A stretch of DNA of 63,243 nucleotides, counting the filler, from Sanchytrium tribonematis (Eukaryota), in NCBI GenBank assembly GCA_018985235.1. It is 9 parts of 9 records of this genome, joined end to end, with 100 filler letters (N's around TTAATTAATTAA, not from the genome) between each part and the next. Parts side by side here need not be neighbours in the genome. Positions count along the whole stretch, not along the records: positions 1 to 25,399 come from JADGIG010000067.1; positions 25,500 to 30,164 come from JADGIG010000694.1; positions 30,265 to 34,923 come from JADGIG010000695.1; positions 35,024 to 39,679 come from JADGIG010000696.1; positions 39,780 to 44,413 come from JADGIG010000697.1; positions 44,514 to 49,141 come from JADGIG010000698.1; positions 49,242 to 53,860 come from JADGIG010000699.1; positions 53,961 to 58,552 come from JADGIG010000700.1; 1 more part is not named here. One strand, given 5' to 3'. The notes under the pieces were generated by a model. The model was not told the origin of the DNA and did no database searches. It worked only from the letters and a program-made list of their open reading frames with translations. Both the position numbers and the translations under genes were made by a program. This document shows positions 1 through 63,243 of the stretch, one piece after another; the stretch's first letter is position 1; each line of letters opens with the position of its first letter.

Positions 1-388
1 AGACAAATTTACCCGCCTATCAATGTGCTTCCTAGTCTTAGTCGATTAATGAAATCTGCTATTGGAGAAGGTTTTTATCTTTAATTAAGGAATGACTCGG
101 GCAGATCATGGCGATGTTTCAAATCAATTGTATGCCAAATATGCCATCGGTAGAGACGCGGCAGCTATGAAGGCTGTGGTAGGTGAGGAAGCTTTGAATC
201 AAGAAGACAAATTGTCGCTTGAATTCTTGGAGAAATTCGAAAAAACATTTATTGCACAAGGTCCATATGAAAGTAGAACCATCGTAGAAAGTTTGGATTT
301 GGCTTGGTCATTACTAAGAATTTTCCCAAAAGAAATGTTAAATCGTATATCTCCAAAATACTTGGACCAATACTATGCTAGAAAATAA
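1..388 (+). CDS. VMA2: V-type ATPase subunit B, 3' part (join <1..70, 90..388)
   Basis: [44 protein letters not shown] is restored by removing the 19-nt intron 71..89. Confidence 0.97.
71..89 (+). other. 19-nt spliceosomal intron
   Basis: GTTTTTATCTTTAATTAAG; removal restores AIGEGMTR. Confidence 0.95.
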
Positions 389-460
389 AATCTTTGATTG
401 GGCTTTTAAGGATTTTGGAAATTTGAAAACAAAAGGAGACGAAGCATTGTCACGAGTTGA

Positions 461-1308
461 ATGGCTCAATTATTTGAGAATGCAGGCGCTTATTTAAAAA
501 GTTTTGTGAGTGACGACTGGGAGACTTTTAATGAAGGTGGGTGGTTTTTGTCTCCGACTCAGCATTTAATCGAAAATCTGATAGTGCTTCCTGTAAGCAT
601 TATCTGCATATTTATTGGAGTGCAGGTTTACAAATATAGTTCATCAATGTTTCCAGTCACTTATTTAAAGCATACAAACAAATCTGAGAAATTCTTAGCT
701 TTTTTATTGCTTTTCAGTTGGGGTATGTTGTATTTGCACAAATTATGGCGCAATGCAATCCCGTATTTACTACAGCCTTGTCACATGTTGAGCGTAATAA
801 GTGCTCTTGTATTTTTTATGCCTAAAAGATGGACCATCACTCATGTAGCTGCATTGATTGCAATCCATTTACAATGGTAAATTTACACTGATGTAGGACC
901 ACCTTGTTAGCTATTGCAACACCCGATACCGCTGATCATATTTATAGATTTGAAACCTTGAATTTTTGGATTGAACATTATTTATTAGTTGCGGTACCAT
1001 TTTTGATTTTAAGATCGTTTGATTTTTCGAAAGTTCTCGGATACAAAGTATCTGTAGCAGTTTGGGGATTCTTTCTGATGTATCATTACTATATTTTGTT
1101 TCCGATCTCATTAAAAACCACAGCCAATCTAAATTACATACTTAAACCACCTAAAGGACCTTTGGAACTATTTGGAAAATATTACCGGTTTCCCATGCTT
1201 TTATTTACTTTGGGAATAACCGTTACCACTGGGAAATTAGTGATACCTTTCCAGACAAGAATTGTGCAAAAATTTAAAAAAGAATTGAGAAAACAAAAAA
1301 TTCAATAA
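461..1308 (+). CDS. TMEM164-family membrane protein (join 461..876, 897..1308)
   Basis: LLQPCH, NFWIEHYLL and NLNYILKP motifs; multiple TM helices; a 20-nt intron joins the two ORFs in frame. Confidence 0.8.
877..896 (+). other. 20-nt spliceosomal intron
   Basis: GTAAATTTACACTGATGTAG; joins HLQW to TTLLAIATPDT. Confidence 0.88.
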
Positions 1309-1342
1309 ATTTATTATCATTAATGACGTGATTTTTCTTCCA

Positions 1343-4060
1343 TTAGTGCAAATCTCTGGCGTCAATTTTGAACACAGACGAAAATGCAGTCCAACCATAA
1401 GGATAATGAGCCAATTGGCTTAAGGTATTTCTTAGGTAGTGTTCCTCAGATTGCAAAGAATAGCGTTCCTCATCAGTAACCCCTAAATATCCAACTTCAA
1501 ATAAAAGATTTGACCATATTGACTTGGCTGTGGAAGTATTGATTTGCACAACCTGGACTTCGCCAATTTTTCTTTTCAAAATTAATAAAGCAGGATTTGT
1601 CTTTTCATTCTCATCTAGCCCAAAGGTATACATCTTCTTGCTTATACAGTACACCTCTTTTGGAATACGACTAGCCGCTTTGTACCAATCCTCAATATCC
1701 TCCTCCATTCTTAAATGTAAAAAGTAAGTGCTTTGAAATTCGGTGAAATCTGCAGCATAATCCATCTCTTCTTTACCTAATATCATTTGCTGAACTGTAG
1801 AAATAATAGCATATTTTAATGCTAAAGAAACAGGCTTTTCGATAGATCTAACAGTTCTACAGAACTCATCCAAATAATCCGTTACTATATCAAAATCATA
1901 TAATTCAGGCAACCAAAAATCAAGTGCAGATTCTTGATATGATCTCAATTCAATGGAGTATGAGTTGACGATATGATAAAATAAATTTTGATATTCAACT
2001 GGAAATATAAGACCAAGGCTTTTTGTTTTAGATTCAAATTCTGTGCATGGCTTAAAAAGCATTGTTTCTGGCGGCAAATTTTTATAAAATCCCAAATTAA
2101 ACGCAGTTAAATGACCAAAAACCCAAATTAAGGATGCATTGAAATTTTTGAAAAATTTCACCAAGAAATCTCTTGAATTATATCCACTTAACCGAATAAA
2201 GTTCAATTCCATAGTCATCAATTCCAGAGTTCCAATGGGATGAAAGATATTGAATCCTGACCATGAAATAATTTTTTGCTTTTTAATAGTTTCATCAATA
2301 TGAACAATTTCGCGATTATGACAAGATGTGGATTCCAGCTCTAATCCTTTAAATTGGAAAACAGCATATCCATAACCTACTTCAATTGTTTGAACAAAGT
2401 ACGAAAGGTAGTCATTTCTGATCAAAAGACAATTATTTCCTTCACTTCCAATAATTTTATGAATATAATTCTTGTGAATGCTTTGCTTAATAAGATTAGA
2501 GAAATTGGAGTACATGGCAGAGTCCACATTCCGACCGTCCTCATCATCAATGTTCCAGAAAAATTTGGCAGATCTTGAAATATCCAACCAAAAAAACGGA
2601 AGTCCATACAAAGGTGAAAAAGTTGCATCCAAAATTGCAGCTACGATAGCCACAAATAAATTCCATGGTAGTCCAAATATTGAAATCGAGATTGAAAACG
2701 ACTTTCGTTCTTTATCCTTAAAACAGTGAGAGATAAATGCAAATGAAAATCGAATAATATTTCCCAAATTGTCTAATAATCGCTTAAATGCAGGGTATAA
2801 TTCTGAGCAAGCGTATATTAGCGCAGTATCATCATATAAGATTTTAGAGAATCCAAAATAATTAATCAAGTGATAAATGATTAAACTATGAAGTAAGCTA
2901 ATGGGAGTGGTCCAGGATTGCCTAATTACCTTTCCTCCAGCTAAAAACAACAATAGAGCGCTCGTCAAGTTTGATGTGTTACTCGTGTCATTACGCCACG
3001 CAGCTAAACAAAACACTGTAAGAAATGGACTATTTAAATAATAAATCGTATTTGAAATATTTTTGGAAAATATTTTGAGTGAAAGAGGACTCAATCGCAA
3101 AATAAAAATAGCTAGCGTAGGTGCAGCTAATAATAAATCAATTGCTATAAGTACGTAAGTCATGTATTTAAGAATCAAGAAGTTTTGAGTTGAGCTTATA
3201 AAATCCATTACGGGTGATACCATTAATGAAAAGGTTGACAAACTGTAAATAATAAGAATAACAAATGGCGGCTTCAATATCATGTCAATTTTTGGATTGT
3301 AGATATATTGTGTCCAATCCGCGGCCAAAAGTGGAGTAATCAAGCAAATCATAAATAGTCCAAATGACGGGTAAATAAAATTATAAATAGTATAAGCAGC
3401 TGCATTAAGTAATACGGACTTTGAAAATTCTTTAAGTAATTTTAATTTCGAATAACATGCAGATCCTCCAAAAATATGTATTTGAAGTTTTTCCATGAAT
3501 ACAAGCGGAACCAAAGAAACATCAGGCAAAATTCGGAAAAAATAAAGAAATGGCAAGACGCAAAGGCAGTATAACACAGCGTCTGAGATATCAGATTTTA
3601 TAACATCACATATTATAAATAATGAACAAAGAATCCCGTGATAAAAGTTAAAAGAGAATTTGTCAATCATTTGAATTTCTATAATTTCACTTCCTAAAGT
3701 AATCCCATGCAATCCAAAATCAATCATCTTGCTTAGATCTATAAAGTAACCAACAGACAAGGCAATTGCGAATAATGGTGAAACATTTAAATTAATATAA
3801 ACAACTGTCAAGACATTAGTAACCATAAACAATGCGCCCAAAGCATTTGAATGCTTTGTTTCTAAAAATTCATTTCCGTCTGTCTCCTCTTGCATGGCCA
3901 TAAAATAACGCATTAAAATTATGCTGATCGCCAAATTTGCTGCCATTATTATACCAATTTGATATGCTTCCTTTAAATATGGTTGTAGAAAACACGTTAA
4001 AAACGTGATTAAAGATATAACAAAATTACCAATGACAAGCTGTACCATTGTGGCTTTCAC
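1343..4060 (-). CDS. Pecanex-like (PCNX4-type) multipass membrane protein; first ATG at 4048
   Basis: TM-rich N-half; FKGLELESTSCH and DEERYSLQ..YLRNTLSQLAHYPYGW match the pecanex C-terminal domain. Confidence 0.8.
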   Translation of the reverse strand: MKATMVQLVIGNFVISLITFLTCFLQPYLKEAYQIGIIMAANLAISIILMRYFMAMQEETDGNEFLETKHSNALGALFMVTNVLTVVYINLNVSPLFAIALSVGYFIDLSKMIDFGLHGITLGSEIIEIQMIDKFSFNFYHGILCSLFIICDVIKSDISDAVLYCLCVLPFLYFFRILPDVSLVPLVFMEKLQIHIFGGSACYSKLKLLKEFSKSVLLNAAAYTIYNFIYPSFGLFMICLITPLLAADWTQYIYNPKIDMILKPPFVILIIYSLSTFSLMVSPVMDFISSTQNFLILKYMTYVLIAIDLLLAAPTLAIFILRLSPLSLKIFSKNISNTIYYLNSPFLTVFCLAAWRNDTSNTSNLTSALLLFLAGGKVIRQSWTTPISLLHSLIIYHLINYFGFSKILYDDTALIYACSELYPAFKRLLDNLGNIIRFSFAFISHCFKDKERKSFSISISIFGLPWNLFVAIVAAILDATFSPLYGLPFFWLDISRSAKFFWNIDDEDGRNVDSAMYSNFSNLIKQSIHKNYIHKIIGSEGNNCLLIRNDYLSYFVQTIEVGYGYAVFQFKGLELESTSCHNREIVHIDETIKKQKIISWSGFNIFHPIGTLELMTMELNFIRLSGYNSRDFLVKFFKNFNASLIWVFGHLTAFNLGFYKNLPPETMLFKPCTEFESKTKSLGLIFPVEYQNLFYHIVNSYSIELRSYQESALDFWLPELYDFDIVTDYLDEFCRTVRSIEKPVSLALKYAIISTVQQMILGKEEMDYAADFTEFQSTYFLHLRMEEDIEDWYKAASRIPKEVYCISKKMYTFGLDENEKTNPALLILKRKIGEVQVVQINTSTAKSIWSNLLFEVGYLGVTDEERYSLQSEEHYLRNTLSQLAHYPYGWTAFSSVFKIDARDLH

Positions 4061-4148
4061 AAATTTTCATCATATATACAAAGAGTCTTGTATACACTTA
4101 AACATTGACTTGCCAGATGTAACAATGGCCACAAAACGTTTAAACTAG

Positions 4149-5505
<1,357 letters not shown>

Positions 5506-5515
5506 TTCAATAAAT

Positions 5516-5968
5516 TTATTCTAACCTTTTTATCACATGAAGACCAGAATCGGTCTTAACAATACCGCTCATTTCACCAACTGAAAGTGCGAAAGAGGCT
5601 TTTTCAAAAGCTTCTTGCATTTGACCAGCCCCGAAAAATCCCAAGTCACCACCTCTCTTAGCACTACTGCAATCGCTTTCAGTTTTCGCAAGCTCCTCAA
5701 ATTCTTCGCCATTATTCAGCTTTTGTATTATACCTTCCAGTATAGTTTTTGCTTCATCCTCAGTTCTGGTAATATTTGGCTCCTTCCAAGAACTAGGTCT
5801 CCTGGAATCTTTGTGTTTGATTAAAATATGGGCACATTTCACTTGCTTTTCATCTGGTCTTTCCCATTGAGACTTGTTTGTTTTGGTATTATAGTAGTAC
5901 ACTTTTTCCTTTGATTTTGAGTATTTTGCCTCCCAGTTCTTTGGCAAAACAGACATTTCCTTTGGCAT
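5516..5968 (-). CDS. ESS1: Peptidyl-prolyl isomerase Pin1/Ess1 (WW + parvulin)
   Basis: WW domain, [31 protein letters not shown]. Confidence 0.97.
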
Positions 5969-6012
5969 CTGTTTTATCCCTCAAACAATAATTTTATTAT
6001 TTTTTTAAAATT

Positions 6013-6804
6013 CTATATTTTGATTTTTTCGTCTTCAATATGCTTATTAATTAACTCATAAAATGTAAGCATTATAGCTGCATTAGGTACCGTCCTCATC
6101 AAATGAGCAGTACAGCCAGAATATAAATTTAAATAGCCCTCCTCTCTCACAATTCGCAGAGCGGTGTTTAAGATTCCGCTATATCTGGCATTTTTCTGTC
6201 TTAGCCGAGTTCTTATAACCTCATGAGGGTAAAGAAGTGCACTTGCAATAAGTTTAGAAACACTACCACCGACAAATGGAGAATAGTCCCATCTTTTGAA
6301 TTCTTCATATAAAGCGAATTGTATGGCACCTTCAAAAGTTCCAAAGGTTGATACACCAGCGCCAACGTAAAATGCTCGAAATCCTCTTTCTTTATAAAGT
6401 TCCTTGCAGACTTTCAAAATTGTTTGACTACTGGTTTGTAGCTGTAAGCGTGTTCGAATTGTCCAGAGCGGATTGGTGCAAAAAGTCACTCCAAAACCAG
6501 CAATAGTTGCACTTAATGCGTTTGACTGAATATTGTCGCCTAAATGCGGATGTAAAATAAATTTGCTTCGGTTGTATATATAAAAATAAATTGATTTCGC
6601 AGGTATGACTCCCATAAGTGTTGGTGATAATCCTCGATAAAATCCTGTTAACCCTTCTTTCTTCATAATCTGTTTAGTCATTTGTATAATTCCACCATTA
6701 AATTCGCTTGATTGCATTCTGGTTTTAACTACATCAAAAGGTGCTAAAATGGATGCCGATATTGTTCCAGCGAGTCCACCCGATATCATGTGAGACAATG
6801 ACAT
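6013..6804 (-). CDS. RIM2: Mitochondrial carrier, Rim2/SLC25A33-36 pyrimidine nucleotide carrier-like
   Basis: Three carrier repeats PFDVVKTRMQ, NPLWTIRTRLQ, YPHEVIRTRLRQ; HLMRTVPNAAIM. Confidence 0.8.
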   Translation of the reverse strand: MSLSHMISGGLAGTISASILAPFDVVKTRMQSSEFNGGIIQMTKQIMKKEGLTGFYRGLSPTLMGVIPAKSIYFYIYNRSKFILHPHLGDNIQSNALSATIAGFGVTFCTNPLWTIRTRLQLQTSSQTILKVCKELYKERGFRAFYVGAGVSTFGTFEGAIQFALYEEFKRWDYSPFVGGSVSKLIASALLYPHEVIRTRLRQKNARYSGILNTALRIVREEGYLNLYSGCTAHLMRTVPNAAIMLTFYELINKHIEDEKIKI

Positions 6805-8336
6805 TTGTTTGAAAGGAGATCCTCGAATTTGAAACGTATTTGGGATACTTTTGATAATAAATGGAGCATTTATTTTGTTTGACGTAAATAATTGATTAAT
6901 TTAATCTTGTAGAATGAGCACTCAACGATTGATGTATGATTTAATCCCATCTCCAAGTTTACCGAGGGAACTTGTAATTGAAAAATCACCAAATAAAGCC
7001 CATGCCGAGTTATAAAACATTAACACCTAATAAATCTAATTCTTAATTTATATTGAACTTCAATTAGCTTTTAGTAATCTTCTAATTGATCTTGACAATG
7101 TATAATAAATACCATCTTATAAAGTTTTTACCAATTCAACGATCCCCCTCCAGCTCAATTCCTCAGAGGGGACTTGAGTAAATAATTAAGAAGGTATAAT
7201 TAACTCGCTCCCCCCATATTTTAAAATGTCAAAAAAACAATAAAAGATTACGTACTTCATATATTATTCATTTTACTAGTGAAATCAACGGTTTTCTTTG
7301 CGTCAGCAGTTTCTTCATCTTAATCGAATTGTGCAATTTTAAATTTTTTTGCAGTCATTGAGTATGCTATTTATTTAATAATACATTTACAACACTAAAC
7401 CAAACTAAGCCATTTTCAATAATGGAAAGTGGAGCTTGATCCCAGTGCTCTACAATTCATTTTCTCAAATTACTAATAGGTGGTTTTCTTAATACTTTTG
7501 ACAATTCAGAATTTCCCATAAATTGTTAACTTGTTCAGTATAAAAGTTTCTGATAGACTTTCTGATATTACTCTTTTAAGATCTAATAATTGCCACATCT
7601 GCTACTTGGCAATATCCAGTTGCACCTTTTGAAACATATAAGCATTTGCTAAATATTCACCTTAATATTTTCTGTTCTAGAAGCTCCATGTGCTGAGCAA
7701 TCCAAATAAGCAATGCATTTCAAAATGGTAAAATGTGATTCAGATATTTGATTAATAATAACTGAGTAACCATCCTATTTAAGTATATCCCATAATACAA
7801 TCTTATTTAGCTGCACTTGTTGTTGCATTTACAATAAAAGGTTTAATTTTGGATCCATTTTTCTTATTTGCAATCATAAATGTAGTATTTGTTTTTTCTA
7901 TAAAACCACTAAAAATAGCGACTACATTGCACCTTTTTAACAACAGTTTTTGGCTTCCCAACATTCATCTAAATAGCAATTTCATCCATGAATAAAATAT
8001 TATCGTCCGTATAATTTGCAGATTCTTTTCTAACATCATAAATGTGATGTGCAGCTGAATTTTCTTATTCCATTTTATCTTTTTTAGTGGATTGTGTAGT
8101 TGATCTGTTAATTAATCCATTTCTATTTAACATTGCTTTGTACCAAGATCCATCTAATATATATTCTAATTCTTGGTTCAATTCATTTTTTAATCAATTC
8201 ATAATTAATAATTATTTTGCATTCCATCATAAACTAAATTCTTTCAATAGTAATCTCTTCAATACTTGCGAATTTCATATTATGTCCAAGTGGTACCACT
8301 TTACGCGATTCTCTCCCTTTAAAATTTAAAATGTTT

Positions 8337-8364
8337 AAGTGTCCACAATAAATCTTTTCTGTTT
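8337..8364 (+). repeat. Tc1 terminal inverted repeat (left)
   Basis: AAGTGTCCACAATAAATCTTTTCTGTTT; reverse complement of 9671..9698 with one mismatch. Confidence 0.88.
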
Positions 8365-9670
8365 TGGAATTGAGGGGACAACGGGGAATTTGGGAGAAAT
8401 CAAAAAAAAAGTTGTCCATTAAAAAAAATTTATTAATAAACATAGTTACGGGCTCCTTTAGTCACAATATGCCCGCCATTTACTTTATGTACTTTTAATA
8501 GTCTACCAGGCACACTCAAAATAGTTTTCTTCACCATTTCTGTATTAATCATCGCGAATTCTTCTCTAATCACTCTCTGAATTAAAACAAATTACAAAAT
8601 ATGTATCCCAGTCCTCACTAGTAATTCCAGTATTATACTCAGAGTGCCTGTCATGTACTTATTCCTTTACGAGACTGATCATATTCTCTACAGGATTTAA
8701 GTCAGGACTTTTGGGCGGCCAATTTAAGGTATCTATACCCAATACACCTAGTTGTTCTATTGTGGGATTACTAGAGTGTGCGCTAGCATTGCCATTAGCA
8801 AATTTGAATTGCATGTTGTTTTTCAGCATCGCAGGTCCTAAACGAGCAACCATCAGATCTTTTACTTGTGGCAATATTTGAGTACAAAAAGAGTCTGAAG
8901 TCACACTTTCACCTGGCTCAAATAAATGAATAAATTCAGTTTCAAATTAATAACAATACATAAATACGCCATAACACCTCTAGATCGTTGAATTTCTTGT
9001 GTAAATTACTCTGGGCGTAAATAATCACCCGGTTTGCGTCATACATGTCTTTGACTACCATGATTATTCTTAAATTCAAACCATGCCTCATCTCCAAAAA
9101 TCACATATTTCCAAAAATGAGGTGTGCAACAAATCCAAGCTCGTGCAAATTCCATTTTTTTAATTCTATGCTCTTTTTCTAGTCGCACACCTCGTATCAA
9201 TTTGAAACATTCGATGTTGAGTTTCTTGTGCAAAAAATTTGACAGGGTTCCTTCTCCACAGTCCAAGTCATAATGCCAAATGATATCTAGTAATGTAATT
9301 GCATTATTGTGATGACTCACAAATATACCTATATCTTCAATCAAATCATTGAAAATTAAACAATCACGACCAGGCCTTCTTTTCTATTCAATGCTTTTTG
9401 TCACTAAACAATTTGATAAAGTGTCAACAATTTGGTCATAATTTGGTGAACTGACACAAGATTCAGATATCTTTTCTATATTTATTGCATTTTTCGCAAT
9501 GCCCATTTTAATGATCCATAAATAATATCTAATCTCTTGTATTCATTTGATGTAAATTTGACATTGTCAGTGTCATTTGGTATTTGTTGAAGTAGTTGTA
9601 CAATCTTCTCTTTGAACATTTGTTTCAAGTTAATTCCACGTGGCATCATTTGTTTGAGAAATGATTTTCG

Positions 9671-9698
9671 AAACAGAAAAGATTTATTGTGGTCACTT
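9671..9698 (-). repeat. Tc1 terminal inverted repeat (right)
   Basis: AAACAGAAAAGATTTATTGTGGTCACTT followed by TA. Confidence 0.88.
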
Positions 9699-10834
9699 TA
9701 TGCGCATTTTTTCTACAAGAGCGAATTGTCTTTGGAGTTTTGTTATATTTTCTTGAAATTTCTTTTAAAGATAGCCTTTGAATTGCTAGATCACGTAAAG
9801 CTTTTCTTTTAGTCTTTACCGGTATCTGCTTTTTGTTTGCCATTTGTTTGTTACAAAAAATATTTACTAAAATCTATTCAATTCCCCATTAATTCCCGCG
9901 GTAAATGAATTTCCTCTTTTATAGTAAATAGACTCATTTGTGATTGACTGGAAATCTTTTGTAGGATTTATTGGGCCATTGAAATTTGCAAATTATTTTC
10001 CAGTTTTTTTAACACATTTATACCTGTATAAAGCGAAAATAAAATTTTTTATTTATACTTATAGCGGAAATTCCGTTATATTTAGAAGAGCCGCTTTAAT
10101 TGGTAATAATTTTCTCGTGAATACGGTATTTCCTGCTCGTTCTTAGAACCGACCACGAGCAACGGCTGAATTCTCCTCCTATACGGGATACCATCATCCT
10201 TTCTAGCGTGAATTACAGCACTAAATTTTCCTGAGTGCTTTGCTTCCTCTGCTTCTAGTAAACGTCAGTTTACTAGACTTTCCCTTCTGCTTACATCTTC
10301 CTCTCTTTCCGATAGAGCCTTTGCATCTCTTCTGATAAAACAACAGGTGTTTCTTCTTGTAATTCTTTTGTGTGTTGTTGTTTATTCATAGAAATTGTAT
10401 TTATTGACGGATCTCTAAGTAGAATCTGCTAAGGCTGATTCAATTCCAACGTTTTCCGACCAATCATTTGGCTCTGTTTTCTGACTATTTGCCAAACCCC
10501 CACTAGCAGTGATTGGGTCATCCCTTAAATCCGCAGGTTGAATTCTTTCAACTTGCTTATCTGTCGTCCCTGACTCGCTTTGCGACAAATTTATACTTTA
10601 CTCCCTAGGCAAGTCATATTTTCAGAAAACATAATTTTTTAAAAAAGTAAATTTTTAAGATGAAAATTTGTGATACTTTCAATATGAGTTTTAGCAAAAT
10701 TTACTTCAAATTCGATCATTTCGGAAAATAGCACGCTGTCAAAATACCAGATTTGTCGAAAATTGTCCAGATTTAAAATTTAAATCCAGATCTTCTGAAA
10801 GGGGTATACTTCAATTATATTAAATTTAAATATT

Positions 10835-12970
10835 ATGTTTTCAAAAGTTAAGAAGTTACATAAGTATGAGAATCTGAGAAAATATTTTGCTGCCGAATCT
10901 CAAGAATTTAAATTTAGTCTTCATTTATTGCAAAGAAAATCAAATCCCAGTTACGTGTTCAATCTTAGCGGATCTGTCGTAGCAAGTTCGGACCTAAGGT
11001 CTATAGAACTATTGACTCAATATGGAACAGCTTATTTTGAAATTCTATCTTTTGTTGATGACGAAATTTTTCAAATTGAATCAGCAATTTGGAGTGATGT
11101 CATTTGCATCAGGTCAAGAGAATCTCTGATAGCGTTCAAAATGCGCGATAATAATTTGGTAAAGCTGCCAATAAAGTGCAGCAAGATTTTATTATTTACA
11201 ACTCCATTATCAAATGATAACAATACAACTTTCTGCTTTATTTTTTCCAGTGGGATTTTAAATATTATGAATCTTTCCCTAATGAAATTGTGCTCCTACA
11301 CCTACGAATTTAAAAATGAGGAATGTAAATTTTTGCTGCAAAATCCACGTAATCCTAATCAGCTTTTAATTGGTCTAGAGAGTATTGTTTATTTGTACGA
11401 TGTTTGTAAAATGCATATTTTAACGAAATACTCTATAAGAGATGTTCAGTCTGGGTGTTTTAGTCCGTTGGGAACTCAAATTTGCGTCGCTACATCCACT
11501 GATCTCTTGTTTTTTTCGCGAGAATCAAACGAAGTGAATTTCAATTATGCGACTTTGAATGTTAAATACATTGATTGGTTCATGGATGTCGATGACTATT
11601 TATTTGTGATAAGTAATAACATTTCCATTTACAAATATAAAAATAATTTAGTAAAAATTAGGGAAGTTCAAGGAAATTCCGGGAAGATTTTATTTGATAA
11701 TGCATTTTGGAAAATGGGCCAGCATTATTACCTGATTGATAATAACATTATATCACAGAGATTGATAGAATTTGGTTTAAAGCATGACTTTTCGGGAGTT
11801 CCTCATTTTTTTAATGTATCAAGCAATTTCTTGAAAAAATTGACCGTTGAAAATTTAAATTTACCGTTTGAACTAAATTTAATTGTGGATGAAATTGATA
11901 TGGCATTCCCAGACTTGATTGTTTATCAAAATGAAAAAGGATTATCATTTTACCAATACTTCACATCTAGCGGAATTTTGTCCAAATGCAAAGTCAATTA
12001 TGAAAAAAGGGTGGATCTTTTCACAATTTACAAAGACAATTTAATTATATTTGATAAAGAAATTCAAATTTATAGCCTTGATAATGATAATTGGAATCGT
12101 ATCAAAACATATCCAGTCCAAGCAAGTCCGATTGGGACAACTGAAGAGGCTTTAATTGCATTCTCGTCCAATTTTAAAATAATTTTTTTGTCGGACGTAG
12201 TTTTGGAATACAGTGTTAAAGTTGAAAATATATTCTTCGTTAAACGTGACATCTTCTTGTTTGTGTCAGGAAATAAAACTCAAGTCGTTAAATTTGACAA
12301 CGGTACGTTTAAAGTGATCTACGAAAAAGAATTTGTGGCAAAAAAGTGCGTATTTGTCGAGGCAAGAAACCTAATTTTGTTGCAACTAGATGAACTTATT
12401 TGTATTGAAAAAGATGAAGTTTTTGCAATTAAAAATGATATTTTTGATGGACTGCTTTCACTTCAAGATATTGTCTTTGGCGTCAAGGTGTCTACAATGG
12501 AAATTACCCTGTTTGAGATCTTCGGCTCTAGAAGCAAATCGTTTCCGATTCCATTGAAATCAGAAATCTTTGTGTTTGATGAAAGGATCTACATTTATGG
12601 AGCCTCTTTTCTTTACGTCTTGAGCGAAAAAGATTTCTTCAGAATATCTTGCAACGCGGACATACCAAAACGAAAATTGCCAAAACAAGGACCTTTATCA
12701 TATGTTAAAAGCTTATTTAAATCAGATTTCAGCAGATTTGAGGAGACTGAATTTGAGGAAGATCCGCAATTTTACTATGACTGTCTTGCTGATTTACATA
12801 CTCTATTTTCCAAACAAATGTCTGTCCAAACAAATGAAAATTTGCAGTTTGAGGAGCTCCGAAATGTCCTAGTAGAAAGGGGAGAAAGGCTAGAGGAACT
12901 AAACTCAAAATTTAACGACTTAGAATTGGGAGCCAAAAATCTACTAAAATTAGCTCGAAATTTGAAGTGA
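10835..12970 (+). CDS. Tomosyn/Lgl/Sro7-like beta-propeller protein with C-terminal R-SNARE motif
   Basis: Beta-rich body; C-terminal LVERGERLEELNSKFNDLELGAKNL is synaptobrevin-like. Confidence 0.65.
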   Translation: MFSKVKKLHKYENLRKYFAAESQEFKFSLHLLQRKSNPSYVFNLSGSVVASSDLRSIELLTQYGTAYFEILSFVDDEIFQIESAIWSDVICIRSRESLIAFKMRDNNLVKLPIKCSKILLFTTPLSNDNNTTFCFIFSSGILNIMNLSLMKLCSYTYEFKNEECKFLLQNPRNPNQLLIGLESIVYLYDVCKMHILTKYSIRDVQSGCFSPLGTQICVATSTDLLFFSRESNEVNFNYATLNVKYIDWFMDVDDYLFVISNNISIYKYKNNLVKIREVQGNSGKILFDNAFWKMGQHYYLIDNNIISQRLIEFGLKHDFSGVPHFFNVSSNFLKKLTVENLNLPFELNLIVDEIDMAFPDLIVYQNEKGLSFYQYFTSSGILSKCKVNYEKRVDLFTIYKDNLIIFDKEIQIYSLDNDNWNRIKTYPVQASPIGTTEEALIAFSSNFKIIFLSDVVLEYSVKVENIFFVKRDIFLFVSGNKTQVVKFDNGTFKVIYEKEFVAKKCVFVEARNLILLQLDELICIEKDEVFAIKNDIFDGLLSLQDIVFGVKVSTMEITLFEIFGSRSKSFPIPLKSEIFVFDERIYIYGASFLYVLSEKDFFRISCNADIPKRKLPKQGPLSYVKSLFKSDFSRFEETEFEEDPQFYYDCLADLHTLFSKQMSVQTNENLQFEELRNVLVERGERLEELNSKFNDLELGAKNLLKLARNLK

Positions 12971-13079
12971 TTTAAAGCTTTCGTAGTTTTAATTTAATTA
13001 ATTTCTAATAATTTAACCAGCATCACCTCAAATCTAAGTTAATAAAATAGTTTAAATTTCTATTAGTGAAACAAATTTA

Positions 13080-16000
13080 ATGGGATTATTTTCTGCAGAG
13101 GATAAAAAGAAGAAATCAGGAAAGCCATTGGATACAGTTCCTATTCCTCAACCGCAGGTTTTAAAGTCGTCCCTATTCGAAGGAGATCCATTATCAGTCT
13201 TGTTGACAGGTAAGAATATCGCTGGAATGAAAACTCGCATGGATTCTTTAAACGATATCAACTATAATGTAGACATATTTGGAAATACTCCGTTGCATTT
13301 GGCTATCTCAATGAGAGATATTACTTTGATCATATTTCTGTTACAAAAAGGCGCCGATATTGATGCATGTAATTTCTCCGGCAAGACACCATGGGATTTG
13401 GCTGCAGCGATTGGGGATGAAAACATATTAGGTTTACTGCTTCTTTTCAATCCCGACTCGCATTCCATCACCATTGAATTTGAAGAAATTTTGAAAAAGG
13501 CAGAAGACGCTAGGGGTCGATTCATCTATCAAAAGATAAGCCTGTACGGTAATTTGGAAAATTCTTGTAGTTTGGGTAACTTGGAGGAAGTAACCATTAA
13601 ATTGCAAAATAGAGAAATGGTCGATAACAAAGACAAAAATGGAGTAACACTACTAATGCGTGCATGTCATCGAGGGCATTTAAATCTTGCATTAAAATTA
13701 ATAGACTGGGGTGCAATGCTAGATACTAAAGACAAATACGGCTGGAATAGTTTGAGCTATGCCATCTATGGTGGCCATTTAGATATTGTCAAATTTATCT
13801 TGGAACAACGCAAATCCAACTTTCTTGGAGATTCAGCCGGAAACGATCCAATAGTAATTGCATCTTATCAGGGATTTTATCACATTTTGACGTATTTACA
13901 AAGCAAATTTGATATTCTTTCCAAATCAAAGTACACTTCCAAAGCTTTAATGATAGCTGCATGGCGAGGCCACACCATGGTGGTTCAGTTTTTAAAAAGC
14001 CGAAAGATTAGCTCGGGAGAATCAAGTGCCAACAATTGGGTAGTGAAAGGTTGTCAATTTGTAGATAAGTTCCAAGACCACTTCACATTGATCGACGGCT
14101 TAAAAAAGCCTTACAAAACGATTTGGATCGCTAAAATGACGCAGCTTGTCAATGAAAATAATGACAATTATTCAAAACGTGATGGATTGCTATCGCATTA
14201 CATGATTGATAAAAATGATGACTATTTGCCGAATCCTTTGACACCACCTTGTGGGAGGCTTTTAAGAACATACTTTAGTGGTGTGGTGGAAGTCGATTTT
14301 CTTAAAGAAGAGTTGATAGAGAAAAAAGCGGAGTTATTTCAAGTCGATGAAAATTACCAAGGTTTAATGATTTCAGTGAGTCAGCGACTTTCATGGTGTG
14401 GAACCTGGCTTGATGAGGAGTATTTTAGAATTTTAAACAAATTTAAGTTAACAATCGAACATGTCAATTCAGAGGATAGAGCTAAATTAATCGTTTTGAG
14501 CACCGAAGTCAAAGATATTATTGAAGATGCAATTTTAAAGACTGACAAAATGTTAGACATGTTAAAGACAGACAAGACAGGTTATTTATTGATGGTTCAA
14601 AGTCCAATTTTTCAAAAAATCAAGGATGCTTGTAGAAAGGTGGATGAGGATGATTTGAATGATTTGTTGAAAAAAACCAAACTAGTTTCAGGAGTATGGC
14701 CGCCTCCTTTGGCCAAGAAGGAGTTTATTGCCTCTCTGGCTCACATGATGGGCGATTTTGGGAAATTGGTTGATTTGATCAATACAACCGGAATTTTGAA
14801 CATGTTTATGTTGAAAATGTCGGATAGGCTCAAGAAAACAAGTAGTAACTATAATATAAATGTTGCGGAAGGAGATTATAAGAATTACAAACAAAAACAG
14901 TATTTGCAAATTCAAAATGATGTAAATGAGCAATCGCTCAATAAAGATGAGGCTAAAGACCCTGATGCTCCTTTCGTGCAGAGATTGGAGTATTTAGTTG
15001 CTCAATTCGTTGTCGCTGTCAAAACCCTACGATCTTCGACAGATTTGAAGTTTGAAGGTGAAATCAACCGTAAATTATTTAATGCTGGATCACAAGTTCA
15101 TTCTGCTTGTGATGCTATCGTCGATGAAGTAATTCAGTATGATCTGTTTAGTAATCCCGACATTTTGAACAAAAATGAACTCTCAACGGCATTAAAAACT
15201 CAGGTTTCAAATATTAGATTAGATGTTTTGAAGCATGGACAACAAGTAATGGCAAATGTAAACGAAATGGTAAAATTTTGTCAATTATCTAGTGGTAAAT
15301 GGCCACCACCAGATGCTAAAAATGCTTTATTGTATTCACTTTCACCTGTAGCTACAGGATTAAAGGAACTTGTAGATATTGCGAAAGCCGGAGCGGTCCA
15401 AATTAGACAGTTGGAGCAGGTCGTTCTTGAAAAACTTGACAAATGGCAAAAAGCAATATTGCAGACTCAAAGAATGAGCAAAATCTTTCAATTTTGGGAC
15501 CAAGATGATCAAATTCCAGTCACAAGTGAAAAAGATTATTGGGATCAAACTTTAGAAGAAAAAACACAAATGAATAAAGATGGATTAGTGCTCACAGACA
15601 GTCTTATTAAAGGTGGTAGATTAACAAAGTTGTTAGAATATTTAACTCATCCCACTAAGAATGATATAGAATTTATGCACGACTTTTTCATGAGTTGTAA
15701 AACCTTTACTCAGCCAACTGAGATTTTGGATTTATTAGTCATCAAATATGACACTCCACCTCCAATGAATTTGTCTGAAAATCAATTCATAGCGTTTATG
15801 AAAAAACATGTTGCTCCAATGAGATTGAGAATCGCAAATATAATCAAATTTTGGTTAGAGCTTTATTTTGTCGAAGATTTTGAGAGTGATGAAGCTGTTT
15901 TAACTAAATTAAAACAATTCATAAATGTTAAATTGTCCAAGGATTACGCCAAACATGCCCATGAAATTGGATTACTTATAAAATCGCATGAAGATGGGAC

Positions 16001-16878
16001 ATGGCTACTTCCTGAGAATAGCAGTGAAAAAATGGAAATGCCCAAACCATTAGTTACTAAAAAATTCACTCTAAGTTACCTAACAAACGATCCCAAAACG
16101 CTTTTAGAAATTGACCCAATTGAAATGGCAAGGCAGTTATCTCTGATTGAGTATTCTTTATTTTACAAAATTCAGCCAAGAGAGGCTATTAACCAGGTTT
16201 ATGCCGACACTAGCGGCAAAGAAATTAATTTGTATCCAAATATTTTTAAAATGATTCAGTTTACAAATCAAGTCACCATGTGGGTTTGCTCCACTCTTGT
16301 TAGCATCAAAGAAATTAAAAGTAGAGTATTAATGATGAAATATTTTATGAGTATCGCAATTGCATGCAAAGAGATCCAAAATTTTAATGCGCTTACAGCT
16401 ATTGTTGCCGGCTTAACCATGGGCCCTGTGTTTCGACTTAAAAAGACACTTGCGAAATTAGAAAAAGGTTATCCTAAAATTAAGGAAGTTTACACCGAAA
16501 CAGTCAATATTGTTTCACCAAAAGGTTGATTTTATTTATTCAGGTCAATATGCGAATTACAGAAAACATTTAAAAACTTTACAGAAGCCGGTCCTGCCAT
16601 TTCTTGGTATTTTTATTACTGATATGACATTTGTAGAACTCGGTAATAATAATTATTTACCTGAAAATCATTTTATCAATTTTGATAAGCGGCGCAAGTT
16701 TTGCCAAATGATCAAAGAAGTCCAGGAATATCAAAAAAGTGGATTTCATTTTGTTCCAATCAGTTATATTCAAGAATATTTGTTTGCAGTTAAACCAGAG
16801 CAGAATGAAAATAAGTTATTTGAGAATTCACAATTTGTAGAGCCGCCTGAACAAGAAAGTGACGATGAAGATGTATAA
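13080..16878 (+). CDS. Ankyrin-repeat RasGEF (REM + CDC25 domain) (join 13080..16524, 16544..16878)
   Basis: Ankyrin GNTPLHLA/GVTLLMRA; IKGGRLTKLLEYLT; EMARQLSLIE; QNFNALTAIVAGL; PVLPFLGIFITD after splicing. Confidence 0.9.
16525..16543 (+). other. 19-nt spliceosomal intron
   Basis: GTTGATTTTATTTATTCAG; restores SPKGQYANYR. Confidence 0.93.
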
Positions 16879-16945
16879 AAAGACCTTTTAATAAAAAAAT
16901 TTATACCTACCAAAAATTTAGAATATTTCATGTATGATACAAAAT

Positions 16946-18485
16946 TTACTTTTTTGATTTGCGTTGTAGGGTTTTTCTAGCTTGATTTGGATCCGAAAAT
17001 CCACTTTTTTCTGCTTCAACATATATTGAAGCTTTCTCCCGCAGAAACTTGACATCTTTCCTTGAGAGCTTTATTTGTTTGTATTTCTTCACAATTCGAT
17101 CTTCATTTAAATATTCATGTGGTATATGAAGCAAAAAATTTAGTAAATCACCGGTATTATCGTAAGAAAGTAACTTTGCTAAATAAAATTAAATTACTCT
17201 TACAGCACTCAAGAATGGCCAATCCAAATTTGAAAATTGCTTTTTCGCCTTCTGATAATATAACATCCCAAACTCTGAGGACTGAGGGCCAGGGTAAAGC
17301 CATTGTATACATTGTCATAAACCATTGAGTTGTGAATGTCAAAGCGTGAAGTTCATTTGTTTTTAAATGTTTATAAAGTTTTGGTATTTTCCTAAAGATT
17401 AGCCTTTCAAAAACGAGAGCATCTACTCTCATTTGAACTAGAGAAGGCAAGTACAATTTTGGTATATATTTCTGAATTATTGCATTAAATGTCCAAAATG
17501 ATTCTTCTGGTTCCATTCTCATAAGAAGCAGACCTGCCAGACGACCCATGCCCTGACAATATCCTATATCAGGATGCATATGTGTGAATGCTCGCAAAAC
17601 ATATTGAAGTTGGCTTTTTCCTTGATCATTCCGAAACTTCTGATGTTCAGGGTAACATCGAGAAATGTCTCGATCAATGACTTCATAGGTCTCGTTAGTT
17701 TCTCTGGTAGTCAATTCGGTATACAATAGTGGTTTAAAGTCATTTTCAAATCCAACTAATTTCTTCCAAACTTCCGGTCGAACAGAATTTGGAATTCCTA
17801 GTCGGCAAAGTTTTTTTATTTTCTTTCCTTTCCTTTTGGGATTCCAGTTATTAATAATTGCTTTCCATTGGCTTTCTAAATTTGTATCACTACTGATTTT
17901 GTTGTAGCCTTCATATTCGCCTTTTATTATAAATCCGTAGATGTCGAATTTTTCATCTATTTTGGGAGAAACTACATTTGGTTCCGCTAAACTTTTACGT
18001 TTCGTAGGATTAGGAGACACTGATTTTGGTACGGACTTGGTATTGTCAGGTGACTGCGGAGAAACCATGCCGCTTTCATCGATTTCTTTTACATTAGAAT
18101 TCTTCAAAGAAGTTTTTGATGATACTGCATGTTCATTTAATATAGCAGCACTTTCTACAACATGAACTTCATTTTGTATAACGGGTATTTCTTGAGGAAT
18201 ATCGGCGATGATTTCTTCTTTGTCAAAATTAGACCTGGAAATGCTAACTTCATCTTTTGGGGACTCTTGATGAATCATTTGCTGGCTAACCTGAAGAACT
18301 TTTGAAAGTAATTCTTCGCCCAATTGATTTCCGTTTCTTATTATATCATCAATATTATCGTTCCTAGGTGGATTCACGTCAATATCAATACTCTGGGCCA
18401 ACGAATGACTATCCCGACTGCCTTCTTGTTCTTCACTAGACGTGTTGCCTTCACTGCGCGGTCTTGACGGAGATTCACTATCCAT
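16946..18485 (-). CDS. TBC-domain Rab-GAP (join 18485..17198, 17178..16946)
   Basis: GIPNSVRPEVW, IDRDISRCYP, GYCQGM, VLRVWD; a 19-nt intron joins the last exon. Confidence 0.9.
17179..17197 (-). other. 19-nt spliceosomal intron
   Basis: GTAATTTAATTTTATTTAG (minus strand); gives ECCKTKLLSYDNTGDLLNFLLHIP. Confidence 0.88.
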
Positions 18486-18744
18486 AATCGAACTTTGATG
18501 TGTTTCAGATTTCTTCAATGCTCGAAAGTATTTCCATTTTGTTTATTAAAGCTTTAGTTTTCTGGTTTTGACAAAATTAATAATTTGGATAGATAAATCA
18601 CATTTCATTGGCTCAACACCCTGATAATCTCCTGATTTCCATCGTTTAACAATTAGATCATTACAACATGTGCGAATTCCAATGTTTCTTCTGGATGAAA
18701 ACTCCTAACATATGATCCTTATACGGTGAGTGGTGAGAAATGGA

Positions 18745-20308
18745 ATGCAAAAGTCGGCAAAAATGTATTGGTCAGCAATAAAGTCTCAACACGTGCCTAT
18801 TCGCCCACAATATTTCACCAAACTTCCCCTTCAAATGACTCGTCAATCTTTCAGCCTTTGGGCATTCTGGGGTAGCATCGTCGTTGGTAATTTGGCACTC
18901 AACTACGTTTTGTTCCAGTCATTTATTGCTCTTTTGATCCAATTTGTTCCTGTGGGGTTTCTGATTGGAGTGACGTTCTTCTACAGCTTCAGTTACTACT
19001 ACACACCTTCTCACTATAAGGAAAAGAAACTTGTCCCAATGAATCAGTATTATCATGACTATATCCGACAAGTCATCAATCTTCCTAAAGATATCTGGCC
19101 TTTGCTAAAAAATAGACACCAACATGTGAGATTTGCATTTGCCGTTGAAGATTTCAAGTTTTTTTTGGGTACTTGGTTGCCTGAACTGTTATGGCACTCA
19201 AAGAGTCAAGACAAAGATCAAGTTACTGATCATTATGACCGTGGAAATGATTTTTACAATGCCTTTTTGGGAGACATGATGATTTACACTAGCGGTATGG
19301 TAACACCACAACTCTTAAAAGGTGTTCCTGAAAAAGATCTTGGAGACATTGAAGGAATGCTTAATGCTTTGGACTGCCCGTTTGGTTTAAATGCTTTAGA
19401 ATCCATCCAACTGGCTAAATTGAAACATGTTTGTCAAACTTTGGAATTAGAGCCTGGAATGAATATGCTGGATATCGGTTGTGGTTGGGGTACATTGGCT
19501 AATTACGCTTCAAAGAGATACGATGTCAATTCTTTAGGAGTTACTTTGGCAAAAAATCAAGTTCAATTTGGAAGTTATGTTGCTAAGCAATTAAATCAAT
19601 CTGAAAAGGTTAAATTGTTGGCTTGCGACTATCGTGATATTCCAAATACTAAATACGATAGAATCAGTTGTTTGGAAATGGCAGAACACGTTGGTGTAAA
19701 AAGATTTGGTGCTTTTATGGATCAATTGTATAATATTTTAAATGATGATGGTGTTTTGTTTATCCAGGTAGCTGGTCTTCGACGTGCTTGGCAATTAGAA
19801 GATTTGATTTGGGGATTTTTTATGGCCAGATACATTTTTCCTGGTGCAGACGCATCTACACCTTTGAATTGGTACATTAGTCAATTGGAATATGCTGGAT
19901 TTGAAATTCAATCCACCAAAACCATCGGTACTCACTATGGTGCTACATTAAAGGCATGGTACGATAATTGGTTAGAAAAGGAGGATCAAATTCGTCAAAG
20001 GTTGTTTTTATTTATTTAGATATGGGGAATATTGGGTCAGATTATGGAAATTCTTTTTGGGATGGTCCAGCATCATTGCCCATCAAGGAAATGCAACCTG
20101 CTATCAGATTGTTGCTATTAAGAACAGAAATGAATTCCGTCAAGTTGGTAAAGGTGGTAAACACAGTGTTCAAACTTGGACTAAACCAGTGGAATTGGAC
20201 CAACAAGACCGCGAATTTGTAGATGTAATGAGATCAAGCTGTCAACAAATTTGGAAGGGACAATTAGAACGCGCTGATAGTAAGCAAAATATTTCCACAG
20301 TCGAATAA
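18745..20308 (+). CDS. Sphingolipid C9-methyltransferase (CFA-synthase family) (join ~18745..20000, 20020..20308)
   Basis: HSKSQDKDQVTDHYDRGNDFY, LDIGCGWG, CLEMAEHVG, YIFPGADASTPL; spliced YGEYWVRLWKFFLGWS..QGNATCYQI; start codon uncertain. Confidence 0.9.
20001..20019 (+). other. 19-nt spliceosomal intron
   Basis: GTTGTTTTTATTTATTTAG; restores IRQRYGEYW. Confidence 0.94.
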
Positions 20309-20336
20309 ATTTTTGCTCTAACGGAGTTAAATTGCC

Positions 20337-21537
20337 ATGAAACAAAAAAGAGCAAAAAAAAGCAACAGTAATTCTAATATGGCCATTGACAAATATTCTG
20401 CATACGGTGCAGGATCTTCGTTTGCAGGGCAACTCGGAAAAGATGGTGGCAAATTCAGGACACCTAATCCAATCCAAATTGAAGAAGATGTTTTAATGAT
20501 TGCAGCTGGTGGAATGCACAGTGTATTTTTAACAAAAAAAGGAATTTATACTTGTGGATGTGGTGATATTTATGCGACTGGTCGTAAAGATGATGAAGAT
20601 GAAGTGATTTTACAAGTTCAAAGTACTAATATTTCATATGTTGCTGCATCTGACAGCATGACATTATTCGTCACTCAGGGACAACTTTATGCGTTTGGCA
20701 CATTTAAAGATGAAAATGGTGGCAAAAAATTCAATAAGACTACAGAGATACAACAGACACCCTCTCTTGTACCTATTAATGATCGAGTTGTATCTGTGGT
20801 TTGTGGAAGTGACCACGCATTAATTTTATGTGAAAGTAAAGACTGTTATGCTATTGGAGTTGATACATTATATCAAATTGGTTATAGGACAAGCGCTAGA
20901 ATACAAGATGATAGGTGGATTACTTGCGATCGACCTTTGTGCAAAAATATTGTTTTAACTGGTGCTGGTGATTTTCACTCAGTAATAGTTAGCGACACTG
21001 GAAATATATACACTTGTGGGTTGAATGGTTTTGGCCAATGTGGATATTTGAGAACCAATGCCACAGCTACTGTTACATTTGCACTAAATAAGCAATTAAC
21101 TATGTTTTTCAAGCAAAAAGGGCTTGAATTGAAGCAAGTTGAAGGTGGAGTCGCCAACACCTTATTTTTAACAACCAATGGAGAAGTTTATGCCATTGGT
21201 AAATCAGATGGAGGAATGCTTTGTAAATCTGTTGAATATGTCGGTGAAGAGTATTCTTTTGAGCCTATCAAAATTGAATTTTCTAAAAAAGTAATAATCG
21301 ATTCAGTTTCTACTGGAGGAAATGCTTGCATCGCAGTTTCAACAGATGGCGTAGCCTATTCATGGGTAAATCATATTAATTTAGGGCCAAATAGTCAATT
21401 ACGCAACAGCTCATGGCATTGAAACAGAAAATGATATTTACTCTCCATTAAAAATTCCTGGATCACACATTGAAGGAAAAAGGTGCACTGCCGTATCTGT
21501 TGGCGGGCAGCATTCCTTGTTTATTTATCGAGAATAA
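20337..21537 (+). CDS. RCC1-repeat protein, RanGEF RCC1/Pim1-like (join 20337..21365, 21385..21537)
   Basis: Basic N-terminal NLS, AAGGMHS, CGSDHAL, GLNGFGQCG; spliced YSWG and terminal SVGGQHSL. Confidence 0.85.
21366..21384 (+). other. 19-nt spliceosomal intron
   Basis: GTAAATCATATTAATTTAG; restores AYSWG and the last RCC1 repeat. Confidence 0.92.
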
Positions 21538-21622
21538 GCATTATGTTTAATAAAAAAAATTCAGCAAGCAAAACCAAAATGTGTTTCAAATTTTATTGTG
21601 GCTTGTCCACTTTAACAGTCAA

Positions 21623-23423
21623 ATGAATGAAAATCAACCAGGGAATTCTGGTTCAGGAATGGATATAGATAAACTTTTAAATTACACAGAAGAGATAAAA
21701 TTAAATACTTCACAAAACTTAGACACATCGCGTAAACCATCAAAATTACAAAGAAAAAACAGAAGATCAACAAATCCACAATCGCCGATTGATAAACATT
21801 CAGATCAAGTACTGGAGAATTCAAATATTAATTCAGAAACAATTTCTAAAAATGAAATGACCTTTAAACAAAAAACCATAGAAACTAAATCTGCATCTTG
21901 GTCGCACTTGCCTGTCATTAAAACCGCAGCCTTGGATCCAAATGAATTTGAATCTGATTCCATTAAGAAAGAAGCTGCTGCAAAAATTATACAAAGAGCC
22001 TACAGGCTTCACTTAATTAGAAAACATTTTAAGAAAATTAAAGAATTGAATATAACGAAAGCACCATCCGAGAATGGTATAACGCATCCTTCTACTAAAA
22101 TTGGAACTGCAAGAACCTCGGTTTCTTTCTTGGGGCTAAAGCTTATCGAAAATAAAGTTGATCAAGCTCCATCCGTAGATGAACAATCAGAAGATCAGTT
22201 AGAAGTACTTCCATTGATTTTGGACGACTCAGTTGTTAAGAAAATGCCTGATGAATGGGATGCAATGAGAATTGAGGCCTTTAACAGAAAGCCAAAAGAT
22301 TGTGTCAAATTATTTATCAGAGAAAGTACAACTGAAGAAGATCTCTCCATCAATATCGCAAAGTTTCTGGATAGAGCTCCTGGTCTAGATAAGGTGAAAA
22401 TTGGTGAACTTTTAGGAGAACCAGATGAACTTTCCTTAAAAATCTTGAAACATTATGTTGCCTTGCAACAATTCCATGACTTGCTATTTAATGAAGCTTT
22501 GAGAAAATTTATTCAAAAATTTAAACTTCAGGGAGAAGCTCAGAAAATCGATAGAATTATGAGCGAATTTGCAAATCAATTTTGTTTTGACAATCCAAAC
22601 AGTTTTAAATCGTCATCAACCGCTTACGTACTTGCATTCAGTTTAATCATGCTAAATACTGATGCTCATAATCAAAGCATAAAAAAGAGAATGTCGTTAC
22701 AGGAATTCATAAAAAATAATAGGGGAATTGATGAGGGGAAGGATTTAGACGAAAAATTCCTTAAAACTCTTTATTTTGATATTAAATTTTCGGAAATTAA
22801 AATGAATGACAATTCAGACCAAAAGGCCCTGGACATCTGGAATAACATTCTACCAAAACCCATTGTACTTAATATTTACTTAGGCAATATTTAAAGATAG
22901 AAAGCTTTTATCGCAATATGAGCTTGTAGAGTTCAAAGATGTTGAAAAGTTTATACCACACAAAGCGCCCAGATTTGTATTTCTATTTGCAGATATGGTC
23001 GTAATTACTAAAATGAATGGTCCTAAGAAGTACGCTCTCAAAAGGCGGATATATTTGCAAGACTTAAAAATGAGGATTCTTACTGAAAACAATCAACTGA
23101 TTGTCATTTTGTCTTCAGAGGAACGCAAAAGTGCATTTCAGTTCACCCATATGGAAGCACTTGAGGTGTTTGTTCGTCATTTTGAGCAAGCCATACCTGC
23201 ATTTGAAAATGACAGAGATATATTAATTGTCAATGCCAAGAAATCTGTTGAAGAAAAATATGGTATAACTAATTATTCAGATTCAAATGTAAGTATATCT
23301 AGTCTCAAAAGTGAGACAAAAGATCTTCAAGTCAGAGGTTCCTTTAGATCGCCATTTGGACCATCTTCTAAATCGATAATATTAAATCGGCGGAGGAGCA
23401 ATACGCAACAAGGTACTATATAG
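21623..23423 (+). CDS. IQ-Sec7-PH Arf-GEF (IQSEC/BRAG-like) (join 21623..22864, 22884..23423)
   Basis: IQ motif IIQRAYR; Sec7 FKLQGEAQKIDR and LAFSLIMLNTDAHN; PH-like RFVFLFADMVVITK after splicing. Confidence 0.85.
22865..22883 (+). other. 19-nt spliceosomal intron
   Basis: GTACTTAATATTTACTTAG; puts the Sec7 and PH ORFs in frame. Confidence 0.9.
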
Positions 23424-23454
23424 CCATAATAAATTGATTTTCATTGCATAAATT

Positions 23455-24753
23455 ATGAAGGGGGCCAACGAATTTAATTTTGGTCTTTGGAAACACAAAA
23501 TCCCCATGTTGGGAAATGGAAATAAAACTCTATTTGATTTTTATGGATCTATTGTGGATGTGAGGAAGCACCACAATATGAGTTGTGTATCTGTTTTCAA
23601 TGGTGTTTATCGCCAATTCGATAATTCAGAGGAAGTCATATTCAGATGCAATCATTTTAAGAAAAATCCTATAAATAATCATTCGATACAAATATCTGAT
23701 ATCAAATTGCTGAGCAAACATACTTTTACGACATATACAGTTGAAGAATCTAAATTATTTAAGGATTGGGATTGCTGTAAAAATGATTTCCCTTATAACG
23801 AATATTTAGGATTGGAAGATCCGCGAATATTTCAACATCTGAATGAAACTTTTTTATATTATACAATGAACAATCCACTGGGAAAATATCCAATTAGAGG
23901 AATTGGGTATACAAATTTATTAGATGCAAAAAAAGGTAATCAAAAAACTACTTTTTTACAAACAAACATTTATGGGAAGGTACCTAAAGTTCAAAAAAAT
24001 TGGGGCTTTTTTAGTGATTCAAAGCAGCTCAGAGTGCTTTATTCAATCGATCCTTTCATTTTAGGAGAAATTACATATGATGAGGGCGTTCCAACATTAC
24101 ATGCAAGACAAAAACGAAGTTACGGCTGTTTTAAACCAGGCAGAAGTGTTCATATGTCTTCAAATGTTTTACCAATCACTATTAATGGTAAGAGAGAGTA
24201 TTTTGTAATGATAAATTACAGGCCTTTGTCTAATGAATTTGGTTATATATCCGGCTTTGCATTTATGAGTGGTCAAAAACCATTTCGTCTGCTTAGAATT
24301 AGCAAACGAAAATTGACTACAAACATCACTGCCAATAATATTGTATACTATCATAGCATTACCGTGAAAGGGAGCAAATATTTAAGTGCGACTCAAGAGG
24401 ATACTTTAATTTTTAGTGGCGGGATCGATGATAGTTTTGTTTTCAAATCGGAGCTTAGAGTCAATGATTTGCTTCAAATACCTACGTTAGATTGCTTTGA
24501 AAATCATTTTAATTTTGATCAACTGAAATTTAAATTACAGAGTGAAATTGCAGCTGAAAATGCACAGGCCGAGCTTGAAAGACTTGAAGCCGAAAGAGTA
24601 TCTCTTGAAAATGCCAAGAAACTAGAAAATGAAAGAATCTTCAAAACTAATGTCAATATTTTATGTACTTGGTATAGTTTAATACTTATTATATTTTTTA
24701 TGCTTTACAAATTTGGAAAAAAACAATACCGAAAGCCAAATACCCGTACTTGA
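23455..24753 (+). CDS. Putative beta-mannosyltransferase (GT91/Bmt)-like propeller protein with C-terminal TM; paralog of 33227..34384
   Basis: GLEDPRIF and QKNW motifs; C-terminal hydrophobic helix followed by a basic tail. Confidence 0.5.
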   Translation: MKGANEFNFGLWKHKIPMLGNGNKTLFDFYGSIVDVRKHHNMSCVSVFNGVYRQFDNSEEVIFRCNHFKKNPINNHSIQISDIKLLSKHTFTTYTVEESKLFKDWDCCKNDFPYNEYLGLEDPRIFQHLNETFLYYTMNNPLGKYPIRGIGYTNLLDAKKGNQKTTFLQTNIYGKVPKVQKNWGFFSDSKQLRVLYSIDPFILGEITYDEGVPTLHARQKRSYGCFKPGRSVHMSSNVLPITINGKREYFVMINYRPLSNEFGYISGFAFMSGQKPFRLLRISKRKLTTNITANNIVYYHSITVKGSKYLSATQEDTLIFSGGIDDSFVFKSELRVNDLLQIPTLDCFENHFNFDQLKFKLQSEIAAENAQAELERLEAERVSLENAKKLENERIFKTNVNILCTWYSLILIIFFMLYKFGKKQYRKPNTRT

Positions 24754-24757
24754 TTTA

Positions 24758-25399
24758 TTAACTCAAATCCTGATTTTCACTTCTGATAATATTGGTCACC
24801 TCGCGTCTATCTTTGAGCCAGTCTACAAATGACTGCGTAGATTTGTCAAGCGAATAATCGCAAAATACAATTAGAAAGAAGTAACGAATTAAATAGTTGA
24901 TTGTCACCTGGTGAAGCTGAGAGTATTGTTTAGTTTGCGGGTCCATCTGCCTCAGTTTACATTTGAAGGTGTAAATCGCTTCTCTTAAATTTTGAAGATG
25001 TTGATTTGCGTCAATCGCTGTATCTACGATAGATTTAGCGACCTTGCCTTGGCTCAATACACTCATGAGCTGTAATATAATTCTATATTCACCCCGAAGT
25101 AAATGAGATTCTTCTACTTCGTCGTCATAAATTTTCAGATTGTCATTTGTGGAACTTTTGTACATTTCAGACAAATAATCGCTCCTGACTAGTTTTAAGA
25201 TACATGCGATAATCATTCCTGTACTGGTTCTTCCTCTTCCCATCTGACAATTAAAAACCAAATCATTTCCATTTGCGCTATTAATTCTATTGGTAAGTAA
25301 ATCAAAAACAAGTGGGATTGGTGCTTGCTCATCAGTTATTGGGATTCTCAAATAATCCACTTGGTATCCGAGGCTCTGAATTTTTGCAAACATTTCCAA
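24758..25399 (-). CDS. Paladin-like / PTP-like phytase protein, C-terminal fragment (5' truncated by contig end)
   Basis: YLRIPITDEQAP, VFNCQMGRGRTSTGM, QNLREAI, YLIRYFFLIVF. Confidence 0.85.
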   Translation of the reverse strand: MEMFAKIQSLGYQVDYLRIPITDEQAPIPLVFDLLTNRINSANGNDLVFNCQMGRGRTSTGMIIACILKLVRSDYLSEMYKSSTNDNLKIYDDEVEESHLLRGEYRIILQLMSVLSQGKVAKSIVDTAIDANQHLQNLREAIYTFKCKLRQMDPQTKQYSQLHQVTINYLIRYFFLIVFCDYSLDKSTQSFVDWLKDRREVTNIIRSENQDLS

Positions 25400-25499
25400 N
25401 NNNNNNNNNNNNNNNNNNNNNNNNNNNNNNNNNNNNNNNNNNNTTAATTAATTAANNNNNNNNNNNNNNNNNNNNNNNNNNNNNNNNNNNNNNNNNNNN
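25400..25499. other. Artificial contig spacer (N44-TTAATTAATTAA-N44); identical spacers at 30165, 34924, 39680, 44414, 49142, 53861 and 58553
   Basis: Identical 100-nt six-frame-stop linker; intervening contigs decrease steadily in size from 4665 to about 4590 nt. Confidence 0.99.
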
Positions 25500-25623
25500 A
25501 ATTAATGTCACAAATTGTATGGAATTTTGAATCTATGGATTTGAATCAAAACAGATGATCTGATTTATTGACATTTGTTATGCATATGACTAGCAGTTAC
25601 TGGCAGCTATATCTCTTTTCTGG
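25500..25623 (+). repeat. Inverted repeat arm (left) of the kinase/helicase cassette, cut by the contig end
   Basis: Reverse complement of 29956..30091 apart from two substitutions and a short tandem duplication. Confidence 0.92.
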
Positions 25624-25709
25624 TTAAGTAAGAGGTAAAGAATTCCAAGTAGAATCTCCATTTTTAATAGAAATCCCCATGAATTGACTTTGAAATCAAA
25701 TTAAAATGT

Positions 25710-27971
25710 TTATTCAGTATATAGTTGTTTCTCACTAATTTGGAATTTTTTTCTTATAATTGTTTTCATATTAGGATGCTTTTTCTCCACTTCAGAAATT
25801 AGAGATTGCCACTTTTCTATTTTATTTGAGAGGCCCAATGTCATATAGCGCGGCGTACTTTTCAATTTGAAATAATTGGAATTATAATTAGCAAATAGCG
25901 TAGTAAATAAAACTGTGGAAATTTGCTGTCCATGAAAATCACTAATTTCAGTGACTTCATTCCATTCAAGAAGCAAATCTCCAGTGAGCATTTCCAACAT
26001 CAATATACCCACGTTATACTCATCTGCATATTTCCCATAATCTTCAATAGATTCGTAAGTGCGAGGCAATAAATGAAATTGTTTCCATGGTTCATCAAAT
26101 TTTTGTGAAATACCCTGGCCATGTTGAAAAAAATATATATGTGATGGGCTTCTATAATGTTTTTCACCCAAATAAAGTTTTGAGTCATGATTGTCGTGGA
26201 ATTTCGACCATTCCATGGATTTCGTTTTATAGGAAGTTATTGTCTCTGCATGATTGAAATTCACAATCAATGGCTCCTCCTTATTAACTATCATGACATT
26301 TTCTGAGCTGATGTCAAGAACAAATATCTGTTTTCCATGGATAAATTGGAGTGCTTCGTCTAGTTTTTGACAAAATGTGATTGTTTTTACTTGTTCAAGC
26401 TTTATGTTACTCCGCAAATAATCTTGAATGCTTTCCACTTCATTTTTAAATGTGAATGGAAGTGAAATTAAAAGGGCCATTGCAATTGAAATGTCATTTT
26501 CTCTTTTCAGGTAAAATTTATGATCAGGATAATTCAAAGCTGAATAAATGCTTAATTCAACTTCTGAATATTTCATTTTGATAATATTTAAAGTGTGATT
26601 AAATAGATTTGATCCTAAAATTAATAATTCTGTATTTATAATTTTGATAATGTGAAGTGATTTAAAATTGATAACTTCACAAATGGTAATGTCCTCGGGC
26701 TCTTTAATGGAGCCATCTAAAGCTCGTTTCAACCCACAATAATCATTAGATGTCTCTATAGCAACATCAGATTTCATTTTAGCAATTTCAGATGAAGGTG
26801 CGCTAGGATTATCCAAGTCATCTAATATTTTTGAATGATGGTGATCAGTATTGATTGGATTTGCTTCACAAACGGGATACTCGTGTGCAATTAAAATTGT
26901 TTCATTTTCATGTTGAATATTCTCAACCGGTTCTACGTTTGCAGCTTCTTCGTTGGGATCATGTGGGCCATCCTCATTTGCCTCAATATCTCTCGCAAGT
27001 TCTTTCATTGTCAATGTTTTAAAATCATAAATGGACATGTTATACTGAATTTTGTCCGGATCAAAGTATTCGTTTATATGACAATGATCTGTATAGGTCA
27101 ACCATCCATATTCCTTATCATTTGTTATATAACAATTTAAAAGAAATGGGCACGTCACTTTGCACTGTTCAAATTCACATTGGTGCTTTTCAATGTGTCT
27201 TGAAATTTCATTGATTGCCATGCGCAATACAAATTGAATATTGCCATCTTTTATAAAAAAGAAACCACCATCACAATTTGTCCTACAGCTCTTGATTACT
27301 TGCTGAAAAGGATTTCTTTCTTTAAAAATGACCTTTTTAATTTTAATTGAATCCTTTCGATCATCTGTGCTTTTCCAAATTACCCTAAATGACTTTGTTA
27401 GTCTACTAATAATGGTGTTGTGACTCATATGCTGATTAATATATGAATCAGTTGAAGTTGAAATTTTGAAAATATACCGATTTGCCGATATTTTAATGGG
27501 TTGTTGGTCCAATTTATAATTTAGCAAAATTTTAGTGATGGCAGGATGATTGTGAGTATTCAATTGGGGAAATGCAGAAGCCAAATTTTGATTTAAAATC
27601 TGGCTAGATTTTAGTGTGGGATCATCTAATTTTAATAGCATTTGCTTTATCAAAGCATCAATATATTCAGGCTTTTTGGATATATCCAACATCGACGCCG
27701 TGATAATTTGACGTGATGGATGCAATAATGATAATTGAGTAATTGGATTGTAATATTCAATGTTTTCAGAATTTCCATGAATAACGTCGAATACTTCTCT
27801 TGCTATCTTTTCGCATGATAATGCGTCACATTCATATTTTGGTTTTGGTTCAATTCGTAACATGTGTGGAGGGGTCCAATGGGGGTCCATTAACTTTTCA
27901 ATATATTGTTCAGAATATATTTGTGATTTGTTTAATAACGCAAGTTTGATGGTTAGCAAATTAAACAGCAA
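25710..27971 (-). CDS. Divergent protein kinase-like (probable pseudokinase) with unknown N-terminal region; first ATG at 27890
   Basis: LQFIHGKQIFVLDISSENVM (HRD loop), NFN in place of DFG, GEKHYRSP, ADEYNVGILMLEMLTG. Confidence 0.7.
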   Translation of the reverse strand: MLFNLLTIKLALLNKSQIYSEQYIEKLMDPHWTPPHMLRIEPKPKYECDALSCEKIAREVFDVIHGNSENIEYYNPITQLSLLHPSRQIITASMLDISKKPEYIDALIKQMLLKLDDPTLKSSQILNQNLASAFPQLNTHNHPAITKILLNYKLDQQPIKISANRYIFKISTSTDSYINQHMSHNTIISRLTKSFRVIWKSTDDRKDSIKIKKVIFKERNPFQQVIKSCRTNCDGGFFFIKDGNIQFVLRMAINEISRHIEKHQCEFEQCKVTCPFLLNCYITNDKEYGWLTYTDHCHINEYFDPDKIQYNMSIYDFKTLTMKELARDIEANEDGPHDPNEEAANVEPVENIQHENETILIAHEYPVCEANPINTDHHHSKILDDLDNPSAPSSEIAKMKSDVAIETSNDYCGLKRALDGSIKEPEDITICEVINFKSLHIIKIINTELLILGSNLFNHTLNIIKMKYSEVELSIYSALNYPDHKFYLKRENDISIAMALLISLPFTFKNEVESIQDYLRSNIKLEQVKTITFCQKLDEALQFIHGKQIFVLDISSENVMIVNKEEPLIVNFNHAETITSYKTKSMEWSKFHDNHDSKLYLGEKHYRSPSHIYFFQHGQGISQKFDEPWKQFHLLPRTYESIEDYGKYADEYNVGILMLEMLTGDLLLEWNEVTEISDFHGQQISTVLFTTLFANYNSNYFKLKSTPRYMTLGLSNKIEKWQSLISEVEKKHPNMKTIIRKKFQISEKQLYTE

Positions 27972-28054
27972 GTTGAGTTGCTTTATTAGGTATTATTGAT
28001 GGCTTTTTAGAGAATATATTGATGATGTAATTATTAAGGGTGAAGTCCTAAAAC

Positions 28055-29935
28055 ATGATTTCATTGTCCGATTTTGTAAGAAGATCACTATCTCAAATCA
28101 AAATAATTAAACACACCGATAACAATAGAAGAGAATATCGCATTTTTCATGGTTTGAGTGTCCCAACAGAAAATTGGCAGGGAGATAAATTTGCTTACTT
28201 GAACTATTTAAGCTGGTGTGTGGCTACTGAATTATATGAAGAAGCTTTGGAAATTGTTAATGAATGTACGTCAAGATGGATGAATGTATTAGACATACAA
28301 ATTAACGAAAATACCGGAATTTGTTTATTTGATATTTATCCATCAAGAAATGACTTTACAAGTCATAAATTTATAATCTATCAAATGGGAGACTGTTTTG
28401 GAATTGCATTTTCCGATAGGGATGTTCCTTTTGAGGCGGAGTTGCTTTCAGACGATCAAACAATTCAATACTGTGAGATCAATGAAAAATTTGGAATAAT
28501 CACGTACTTGAGACAATTCAAAGTTTTATTTGATCTATATACAGATTCTACAGAAGTTTTGCTCAATTTTTTTCAGCCATGGTCTGGGATTAAAATAAGG
28601 AATATTAATCATAAAAACGAACACTTAAATCGAGAATGGGGTCCCTCTTCATTCCTCAAAACTTTTAATGAAATGCAAAAGCGCGTTATTTATGATGCAT
28701 TTATGTTAGAAACTGGCATTCTAGGTGTACAGGGCCCACCTGGAACTGGTAAAACCCATACAATTACTGGTATTGTTTGGGAGTTACTGTTTAATTTCCC
28801 AGAAAGGCGAATTCTTATTTGTGCACAATCAAATTACGCCGCAACTAATTGCTTCGATAAGATAAATTGTTTAAATTGGAAGCAATTTGTTGATTGTAGA
28901 GGTTCAAAGCATAATTTTGAATACATTTCTCCATTTAGGGCAGGTTCAGAAACACGTAATTCGAATCAAATTAAAACAGATGCTGATCAGCATTGGGAAT
29001 TCAGAAAGCAAAGATTCAATTTAAAGGCGAATATTAGAAAAAAGCATTATTTGCAGAACATGAAAATTATCGTGACTACAACAAGTTCTTCTGCTAGATC
29101 TGAATTGGGAAGTCTGGCATTTGATTATCTAATAATAGATGAGGCAGCTCAAATCAATGAGGTGGAGACTCTTCTTGCCATTTATCATGCAAAAGCCAAA
29201 AGGATATATTTAGTAGGAGATCAGTTACAATTAGGACCACTTGTGAGATCAGAAATGGCTAAAAGGCAGAATTTTGATCGAAGCATGTTTGAAAGACTGT
29301 ATAACGATAATCTGATAAAAACATATTTACTGACTAAGCAATATCGAATGCATCCAGAAATTTGTAGATATATTTCTAAAGCATTCTATAGAGGACACCT
29401 AGAGATTGGCGAAAATGTAAAAAATATGCCGAATAGTTTATTTGAAATTGACGAATTTGAGCATTTTATGTTTATCGATGTAGATGGCACGAGTGACATT
29501 AATACAGATTTGATGTCATACTTTAATTATGGTGAAGCAGCAAAAGTCATCGAAATGACAAACAGAATTTTGTCTACCGGAAGAGTAGATTTAAAAGATA
29601 TTGTTGTAATCACCCCATATTCTGGCCAAAAAGATTTAATTGTGGGTTTAGTCAAAAGCACCAAAAATGAGAAATTAAGAGTTGAGACTGTAGATTCTAT
29701 GCAAGGAAAAGAGAGTAGAATTGTGTTATTAAGTACAGTTAAAAGCGATTCAGAACGCTTGGGTTTTATTAAAGAAAACCAAAAACGTCAAAATGTGGCT
29801 TTAAGTAGAGCCAAAGAATATTTGTTTATATTCGGAAACTTAAAAGCGTTTGAAAATGAAGACATCTGGAGAAAAATGTTTAATTATCTTAGTCGCGAGG
29901 GAAATATCAGCTTCAAAGAGATAAAATTTAAATAA
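28055..29935 (+). CDS. Upf1/Sen1/DNA2-like SF1 helicase (AAA_11/AAA_12)
   Basis: QGPPGTGKT, CAQSNYA, IIDEAAQ, LVGDQLQLGP, QYRMHPEI, ITPYSGQ, TVDSMQGKE, NVALSRAK all intact; no Upf1 CH domain. Confidence 0.93.
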   Translation: MISLSDFVRRSLSQIKIIKHTDNNRREYRIFHGLSVPTENWQGDKFAYLNYLSWCVATELYEEALEIVNECTSRWMNVLDIQINENTGICLFDIYPSRNDFTSHKFIIYQMGDCFGIAFSDRDVPFEAELLSDDQTIQYCEINEKFGIITYLRQFKVLFDLYTDSTEVLLNFFQPWSGIKIRNINHKNEHLNREWGPSSFLKTFNEMQKRVIYDAFMLETGILGVQGPPGTGKTHTITGIVWELLFNFPERRILICAQSNYAATNCFDKINCLNWKQFVDCRGSKHNFEYISPFRAGSETRNSNQIKTDADQHWEFRKQRFNLKANIRKKHYLQNMKIIVTTTSSSARSELGSLAFDYLIIDEAAQINEVETLLAIYHAKAKRIYLVGDQLQLGPLVRSEMAKRQNFDRSMFERLYNDNLIKTYLLTKQYRMHPEICRYISKAFYRGHLEIGENVKNMPNSLFEIDEFEHFMFIDVDGTSDINTDLMSYFNYGEAAKVIEMTNRILSTGRVDLKDIVVITPYSGQKDLIVGLVKSTKNEKLRVETVDSMQGKESRIVLLSTVKSDSERLGFIKENQKRQNVALSRAKEYLFIFGNLKAFENEDIWRKMFNYLSREGNISFKEIKFK

Positions 29936-29955
29936 AAATCATGCATTCTGTAAAG

Positions 29956-30091
29956 CCAGAAAAGAGAAATAGCTGCCAGTAACTGCTAGTCATATGCATA
30001 ACAAATGTCAATAAATCAGATCATCTGTTTAGATCATCTGTTTGATTCAAATCCATAGATTCAATATTCCATACAATTTGTGACATTAATT
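29956..30091 (-). repeat. Inverted repeat arm (right) of the kinase/helicase cassette
   Basis: Matches 25500..25623 in reverse complement; contains AGATCATCTGTTT twice (30018..30043). Confidence 0.92.
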
Positions 30092-30264
30092 GAAAATAAA
30101 ATAGCCCATTGACCACAAAATAAATAGAATCAGTGATATTTATTTATAATTGAGTCATTTGTCGNNNNNNNNNNNNNNNNNNNNNNNNNNNNNNNNNNNN
30201 NNNNNNNNTTAATTAATTAANNNNNNNNNNNNNNNNNNNNNNNNNNNNNNNNNNNNNNNNNNNN

Positions 30265-30602
30265 ATACTTTCGCAAAAAATGACTACAATGCTATTTTAG
30301 AACCAATTTACACATTGAGATCAATCTGGAAGTCATTTTATATTTGGGATGGCGGAATGTATAGTTTTGTGGATGGCGGTTGTCATACTACATTGTTTTC
30401 CGTAAATTTTGGATTGATATTTATTTATATTTTTTACTTGGTCATTTTTGTGTTGATATTTCATTTGCCTTATACCAAAATTTATCGTAATGCTGTTACG
30501 AAAATTAAATGGATCCATCATGCGATTCAAAGAAGACGATCTCATGCTTCCACAACAAACTTGCCTGAAGGCCAGCCAATTCTAGATACTGAAAAACAAT
30601 AA
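30265..30602 (+). CDS. C-terminal fragment of a membrane protein of unknown function
   Basis: Open frame from the contig start, one TM helix, ends CAA-TAA-A. Confidence 0.5.
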
Positions 30603-30611
30603 ATAATTTTT

Positions 30612-31022
30612 ATGACAAATAAACTCATTCTTGACACAAGTGAGATAACAGCCATCAAAGACCTGTGTAATTCCGTTAGACAAGAAATTAAACTAAAGAA
30701 AAGAGTTGACATGCAAAAGTCTCTTGAGAAATTAAAACAATCGTTGGAACTTCAAAATCTACCTAAAATTATGCTTGTGGAACAAGATACTTTACTATGG
30801 GACAAGAAGATTGCTGATTATACAAAGGAATTGAATGGAGAAGAAATACCGACCCTGGAAGAAATTAGATCCTTGGAAAAAGAATTGCATTTAAAACAAG
30901 AAAAGCTGAAAAAGCTGGAGATTTCTGAAATGCTTCCTTTGGACAAAGATCTTATAAATTTAAAAATCAAAGAAAAAGTCACGGAATTGGAATTACTTCG
31001 GCAAAATAATAAAGAAAATTAA
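30612..31022 (+). CDS. Short coiled-coil protein, HAUS1 (augmin)-like
   Basis: C-terminal LPLDKDLINLKIKEKVTELELL resembles the HAUS1 C-terminal motif. Confidence 0.45.
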   Translation: MTNKLILDTSEITAIKDLCNSVRQEIKLKKRVDMQKSLEKLKQSLELQNLPKIMLVEQDTLLWDKKIADYTKELNGEEIPTLEEIRSLEKELHLKQEKLKKLEISEMLPLDKDLINLKIKEKVTELELLRQNNKEN

Positions 31023-31030
31023 GATGAAAT

Positions 31031-32384
31031 TTAATCGCCTTTAGTATGAATACCAGTATTATCATACGAAAAACCGTAAAAGTCATCTTCTGGAGAAGAA
31101 GGAATTGAGACAAAGCATCCTGAGTCTTTTCTGATGACATCATCTACTCGTTCTTCTAGAGCTTCAGGATCCAGGTACATTGTATCATAATCGCTTGACT
31201 AAATGAATTCATAATACGACATTAGGAGTAAAAGTTGGTTGGTATTCTTTTCTTAGCAATTTTTTCCAGTCAAGACCTTGAAAATATTTGTGGTTCTTTA
31301 CTTCTTGAGCACCTTTATAACCCAATCTGTTTTTGGGATTTCTCTGTAATAATCTGGAAATGAAGTCAATTGTATTAGGATTAAATGATAAAGGAAAATT
31401 GACTTTACACTTTAAAATATTATTATAAATCTGTTCCGATTTGGTGGAATAAAAGGGAGGGACACCGACCAGCATCTCGTAAGTGACATTCCCTAGGCAC
31501 CAAAAATCGACAGTTGCGTCATAATTTTGTCGTAGTAAAATCTCAGGGCATAAATATTCGACAGTACCACAAAAGCTCTTGGCATTTAAGTCATCCAGAT
31601 GACAGCTTTTAGCCAATCCAAAATCGCATAAAACAATGTGACCATCAGGTCCAAGTAGTAAATTTTCAGGCTTTAAGTCACGGTATAAAAACCCTTTTTT
31701 GTGTAAATAATCCAAAGCCGAGGTGATTTCGGCACAATATAATTTAGCTCTGCCTTCTGAAAATCGTCTTTCTCGCTGTAAATGATAATATAATTCTCCT
31801 CCATTTATAAAATCCATACAGAAAAAGAGATGAGATGCGGTTTGAAATGTGCACTTTAAATTGATCAGAAATGGATGACTCAGATGACACATTATATTCC
31901 TCTCATCCATTACATGTTTGATTTCATTTTTTTCGATAAGTAGATCTTTCTTCAAAACTTTGATTGCAACAGAAGCGTTTGTTTCTTTATCAATTGCATG
32001 TAATACTCGCCCAAAAGTACCTCTTCCTACTACTCTTATCAATTTGTATTGATCGAGGGATTTAGTACGTGGCCTTCCAGTAAACTCCATTTGTAAGCCA
32101 AGATGAGTGTCTAAAAATGCACTCAAAATGGAACTGCTCTTTAAACATGGGTGATTTTCAACGACTCGTATCCAATCTTCCAACAATTCGAGCCTCTTCT
32201 TCATATTAGCGTCCGTTTTGATCCATATCTTTTTAGGAAATATTGGTAGCTTAACGAAAGGATATTTTTCGAGTAGCAGGTCATTGAATTGATGAAATTG
32301 ATTGTATCTTCTCTTAATAGGACCTTCCTTAGTCTGAAGAACATAGTAAGTCGTATTTGTTTGAAAATCGTAAATCGACTGCAT
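31031..32384 (-). CDS. PX-domain AGC kinase, SGK3/CISK-like (join 32384..31218, 31198..31031)
   Basis: PX RRYNQF..LPIFPKK; GRGTFG, YRDLKPEN, SFCGTVEY; last exon supplies the hydrophobic motif FYGFSY. Confidence 0.88.
31199..31217 (-). other. 19-nt spliceosomal intron
   Basis: GTATTATGAATTCATTTAG (minus strand); gives PTFTPNVSSDYDTMYLDPE. Confidence 0.93.
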
Positions 32385-32707
32385 TTTACTCCAATGTCTG
32401 ACACTGGCCAAATTATTTTCAGGAAATTTAACGTTATGGCGATTGTGTAAATCGTTCCACACGATTATTATATGCCACCAGAGTGTTTAAAAAGAAAAAC
32501 AAGTGACGAATTGATCAAAAGTCAGGTCAAAAATTAATAATTTAATAAGGTGTGCCTCTATTGGGTGATGCTTATGGAAAGCCCACAAACGACCTTTTAT
32601 AGAGTAATTCTCTGACAGTTGTTTTGATAATCGCAGTAAGATGCAACTACTTCGAACACTGTTGTCTTCCTAAGGGATTCAGAACAAAATTCCGAGTGAT
32701 ACAAAAA

Positions 32708-32720
32708 CACGTGCAAATTC
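32708..32720 (+). promoter_or_regulatory. Candidate ribosomal-protein promoter element CACGTGCAAATTC
   Basis: E-box starts 44 nt before the RPS23 ATG; same motif and spacing upstream of RPL20. Confidence 0.5.
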
Positions 32721-32751
32721 CCTCCTCATTTTTGCCGAAAATGATTTTAAA

Positions 32752-33183
32752 ATGGGAAAAGCCAGCGGAATCAACGCAGCAAGAAAATTAAAAACACTTA
32801 GAAGAGTAAACAAATGGAGCGATAAAGCATATAAAAAAAGAGCTCTTGGCACTGCGTTTAAATCAAGTCCTTTTCAAGGTGCATCGCATTCTAAAGGAAT
32901 TGTTCTTGAAAAAGTTGGTGTAGAAGCAAAACAACCAAATTCTGCTATCAGAAAATGTGTCAGAGTACAATTGATTAAAAACGGAAAGAAAATTACTGCT
33001 TTTGTCCCTCAAGATGGTTGTTTAAACTTTATCGAAGAAAATGACGAAGTCTTAGTTGCTGGATTCGGTAGAAAAGGTAGAGCTGTTGGAGATATTCCGG
33101 GTGTTAGATTTAAGGTTGTTAAGGTTTCTGGAGTTTCGCTTCTTGCTTTGGCAAAAGGAAAGAAAGAAAAGCCACGTTCTTAA
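32752..33183 (+). CDS. RPS23: 40S ribosomal protein uS12 (S23)
   Basis: [36 protein letters not shown]; intronless. Confidence 0.99.
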
Positions 33184-33226
33184 TAAAGATACTCTTATAA
33201 TATTGTATCAACATTTATTTACAATT

Positions 33227-34384
33227 TTAGCACTCGCTTTCTCTAATTTTTTTATATTGAATAGCTTCGGAAGAAAAAAATTTAATGTAAAATTTTCTAA
33301 CGAACAGCCCAAAAATGGCAATACCCATAACAAATAGTATAATCATACTTGACCCTGATAGCTGATGAGTCCTTTTTGATTCAGGATATCCAAAATACGC
33401 CCATTCGCCATTTTCAGCTGTACAAGATTTGGAAGGCAATTCCATTAGGTCTCTCAAATATATTTGGATTTTAAAAACATTTTTGTCGTCAATCCCGCCA
33501 CTTAATAATATCACGTCATCTAGACTGTCTGTATGCAACTCATTTTTACCTTGTATTGTTATTCCGTCAAAATAAATCAGCTTGTTATATTCTATTCCAA
33601 AATCAATTGTATTTCTAGTGATTCGTTTTAATTCAAATGGGGCTTCAGCTTGAAAAAAAGCGAGGTGTGAAAGATACTTTGAAGAATCTTCAATCGGTCT
33701 ATTATTAAAAGCTACCATGTACTCTGGTTGATTGTCCTGTATAATCTTAATCGCATTTGAAGAGAAATGAACCTCGTCCTCTGGATGAAAACAATTGTAT
33801 TGTCTCTTAATTCTAGCGTTAAATGTTGAATTGGAAATATCTCCTAATATGTAAGGATTCATTTTGTAAAGAACAATTAGATCTGTTCCATTATCAATAA
33901 ACACCCAATTCTTTTCGACTTTTGGAGAAGCTCCAAAAACGTTTGTCTGTAGAAAAGTTTTAGATTTAGATTTAGCATAATTCTGAGAAAGAGCGTCTTT
34001 CAATTTAATTATCTCAATACCCCGCATTGGAAATTGAGGAAGTGGATTTGTCATTGAATAATAAAGAAATATGTCATCTTTGAACTCAAATATTCGAGCT
34101 TCTTCGGGGCCAATAAAGTTTTTCCATTGTCCATCTCTAGTATTATTAGTGTCCCAGCCCATAAATTCCTGACTCATCTCACTAGAGTAAGTTTGTGAAA
34201 ACGACCTGGTCAGAAATTTAACAACGCTTCTTCTCTTATTGTTTTCAACACAAGTGCATCTTAAGATTAAAAGTTCTTCTTGATTCAATTTATAAACGAC
34301 CCCATTGAACAGGACTTCGCATTCGTCGATTCCATCATAATTAGAAAAATCGTAAACCTGAACCGCATAAGAATCAGGCGACAT
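33227..34384 (-). CDS. Putative GT91/Bmt-like propeller protein with C-terminal TM; paralog of 23455..24753
   Basis: GPEEARIF, EKNW; shares YYSMTNPL..FPMRGI, FLQTNVFG and SGGIDD with the paralog. Confidence 0.5.
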   Translation of the reverse strand: MSPDSYAVQVYDFSNYDGIDECEVLFNGVVYKLNQEELLILRCTCVENNKRRSVVKFLTRSFSQTYSSEMSQEFMGWDTNNTRDGQWKNFIGPEEARIFEFKDDIFLYYSMTNPLPQFPMRGIEIIKLKDALSQNYAKSKSKTFLQTNVFGASPKVEKNWVFIDNGTDLIVLYKMNPYILGDISNSTFNARIKRQYNCFHPEDEVHFSSNAIKIIQDNQPEYMVAFNNRPIEDSSKYLSHLAFFQAEAPFELKRITRNTIDFGIEYNKLIYFDGITIQGKNELHTDSLDDVILLSGGIDDKNVFKIQIYLRDLMELPSKSCTAENGEWAYFGYPESKRTHQLSGSSMIILFVMGIAIFGLFVRKFYIKFFSSEAIQYKKIRESEC

Positions 34385-34610
34385 CTATAGAGATCTCATT
34401 GAAGCTATATATATGTATAAAAAGCACGTTTAGTCACGTAATATACGGTTGATTCGCCGGAGAATATAGCCTACTGAACAAATTTAAAAATAGTATTTCT
34501 TTAGCTCGTTAAAATATGAATTATTTGATTACAAGGTAATCCTAGTTACGATTGTAAAACTCTTTCAATTAGTGCTTCAAATTTAACGAGACTCTAAGAA
34601 ATATTTTCGC

Positions 34611-34923
34611 ATGAATGAATCATTTTTTGATAAATTGAGTAATAGACGATCGGCGACTAATGCGCCAGTGTTGGCGTTCAGATTTCCAAAAATTCGACAA
34701 TTTCAGTCTGTTTCAGATATGATGTTCTTCCATTTGGTTTTGACATTATTGGCAAATCGAAAGAGAGGTCCCGCCAAGTTGGCATTCATCGGTGATTCTG
34801 GAGTGACAGATGATTCTTACAAGGTTTTAAAGATGATAAATGAATGGGATGCGGATGCTATTTTACACGTTGGTGATTTTGATTATATCGACGATCCTTC
34901 TGCATTCTTTCAAATGATTCAAA
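34611..34923 (+). CDS. Calcineurin-like metallophosphoesterase, N-terminal fragment (likely start 34719)
   Basis: AFIGDSG and LHVGDFDY metal-binding motifs; truncated by spacer. Confidence 0.7.
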
Positions 34924-35023
34924 NNNNNNNNNNNNNNNNNNNNNNNNNNNNNNNNNNNNNNNNNNNNTTAATTAATTAANNNNNNNNNNNNNNNNNNNNN
35001 NNNNNNNNNNNNNNNNNNNNNNN

Positions 35024-35173
35024 TGACTCAAGATGAACAGGCGTTATGTGTACCTTTCTTTTAGTTGCAACAACAGGACTTTTAGTAGGAGAAGAATCCA
35101 GCCTAATTCTCTTGTTGGACAAATCGTTTTGTGATTGTTGCCTCAAATCAACAAATTGAAATTTTCTTTTCAT
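35024..35173 (-). CDS. N-terminal fragment of an unknown basic protein
   Basis: ATG-initiated open frame running off the contig end. Confidence 0.4.
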
Positions 35174-35214
35174 GTCTTGTAGATAATTGAATTTGGAACA
35201 AGGGATTTGGAAAA

Positions 35215-38200
35215 TTATTTATTTTCCTCGCCAATTCTTTTCAGCAAAATATACTGACCTGAAAATGGCTCCCTATTTTTTAAATATAGAGATCTTATTT
35301 CTTTTTCAGCCTTATCTTCAAGTTCTAAAAGATGAAGTGGTTTCCGATATTCATTTTGGACCTTGGCATTTTCTTGCTGCCTTATAATATCATCCAAACT
35401 TAAAACAGGACTAACTGTGGCCTCCCAATGCTTTTTTCCAGCTAATTGCTCTTCCATGACCGAATTCAGAGATACCGTCGGAGTCTTGGATAATTTCCAA
35501 GTTGGCTTTGGTACACTAACATTAGGAGATATTGGAGACGAAGATAACAATCGTTCTTTCTGCGATTTCCTTTTAGTTCTTTTAAATTTAGGAGACTTGG
35601 GAGGCTCATACTCTTCAAATGTTAAAGGTTCAGGTAAGGTGAGTGAATCCTCTTGATCCATTGGAAATATTGGTTCATTAATCAGGTCGAGTTGTATGGG
35701 AGAGATAAGAGTAGAATCAGGGAGAAATTCGTGGTCACTAATAGTGGTAAACGAAGAACCCAACTTGTTTTCATTCAAATCAAATTTTGAGTCAAAAGAG
35801 TTAATTTTTCTGCTGCCTCTTGGCGATGATGAAAGTAAACTTTCTTGAACATGAAACAATACAAGCTCTTGAGCTTTGGGATATTGGTACATGAACCTAC
35901 TATTTTCGAACTGTTTAATGTGAGTGTGATACATCTCAATCAATTCAGGATGCTTCAATAAATTTATGCAATCAGGAATTTCCAAAAAATAACCAAGGTT
36001 TTGCAATATAAACCTATAGCAAAAATTTCTTAAATAATCGCAGTTCATACAGATCGGATTTGATAGTAGTTGTAATATGTTTTGAATAGACACTTGCTTA
36101 CAAATTTCGTGTTGAATTAAATGTGAATCTACCATCAAATATTCGGAAATGTACAGTAGATCGCAGAGATCCTCCATTGGAAGAGCAGCTTTTCTTGTTA
36201 AAAGAAAGTCGTGAAAGCTGTGGAGAATATTAGACGCAACTTCAAAATTCATTTCAGAATCACCCCAATCTAAAGTCAAATCGATAATTTTGCTATTAGC
36301 TAACGAAGAATGAAACAAAATATTACAGTCTCTACATGACAAGGAAAAATTCTTAAATTTTTCGCTTGGATTAGTCCTCATTGCTGTTTCGAAAGGATAC
36401 AAAGATTTGAGGATTTGAAATTCATAAGATACTAATACTAATTCATCTAAATCTTCAACAGTATAGTCTGGAAACATGCCAGAAAGTTCTCCACATTGAG
36501 GCATCGTGTCATGTGGATTTTGTTGTCTTTTTCGTTTTTTGTCGAATAATTCCTCTAAAGGAGTAAATGCCTTAATTTTAGCCATCTGCCTTGAAAGGTC
36601 ACAATGTTCGCCAAAAATTGAGTCCACAAATAAGTTTATCGATTGATTACGAAACCCAGTGAATGTGACACCCGTTGGATCATTGCAGATCTCAATTTGG
36701 CAATTTGTGAGATTGGACCATTTTTCAATCAGGAAACTGTCTTTTGGAAAATCAAAAATATTTGTTAAATGAGGAGGTAAATATATTTTGTGATTGTCAA
36801 AAGACAAACAAATGAAATTTGATTTCTCTACAAAGCGTGACTCATAGAACATCGATAATTTGGATGAAGGAATTGGGGGATTGATCTCAAGGTCTAAGCT
36901 CCTACTTATATATCCAAATGCACCTTTGGGAGAAGCTACTACTTTGACTGCGTTGCAGATATGTGTAATGCGATGAAATTTGTATATCTTAACCTTGAAT
37001 TCGCTGAATGACTTTAAAGAAGTAATGCTTTTTGGCCTCAAAACACCTTTATATACAAATCGCTCTTTCGTGCAAAGCAACACTGTCCCATCATTTCCAA
37101 AATCAAAATCAACCACTCTTTTTAGATATTCTCCTGCATGCCAAACTTTAACAAGATGCGGGCGATCTTGACTATTTCTAATAATAATATTTGCGTAAAG
37201 GTGTCCCTGCTCGCATACTGTACCAAATAGAGAATGTTTTTCGTGATTTAAAAACTTGGATTTGATCATTGAAAATTCTGGCTTCCGTTTCATATCAATT
37301 AAACTGCTAGTAATATTCATATACGGATTGCGAATTTTAGTAAAAATAAAATCTTTTAAAAGCATTATATCTGAGCCTTGAGAACTTTTAATTAAAACCA
37401 ATGATACCTCATCTGTGCAGGCCGCATCGATTATTTCATATTTCGCACTACTCAAATTAACGTATCTCGGAATCCATGATACTTCGCTGTCATTTTTTTG
37501 GAAAGTTGGATACCCTAACTGACCATTATTTAGCCCAAAAGCATAAAGTGATGAATTTGAAAAGAGCAATGTATGAACTTTTGAGGCAGCAGCACCTATA
37601 ATAAACTCTTTTTTTATAGAAGTTTTCAAAGTAAAAGGCGAAATAAAATGATCTAATTTCTTAAGAGACCCAGCCGACAATTTCGAGGGACTTGATTTTG
37701 AAGAGCAGAAGTCGCCGCTAAAATCAGTCTCTATCTTTAAAGCTACTCCACATTGACCATAAGAATTATCACCAAAAATGCAGACGGAACCATTACGACG
37801 CACTAATACTGAATGATCCCGCCCCAACGCCAAAGACACGATCTCTTCGTCGGAATTTTTAATCGTAATGTTTGAGATAATTTGCGGATATATGGCAGTG
37901 TTATTAGATTTAAGACCAAGTCTTCGCCCGGTTCCCCACACATATACATTTGTTTTGGTGCAGCATATCGCATGGCTTTTGCCCATGGAAAAAACAGTAA
38001 TTTCGCCATGAAGGACATTGTGTAATTTCGAATGTTCTTTGTTATATCCTAAAACATAATCAATATTTTTGCCCCATGTATAAATTGTAGATAAATTGCC
38101 AAACTTCGCATGTTTATTTTGTCTAGCTGATAATTGGATAACATCGTAGCCTTCGAGCCTCAAAGTAGTAATTTCAGGAAATCTATGGATTATTTCTAAA

Positions 38201-38400
38201 GCTGGTTCTAATTTTCCGTAATAAATAGCATCATGGAGAGCGATGACACAATCTTCTGCGATTGCAAAATTTAAAAGGCTTCTGAAGGATTTACGCTTTT
38301 CCCAAAGTACAGACCATTTGAGCAGCTGCTTGATTGCGATGGGACGACTCGTAAATTCTTCGTTATTTTCGATTTTGTTAAAAAACATGCAAACGTTCAA
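35215..38400 (-). CDS. RCC1-repeat + BTB protein (IBTK/Btb1-like)
   Basis: YTWGKNIDYVLG, LALGRDHS, FGLNNGQLG RCC1 repeats; degenerate BTB/BACK; C-terminal SLDDIIRQQ. Confidence 0.7.
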   Translation of the reverse strand: MNVCMFFNKIENNEEFTSRPIAIKQLLKWSVLWEKRKSFRSLLNFAIAEDCVIALHDAIYYGKLEPALEIIHRFPEITTLRLEGYDVIQLSARQNKHAKFGNLSTIYTWGKNIDYVLGYNKEHSKLHNVLHGEITVFSMGKSHAICCTKTNVYVWGTGRRLGLKSNNTAIYPQIISNITIKNSDEEIVSLALGRDHSVLVRRNGSVCIFGDNSYGQCGVALKIETDFSGDFCSSKSSPSKLSAGSLKKLDHFISPFTLKTSIKKEFIIGAAASKVHTLLFSNSSLYAFGLNNGQLGYPTFQKNDSEVSWIPRYVNLSSAKYEIIDAACTDEVSLVLIKSSQGSDIMLLKDFIFTKIRNPYMNITSSLIDMKRKPEFSMIKSKFLNHEKHSLFGTVCEQGHLYANIIIRNSQDRPHLVKVWHAGEYLKRVVDFDFGNDGTVLLCTKERFVYKGVLRPKSITSLKSFSEFKVKIYKFHRITHICNAVKVVASPKGAFGYISRSLDLEINPPIPSSKLSMFYESRFVEKSNFICLSFDNHKIYLPPHLTNIFDFPKDSFLIEKWSNLTNCQIEICNDPTGVTFTGFRNQSINLFVDSIFGEHCDLSRQMAKIKAFTPLEELFDKKRKRQQNPHDTMPQCGELSGMFPDYTVEDLDELVLVSYEFQILKSLYPFETAMRTNPSEKFKNFSLSCRDCNILFHSSLANSKIIDLTLDWGDSEMNFEVASNILHSFHDFLLTRKAALPMEDLCDLLYISEYLMVDSHLIQHEICKQVSIQNILQLLSNPICMNCDYLRNFCYRFILQNLGYFLEIPDCINLLKHPELIEMYHTHIKQFENSRFMYQYPKAQELVLFHVQESLLSSSPRGSRKINSFDSKFDLNENKLGSSFTTISDHEFLPDSTLISPIQLDLINEPIFPMDQEDSLTLPEPLTFEEYEPPKSPKFKRTKRKSQKERLLSSSPISPNVSVPKPTWKLSKTPTVSLNSVMEEQLAGKKHWEATVSPVLSLDDIIRQQENAKVQNEYRKPLHLLELEDKAEKEIRSLYLKNREPFSGQYILLKRIGEENK

Positions 38401-38571
38401 AATGTAGTTGGAGCAGATGTTTCACACGTTTTTCTTCTCTTGCCTTATGTAAGACTGAAAATAAACCACAGCACAAACTAGCCATCCAATTTGTTGTAAA
38501 ATCAATGATTTCAATCAAACTTTTTCCATCAAAAAGAAACGAATTATCTCCTCTGAAACTCCAATTTAAAA

Positions 38572-39259
38572 ATGTTTCTTTTCGACGTCGATAATACTTT
38601 ATACCATCACAGCAAAGGCGTTGGAAAATTGATGGCAGATAAAATCATCGAATATTGTAAGACTCTTGGTTATTCTTACAAAGAAAGTGCGGATTTATCA
38701 CTTCGATATTATATAGATTATGGTTTAGCCATTAGAGGATTTGTGAAGCATCATAATATCGATCCTTTGGATTACGACTTAAAAGTAGATCAATCCTTGC
38801 CCTTGGATGGTCTTATAAAAGAAGATGTGGAGTTAAGAAATATTTTAATGAAATGTAACCAAAAACGATGGGTATTCACCAACGCTGCGAGGCCGCATTG
38901 TATAAGAGTACTCAAGTTGCTGAATGTGTCAGATTGTTTTTCCGGAATTACGCATTGTAAATATGAGAACCCTAATTTTTATTGTAAACCAGATGTTGAA
39001 TATTATTATGAAGTTTTAAAGGAATCCAACTACGATGGTCAAGAAACTATTTATTTTGTAGATGACTCTCTTAAAAATTGCAAAAGAGGTCAAGAATTGG
39101 GCTGGAAGGTTTGTCACGTTCTCACTGGAGATTACCCTGATCAAACGACACCGATGCAACACATCACATCACTTGGTATTTTTAATTTATTTAGGTATCA
39201 TCCCACAAATCAAGACGATTCACGATATTGTGAATATATTTCCTGAATGCTTTGAATAA
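38572..39259 (+). CDS. SDT1: HAD pyrimidine 5'-nucleotidase (Sdt1/Phm8-like) (join 38572..39175, 39195..39259)
   Basis: FDVDNTLY, YGLAIRG, WVFTNA, CKPD, FVDDS; spliced tail IHDIVNIFPECF. Confidence 0.85.
39176..39194 (+). other. 19-nt spliceosomal intron
   Basis: GTATTTTTAATTTATTTAG; yields a family-like C-terminus ending GAA-TAA-A. Confidence 0.85.
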
Positions 39260-39319
39260 ATATCGTAGAATTATAAGACTTTGGCATTTAATTTCTGCTA
39301 ACATTTAGGGTAAAACATT

Positions 39320-39679
39320 ATGAGTTGCTTTGTGTTAAATAAAAATCTACGCTGCCCAGCATGGCAAAATCAAATTATGGCACAGGGTTTATCTATTGGT
39401 TCTCCAACTTTGGTTAAAGGAGCCGTGTCCTTGGATATATCTATTTCCGAAATTATGAGCAATGATTTTTCTAAATTTGATCAGTGCGGAGTTAAATTTA
39501 ATGACTATGGCACTATATTTTGTGATACTTTAGCTGGTCTCAGCTCAGATTGTCAAGTTACACCGAAGAGAATTTGTCAAACCGACTGTTACAAACTACA
39601 AGAAATATACAAAAAGGTAAATACTTCGACTTGTGCTGCCAGTAGTGAAGCAGGTTTAAGAGCGAATCAACTCGATGGA
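39320..39679 (+). CDS. Cys-rich extracellular protein, N-terminal fragment
   Basis: Open frame with spaced cysteines, truncated by spacer. Confidence 0.45.
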
Positions 39680-39779
39680 NNNNNNNNNNNNNNNNNNNNN
39701 NNNNNNNNNNNNNNNNNNNNNNNTTAATTAATTAANNNNNNNNNNNNNNNNNNNNNNNNNNNNNNNNNNNNNNNNNNNN

Positions 39780-42194
39780 AACACGCCGAATACGTCGCCA
39801 ATAAGGTATCCAAGTAGTGCTCGAACTTCAAACGATGAACATTCAATTGAAAATCGGATTGCGACAACTTGGTACAGTCAAGTTCCAGCAATTTTTATCG
39901 GAGAAATATTGATTGTATTAGATGCCATAAGTTATGGCTTGTTGATTTTCCCCACTAATCAAGAAGAATTTAAAAATGCTGGAAGTGATGGAATCTCAAT
40001 GTTTTTGGTATCCACTATTATTTCTCAAATATTATTTGCGATTGCTTCCCAATTCAAATGTGTAAACGGAAGCATGATGATTGAGGTTATACCATTTTTG
40101 CATATTATCTGTAACCACGTAGCTAATACTGTAGCTAAAGAGCAAATCATGCCCACAGTCATCGTCACTTATGCTATTTCCGCCATTCTTACCGGATTAG
40201 TATTTCTAATTTTAGGATGGTTTAAACTGGGTGAATTAATGGAATTCTTTCCGCGCCACATTCTTATCGGCACTATCGGGGGAGTGGGATATTTTCTCAT
40301 TCAAACAGCTGTAGAAGTCTCGACACAATTGCAGTTGGAGTGGAGTCTTACATTTTTTAGCTCTCTCTTCCATTGGAAGTATTTTGTCCGTTGGGGAAGC
40401 GCACTCAGCGCATGTTTAGTATTGAGATGCTTGCAATACAAAATTAAGCAGACATGGTTTGTATCCTTGTATTTTTGTACCCTCCCACTTCTATTTTATT
40501 TATTTGCATTCGTCACAGGCGCGAGCATTGATTCTTTGAAAGACAATGGGTGGCTTTTTCATATTAAAACTCAAGAGAACTTTTATCATTTTTACACATA
40601 TTTTGATCTCTCCCTTGTCAACTGGTATTCAATAGTGCCTTTAATCCCTACCATCATTTCTATGTCATTTTTTGGGCTACTTCATGTTCCCATAAATGTC
40701 CCTGCACTCGCAATCAGCACCAAAACGGATGTAAATTTGAACAACGAATTAATAGCGCATGGTTGGAGCAACATTTTGGCTGGTCTGTTTGGAAGCAATC
40801 AAAATTATTTAGTCTATAGTAATTCTGTGCTTTTTATGAAATGTGGTGGTAATGGTAGAATATCAATGGCGCTTTTAGCGTTATTGACAATATTTCTATG
40901 GATATTTGCTATGGGAATATTCCAATATCTTCCAATTATGGTTGTTGGTGCACTGATATTTCATATTGGCATTGATTTACTGAAAGAAAGCATGTACGAC
41001 ACTTTGAATGTCGTATCTAGGACGGAATATATATCTATTTTAACAATTGTGGTAAGTATGATGCTGATCGGCTTCACCGAAGGAGTTTTAATAGGAATCA
41101 TATGCGCTTGTGTATTTTTCGTAGGCAAGAGCAGTCAAGTGAAAGTCGTTAGAACCATGTACAATGGACAAACCGCTAGAAGCACTGTGCGTAGGCTGTA
41201 TCAGCAAGAAAAATATTTGAGTTTGATGGGTAATCAAATTCAAGTCATCCGGATACAGGGTTTTTTATTTTTTGGAACTGTTGCTCAGCTACACGATTTA
41301 ATTGACAACATCCTTAGAGAATGGGACACACAGCCTGTGAGATATATTATTTTAGACTTCAAGCTAGCTTTAGGAGTCGATTACTCAGCAGCTGAAGCTT
41401 TTGTTAAAGTTAAACAATTATTAGAAGAAAAGCGAGTTTTCTTGGTTTTAAGTGTGAATGCAGATTCGGATATTGGCAAATCGCTTCAAAGAGTTCAATG
41501 TTGGCAAAATGAAGGTTCTGGGATCATTATTGCGGTAAACGATCTCAACAGCGCACTGGAATGGTGTGAAAATGCCTTGCTTCGAACCTATTATAAGTTA
41601 GTTAGCCACCAAAAACCTTCTGCTTACGCTGATATGATTCCGCAGATGTCACTGCATCGTCATTCATTTTCACCCCTAAATACCTTTTCACCGCGACATG
41701 GCTTGGTCATAGAGGCCTTTGAAAATGTTTATGAACCACCTCATCCAACTCACGAGTTTGATTTGTTGCGCCAATCAATTAGTGAACTAGGTGGAGACGA
41801 TGGCGAACTATACTCAAAGGTAAAGCCATATTTTGTTCGCAAAAATTATCCACCCAATGTTTATCTTTGGCGAATTGGTGATAAAAGTCAGAAAATCTGC
41901 TTGCTAGAAAAAGGGCACTGTCTGATAACAGATGAGTTCAATTCTTATACTAGGCAAGAGTCTATATTGCCTGGTATCTTATTCGGAGGATTAGGCATGA
42001 TAACGAAGCGTGAACGAAACACTAATGCAATGCTAGTGACTGATTCTGTATGTTGGGAGCTTAATCGTGAGCAATTTGAAAAGTTGCAAACGGAGGAACC
42101 CAAAGCACTTCTTGAATTTCTTAGGCTTATTATAATATATGCTGACACCCAAATGACTCATATATCGCGGCAATTATTTTTAAGTACTCAATAA
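39780..42194 (+). CDS. SulP/SLC26 transporter with STAS and cNMP-binding domains (Vsb1/YGR125W-like), 5' truncated
   Basis: GSMMIEVIPFLH, FFPRHILIGTIGGVG, LHVPINVPAL, QNYLVYSNS, QGFLFFGT; C-terminal cNMP fold. Confidence 0.88.
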   Translation, partial: NTPNTSPIRYPSSARTSNDEHSIENRIATTWYSQVPAIFIGEILIVLDAISYGLLIFPTNQEEFKNAGSDGISMFLVSTIISQILFAIASQFKCVNGSMMIEVIPFLHIICNHVANTVAKEQIMPTVIVTYAISAILTGLVFLILGWFKLGELMEFFPRHILIGTIGGVGYFLIQTAVEVSTQLQLEWSLTFFSSLFHWKYFVRWGSALSACLVLRCLQYKIKQTWFVSLYFCTLPLLFYLFAFVTGASIDSLKDNGWLFHIKTQENFYHFYTYFDLSLVNWYSIVPLIPTIISMSFFGLLHVPINVPALAISTKTDVNLNNELIAHGWSNILAGLFGSNQNYLVYSNSVLFMKCGGNGRISMALLALLTIFLWIFAMGIFQYLPIMVVGALIFHIGIDLLKESMYDTLNVVSRTEYISILTIVVSMMLIGFTEGVLIGIICACVFFVGKSSQVKVVRTMYNGQTARSTVRRLYQQEKYLSLMGNQIQVIRIQGFLFFGTVAQLHDLIDNILREWDTQPVRYIILDFKLALGVDYSAAEAFVKVKQLLEEKRVFLVLSVNADSDIGKSLQRVQCWQNEGSGIIIAVNDLNSALEWCENALLRTYYKLVSHQKPSAYADMIPQMSLHRHSFSPLNTFSPRHGLVIEAFENVYEPPHPTHEFDLLRQSISELGGDDGELYSKVKPYFVRKNYPPNVYLWRIGDKSQKICLLEKGHCLITDEFNSYTRQESILPGILFGGLGMITKRERNTNAMLVTDSVCWELNREQFEKLQTEEPKALLEFLRLIIIYADTQMTHISRQLFLSTQ

Positions 42195-42213
42195 AAGAAC
42201 TGCAATCATTTAT

Positions 42214-43772
42214 TTAAAATGCAAACTTTTGCTGCTGTGAGCCAAACGCAAAAGTGCCATCGTCGTTTAGTTGCTGTTCTGCCATGCTGTCATGTTGAAA
42301 GTATTTGTCTAGCAACCCTGAACATTTCTTATAAATTTCATCATTATTCATGTGAGTCAAGTTACTCAATCTATCATGTGCACCAAATTCTTCTGCTACT
42401 TGTACATATCTGTTATATCCTCCTTAATTAAAAATTAAATACCACCAGCTTGCGCCATTAAGTCTCCTACTTTTAAGATATTAGCAATTCCATCTAAAGA
42501 AACTTGAATGATTCCTACGTCCATGCAATTTAATATTTCTAACAAAGGTCCCATGCATCCACATTGAACTAGATAATCTACCTGCTCTGGATTTTGAAGT
42601 CCACCAGTGGTGGCATTACTAATTGCCCAACAAGCCTCTCTTTTTGTTTTCATATCACCATGCTGTAAACATTGAACAAGATTCGGAATCATTCCTGCAT
42701 CAATGACTCTTTGAATTTGTTTAGAATTTCCAGCCGTAATATTAGAAATGGTCCAGCAGGCTTCTTTTTTGATGGACTGCTTATTTGAGCTTAACAGTCT
42801 GTATAAGGGCTCAAGAACATTATTGCTGAGCACGACTTCTGTTTGAAGATCGCTTCCGGTCACAATATTGCCAATGCTTCGCAATGCGGGTGTCTGTACA
42901 TTTGGATTTGGATGGCCTAAAAGTTCGATTAATCTTGGAATGACACCACTTTGAATAACTTGCTCAATTCTATCGTTAGTTCCATCAGAAATGTAAGATA
43001 TTGACCATAAGGTATCTACTAAAATTTCCTCATCCGAAGTTGAAAGCAAATTACGTAAAACTGGTACAGCAGGTTCTAAATAGGACCATTCAGCGGATGG
43101 ATGCTTTCCCCTACAAAAGTTGCTCAGAGTCCACGTAGCATTTCTTACTAGAGATAATTTTGTTGATTCTGTCATGAGAATATTAAGCAATGGCGCCATT
43201 GCACCACAACGTAAAACTGCATCACGACATTGAGGCGCATCGCCAGCAATATTTCCTAAAGCCCAAACAGCTTGTTCTTTAACATCCATGTACTCACTTT
43301 GTAAAAGTCTGACAAATTCCACTACAGCGCCTGATTGTATTACAGTAGCAGTTTGGTCAGAACTTCCAGACGCAATATTAGTCAAAGCCCATGCAGACTC
43401 AAAAATAATAACGCTGTTATGGTTAGATAACAATTGAACTAATATTGGGACAATTCCTATCGCGATGATATTATCAATTGGAGGATTTCTTTCTTTACTA
43501 AGTAATCTTCTAATTTGCACTACAGTTGTCAAAAGTAATTTATCATCATGTCTCTGTTCTAAATTCATTTTCAAGGTAGCAAAGTCATTTGATGGGTCCG
43601 GAACTACTATATTTTCATTTCGGTTTTCATCAACTGTTAGTCTCCGCTTTTGCAAATTCTCTTCTCGTTTTTGTCTCCTCAATTGCAAAGTTGTATCTTC
43701 TCTTCTCTTTTTAACCTCATCTGCTCCAAATTGACTTCTTTGTTTAAATGCAGTTTGACGGTTGTTCATCAT
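42214..43772 (-). CDS. SRP1: Importin alpha (join 43772..42443, 42422..42214)
   Basis: IBB domain, ARM repeats (AWALTNIASG); last exon YNRYVQVAEE..NDEIYKKC..LLDKYF. Confidence 0.96.
42423..42442 (-). other. 20-nt spliceosomal intron
   Basis: GTATTTAATTTTTAATTAAG (minus strand); restores the ARM10 exon. Confidence 0.88.
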
Positions 43773-43837
43773 AAATCACAAACAAATGACACAAAGTTTC
43801 TCCTTTTGAATGATTTTTATTTGTTTCAAACATTTAT

Positions 43838-44375
43838 TTAAAATTGTTGGTTTGTATACTTCAGATAACTGTATTCATCAATCCCGTATGCTCCGCCTTC
43901 TCTTCCGTATCCACTTAATTTTACTCCACCAAAAGGAATTTGTGCCATTGAAATTGTGGCCGTGTTGATACCAAGTAACCCGCATTCTAAATTTGTTCTA
44001 AAATGGGAGATTCTCTTCGTACTTTCGGAGTATAGATAGTTTGCAAGACCATATGGCTGGTTATTGGCATATTTTAATACCTCTTCGTCAGTTTCAAATG
44101 GGATGATCGAAAATATTGGAGCAAAAACTTCAGTGCTGTAAATTTCCATATTCGTTTTAACTTTTAAAGCTATTGGAGCAAAATATAATTCATTAGGAGC
44201 AGTTATTTGTTTTTCATATAAAATTTCGGCACCTTCTTTTATAGCTACTTGTTTCAAATTCGTTGCTCTACTATGAGCTTTTGCACTAATCAATGGCCCA
44301 AAGTCTTTATCAACACATGTATTGTCAAGAAATGACTTCAAGTTGTCCATGAATGAAGAATATAATTTTTGGTGA
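43838..44375 (-). CDS. Aldehyde dehydrogenase, succinate-semialdehyde dehydrogenase-like, C-terminal fragment
   Basis: EVFAPI, YGLANY, PFGGVKLSGYGREG. Confidence 0.85.
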
Positions 44376-44572
44376 ACGAAGAGGTATTAAAATATGCCAA
44401 TAACCAGCCATATNNNNNNNNNNNNNNNNNNNNNNNNNNNNNNNNNNNNNNNNNNNNTTAATTAATTAANNNNNNNNNNNNNNNNNNNNNNNNNNNNNNN
44501 NNNNNNNNNNNNNCAAAAATTTCCTTAAATATTACAAAATTACTGGCAACTTGAAATAGATTATCGAATTTT

Positions 44573-45611
44573 TTATTGAGTAGGTGAATTGGAGTCTGAA
44601 TCTACCTGTTTATGTTCTGAGTCTTCTTCGTTTGCAATCTCTTGTCCATTTTCATCGACAGCAACTAACTCGATTATCTTGACTCGTGCAAATTCGGATA
44701 TCCATTTGCTGCTTTTACTTTCACCAAGACCATCAAGAATCTTTTGAAAGCTTTCGATATCCTCACGCAAGATTGCGCTCTTAAGATCGACCGGACAAGC
44801 CTTTAAAACTTCAGATTTTTCAGAACTTGGAGAAAGATCAAAGAAATGGCCGTCCTCAGGTTGGTTTAAACAACTCATCTTTTTCGACATTTGGATTTTT
44901 GACACCTGAAGCTTTTAATTTTTCGCCATAGGCGAAAGCATATTCAAAAGCCGCAGAAAGAAGAGTTTCTTGGTTTTTAGAATCTACGATCTCCGGATTA
45001 CTTTGAATAAAATTGTAAATTTCTTCAATATTTTTTAATCCAACAAATTGCAAGAGTGTTCGATTATTTTTAAGAGAATCAGGAACGATGAATAAACCCG
45101 GTTGATTGACGGTTACAAATTTCTTATCACTTGAGGCAGTGAAGCTGTCCTCAGGATTTTCAGGAGGTGATTTTGATTTTTGCTGTTTTTTCACATTAAC
45201 TCTAGTTGTACTAAAACCTTCGTGACACACTTTATCAACAGATAAATCTGCCTCTTCTTTCTTTTTTAATTGCAAATAGTCTTTTTGAATCAAATCGTAA
45301 ACCCGCTGCAATTCTTCAGCATATTGACTTCTCTGAAATTTCGGCAAATCCTGTTCTAGTTTTGGAATAGCTTTGAACAGCTGATTTAAATCAGCTTCTG
45401 GGTTCTGTTTTACAGACTCAATAGCGCTTTTCAAAAGGATTTGATTTCGCTCCATCAGTTGCAAATGGTCTCTTCTTTCATCTCTTTCTTTATGAAGGGC
45501 CTCTCTTTTCCATTTAATAAACGATTTTTTATCGATATTGGGGTGGCATTCTGTATCTGAATCGTCACTTAGTGTTAAATTGTCCCACTTTGAATATGAT
45601 ATTGCTGACAT
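44573..45611 (-). CDS. CDC37: Hsp90 co-chaperone Cdc37; frameshifted and apparently missing part of the middle domain near 44860-44900
   Basis: ISYSKWDNLTLSDDSDTECHPNIDKKSFIKWK N-domain; C-domain-like VLKACPVDLKSAIL in another frame. Confidence 0.8.
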
Positions 45612-45667
45612 GAAAGGGAGATTTGTTTGGAAATTAAAAAGAAATTCCTTCCAATCAAACACTCCTG

Positions 45668-46099
45668 ATGGACGACACGAATGTTCTAATCAGTGGCTTA
45701 CTGGTTCAGCTAGAGGACGCTTTGAAAGTCAATCAGTCTACAATTGAAGAATTAAAAAAACAGATGGCAATTAAGAACCCTCAAGTAGATCAAGTGAAAG
45801 AGTATGAATGGACAATGGAATTTATGATTACTTGTCAGCGCAAAATGTTTAAGAATTATTCTGAGACTATCGGTGAGATTAAGAAGAATTATAATGCAAA
45901 TTTAAGTTCAGCTTCGAAGGAAATTAATTTTTGGAAGAGAAAGTATGACCTTGAAAAAAAGAAAAATGAGGATTCCTTATTACTAATCGAGAAAATAGTA
46001 AGCAGCACTCAAAAAGAATTTGATGACTATCACAACATGATAGGAATATACCAGACATACACAGATAATTTGGTTAAACAATTTAATAAAAATTCATAG
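45668..46099 (+). CDS. Coiled-coil protein of unknown function
   Basis: 143-aa heptad-rich ORF filling the gap between CDC37 and UTP11. Confidence 0.55.
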   Translation: MDDTNVLISGLLVQLEDALKVNQSTIEELKKQMAIKNPQVDQVKEYEWTMEFMITCQRKMFKNYSETIGEIKKNYNANLSSASKEINFWKRKYDLEKKKNEDSLLLIEKIVSSTQKEFDDYHNMIGIYQTYTDNLVKQFNKNS

Positions 46100-46100
46100 A

Positions 46101-46697
46101 TCATTTTGCTCTTTGAGCCTTCCATTTATAGGTGACTGAGCCGTCATCATGTTCTATCTTTTTTCTGGGCCCTTTGGAATGGCTTAAGTGATATTGTAGA
46201 GTCATTTGGCCAAGTACATGTTTAAGATCTGACAGCCTTTCTTCCCGTTGTTCAAGTTCAATTTCTGCAGGAGATTTGGAAGAATCGGCATCGCCAGCCA
46301 TTGTATTTGCTTCAGTGCTACAATATATGATGTGCACGCCTTTATAAGGAACATTCATTTTGTTTTTCAATTTCTCAATCTGTGATATTTCTCTTTCAAT
46401 TAACATTACGATATATTGTCTATCCTGTGTTTTCATTAGTTTAATCATTTCAGGAGAAAGATTATAATCAGAGGCAATTATTTTTCCTTTTGAATTTTGT
46501 TTAATATTGACCATTTTAAAATAAAATTCATCAGGGTTTCTAGTTAACGCCTTTTTTTCCAATTGTTTAATTGCGTTTTCTTTTGCATGAAAGTTTTTTG
46601 CTCTTAGTTTATAATCGCTTTTCTTTTCTAGTAATCCAAATTTGTGTCTTGAATGCGGTTGAGATCGCTCACGATGTAATTTGTGCTGTTTTCCCAT
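46101..46697 (-). CDS. UTP11: U3 snoRNP protein Utp11
   Basis: HRERSQP..GLLEKKSDYKLRA, RNPDEFYFKM, YKWKAQRAK. Confidence 0.95.
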   Translation of the reverse strand: MGKQHKLHRERSQPHSRHKFGLLEKKSDYKLRAKNFHAKENAIKQLEKKALTRNPDEFYFKMVNIKQNSKGKIIASDYNLSPEMIKLMKTQDRQYIVMLIEREISQIEKLKNKMNVPYKGVHIIYCSTEANTMAGDADSSKSPAEIELEQREERLSDLKHVLGQMTLQYHLSHSKGPRKKIEHDDGSVTYKWKAQRAK

Positions 46698-46894
46698 TGT
46701 GTCAAGGAGTTTGTTGTTTGTCCTAAATGGAAAATGTAATTGTAGCATGACAAAGAGCTTATTCGTGAATATTTAAATGAAGATAGGATTGAATGTGATA
46801 GATTTGCCAATTTAATGTTAGACTGGATTTGCACCAGTCCACCATGTATGAACCTACTTGTTGATATATATATGACTTTCAGTTCTACATCAGA

Positions 46895-58187: not shown

Positions 58188-58552
58188 ATGACTGTTTGCC
58201 GCTTTTTCTTACAAAATGGAAACTGTAGATTTGGAGAAAATTGCAGATTTTCACATGACATTGATGGTGGTGAGTATAATCAATACGAAAACGGCAGCAG
58301 AAATTTTGCTTACGATCAAGCTGGTTATCGCAATGACTCGAAAAACGGTAATCGTTATAATGATAGAAATTCAAAAGATTATTCTAACAAGCGGTATGAT
58401 AGCAATAGAGCCAATGATTTAACGCAACACGCTTCACAATTTGCAAACCAGCCACATCGACCACACTTTAGTTTTACCAATGCAGTGCGTACGGAACAGA
58501 CAAATAGATTTAATAATTTCTCATTTAAAAATATCAATAAGCAAGCGCCCAC
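58188..58552 (+). CDS. CCCH zinc-finger protein, Nup42/Amo1-like N-terminus; truncated
   Basis: MTVCRFFLQNGNCRFGENCRFSH then an N/R/D-rich low-complexity region. Confidence 0.6.
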
Positions 58553-58652
58553 NNNNNNNNNNNNNNNNNNNNNNNNNNNNNNNNNNNNNNNNNNNNTTAA
58601 TTAATTAANNNNNNNNNNNNNNNNNNNNNNNNNNNNNNNNNNNNNNNNNNNN

Positions 58653-59613
58653 TACCATTGAAGAAAAAGTTGAGATGACAAATTCCCATTTGCTTCCAAA
58701 ATTGAAAGAAAAGTATAGGGTCGACCTTAGACTATCGGAGGATATAAAAAACGTTTTAGTTGAAAGTTATTGCAGGGAATCTGGTGTCCGTCAGCTGTGG
58801 AAATCACTGGAAAAAATCGGTCAAGAATATATTCGGGAAGAAACTGTCAAATTAGAGAGTAAGGGGGATATTAAAGTTTCAGAAACTACGAAAGCCAACA
58901 CTTCCGAATTTGAACCTCCCAAAAATAACCTTCCAAATGTATTTGCTCCCAAAATGATAGACATGCCAACTTTGTCGAAGTATCTTGGCGCCCCAAAATA
59001 CACTGATCAAAGGTACAACTATCCGGTCCCTGGGGTCGTTATGGGACTAGCATGGACTTCTCTTGGAGGCTCCACCTTATATATTGAATGCATTCAAGAC
59101 TACTTAAGTGAAAAAGGGAAGGCTTCTTTTCAAATTACAGGACATTTAAAAACTGTTATGAAAGAATCGGCATCTATCGCTTATACTTATGCTAAACATC
59201 TTTTGGTTCAATACGATCCGAAAAATAACCTTTTAAAATCCCCGATCCACATTCATGTACCTGAAGGTGCTACTCCTAAAGATGGACCCTCCGCTGGTGT
59301 TACTATTACAACGGCGCTTTTATCTCTGGCCATTAATATTCCAGTTCCTATTCATTATGCGATGACTGGCGAATTGACTTTGACTGGAAAAGTTTTAAAA
59401 ATCGGCGGCTTACGTGAAAAAGTCATTGCCGCTAAACGTGCTAAAGTCACTCATGTCATCTTTCCTAAAGACAATTATGCTGATTGGGAAGATCTCCCAG
59501 CCAAAGTTAGAGACAATATTAATCCAGTTCCAGTGGAGTGGTATAGCGATGTCATTAAGGAAGTATTTCCTTCTATTTATTTGAAGACGGGCAATATTCA
59601 GATCAGACAATAA
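58653..59613 (+). CDS. PIM1: Lon protease (Pim1), C-terminal fragment
   Basis: YCRESGVR, PGVVMGLAWT, HIHVPEGATPKDGPSAG, IGGLREK. Confidence 0.93.
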
Positions 59614-59836
59614 ATTTATTTTATCTTGAGATCTTTGTTATCAAGTATTGGATGGCAGATGTAAGGATTTCATTGGGTTTGAAATTGCGCCATAGGAGAT
59701 ATTACCAATTGACATTTGAGGATTTCAGATGATTCAAAATATTTTCCTTTGATTGGTTTCAATTGCTTTCTTCGTTGGTTCTATGGCGCGACTTCTATTA
59801 TTTAAAAAGCTTTGTGGTTTAAGATATATTAGAAAA

Positions 59837-60233
59837 ATGAATGTGACTTGTCAATGGAATGGATGCTTTGTTGATTTGCCGATAGAAGAAATGGTGGATC
59901 ACGTTTCAAATACCCATATTGGCTACAAACGAAATGACACTTTTCAAGGGAAATGCAAGTGGATTTGTGTAAACCGGAACAACAACATACCCAACTGTAC
60001 TGAATGCCATTATACCGGAGGAAGTAGACATCTTTTGCTTTCTCATATTCGCAGACATTTTGAGACGAATGCCTACATTTGTGAAATTTGTAAAAAGGCT
60101 AGTTATAAATGGAAAGTAATAAAGATTAACGCAGCACGATATGCTCAAACACTCGAGAAAATGCAAGTCTAAGAAGTTTGAAAAGCTTGTAAACTTTCTC
60201 TTTGAGGGTGTGCCCTTGAACTTGACACAATAA
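59837..60233 (+). CDS. 125-aa PacC/Rim101-like three-zinc-finger protein (join 59837..60115, 60135..60233)
   Basis: TCQWNGC..HVSNTHIGYK..CKW..RHLLLSHIRRH..CEICKKASYKWKHDMLKH after splicing. Confidence 0.65.
60116..60134 (+). other. 19-nt spliceosomal intron
   Basis: GTAATAAAGATTAACGCAG; completes the third zinc finger. Confidence 0.88.
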
Positions 60234-60274
60234 ATTTATGAAACAAATATCCGATTGGGAGTAGGTAGAAATTT

Positions 60275-60287
60275 CACGTGAAAATTC
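60275..60287 (+). promoter_or_regulatory. Candidate ribosomal-protein promoter element CACGTGAAAATTC
   Basis: E-box starts 44 nt before the RPL20 ATG, as for RPS23. Confidence 0.5.
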
Positions 60288-60318
60288 AACTCTACTCCAA
60301 ATTATTCTAAATATAGTA

Positions 60319-60861
60319 ATGGCATTAAAAGAATATCAGGTTGTCGGAAGATTAAAGCCTAATGCAACTAAAAGAGCATCAGCTAATCCTGCTCTATATA
60401 GAATGAGAATTTTTGCACCTAGTCACGTTGTTGCAAAATCTAGATTCTGGTACTTTTTAAAGAAAATGAAGCGAGTCAAAAGAGCAAATGGAGAGGTTGT
60501 CTCTCTAAATGAATTACATGACACTAATCCAAGAACTGCAAAAACTTACGGAGTTTGGATCAGATACGACAGCAGAAGTGGAACTCATAATATGTACAAG
60601 GAATACAGGGCTTTAACTAGAGCAGAAGCAGTCGAAGCAACTTATAATGATATGGCTGCTAGACATAGAGCTAGATTTTCTTCCATTCATATCATCAATG
60701 TACAAGTAGTTAAAAGTTCTGACGTTAAGCGTCCTCATATTGCAATGCTATTGAAAGAGGATCTTAAATTTCCACTTGTTCACAATGTAGCCGGTGAAAA
60801 AGCAAAGGAGAAGAAATACAAGAGCAAATTTGTTGCTTATCGACCAAATACTTTTCAGTAA
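60319..60861 (+). CDS. RPL20: 60S ribosomal protein eL20 (L18a)
   Basis: LYRMRIFAP..VAKSRFWYFL, YDSRSGTHNMYKEYR, MAARHRAR; intronless. Confidence 0.98.
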   Translation: MALKEYQVVGRLKPNATKRASANPALYRMRIFAPSHVVAKSRFWYFLKKMKRVKRANGEVVSLNELHDTNPRTAKTYGVWIRYDSRSGTHNMYKEYRALTRAEAVEATYNDMAARHRARFSSIHIINVQVVKSSDVKRPHIAMLLKEDLKFPLVHNVAGEKAKEKKYKSKFVAYRPNTFQ

Positions 60862-60875
60862 AATAGTATGATTAT

Positions 60876-63243
60876 TTATTGCTGTTGGTTTGCTAGTTCT
60901 TTTTTCTCTCTTTCTGTTATAAGCTGAGAATACTTGTAAATATGTGATTCTTTGAGGGCTCTTAAATTAGAACAAAATTCATAGGCAGAGGATGTATTTT
61001 CAAGGTAAGGAAATTGATATTGAGTGCCTTGAAATTTCTCTATGGTTTTGGATTTTCTCAGCATTGTTTGTAATTTGTCTATATTTACCATGTTGTCAAT
61101 CATCTTCTGGTTACCGTCATTTATAAAAAATAAGTCTTTGGCCAACAGTCCTAAATAAAATCAAAATACCTAGAAATGGAATAAAAGGCTCATCATCAAA
61201 ATCTTTTTCCACTTTGTCAAATATCTGCCTGTAATTTTTGTAATTGCTTTGAGGGCTGACTATAGTTTCCAATTCTTGAAGTGTCTCTTTACTCTTCTCG
61301 CTCACTGCTTCCCAAGTCATTTTGAGCCGCGAGACAGCTGCCAAATTAAGACCAGAAACCACAGCTACTAGCGCATTGTAGTTTCTGTATCTCTCCAATT
61401 CCTTCGCTATTTTTATAAATTTTTCGATGAGCTTGATTCTTGGTTTTAACTCGGGTTGTGTAGCTATTTCGGTGGCAACCCAATAACTAAGCTGGTTAAA
61501 TTGTTGAATCATTTCGCTATAATTAACTAACTCAGCCGACACATCAGGGTTTCTCAGATCTCCCCACAGTTGAAGAAGTAACTCAAAAAATCGAATTTTG
61601 CAAAATTTTTCATACTCTACAACACATATTTGTTGGGCGATATCCGAAGCTTCAAAATCCGAAAAGTCTTTTCGCTTTCCAGAGACACTCAACTTTAATT
61701 TTGGTTGAGATATTTGAAAAATTCTTAATTCTAGATAAAAGCGGGACAATGCTGCTATCTCACAAAAGCTGTCATGAAGCTGTTGCTCTAACATAACGTC
61801 TTCTACTTCTGAAAACTCCGATAGCTCAAATAAAATAAATATTTTCTCAAGAACTCGTCTATTTTCTGCAATTTTAAAATCAAATGGGTATTCTTTTATC
61901 CATCGGAGAAGAATTTTCACAATACGGGCTCTAATTGGAGTTCTCCATTTTTTAAAATAAAGCTTGTCATCTTCCGATGGCTTCTCTGGTAGTACTGAAT
62001 TGAACCGAATAAGTAACTTATCAAGTGTGACAGATATTGTTGAAAAATGTCTACTACCAAGAATAAAGGCATCTACAAATGACTCGTCTGGAACACCATG
62101 CTCGTCGCAAAGCCTTTCTACAAACTTATCTATTTTCGCTGCTATGATGCAAAATCTACTGCGTTTATTTCCTTCGTCTATGCCGTATCTAATATTTGAG
62201 TTTGCATGAGAACTTGCCTCAATAATAACCTGGACATCGCTATTGTTTCTCTTTACGTCCATGCCAGTCATCTTTGCAATTTCATCTTGAATATTTGTTG
62301 CTTCAATTGGTGAAGTCATCCAAGCATCTTCATTGCTAGATCCTTTCGAGTTTACCTCGAGCTGAGAGTTGGAATTTTTCTCTTGATCAGTCAGCGTACC
62401 GTCGGAAACTTTGTCAGTATTCGTTCCTAAAGGAACAGGGGCAATAACACTACTGGAGGACGATTGTGTAAATAAGGTAGGTATTACATTGGAGGTATTG
62501 ACATTTTCTAATATCGGATCTTGTTTTCCACGCATCATTACACTTTTCCTTCTGCCCAATGTCGCATTTATGGTAGGACCCTGTGTTCCTTCTTTTGCAC
62601 TTGTTCTACGAGACGCATTAAGTGAGGTATCTGTAGATGATATGTCCTCTGGGAGAATATCAAGGGAGTCTTTGCGAAGGGTATTTTTAGTGTTTAATAA
62701 TTCTTGAATTTCTAGCGATGTTAAATCTGGTACAATATAACTTTTGGTGTCTAAAGCTGTAAAATCAACCATTTTTAATTCTTTAATAATCGTTGCAACC
62801 TCAGTAACATAGTCAGAAGATTTTTGATCTCTCGCACCACTTTGCAACAAGTCTCGAACCATGTCTCTCGTTTGCTGGTCATTCAATACAGAAACTAAAT
62901 ATAGTGTATTTGCAGCGGTATTAATACTTGCAACCCACCTTATCATTTCTTCATGGTTATCTGCTTCAAATGTGAACATATCTGAATCCAGCATGATATC
63001 AAAAGAAGCGACATTCGTAGGACTAGAATCCACGACTGCCAGTGAATTTTTGGTCAACTGTAGCTTTTTAACTAATTGCTGCCTAGTCAAATTTTTATAC
63101 ATTAACAATTCATAATCCCGCAGCTCGATGAAGTAAGATGTAGTGGACTGCGTACTAACAGAATTTAGACAAGCTTTGACGTGACCTTGCGCAACAGATG
63201 GATGAAGCATTTTAAGCATCAATTTTGCATTCACCTTTTCCTT
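60876..63243 (-). CDS. PH-domain RasGEF (REM + CDC25), 5' truncated (join >63243..61170, 61150..60876)
   Basis: PH FEADNHEEMIRWVASI; DIAQQICVVE; RNYNALVAVVSGL; IPFLGLLAKDLFFINDGN after splicing. Confidence 0.9.
61151..61169 (-). other. 19-nt spliceosomal intron
   Basis: GTATTTTGATTTTATTTAG (minus strand); restores PFLGLLAKDL. Confidence 0.95.

Follow-up and report, generated by a model that had tools for sequence, protein, structure and literature searches.

Candidate introns in the window

The whole stretch of DNA analysed (63,243 nucleotides, referred to as the window) contained 38 genes by our count, 14 of which were broken by a short segment, giving a sample of n = 14 introns in 62 kb. 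Each of the 14 segments began with GT and ended with AG, 12 being 19 nt and two 20 nt long, with one per broken gene; their removal joined two open frames in all 14 cases, while a segment left in place brought the frame to a stop 1–23 codons past the donor. The coordinates of the initial annotation were exact throughout, and the introns were actually spread over six contigs rather than the five it had counted. Judged from the DNA sequence, the 14 segments are likely spliced-out introns. They are listed below together with one extra candidate.

71..89, + strand: V-ATPase subunit B, putative phase-1 intron of 19 nt, stop 296 nt downstream
877..896, + strand: TMEM164-family gene, putative phase-2 intron of 20 nt, stop 409 nt downstream
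5011..5029, + strand: NDR/Cbk1 kinase, putative phase-1 intron of 19 nt, stop 473 nt downstream
16525..16543, + strand: ankyrin-RasGEF, putative phase-1 intron of 19 nt, stop 332 nt downstream
17179..17197, - strand: Rab-GAP TBC, putative phase-1 intron of 19 nt, stop 230 nt downstream (frame join and motif)
20001..20019, + strand: CMAS-type methyltransferase, putative phase-2 intron of 19 nt, stop 286 nt downstream (frame join and motif)
21366..21384, + strand: RCC1-like gene, putative phase-0 intron of 19 nt, stop 150 nt downstream
22865..22883, + strand: IQ-Sec7-PH gene, putative phase-0 intron of 19 nt, stop 537 nt downstream
31199..31217, - strand: PX-domain AGC kinase, putative phase-0 intron of 19 nt, stop 165 nt downstream
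39176..39194, + strand: HAD hydrolase (which we take to be SDT1-like), putative phase-1 intron of 19 nt, stop 62 nt downstream
42423..42442, - strand: importin alpha, putative phase-1 intron of 20 nt, stop 206 nt downstream
48400..48418, + strand: HRD1/synoviolin RING, putative phase-2 intron of 19 nt, stop 289 nt downstream
60116..60134, + strand: small zinc-finger-like gene, putative phase-0 intron of 19 nt, stop 96 nt downstream (weakest case)
61151..61169, - strand: PH-RasGEF, putative phase-1 intron of 19 nt, stop 272 nt downstream
8577..8595, - strand: degenerate Tc1/mariner transposase, extra candidate intron of 19 nt, a stop 141 nt downstream

Boundaries and frame repair

Halves of one Pfam domain, or consecutive domains, flanked the segment in 8 of the 14 genes. 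The profile ran in register across it in the RCC1-like gene (3–322, then 327–363) and in PH-RasGEF (RasGEF 1–152, then 155–181), and the domain was also split in the ankyrin-RasGEF (RasGEF 1–120, then 132–181) and in the TMEM164-family gene (TMEM164 3–101, then 106–216), where the 20-nt cut was the sole solution below 110 nt. In the PX-AGC kinase Pkinase was followed by Pkinase_C (2–44; E 0.015, below the cut-off), the PH domain of the IQ-Sec7-PH gene and Arm_3 of importin alpha fell in exon 2, and the Pfam match to exon 2 of V-ATPase B began at profile position 7. Exon 2 alone gave no Pfam match in the TBC, CMAS, SDT1-like, HRD1 and zinc-finger-like genes; the HRD1 RING match ended at profile position 42 of 44, and exon 2 of the SDT1-like gene comprised 20 codons without homology support. 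All four motifs reported earlier as rebuilt by the removal (AIGEGMTR, DYIAPE, CPVCR and PFLG) were indeed restored, and in NDR the residues APE followed the motif in 111 of 120 homologs among the matches listed.

The claimed cut scored best in all three genes tested against homolog profiles: first of 31 in NDR (653.6 vs 646.2 bits), first of 8 in HRD1 (338.6 vs 324.0 bits) and, narrowly, first of 12 in importin alpha (701.3 vs 700.0 bits, a 1.3-bit margin). Alternative cuts existed in the ankyrin-RasGEF (13, 16 and 22 nt) and, at the same acceptor, in the CMAS (16 nt) and PX-AGC kinase (22 nt) genes. The zinc-finger-like gene had no Pfam match and a second 19-nt solution; its segment carried the branch motif described below with a leave-one-out score of 5.3, while the SDT1-like intron had the top score, 22.3. 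A 19-nt GT-AG solution was found for 12/12 breaks needing a length of 3n+1, against 0–5/12 for every other such length from 10 to 118 nt, a test biased by the breaks having been picked in the initial annotation. A two-strand parse by codon usage without an intron model recovered 6, 3 and 1 of the 14 introns at three penalties, which made up 6/27, 3/10 and 1/3 of its calls, with other lengths also called; codon usage on its own was too weak here for placing boundaries ab initio. The earlier statement that there is no longer intron stands for frame-breaking introns in the window, while in-frame ones may escape.

The extra candidate at 8577–8595 was the best unclaimed motif match in a scan of both strands and joined a 47-codon open frame. 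The piece upstream of it matched DDE_3 and mariner/Sleeping Beauty transposases, and the downstream piece gave no transposase match in Pfam or PDB.

Branch motif and intron type

All 14 introns shared the 3' motif T-N-A-Y-N-H-A-G, with T at -8, A at -6 and a pyrimidine at -5 in 14/14. Shuffling within introns produced an all-A column in 0 of 200,000 trials, and the strict motif alone had 18 further unclaimed matches at 19–20 nt in the window. The branch consensus of U2-type introns is of the yUnAy type. U12-type introns are marked by an RTATCCTT 5' end and a TCCTTAAC branch site; this minor type was ruled out, C at +5 or +6 occurring in 0/14. G at +5 was absent from all 14 introns; such a G (GTAAGT type) is a usual, non-obligatory feature of U2-type introns. 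Both the fixed branch motif and the confinement to 3' ends described below went unmentioned in the initial annotation and are new here.

In the mechanism which we consider very probable as a whole, the motif would be paired to U2 snRNA and G+1 would be attacked by the A at -6, leaving a lariat loop of 14–15 nt; the AG found two bases beyond the branch motif would simply serve as the acceptor, leaving no space for a polypyrimidine tract; and intron length would follow from this fixed 3' block together with a minimal 5' arm, without a rigid ruler. The earlier description of the spliceosome as length-measuring holds for the distance from branch A to AG, which is fixed, but not for the total, which varies (19–20 nt here); a rigid total-length ruler was ruled out by the 23 nt decoded in a relative's protein, P0361.

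Placement of the host and the same sites in relatives

The placement of the lineage, which the initial annotation had called for, was with Amoeboradix gromovi, both by protein identity (importin 81%, NDR 87%; next named taxa at most 61%) and in a 26-row one-gene tree (clade support 100/99). On these sequence comparisons, the host is a sanchytrid fungus, a small parasite of algae belonging to the phylum Sanchytriomycota. The GC content of the window was 33.7%, and published values for sanchytrid genomes are 34.6–36.3%, from a paper in which Sanchytrium tribonematis provides the one sanchytrid genome besides that of A. gromovi.

Four of the five sites tested were broken at the same place in relatives (V-ATPase B, NDR, Sec7 and HRD1), the exception being importin. 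The lengths in relatives were 19 nt in the DNA of metagenome contig L001 and 19, 19, about 20 and 23 nt as decoded from proteins, the latter four being best-case back-translations. In L001 the V-ATPase B intron had the same position, 19 nt and the motif (T-8, A-6, Y-5); compared with the window, the exons matched at 55/70 and 105/134 nt with 67/67 residues identical, while the intron interior matched at 5/15. The NDR site was also broken in P0123, in P0124 and in P0122 of A. gromovi: the read-through tails of P0123 and P0124 decoded to 19 nt with 13/14 residues (next best length 4/12) and 7/7 residues, respectively, and 20 nt fitted P0122, with T-8, A-6 and C-5 forced by codons. The Sec7 site was common to 3/3 close relatives, A. 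gromovi P0243 and the ENA proteins P0242 and P0244 all ending 2–4 residues past it, and at the HRD1 site P0361 was the protein that broke there. The importin intron was absent from A. gromovi, whose P0001 reads through the site and aligned without gaps to the product of the 20-nt cut. Among metagenome contigs the V-ATPase intron pattern gave one match and the NDR pattern none, so that within 15–75 nt these counts hold no evidence of site sharing outside the lineage. The branch motif, the shared sites with diverged intron sequence and the placement with A. gromovi support the earlier proposal that these would be spliceosomal introns in a fungus.

Confinement to gene 3' ends

All 14 introns lay 62–537 nt from the stop, while the coding sequence farther upstream (29 kb in the window) had none (P about 1e-5). 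The restriction to one intron per gene was suggestive only (P 0.02–0.06). In intron-poor genomes the remaining introns are usually biased to the 5' end, which is explained by cDNA-mediated loss; the confinement found here runs opposite to this usual bias.

With good confidence, the sequence evidence points to true U2-type introns with a predicted branch at A-6, whose survival near gene ends likely came from needing help from 3'-end processing. The proposed route to such dependence, to which we assign a little less than even probability as a whole, is that recognition across the intron would be weak because U1 and U2/SF3b could not sit side by side on 19 nt, that poly(A)-site factors would instead bring in U2AF and U2 across the last exon, and that introns farther upstream would then be poorly spliced and hence lost. 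The position pattern in the window is what suggests this coupling. In mammalian systems poly(A)-signal mutations hit the terminal intron only, and PAP and CPSF stimulate its splicing (PMC5071671).

A serious competitor, though short of an even chance, accepts the introns as real and attributes their position, without coupling, to biased loss (for example cDNA-mediated loss sparing the last few hundred bases) or to the milder harm of a retained 3' intron. It requires no new biochemistry, the importin site differs between sanchytrids, and heavy loss is evident from the low intron density, 0.29 per kb of coding sequence vs 1.30 in Allomyces (PMC8476143). However, 3' introns are the ones preferentially removed when fungi lose introns through reverse transcriptase, the opposite pattern (PMC8476143), and the limit resembles one of absolute distance, since no intron lay more than 537 nt from its stop in genes whose length is about 0.4–3.8 kb.

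It is improbable that the 3' bias is a detection artefact caused by missed 5', in-frame or untranslated-leader introns. Short first exons and stop-free introns of 18 or 21 nt would indeed give no ORF break, and one 18-nt in-frame candidate was found (23263–23280, beyond the ends of the relatives' proteins), but the bias survived exclusion of the first 50 codons (1/200,000 simulations), the first 384 codons of V-ATPase B in L001 were uninterrupted, importin aligned to its ortholog from its start, and the scan of both strands for the motif added one good 19-nt match, again near a stop.

Removal of the segments by something other than a spliceosome, or their reading by frameshift, is very improbable. 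Fungal HAC1/hacA genes do have non-spliceosomal introns of about 20 nt, and splicing in the window is predicted from the DNA sequence; against this stand the GT..AG ends and branch motif of all 14 segments and the conservation of sites across species in housekeeping genes. A single ribosomal frameshift was rejected, since in 5/14 genes a stop closes the upstream frame ahead of the point where the downstream one opens, which one frameshift cannot bridge. Assembly or amplification errors are hardly credible and were rejected: a break in Cdc37 near 44870 without an intron-like solution (1/15 breaks in host genes) shows that the assembly contains non-intron frame breaks, and the X1 contigs, which span 877, 5011, 16525, 17179 and 48400 and for which no indel is listed at these places, may be the source of the window itself and would then not be independent, but the unrelated contig L001, which largely refutes this reading, six related proteins (two from A. 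gromovi, four others) and P0361 are broken at these places too, and their letters differ. X1 showed no difference across the HRD1 intron and differed at positions 79 and 87 of the V-ATPase B intron with GT..AG kept; all five variants listed in exon 2 of this gene fell at third codon positions of the spliced frame.

Returning to U2-type introns kept near gene ends by 3'-end processing, its extension to a whole fungal phylum is more speculative and, on balance, somewhat doubtful: only 'last' introns would be spliced, at most about one of 19–23 nt per gene and no farther than about 0.6 kb from the poly(A) site, their recognition depending on the cleavage/polyadenylation machinery. If true, these would be the shortest typical opisthokont introns and would offer a naturally occurring example of splicing that relies on terminal-exon definition alone.

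Spliceosome and gene annotation

The A. gromovi annotation table lists U1-70K, U1A/U2B'', U2AF1, U2AF2, SF1/BBP, Prp40, SF3B1, Prp8 and Magoh, while U1-C was not found among the entries listed; core spliceosome genes are annotated there, and the miniaturised spliceosome of the initial annotation was not borne out by this table. A search for snRNAs with Rfam gave no match in the window and L001. The predicted truncation by gene callers was confirmed by the public protein set, which contains the truncated ORFs. Published sanchytrid proteomes were called intron-blind, and such calling would truncate 14 of the 38 genes counted in the window; the C-terminal domain losses inferred for the phylum therefore need rechecking. 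Introns of sanchytrids were not mentioned in the literature searched, including PMC8371127, PMC10459994, PMC13393502 and PMC10406608, where coverage of subscription journals and supplements was partial and a brief earlier mention is possible.

Comparison with known systems

Ultra-short U2 introns are already known, and what is new here is this lineage, the length and the 3' confinement; the window introns would be shorter than typical fungal or animal introns in the literature searched. A close likeness is to Stentor coeruleus, whose introns of 15–16 nt, in the excerpt of the source, are AU-rich, have an abbreviated 5' signal and a branch A at nucleotide 10 (15-nt introns) or 11 (16-nt introns), i.e., at -6, and are served by a largely complete spliceosome; unlike the present host it is a ciliate, its 8,806 introns are 3–4 nt shorter, and 3' confinement is not mentioned in that excerpt (PMC9505925). 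Chlorarachniophyte nucleomorph introns have the same length range, are AU-rich and GT-AG, but belong to an intron-dense endosymbiont remnant nucleus, and their branch A is reported as not discernible, in contrast to its fixed place at -6 here. Mikrocytos mackini (16–17 nt) is likewise a parasite with two adjacent length classes, yet it is a rhizarian with only 17–19 spliceosomal proteins and no U1 snRNA listed in the excerpt (PMC10245619), while the A. gromovi annotation keeps U1-70K, U2AF and SF1.

Among opisthokonts, and likewise from excerpts of the sources, Encephalitozoon cuniculi is a holomycotan parasite with short GT-AG introns, which are longer (about 25 nt), number about 36 per genome, are spliced at <20% and, in the first-described set, are extremely 5'-biased (PMC6349667). 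The myxobolid myxozoans and Dicyema (median 22–27 nt) are also parasites with a 5' signal reduced to GTa and little or no polypyrimidine tract, and G at +5 is likewise reduced in myxozoans; they differ in the longer median, in a weakly conserved branch A at variable distance and in the enrichment of short introns in multi-intron genes (PMC13644364). According to a further excerpt, Yarrowia lipolytica, Trichomonas and Giardia also have the branch site anchored to the acceptor without a polypyrimidine tract, with a 2-nt spacing from branch motif to AG in Yarrowia equal to that of the window introns, but they have much longer introns (median 204 nt in Yarrowia) and strong ACTAAC motifs, while the motif of the window introns is reduced to T-N-A-Y (PMC2483917). 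The window introns would represent an independent origin of near-minimal introns, inside Fungi; the branch A six bases from the end in both a ciliate and a fungus would be a convergence pointing to a geometric floor for the spliceosome, and the 3' confinement raises the question of whether splicing can come to depend on 3'-end processing.

Boundaries and signals of the probable ultra-short introns

In the window, composed of nine spacer-joined, AT-rich contigs (GC 33.7%), all 14 segments proposed as introns in the initial annotation read GT..AG on the gene strand, 12 being 19 nt and two 20 nt long; they lie on six contigs, not five as first counted. Their removal joined two open frames in every case, as had been claimed, while retention led to a frame stop after 1–23 codons in all 14 genes. 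The segment interiors had a GC content of 10%, and the junction was flanked by Pfam halves or consecutive domains in 8 of the 14 genes. Twelve breaks called for removal of 3n+1 bases; a GT-AG cut of 19 nt was available at all 12 and cuts of other lengths at 0–5, a test biased by the breaks having been picked in the initial annotation. The unbiased check, ranking of alternative cuts against homolog profiles, placed the claimed cut first of 31 in the NDR/Cbk1 kinase gene (5011–5029), first of 8 in the RING gene HRD1 (48400–48418) and first of 12, by a margin of 1.3 bits, in the importin alpha gene. In two of the 14 cases motif and frame are the sole support, and in three others an alternative cut close by still fits. 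A codon-only parse of the window did not recover the claimed boundaries. On this small sample (n = 14), the segments are likely to be real introns of an ultra-short kind, with splicing predicted throughout.

An alignment anchored at the 3′ end revealed a signal not noted in the initial annotation: positions −8 and −6 were T and A, and position −5 was a pyrimidine, in 14 of 14 introns, an all-A column being absent from 200,000 within-intron shuffles. By this alignment the T-N-A-Y block, two bases before the AG, is a reduced U2 branch motif, its predicted branch A occupying position 14 or 15 of the intron. The introns began with GT(A/T), and position +5 was always A or T. The motif alone is nonspecific: the window holds 18 unclaimed strict matches at 19–20 nt. 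A shorter candidate lies in the IQ-Sec7-PH gene (intron at 22865–22883) and could be either a stop-free intron or a chance match:

23263–23280, plus strand: 18-nt in-frame GT..AG segment within exon 2 of that gene, carrying the branch motif

A contig of X1, an assembly aligned to the window and possibly its own source (then not independent), differed from intron 71–89 at 79 and 87, changing the AAG end to CAG and keeping length and branch motif.

Other features of the window

44573–45611, minus strand: Cdc37 gene split over two frames, break near 44870
8334–9698: degenerate DNA transposon of the Tc1/mariner type that carries terminal inverted repeats of 33 nt (8337–8369 and 9666–9698)

The Cdc37 break had no GT-AG solution of the intron type. 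X1 contig pieces stop at 44869 and resume at 44871, at a T-run, with no indel among the differences listed; the listed variants were mostly third-position in both frames (11/13 and 4/5). The break is probably a one-base assembly error or an allele. An X1 contig links 8333 directly to 9698, without the transposon. The remnant of the element's transposase has a candidate intron of 19 nt close to its end. An intron-free ORF at 53962–56874 (minus strand) joins anthranilate synthase component I, glutamine amidotransferase and indole-3-glycerol-phosphate synthase domains.

Sanchytrid placement and intron sites in relatives

The window proteins were 81% (importin alpha) and 87% (NDR kinase) identical to those of Amoeboradix gromovi and at most 61% identical to those of other named taxa. 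In a single-gene NDR tree of 26 rows, chosen from 120 hits for taxon spread, the window, A. gromovi and two environmental proteins grouped together (support 100/99). On this protein evidence the organism is a sanchytrid distinct from A. gromovi, in all likelihood Sanchytrium tribonematis. Several environmental sequences (P0123, P0124, P0242, P0244, P0361 and the metagenome contig L001) are close to sanchytrids (NDR 74–87%), and therefore more sanchytrid genomes sit unrecognised in public assemblies.

The expectation that intron-blind prediction would truncate such genes was borne out: in the public protein set, the window ORFs P0121 and P0241 and the A. gromovi ORFs P0122 and P0243, the latter two tagged complete, run into the intron and then stop, in line with the use of TransDecoder on genomic contigs for both sanchytrid genomes (PMC8371127). 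In the available text of that paper 'intron' occurs in the reference list only and 'splic' is absent.

When metagenome contigs were scanned with a degenerate pattern that allowed an intron of 15–75 nt at the V-ATPase B site, L001 was the one match; its intron there is 19 nt long and keeps the branch motif. The interior of this intron shared 5 of 15 bases with the window, while the exons were 79% identical in DNA and 67/67 in protein. Among the 120 NDR hits listed, 111 had the motif followed by APE; the site was broken in the window ORF and its three closest relatives, four hits were without the motif and one differed. The read-through tails of P0123 and P0124 decode to 19 nt, and that of A. 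gromovi fits 20 nt. For Sec7, each of the three close relatives ends just past the shared site. The HRD1 relative P0361 (77%) breaks at the window's codon, where the decoded length is 23 nt and an A again lies at −6. The importin ortholog of A. gromovi has no intron at the window's position. From these five comparisons, four of five tested sites are common to relatives, with constant branch spacing and total length varying from 19 to 23 nt. One distant protein of 150, P0396, also ends at the window's HRD1 intron site, which hints only weakly that the site is older.

Confinement to the 3′ part of genes

All 14 introns lie 62–537 nt from the downstream stop, at relative positions of 0.50–0.91 in genes of up to ~3.8 kb. 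With uniform placement within the intron genes, none of 200,000 simulations reached the observed mean position; when the first 50 codons were left out, 1 of 200,000 did. A density count covered 38 genes whose stop codon lies in the window, omitting 3′-truncated genes, unassigned short ORFs and the transposon: the 19,443 coding bases within 540 nt of the stop, a limit chosen from the data themselves, held 14/14 introns and the remaining 29,067 none (P 3e-6). No gene had two introns (P 0.02–0.06), and codons 1–384 of the L001 V-ATPase B were uninterrupted. The bias is reversed, since fungi generally lose 3′ and keep 5′ introns (PMC8476143) and the first-described microsporidian set had an extreme 5′ bias (PMC6349667), according to the available parts of these papers.

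A dependence on 3′-end processing is tentatively favoured. Judging from spliceosome structure, 19 nt would leave U1 and U2/SF3b too little room side by side, and poly(A) factors stimulate the terminal intron only, in mammalian data (PMC5071671, available in part). Biased loss, or tolerance of retention near the gene end, is about as likely an origin of the pattern as this dependence, and a detection artefact less so.

Ribosomal protein genes S23 (32752–33183) and L18a/L20 (60319–60861) were without a frame-breaking intron; such genes are the usual intron keepers of intron-poor fungi (PMC8476143). Convergent gene ends are 1–10 bases apart at 5505–5516, 24753–24758, 46099–46101 and 48710–48715, and therefore the 3′ untranslated region of each of these genes must extend into the coding sequence of the gene next to it.

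Splicing mode and comparison with known short introns

Ordinary two-step, U2-type splicing of a near-minimal substrate is most likely: U2 would base-pair with T-N-A-Y, branching would take place from the A at −6 and the first AG after it would serve as acceptor. The A. gromovi annotation includes, among the entries listed, U1-70K, U1A/U2B'', U2AF1, U2AF2, SF1/BBP, Prp40, SF3B1, Prp8 and Magoh, and therefore gives no sign, as far as available, of a stripped spliceosome like that of Mikrocytos.

The open papers searched yielded no account of sanchytrid introns or of 3′-confined intron sets. Against the 19–20 nt of the window, introns measure 15–16 nt in Stentor (PMC9505925), 16–17 nt in Mikrocytos (PMC10245619), 18–21 nt in the Bigelowiella nucleomorph, ~25 nt in Encephalitozoon (PMC6349667) and 22–27 nt (medians) in myxozoans (PMC13644364); the 19-nt mode is thus below every opisthokont value in the available portions of the compared papers. 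Stentor shares the A at −6 (PMC9505925), and the 2-nt branch-to-AG spacing is identical to that of Yarrowia (PMC2483917).

What the first reader, a model, noticed from the sequence alone, without database searches (positions are those of the whole stretch)
71..61169. One intron per gene, always near the stop codon (strong 3' bias)
Seen: the coding length downstream of each intron is 299, 412, 476, 335, 233, 289, 153, 540, 168, 65, 209, 292, 99 and 275 nt, regardless of gene length. Examples are 3445 intron-free nt before the intron in the ankyrin-RasGEF and 1330 nt in importin alpha. No gene shows two introns, and RPS23 and RPL20 have none. Established: intron-poor genomes such as budding yeast and microsporidia keep introns near the 5' end, enriched in ribosomal protein genes, usually explained by reverse-transcriptase-mediated loss from the 3' end. 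This window shows the opposite. Inference: these tiny introns may be recognised only via terminal-exon definition coupled to cleavage/polyadenylation, or only the last intron escapes loss. A 3' bias may already be reported for a few early-diverging fungi, so novelty needs checking.
Basis: partly seen in the sequence, partly recalled or inferred. Interest (0 to 1): 0.8.

Follow-up and report, generated by a model that had tools for sequence, protein, structure and literature searches.

The report
Tiny fungal introns crowded near stop codons
Fourteen genes of a very compact fungus-like genome each carry one 19-20-base insert with intron-like ends, always in the back half of the gene; these are predicted to be ultrashort introns, and their position is the reverse of the front-loaded pattern that intron-poor genomes usually show.

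Summary
All 14 elements sit at the stated places. Twelve are 19 nt and two are 20 nt. All have GT...AG ends and T at -8, A at -6 and C/T at -5. Removing them rebuilds conserved motifs such as GTPDYI/APE, SCPV/CR and PFIPFL/G, and three spliced models align without gaps to homologues.

In the 12 complete genes the mean relative position is 0.79 and the minimum 0.50 (uniform null P = 1.4e-4). I found no 5' or hidden introns. There is no RNA run and no whole genome, so splicing itself is not shown.

The window is nine contigs joined by linkers. The closest named relative is the sanchytrid Amoeboradix gromovi.

Two introns keep their position in three related lineages. Two others are precisely absent in a relative. 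The introns are therefore old, but they turn over.

Public ORF-based proteins of this organism stop at the introns (P0121, P0241, P0361). I found no paper reporting these introns.

My best reading is that they are likely surviving last introns. Why the 3' end is favoured is open; coupling to a poly(A) signal that overlaps the stop codon is untested.

The parts
71..89 (+). 19-nt intron in the V-ATPase subunit A gene (5' end cut by the window start); 299 nt to the stop
   Evidence: GT..AG ends with A at -6. Splicing rebuilds AIGE/GMTR. The downstream exon hits ATP-synt_VA_C profile positions 6-101/101.
877..896 (+). 20-nt intron in a TMEM164-like gene; relative position 0.50, the least 3'-biased case
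   Evidence: Upstream exon hits TMEM164 profile 3-101/217 (E=0.014) and downstream exon 106-216/217. One frame results.
5011..5029 (+). 19-nt intron in a protein kinase gene; 476 nt to the stop
   Evidence: Pkinase profile 1-154 upstream and 164-263 downstream. The junction rebuilds GTPDYI/APE.
16525..16543 (+). 19-nt intron in the ankyrin-RasGEF gene, after 3445 intron-free coding nt; 335 nt to the stop
   Evidence: RasGEF profile 1-127 upstream and 129-181 downstream. The spliced model aligns without gaps across the junction to P0364 and P0362. The window's own public ORF, P0361, stops at the intron.
17179..17197 (-). 19-nt intron in a TBC RabGAP gene; 233 nt to the stop (a 25-nt donor at 17203 would keep the same frame)
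   Evidence: Frame restored and consensus motif. The downstream exon has no significant Pfam hit.
20001..20019 (+). 19-nt intron in the sphingolipid C9-methyltransferase gene; 289 nt to the stop; position shared by three relatives
   Evidence: The spliced model aligns without gaps to fungal and animal homologues. ORFs of A. gromovi (P0243) and of two unnamed lineages (P0242, P0244) all end right after IRQR.
21366..21384 (+). 19-nt intron in an RCC1-like gene; 153 nt to the stop
   Evidence: WD40_RLD profile 3-322 upstream and 327-363/363 downstream (E=0.015). The junction reads YSW/GQ.
22865..22883 (+). 19-nt intron between the Sec7 and PH domains; 540 nt to the stop; position shared by three relatives
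   Evidence: ORFs P0122, P0123 (A. gromovi) and P0124 all end at ...PKPI followed by V. Distant homologues continue into a PH domain that aligns with the downstream exon.
31199..31217 (-). 19-nt intron in a PX-AGC kinase gene; 168 nt to the stop
   Evidence: Pkinase profile 1-263 upstream. The downstream exon hits Pkinase_C 2-44/44 (E=0.015).
39176..39194 (+). 19-nt intron in a HAD hydrolase gene; 65 nt to the stop
   Evidence: Perfect consensus sequence. The spliced frame ends in a stop embedded in AATAAA. There is no homology support for the 21-aa tail.
42423..42442 (-). 20-nt intron in the importin alpha gene, after 1330 intron-free nt; 209 nt to the stop; absent in A. gromovi
   Evidence: The spliced model aligns end to end without a gap to P0001 (A. 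gromovi, 81% identity), whose genomic ORF is continuous. Arm_3 domain hit downstream.
48400..48418 (+). 19-nt intron in the Hrd1/synoviolin RING E3 gene; 292 nt to the stop
   Evidence: zf-RING_2 profile 2-42/44 ends at the junction. Splicing completes the last CPxC of the RING as SCPV/CR.
60116..60134 (+). 19-nt intron in a small zinc-finger-like gene; 99 nt to the stop
   Evidence: Contains a TTAAC branch-like box. Splicing completes a C2H2-like spacing, CEIC...H-x4-H.
61151..61169 (-). 19-nt intron in a PH-RasGEF gene (5' end cut by the window end); 275 nt to the stop
   Evidence: RasGEF profile 1-155 upstream and 151-181 downstream. The junction rebuilds PFIPFL/GLL.
44859..44914 (-). Unresolved frame break in the Cdc37 gene, about 300-340 nt before the stop, with no 19/20-nt consensus intron
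   Evidence: CDC37_N hit upstream and CDC37_C 13-90/100 in the other frame downstream. The only GT..AG options are 25 or 10 nt. Contigs of run X1 split into two alleles at this place.
23263..23280 (+). 18-nt in-frame, stop-free motif match inside the last exon of Sec7-PH; possibly a second intron, unresolved
   Evidence: Matches GT..CTAAT..AG. The frame is open through it, and there is no homologue or RNA to decide.

Best explanation
The window holds 14 inserts of 19-20 nt with GT...AG ends and a fixed branch-like A, each in the 3' half of its gene, whose removal restores conserved reading frames. They are predicted to be ultrashort U2-type spliceosomal introns of a very compact sanchytrid-like fungal genome. 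They are likely the surviving last introns of genes that lost all their other introns.

Shown: the sequence signals, the frame and motif restoration, the positional skew in this sample, the same intron position in related lineages for two introns, and precise absence in a relative for two others.

Inferred: that the spliceosome removes them, and that the skew comes from preferential survival of the intron nearest the 3' end. The cause I favour, with low confidence, is that recognition of such minimal introns (5' site only GTW) would be helped by the nearby poly(A) signal that overlaps the stop codon. Introns further upstream would then be poorly spliced and would be purged by precise loss.
For: Signals: 14 of 14 have GT and AG, T at -8, A at -6 and Y at -5. 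Lengths are 19 nt (12) or 20 nt (2), and A+T is 81%. The A lies 5 nt before the 3' end, as in Stentor's 15-nt introns (PMC9505925, passages).

Enrichment: 21 pattern matches against 8.3 expected, with 0 of 100 shuffles reaching 21. The sense-strand spike occurs at 19 nt only.

Coding continuity: Pfam profile coordinates continue across the junction in 9 genes. Motifs are rebuilt at the junctions. Three spliced models align without gaps to homologues.

Position: mean relative position 0.79 in 12 complete genes, P = 1.35e-4. All 14 lie within 540 nt of a stop, although that zone is only 40% of the 48.5 kb of coding sequence (2.7e-6; the threshold was chosen after the fact).

Age: introns 6 and 8 hold their position in 3 of 3 relatives' ORFs.

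Turnover: intron 11 is absent in A. gromovi and intron 4 is absent in P0364.

Poly(A) signal: AATAAA overlaps the stop at -2 in 16 of 38 genes and lies within -2..+19 in 27 of 38.
Against: No RNA run is available, so excision is not shown. There are only 14 introns from 63 kb, and the genome is not held.

The standard reverse-transcriptase model predicts loss from the 3' end, the opposite of what is seen (PMC532390, abstract and passages). No known process removes 5' introns first.

Only 14 of the 38 genes with a 3' end in the window have an intron, so the intron is not a general requirement for 3'-end formation. AATAAA near the stop is no more frequent in intron genes (12 of 14) than in intronless genes (15 of 24; Fisher P = 0.16).

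Motif look-alikes within about 200-250 nt of stops lie inside open frames and must stay unspliced.

Downstream length correlates weakly with gene length (Spearman 0.58, P = 0.048), so 'regardless of gene length' is not strict.

Gain and loss cannot be told apart without an outgroup's gene structures.
Confidence: 0.45

Rival explanations
1. The introns are real, but the 3' skew would come from 3'-biased gain. New introns would enter mRNAs by reverse splicing and be copied back into the genome through poly(A)-primed cDNA, which covers 3' parts best. The stem lineage would thus have acquired short introns near gene ends.
For: Presence/absence differences between close lineages, with exact boundaries, for introns 11 and 4. 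[quoted passage not shown] 2004; I saw only its title in the reference list of PMC3488318). Phases show no phase-0 excess: 4 in phase 0, 7 in phase 1, 3 in phase 2.
Against: Two of the four introns tested are fixed in position across lineages that share only 55-60% (Sec7) or 78-85% (methyltransferase) protein identity, so any gain would be old. The likeness between introns goes no further than the splice signals and T-richness. Nothing shows the direction of change.
Confidence: 0.2
2. The introns are real, but the skew would be a sampling or detection effect. Genome-wide, positions would be uniform or 5'-biased, and this window misses introns that leave no ORF break: very 5' introns, UTR introns, or in-frame introns.
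For: Only 63 kb is available and there is no RNA. ORF logic cannot see an exon 1 of a few codons. One 18-nt in-frame candidate exists (23263-23280), as does one unexplained frame break in Cdc37.
Against: The introns come from six of the nine unlinked contigs. P = 1.35e-4 against a uniform distribution. The first Met lies within a few codons of the ORF start in most genes. The N-termini coincide with homologues or with Pfam profile starts for importin alpha, Sec7-PH, RPS23, RPL20, Pin1, Utp11, Hrd1, HAD and TrpE. Once the 12 introns are removed, the motif matches drop to the chance level (9 left against 8.3 expected). 19/20-nt introns cannot hide inside long open frames.
Confidence: 0.1
3. The inserts are not spliced. 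The breaks would be read through by programmed frameshifting or translational bypassing, or they would be assembly errors.
For: No RNA evidence. The assembly is fragmented, and the read graph shows allelic bubbles.
Against: 14 of 14 inserts share GT..AG ends, a fixed length and a fixed branch-like A, which neither frameshift sites nor errors would give. Relatives' independent assemblies break the same two genes at the same codon, with a G-T start for the insert inferred in five of the six relative ORF ends. Homologues lack exactly the insert.
Confidence: 0.03

Closest known systems
Tiny introns of heterotrich ciliates (Stentor coeruleus, 15-16 nt)
   Same: GT..AG ends, a very narrow length range and U/T-richness. 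The branch A lies 5 nt before the 3' end (position 10 of 15 in Stentor, position 14 of 19 here) (PMC9505925, passages).
   Different: The introns here are 19-20 nt and sit in a fungal lineage. The density is about 0.27 per kb of coding sequence, with at most one per gene. Stentor introns are biased toward the 5' end (same paper); these lie in the 3' half.
Mikrocytid introns (16-17 nt) and chlorarachniophyte nucleomorph introns (18-21 nt)
   Same: Uniform ultrashort introns in reduced, gene-dense genomes. The nucleomorph length range includes 19-20 nt (PMC10245619, abstract and passages).
   Different: These are unrelated lineages (Rhizaria; a green-algal relic nucleus). The nucleomorph has more than 800 introns in about 300 genes. 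The passages I read mention no 3' positional rule.
Intron-poor fungi and microsporidia with 5'-biased introns, enriched in ribosomal protein genes
   Same: Few introns, mostly one per gene, in compact holomycotan genomes.
   Different: The position is reversed: mean 0.79, none in the 5' half. Neither of the 2 ribosomal protein genes has an intron, against the 5' rule stated in PMC532390, PMC3488318 and PMC10245619.
Published sanchytrid genomes (Amoeboradix gromovi, Sanchytrium tribonematis; PMC8371127)
   Same: The closest named proteins are A. gromovi ORFs: 81% identity for importin alpha, with Sec7 and the C9-methyltransferase on one contig as they are here.
   Different: That study predicted proteins as TransDecoder ORFs on contigs. 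Its only occurrence of 'intron' is in a cited title (passages). The introns are therefore unannotated and the ORFs end at them (P0121, P0241, P0361, P0123, P0243).

Membership tests
U2-type (major) spliceosomal introns | GT at the 5' end and AG at the 3' end | tested here: met
   14 of 14.
U2-type (major) spliceosomal introns | Branch-point A in a yUnAy-like context shortly upstream of the 3' splice site | tested here: met
   T at -8, A at -6 and C/T at -5 in 14 of 14. This is a sequence motif only; lariat formation is not shown.
U2-type (major) spliceosomal introns | Removal yields the functional reading frame | tested here: met
   13 of 13 testable models give one frame ending in one stop. 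Conserved motifs and Pfam coordinates continue across the junctions. Alignments to homologues are gapless for 3 genes.
U2-type (major) spliceosomal introns | Absence of the insert from mature mRNA | not testable with these tools
   No RNA holder was listed. The relatives' proteins come from genomic ORF calls.
U2-type (major) spliceosomal introns | Spliceosome (snRNAs, core proteins) encoded by the genome | not testable with these tools
   No genome is held, and there are no Rfam hits in the window.
U12-type (minor) introns | Extended 5' consensus (A/G)TATCCTT | tested here: not met
   0 of 14. The 5' ends read GTW followed by variable bases. The U12 consensus is recalled, not taken from a call.
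Ultrashort fixed-length intron systems (heterotrich ciliates, mikrocytids, chlorarachniophyte nucleomorphs) | Nearly all introns within a 1-3 nt length range below about 21 nt | tested here: met
   12 of 14 are 19 nt and 2 of 14 are 20 nt. The motif spike occurs at 19 nt only. The sample is small.
Ultrashort fixed-length intron systems (heterotrich ciliates, mikrocytids, chlorarachniophyte nucleomorphs) | Descent from one of those lineages | tested here: not met
   Best protein hits are fungal and the nearest named is A. gromovi. This would be an independent origin.
5'-biased intron-poor genomes (yeast and microsporidia type) | Introns concentrated near the 5' ends of genes | tested here: not met
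   The minimum relative position is 0.50 and the mean 0.79 in 12 genes.
5'-biased intron-poor genomes (yeast and microsporidia type) | Enrichment in ribosomal protein genes | tested here: not met
   0 of 2 ribosomal protein genes (RPS23, RPL20) have a coding intron. This is a very small sample.

The most novel reading that the evidence does not exclude
In this fungal lineage, the spliceosome can recognise its minimal 19-nt introns only when they lie within about 550 nt of the poly(A) signal that is fused to the stop codon. That is a terminal-exon-only mode of splicing. It would turn intron position into a mechanistic rule and would explain a reversed, 3'-end positional bias in an intron-poor genome.
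Probability: 0.2. Interest if true: 0.85.

Novelty: new variant of a known kind. Interest (0 to 1): 0.7.

Why it matters
Three points would matter if RNA data and the whole genome confirm this.

First, it would be a fourth, independent lineage with uniform ultrashort introns, and the first within fungi.

Second, it would be an intron-poor genome whose introns sit near the 3' end. That runs against the 5' rule used to argue for reverse-transcriptase-mediated intron loss. With related lineages that differ in intron presence, it offers a natural system to test how introns are lost, gained and recognised.

Third, there is a practical consequence. The public ORF-based proteins of this organism and of A. 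gromovi end at the introns (for example 423 instead of 593 aa, 424 instead of 514 aa, and 1149 instead of 1259 aa). In this sample, about a third of genes (14 of 38) would therefore be truncated at the C-terminus in data sets used for phylogenomics and gene-content comparisons.

Tried and rejected
Searches and tools that gave nothing:
- Whole genome: none is held.
- RNA evidence: no RNA holder was listed; only DNA run X1.
- The JGI metagenome scan with the Sec7 alignment found no relative.
- Rfam and tRNA scans of the window found nothing.
- Earlier notes of this scan: nothing for this genome or its relatives, and one unrelated note by words.

Readings I rejected:
- Multi-intron genes hidden in ORF-poor stretches. 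Region 49242-50700 has stops scattered in all six frames. Region 8337-9698 is a Tc1/mariner-like remnant.
- 5' introns. No motif match joins a short upstream exon to any main ORF, and the N-termini fit homologues.
- A hidden 18/21-nt intron class. There is no sense-strand excess at those lengths.
- The 19-nt match at 44969-44987 as the cause of the Cdc37 break. Splicing it would lead to a stop after about 17 codons.
- The introns as antisense poly(A) signals or promoter parts for neighbouring genes. By my reading of the coordinates intron genes have tandem and 7 have convergent 3' neighbours, so orientation is not consistent.
- Tolerated truncation if the intron is retained. The junctions split catalytic motifs (kinase APE, RasGEF core, RING), and retained frames stop after 1-23 codons.
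- The candidate at 24762-24780. It lacks the A at -6, and the gene already has a stop next to AATAAA.

The distance distribution cannot separate an exponential from a uniform 0-600 nt model (P = 0.17 and 0.40).


Full report
**What the window is**

The 63,243 bases are not one locus. Eight linkers of the form N44-TTAATTAATTAA-N44 join nine contigs: 1-25399, then eight pieces of about 4.6-4.7 kb. Several genes are cut at these joins, for example the aldehyde dehydrogenase, Lon, Mid1 and the TrpE-G-C fusion.

No whole genome is held. No RNA run was listed, only one DNA run, X1.

The DNA is 29-37% G+C and very gene-dense. Spacers between coding regions are about 4-110 nt.

The best protein hits are fungal. 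The nearest named relative is Amoeboradix gromovi (EukProt EP00835), with 81% identity for importin alpha. Its Sec7 and C9-methyltransferase orthologues lie on one contig, as they do here. I therefore treat the source as a sanchytrid-like fungus.

**The observation**

A scan looked for GT..AG elements of 16-23 nt that join a long upstream frame to a downstream frame. Explicit models followed.

- Twelve are 19 nt and two are 20 nt.
- All have GT and AG ends, T at -8, A at -6 and C/T at -5, and 81% A+T.
- The 5' site is only GTW, with no G at +5.

The pattern GTW-N8-T-N-A-Y-NN-AG occurs 21 times against 8.3 +/- 2.6 expected, and 0 of 100 shuffles reach 21. Twelve of the 21 are the introns, and the other nine equal the chance level (the pattern was derived from the introns, so only the remainder is informative).

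A looser motif (GT...A-Y-NN-AG, A+T at least 0.68) was counted for lengths 15-30. It shows 19 sense against 6 antisense matches at 19 nt, and roughly equal counts at every other length.

**Are they introns?**

Removal gives a single open frame ending in one stop in all 13 testable genes. Pfam profile coordinates run on across the junction:

| Gene | Profile upstream | Profile downstream |
|---|---|---|
| Kinase | Pkinase 1-154 | 164-263 |
| Ankyrin-RasGEF | RasGEF 1-127 | 129-181 |
| PH-RasGEF | RasGEF 1-155 | 151-181 |
| TMEM164-like | 3-101 | 106-216 |
| RCC1-like | WD40_RLD 3-322 | 327-363 |
| PX-AGC kinase | Pkinase | Pkinase_C |
| Importin alpha | Arm repeats | Arm_3 |
| Sec7-PH | Sec7 | PH |
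| V-ATPase A | (cut by window start) | C-terminal domain |

Junctions rebuild invariant motifs: GTPDYI/APE, PFIPFL/GLL, SCPV/CR of the RING, AIGE/GMTR and YSW/GQ.

Three spliced models align without any gap at the junction:
- importin alpha to A. gromovi P0001;
- the C9-methyltransferase to fungal and animal homologues;
- the ankyrin-RasGEF to P0364 and P0362.

If the insert is retained, every frame stops after 1-23 codons. Frameshifting, translational bypassing and assembly error do not explain shared GT..AG ends, a fixed length and a fixed A. Excision itself remains unshown because there are no RNA data.

**The 3' skew**

In the 12 complete intron genes the relative positions are 0.50, 0.64, 0.70, 0.77, 0.77, 0.81, 0.85, 0.86, 0.87, 0.87, 0.90 and 0.91. 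The mean is 0.79. The probability of such a mean under a uniform distribution is 1.35e-4, and the Wilcoxon P is 2.4e-4. The two truncated genes, V-ATPase A and PH-RasGEF, were left out of this test. Their introns lie 299 and 275 nt from the stop.

All 14 lie within 540 nt of a stop, while that zone holds 40% of the 48.5 kb of coding sequence in the 38 genes with a 3' end. That gives 2.7e-6, with a threshold chosen after the fact.

The introns come from six of the nine contigs. Fourteen of the 38 genes have one, and none clearly has two.

'Regardless of gene length' is only roughly true: downstream length correlates weakly with CDS length (Spearman 0.58, P = 0.048).

**Could introns have been missed?**

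- 19/20-nt introns cannot hide inside the long open frames.
- I saw no excess of 18- or 21-nt motif matches on the sense strand.
- First methionines lie close to the ORF starts. N-termini agree with homologues or Pfam profile starts for at least nine genes.
- ORF-poor stretches are a transposon remnant or lack frames altogether.

Three things remain open:
- an 18-nt in-frame candidate in the last exon of Sec7-PH (23263-23280);
- a frame break in Cdc37 (about 44859-44914). Its downstream part hits CDC37_C, but it has no consensus intron, and contigs of run X1 fork into two alleles there;
- UTR introns, which cannot be seen without RNA.

Both coding cases lie in the 3' part of their genes, so neither would weaken the skew.

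**Relatives**

Public proteins of relatives were called as plain ORFs on genomic contigs. Such an ORF that stops at the junction therefore marks an intron.

- Sec7-PH: the ORFs of A. gromovi (P0123) and of two unnamed lineages (P0122, P0124) all end at ...PKPI followed by V. Distant homologues run on into the PH domain.
- C9-methyltransferase: P0243, P0242 and P0244 all end right after IRQR. The residues that follow fit a GT donor in two of them and suggest a GC donor in one (inference).
- Importin alpha: the A. gromovi ORF is continuous.
- Ankyrin-RasGEF: the unnamed relative P0364 is continuous across the junction. Its ORF starts inside the RasGEF_N domain. That may mean an intron elsewhere in that relative or a contig end (unresolved).

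So two of the four introns tested are old and fixed in position, and two differ between lineages by exact presence or absence.

The window's own ORFs in the database (P0121 at 423 aa, P0241 at 424 aa, P0361 at 1149 aa) stop at the introns. The introns are therefore not annotated.

**Mechanism**

The stop codon is TAA in 30 of 38 genes. It is embedded in AATAAA (hexamer start at -2) in 16 of 38, and the hexamer lies within -2..+19 in 27 of 38 (the counts are my reading of that output). A likely poly(A) signal therefore sits 65-540 nt from each intron's 3' end.

Several results weigh against it:
- only 14 of 38 genes have an intron;
- AATAAA is no more frequent in intron genes (Fisher P = 0.16);
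- motif look-alikes about 200-250 nt from stops must remain unspliced.

The distances fit an exponential of mean 275 nt, as expected if the last intron of a moderately intron-rich ancestor survived. They fit a uniform 0-600 nt model equally well.

I commit to 'old last introns that preferentially survived near-total intron loss' at 0.45. Coupling to 3'-end formation is the favoured but untested reason, at about 0.2. 3'-biased gain is the main rival at 0.2. Sampling or detection effects get 0.1, and non-splicing readings 0.03.

**Literature**

- Intron-poor genomes are described as 5'-biased, with poly(A)-primed reverse transcription as the usual explanation (PMC532390, abstract and passages; PMC3488318, passages).
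- Stentor's 15-16-nt introns have the branch A 5 nt from the 3' end and a 5' positional bias (PMC9505925, passages).
- Mikrocytids have 16-17-nt introns and chlorarachniophyte nucleomorphs 18-21-nt introns (PMC10245619, abstract and passages).
- The sanchytrid genome paper predicted proteins with TransDecoder on contigs, and its only 'intron' is in a cited title (PMC8371127, passages). The same is true of PMC10459994.
- Searches for sanchytrid plus introns (0 papers), Sanchytrium, Amoeboradix and intron (8 papers, none on nuclear introns by listing and passages), tiny or ultra-short introns with chytrid or Holomycota terms and intron-poor with terminal-exon or stop-codon terms found no report of these introns or of a 3' bias.
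- One search was too broad to be useful. In PMC8476143 the passages I read did not deal with position.
- The search tool cannot match the prime sign, so phrases such as 3'-biased could not be searched directly. Supplements were not read.

**Verdict**

The elements are predicted ultrashort spliceosomal introns, which would be new for fungi. Their 3' skew is statistically clear in this sample and unreported as far as I could search. The cause of the skew is open.

Noticed in passing
window 25400-25499, 30165-30264, 34924-35023, 39680-39779, 44414-44513, 49142-49241, 53861-53960, 58553-58652: Eight linkers of the form N44-TTAATTAATTAA-N44 show that the window is nine separate contigs (25.4 kb, then about 4.6-4.7 kb each in falling size). 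ORFs that touch a linker are cut genes, not real ends.
   Followed up: yes
stop codons of 38 genes, e.g. window 20306-20308, 39257-39259, 48708-48710, 60231-60233: The stop codon is TAA in 30 of 38 genes. It is embedded in AATAAA in 16 of 38, and the hexamer lies within -2..+19 of the stop in 27 of 38. This suggests a poly(A) signal fused to the stop and very short 3' UTRs.
   Followed up: partly
e.g. window 24753/24758, 48710/48715, 31022/31031, 30602/30612, 5505/5516: Spacers between coding regions are extremely short: 4-67 nt between convergent stops and 9-110 nt from a stop to the next ATG. Transcripts of neighbouring genes must overlap, or their UTRs are tiny.
   Followed up: partly
window 8337-9698: A Tc1/mariner-like remnant. 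It has 33-nt inverted repeats (8337-8369 and 9666-9698, 91% complementary) around broken minus-strand ORFs with a DDE_3 hit (8662-8946). It lies in a 3.9-kb ORF-poor stretch (6900-10799).
   Followed up: partly
window 44576-45689 (-): The Cdc37 gene is split between two frames near 44859-44914, with no consensus intron. Contigs of DNA run X1 fork into two alleles at 44871-44994 (depths 80 and 148). One X1 contig (record 1) is laid in two separate pieces that abut at 44867-44869, inside the break region; 170 of its own letters between them match nothing in the stretch, and the tool listed no joint there. The break may be an allelic or assembly indel.
   Followed up: partly
window 44514-46200: The main X1 contigs differ from the window at 18 single-base places over about 1.7 kb, mostly transitions. 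This suggests two alleles or strains in the sequenced material.
   Followed up: no
window 53961-56874 (-): One open frame joins the chorismate-binding (TrpE), glutaminase (TrpG) and indole-3-glycerol-phosphate synthase (TrpC) domains. Its 3' end is cut by the contig end. It has 2.9 kb of intron-free coding sequence.
   Followed up: no
proteins P0121, P0241, P0361 (window ORFs 21623-22891, 18745-20016, 13080-16526): The public protein collection already holds this organism's ORFs, ending a few codons into the introns (423, 424 and 1149 aa). The deposited proteome is therefore truncated at the C-terminus for intron genes. The same holds for A. gromovi P0123 and P0243.
   Followed up: yes
protein P0364 (relative of window 13080-16878): An unnamed relative encodes the RasGEF C-terminal 369 aa without the intron, but its ORF starts inside the RasGEF_N domain. 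This may mark an intron at a different, more upstream place in that lineage, or a contig end.
   Followed up: partly
window 49242-50700: A 1.45-kb stretch with stops scattered in all six frames and no family hits. It is non-coding or decayed sequence in an otherwise packed genome.
   Followed up: partly
window 18730-23423 and relatives' contigs: The gene neighbourhood is conserved. The C9-methyltransferase and Sec7 genes share one contig in A. gromovi (NODE_61, ORFs p6 and p4). In the two unnamed lineages the two orthologues list the same longest-contig length (31,194 and 5,656 nt), which suggests one contig each.
   Followed up: partly

Follow-up and report, generated by a model that had tools for sequence, protein, structure and literature searches.

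Pack-TYPE elements (Pack-TIR, Pack-MULE and Pack-CACTA) consist of coding DNA held between inverted repeat ends without a transposase, and their cargo usually comprises fragments of host genes (PMC12187468). In the two-element model, a region becomes flanked by two copies of an element, which shed their inner ends and thereafter move jointly (PMC12187468). The fungal Styx element carries intact extra ORFs together with its own integrase (PMC10853768), and a Crinkler-like gene is described as having been mobilised by flanking transposons (PMC12957317). Terminal repeats are also found in the virus-like elements (VLEs) of non-Dikarya fungi, which are described with diverse kinase ORFs, a polymerase in nearly all elements and a depth of 4–80 times nuclear (PMC13348850), and in transpovirons, which have ends of 380–520 nt (PMC7031253; PMC3671162) and a helicase that is a sister of PIF1 and is fused to an inactive polymerase (PMC5499653). 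The Mokosh system requires a PLD nuclease (bioRxiv 10.1101/2022.12.12.520048), and an REase–kinase architecture is reported for Crinklers (PMC5289972). A search of the open-access literature found no DNA transposon or inverted-repeat element with an Upf1-like helicase as cargo.

In this study, we analysed one whole contig of a window, by which we mean the entire 63,243-nt stretch of DNA, made of nine contigs joined by N linkers. The contig contains two intact, head-to-head ORFs between inverted arms (Table 1). The structure is genuine, its two genes are intact and very divergent, and it is probably a cargo-carrying element. If its outer ends are transposon termini, it represents a Pack-TYPE-like unit with two whole, intact orphan genes as its cargo, in a fungus-like genome that is compact, and offers a route for moving accessory genes. 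If it is instead a free module that shares its ends with others, it constitutes a new kind of helper-dependent element, and if the bracketing is incidental, what is left is a very divergent gene pair of modest interest.

Table 1. Features of the repeat-bracketed contig, in window coordinates
Feature	Position	Strand	Remarks
Analysed unit	25500–30164		One whole contig, 4,665 nt
Left arm, repeat copy	25500–25623	-	Contig ends inside the arm
Inner repeat-like segment	25630–25666	-	Common to high-depth contigs that differ on both sides
Orphan gene, predicted pseudokinase	25710–27890	-	726 aa from the ATG at 27890; open frame to 27971, 753 aa
Kinase-like domain	25713–26675	-	Motifs assigned by eye
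Segment of the kinase-like gene; another place in the run has a copy that is 88% identical and looks decayed	26288–26429	-	
Shared upstream region	27891–28054	.	164 nt from ATG to ATG; three copies of AATATATT
Gene for Upf1-like SF1 helicase (assigned by motifs)	28055–29935	+	626 aa; AAA_11 and AAA_12
Inner repeat segment	29934–29955	+	Common to the commonest repeat copy (depth 311); starts within the helicase stop codon
Right arm, repeat copy	29956–30091	+	Tandem copy at 30018–30043 adds 12 nt
Outer continuation of the right-arm repeat	30092–30164	+	Covered by the 311-nt run contig of depth 494.5

Host setting of the gene pair

The two intronless genes, which had been described in the original prediction with the same head-to-head arrangement, take up 4,062 of the 4,267 nt (95%) between the repeat-derived ends. 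Their ORFs, the two long ones of the contig, match only kinase and Upf1-type helicase families in Pfam and no transposase, as had also been claimed. The remaining contigs of the window carry ordinary eukaryotic genes, such as those for importin alpha, RasGEF, Sec7 and ribosomal proteins, and Pfam matches were obtained for 23 of the 27 ORFs scanned on them. Because the best solved relative of the importin is chain 4rxh, which we take to be fungal, the host of the contig appears to be fungus-like, and the genome with the repeat is likely to be fungal. In the protein collection, both cargo proteins come from the EukProt source only, each as a single-member cluster.

Neither the lack of introns nor the 164-nt spacer is anything special in this compact host, where eight ORFs run uninterrupted over 708–1157 codons and seven head-to-head gaps, measured from the first in-frame ATG, span 56–367 nt. 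Given this similarity of host ORFs and gaps, compactness and the absence of introns were discounted as signs of a viral or plasmid nature. The shared upstream region is likely to be a two-way promoter. Codon scores of the two genes (0.149 and 0.174) fall within the range of 25 host ORFs (0.063–0.223), as do their GC3 values (0.28 and 0.27, within 0.21–0.36), and the dinucleotide odds, codon use and GC3 of the contig match those of the host contigs. Since the window holds a Tc1-like relic with 33-bp ends at 8337–9698, the host has terminal-repeat DNA transposons; the ends of this relic are unrelated to the repeat of the cassette. The surrounding region at 7400–10500 contains degraded, nested repeats. 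A perfect fold-back of 38 nt stands at the end of another contig of the window and suggests amplified DNA with uneven depth.

Arms and the wider repeat

Aligned with each other, the arms differ by two substitutions, and the right one also has an insertion of 12 nt; they start 86 nt (left) and 20 nt (right) beyond the stop codons, in agreement with the original prediction. Repeat-like DNA carries on inward from them as far as 25666 (left) and 29934 (right). Exact inverted identity extends over at most 62 nt, compared with 12–18 nt in all 30 shuffles and 12–38 nt in seven other short contigs. The arms match no Rfam family and fold no better than shuffles (z of -1.0 and -0.7); the repeat has no match in the other ~58 kb of the window, and the arm pattern returned 0 loci from the viral, metagenome and prokaryote collections.

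A public run, X1, is the only run found to contain the stretch and is possibly the source of the window, so it does not provide independent evidence. Its results are given here for the eight listed of ten matching contigs. The interior (25581–29785) is a single run contig of 4,207 nt with a depth of 29.1 and zero differences; it takes in 43 nt of the left arm, so that a separate assembly bridges the left junction. On the right, 29786–29933 is left uncovered by run contigs and the junction is not bridged, a gap that in itself proves nothing. Arm-bearing run contigs have depths of 311, 436 and 494.5. The deepest of these has a length of 311 nt, is without the 12-nt insertion and reaches 127 nt beyond the end of the window contig, and the one of depth 311 matches from 29934 and then continues for 37 nt inward with sequence that is not that of the helicase gene. 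Two further run contigs (depth 222 and 168) match 25630–25666, and their inward letters overlap this 37-nt stretch. The repeat is consequently at least about 383 nt long and has internal variants; the inner segments of the two arms represent different ones. The 12-nt insertion of the right arm is not present in the commonest repeat copy, from which each arm deviates in its own way.

Whatever the depth means, the repeat has several copies, because the arm contigs branch into different inner flanks, and the earlier description of the arms as diverged copies of a longer, multicopy repeat is borne out. The inner arm ends are cut points and not termini, because other copies run inward with a shared motif, and these cut points lie 0 nt (right) and 43 nt (left) from the stop codons. 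Two chance insertions of a common MITE, which the original prediction had itself raised as an objection, fit poorly, since neither inner end is an element end and the remaining contigs of the window lack the repeat.

Among the eight listed of 133 matching X1 records, host contigs of 14.2 kb and 4.4 kb have depths of 86.1 and 151.1, respectively, and variant pairs lie at 46–69. The read-depth comparison that had been proposed therefore divides: the arms (311–494) stand above the host, at 3–6 times its depth and 17 times that of the interior, whereas the interior (29) stands below the host range of 86–151, at 0.19–0.34 of host depth. Contig depth is not equivalent to copy number and the DNA may be amplified; the low interior depth is taken only as an absence of the high depth expected for a plasmid. 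The mobility originally suggested for the gene pair finds no counterpart in these data, in which, among the run X1 contigs listed, a single unique contig represents the interior and a further near-identical copy is missing.

Origin of the bracketed unit

We tentatively favour, at slightly below an even chance, a chromosomal (nuclear), non-autonomous Pack-TYPE-like unit that would depend in trans on a transposase gene at another place. The gene pair would have come to lie between two copies of a terminal-repeat element that lost their inner parts, or alternatively the interior of the element would have been replaced, and the transposase would act on the outer ends, cutting and moving them. The layout fits the two-element Pack-TYPE model because the inner ends are cut points, and the cassette shares with Pack-TYPE elements the inverted repeat ends around coding DNA, the absence of a transposase and the lost inner ends. 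The arms differ separately from the commonest copy, as separate chromosomal copies do, and further support comes from codon use and GC3 within the host range, from a host with terminal-repeat transposons and from the apparently decayed piece related to the kinase gene. With 3–17 copies, an assumed genome of 10–20 Mb and random insertion, the chance of a second inverted copy within 4.3 kb is about 0.0002–0.003, a figure that would rise with local hopping. Unlike Pack-TYPE cargo, that of the cassette consists of two intact, full-length genes in a fungus-like host; no parent gene was found for either, which counts against the Pack-TYPE reading. Short related pieces of 142 nt (88%) and 47 nt (96%) are all that the listed run contigs show. 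The different variants in the inner segments of the arms also fit two insertions in a rearranged region, and the compactness of the host puts any insertion near a stop codon. Neither the window nor the listed run contigs showed an outer terminus, a target-site duplication, an empty site, a transposase that matches or another copy of the cassette.

It is possible, though on the whole unlikely, that the bracketing is incidental, i.e. that a fast-evolving single-copy pair in a repeat-rich accessory or subtelomeric region is flanked by two separate, oppositely oriented fragments of one repeat and was never mobile as a unit. Such an arrangement would account for the unique interior, for the host-like spacing and codon use and for inner arm parts that follow different repeat variants; degraded nested repeats are known in this host at 7400–10500, and local hopping would raise the chance figure in its favour. 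It would not account for two copies that are inverted and both cut on the inner side, next to the stop codons, nor for a repeat that was not found in the other ~58 kb of the window.

We consider improbable a helper-dependent linear satellite, one of about eight small linear molecules with shared terminal repeats and varied cargo and with the polymerase on another molecule. The depth ratio of 17 between arms and interior would then equal two arms times about 8.5 units, the repeat of at least about 383 nt falls in the end range given for transpovirons (380–520 nt; PMC7031253), and Coemansia virus-like elements are described as carrying diverse kinase ORFs (PMC13348850). Language-model look-alikes of the kinase-like protein are generic kinases, mostly from giant viruses (score 0.92), and serve as a lead only in favour of such a satellite. 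However, virus-like elements are recorded at 4–80 times nuclear depth (PMC13348850), against the fractional interior depth of the cassette; a polymerase gene is absent from the contig, GC and codons are host-like, the helicase is of Upf1 type and not a PIF1 sister, and the decayed kinase copy suits a nuclear relic. Replicating linear plasmids tend to have identical arms, whereas those of the cassette are unequal, and the motif ATNTGA was not found upstream of either start. With unequal arms, no polymerase, host-like codons and a depth not raised above the host, a free linear plasmid is disfavoured, and with it the linear extrachromosomal state put forward in the original prediction.

The cassette resembles the fungal VLE constellations of Coemansia and others in its terminal inverted repeats, small size, divergent kinase ORF and early-diverging fungal host, and differs in having no B-type DNA polymerase or YKP genes, in its unequal arms and in a depth below that of the host, by what is a rough measure. 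YKP4 is an SF2 helicase, and the helicase of the cassette is not of the YKP4 type. With transpovirons, Tlr1 and PLVs, which have a size of about 5–7 kb, 380–520-nt ends, an SF1 helicase and helper dependence, the likeness is offset by the Upf1-type helicase and by the fact that no zinc-finger core gene and no giant-virus partner were seen. A wider proposal, quite unlikely in our estimate, is that the repeat marks some eight small modules that have their ends in common and can exchange intact cargo, being a polymerase-free satellite system or a transposon with cargo in an early-diverging fungus; in this member, the pseudokinase and stripped Upf1-like helicase would form an RNA-level defence or counter-silencing unit like a split Mokosh MkoA.

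That a chimeric molecule or an assembler joined a unique pair to the repeat is very unlikely: the perfect fold-back at the end of another window contig speaks for such an artefact, but the arms are unequal and 4.3 kb apart, the left junction lies within the 4,207-nt contig of another assembler, and a consensus path would not contain the 12-nt insertion that is private to the right arm. That the contig comes from another organism, or from a virus, present in the sample has very little probability, since the lower depth than host contigs, the absence of close relatives of either gene and the weak grouping of the helicase with bacterial kinase–helicase fusions (80/67) are set against codon use, GC3 and dinucleotide odds that match those of the host contigs and against protein-led locus searches that found no relative of either gene in the viral, metagenome or prokaryote collections.

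The two cargo proteins

In the Pack-TYPE-like unit as we picture it, both genes would be transcribed outward from the shared upstream region, the helicase would move 5'-to-3' along RNA or DNA, driven by ATP and lacking the domains that target UPF1 or SEN1, and the kinase-like protein would be a non-catalytic regulator or decoy. The pair may act jointly in an RNA-level conflict, e.g. antiviral defence or counter-silencing, which would explain its fast divergence; we regard this as a rather doubtful proposal. A defence or RNA-silencing function, also put forward in the original prediction, is conceivable, and for a toxin–antidote pair no supporting evidence was found.

The kinase-like ORF matches Pfam Pkinase with an E value of 4.5e-9, above the cut-off. 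The motif names used for it (HRD, DFG, APE and the VAIK lysine) are those established for kinases. By eye, K438 (the beta-3 lysine), E443 (the alpha-C glutamate) and D526 and N531 of the catalytic loop are conserved, whereas HRD is replaced by VLD, DFG by NFN and APE by SPS. With the lysine and the HRD aspartate retained and the DFG aspartate and the glycine-rich loop missing, the protein fails the pattern of an active kinase and is predicted to be a pseudokinase, an assignment that the original prediction had also made. No relative was found among 5,421 candidates, and P0122, the sole other match among 1.84 billion representatives, is repeat-rich and was rejected as spurious. The N-terminal ~400 aa gave no usable match in Atlas and none by profile search, and the structure search that had been proposed for this region yielded nothing at E 0.001 or Z 5 with the poor models available (pLDDT 33 and 38). 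A likeness to Crinkler REase–kinases lies in the length of about 700 aa, the C-terminal kinase and REase-like residues at ~200–270; the difference is that Crinkler and REase profiles do not match the protein at E up to 10. The pattern at these residues, judged by eye against a general REase pattern, looks degenerate, and catalytic residues are not evident.

Over 142 nt, the kinase gene is 88% identical to part of a run contig of 1,059 nt (depth 55). Fourteen of the 17 differences are listed, which change 11 codons, ten of them with an altered residue, and 11 of the 14 lie at codon positions 1–2; a 30-nt flank has an in-frame stop by eye. This piece looks like a decayed copy that has diverged without purifying selection.

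The helicase, in which motor motifs I–VI are all intact, is by its motifs and Pfam domains of the Upf1-like SF1 type, as had been claimed. It shares this motor core, at 27–35% identity, with UPF1, SEN1, IGHMBP2 and HELZ2 and differs from them by a very long branch and by the lack of CH or accessory domains: no CH zinc domain, 1B or other extra domain was recognised (no PF09416 or PF18141 match), the N-terminal 200 aa match none of seven subfamily profiles, and the PIF1 family is not among its Pfam matches. Its best matches, within the best 120 per search, are 27–38% identical over part of the length and mix UPF1, IGHMBP2, SEN1 and HELZ2 types. A first tree set comprised 54 of the best 120 matches (one had no Walker A match and all others left out were thinned at 70% identity), and a second comprised 37 of 38 chosen rows (P0189 was dropped), with MOV10, Aquarius and DNA2 left out.

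The helicase is placed as a long branch (1.1–1.65) beside bacterial MkoA-type kinase–helicase fusions, a position for which quick trees give support of 94, 85 and 80 and the careful tree gives 80/67. The phylogeny that had been called for thus supplies MkoA-type neighbours but does not reject alternative placements with UPF1, SEN1 and SMUBP2 (p of 0.37, 0.16 and 0.74). The likeness to Mokosh type I MkoA extends to the combination of kinase and Upf1-like helicase domains; unlike MkoA, the cassette has separate and divergent genes with dead kinase motifs, its helicase has the fourth lowest MkoA profile score of 19 Upf1-like proteins, and MkoB (the PLD nuclease) has no match in the contig's two long ORFs. 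A Mokosh origin was set aside as unsupported beyond the weak tree support. In run X1, a piece related to the helicase gene is present on a contig of 226 nt (depth 18.6), with 96% identity over 47 nt.

A transposon within a many-variant repeat

The degenerate Tc1/IS630-like element has inverted ends that match at 91%, and it encloses a DDE_3 fragment (Pfam, E 2.4e-5). Among the contigs of the sequencing run containing this stretch, a joint from position 8333 directly to 9698 (depth 139) bypasses the element, and a version of the surrounding sequence without the transposon therefore exists. The variants of the repeat into which it is inserted reach a summed depth of up to 1271 in the run contigs. 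A Pfam search with two ORF pieces of this repeat returned no matches, and within-window comparison revealed no relation between the repeat and the inverted arms bracketing the pseudokinase-helicase gene pair.

Features recorded in the window
Feature	Position	Description
Many-variant repeat	7400-8333 and 9698-10500	Run contigs; Tc1-like element inserted into it
Tc1/IS630-like transposon, degenerate	8337-9698	33-bp inverted ends and DDE_3 fragment
723-aa host ORF	10799-12967	Pfam, no matches
433-aa host ORF	23452-24750	Pfam, no matches
RNA hairpin	25658-25690	13 pairs, several G-U; spans junction of kinase 3' region and repeat
385-aa host ORF	33230-34384	Pfam, no matches
Perfect 38-nt fold-back	44051-44088 and 44376-44413	At contig end
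895-aa ORF	50697-53381	Pfam, no matches
Fused ORF	53962-56874	Pfam: anthranilate synthase component I, glutamine amidotransferase and indole-3-glycerol phosphate synthase in a single ORF

Inner edges of the arms and shared upstream region

The inner motif (25630-25666), a segment common to the left side of the gene pair and other copies of the repeat, contains an ATG in a strong context, and in those other copies the frame from this ATG resembles, by eye, the start of a signal peptide. Judged from this sequence likeness, the repeat may carry the beginning of a secreted-protein gene with multiple copies. The inner edge of the left arm carries TTAA (25624-25627) followed by CC on the minus strand, resembling an outward-facing piggyBac end; TTAA is absent from the right arm. 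Taken as a whole, the region around the hairpin folds no better than shuffled sequences.

Three copies of AATATATT lie in the upstream region shared by the two genes (27891-28054), compared with none in seven head-to-head gaps of the host; across the whole window, 14 copies are observed against 5.2 expected.

Other contigs

The fold-back has the pattern typical of amplification chimeras. The 895-aa ORF shows the lowest GC3 among 25 host ORFs and appears leucine-rich-repeat-like by eye.
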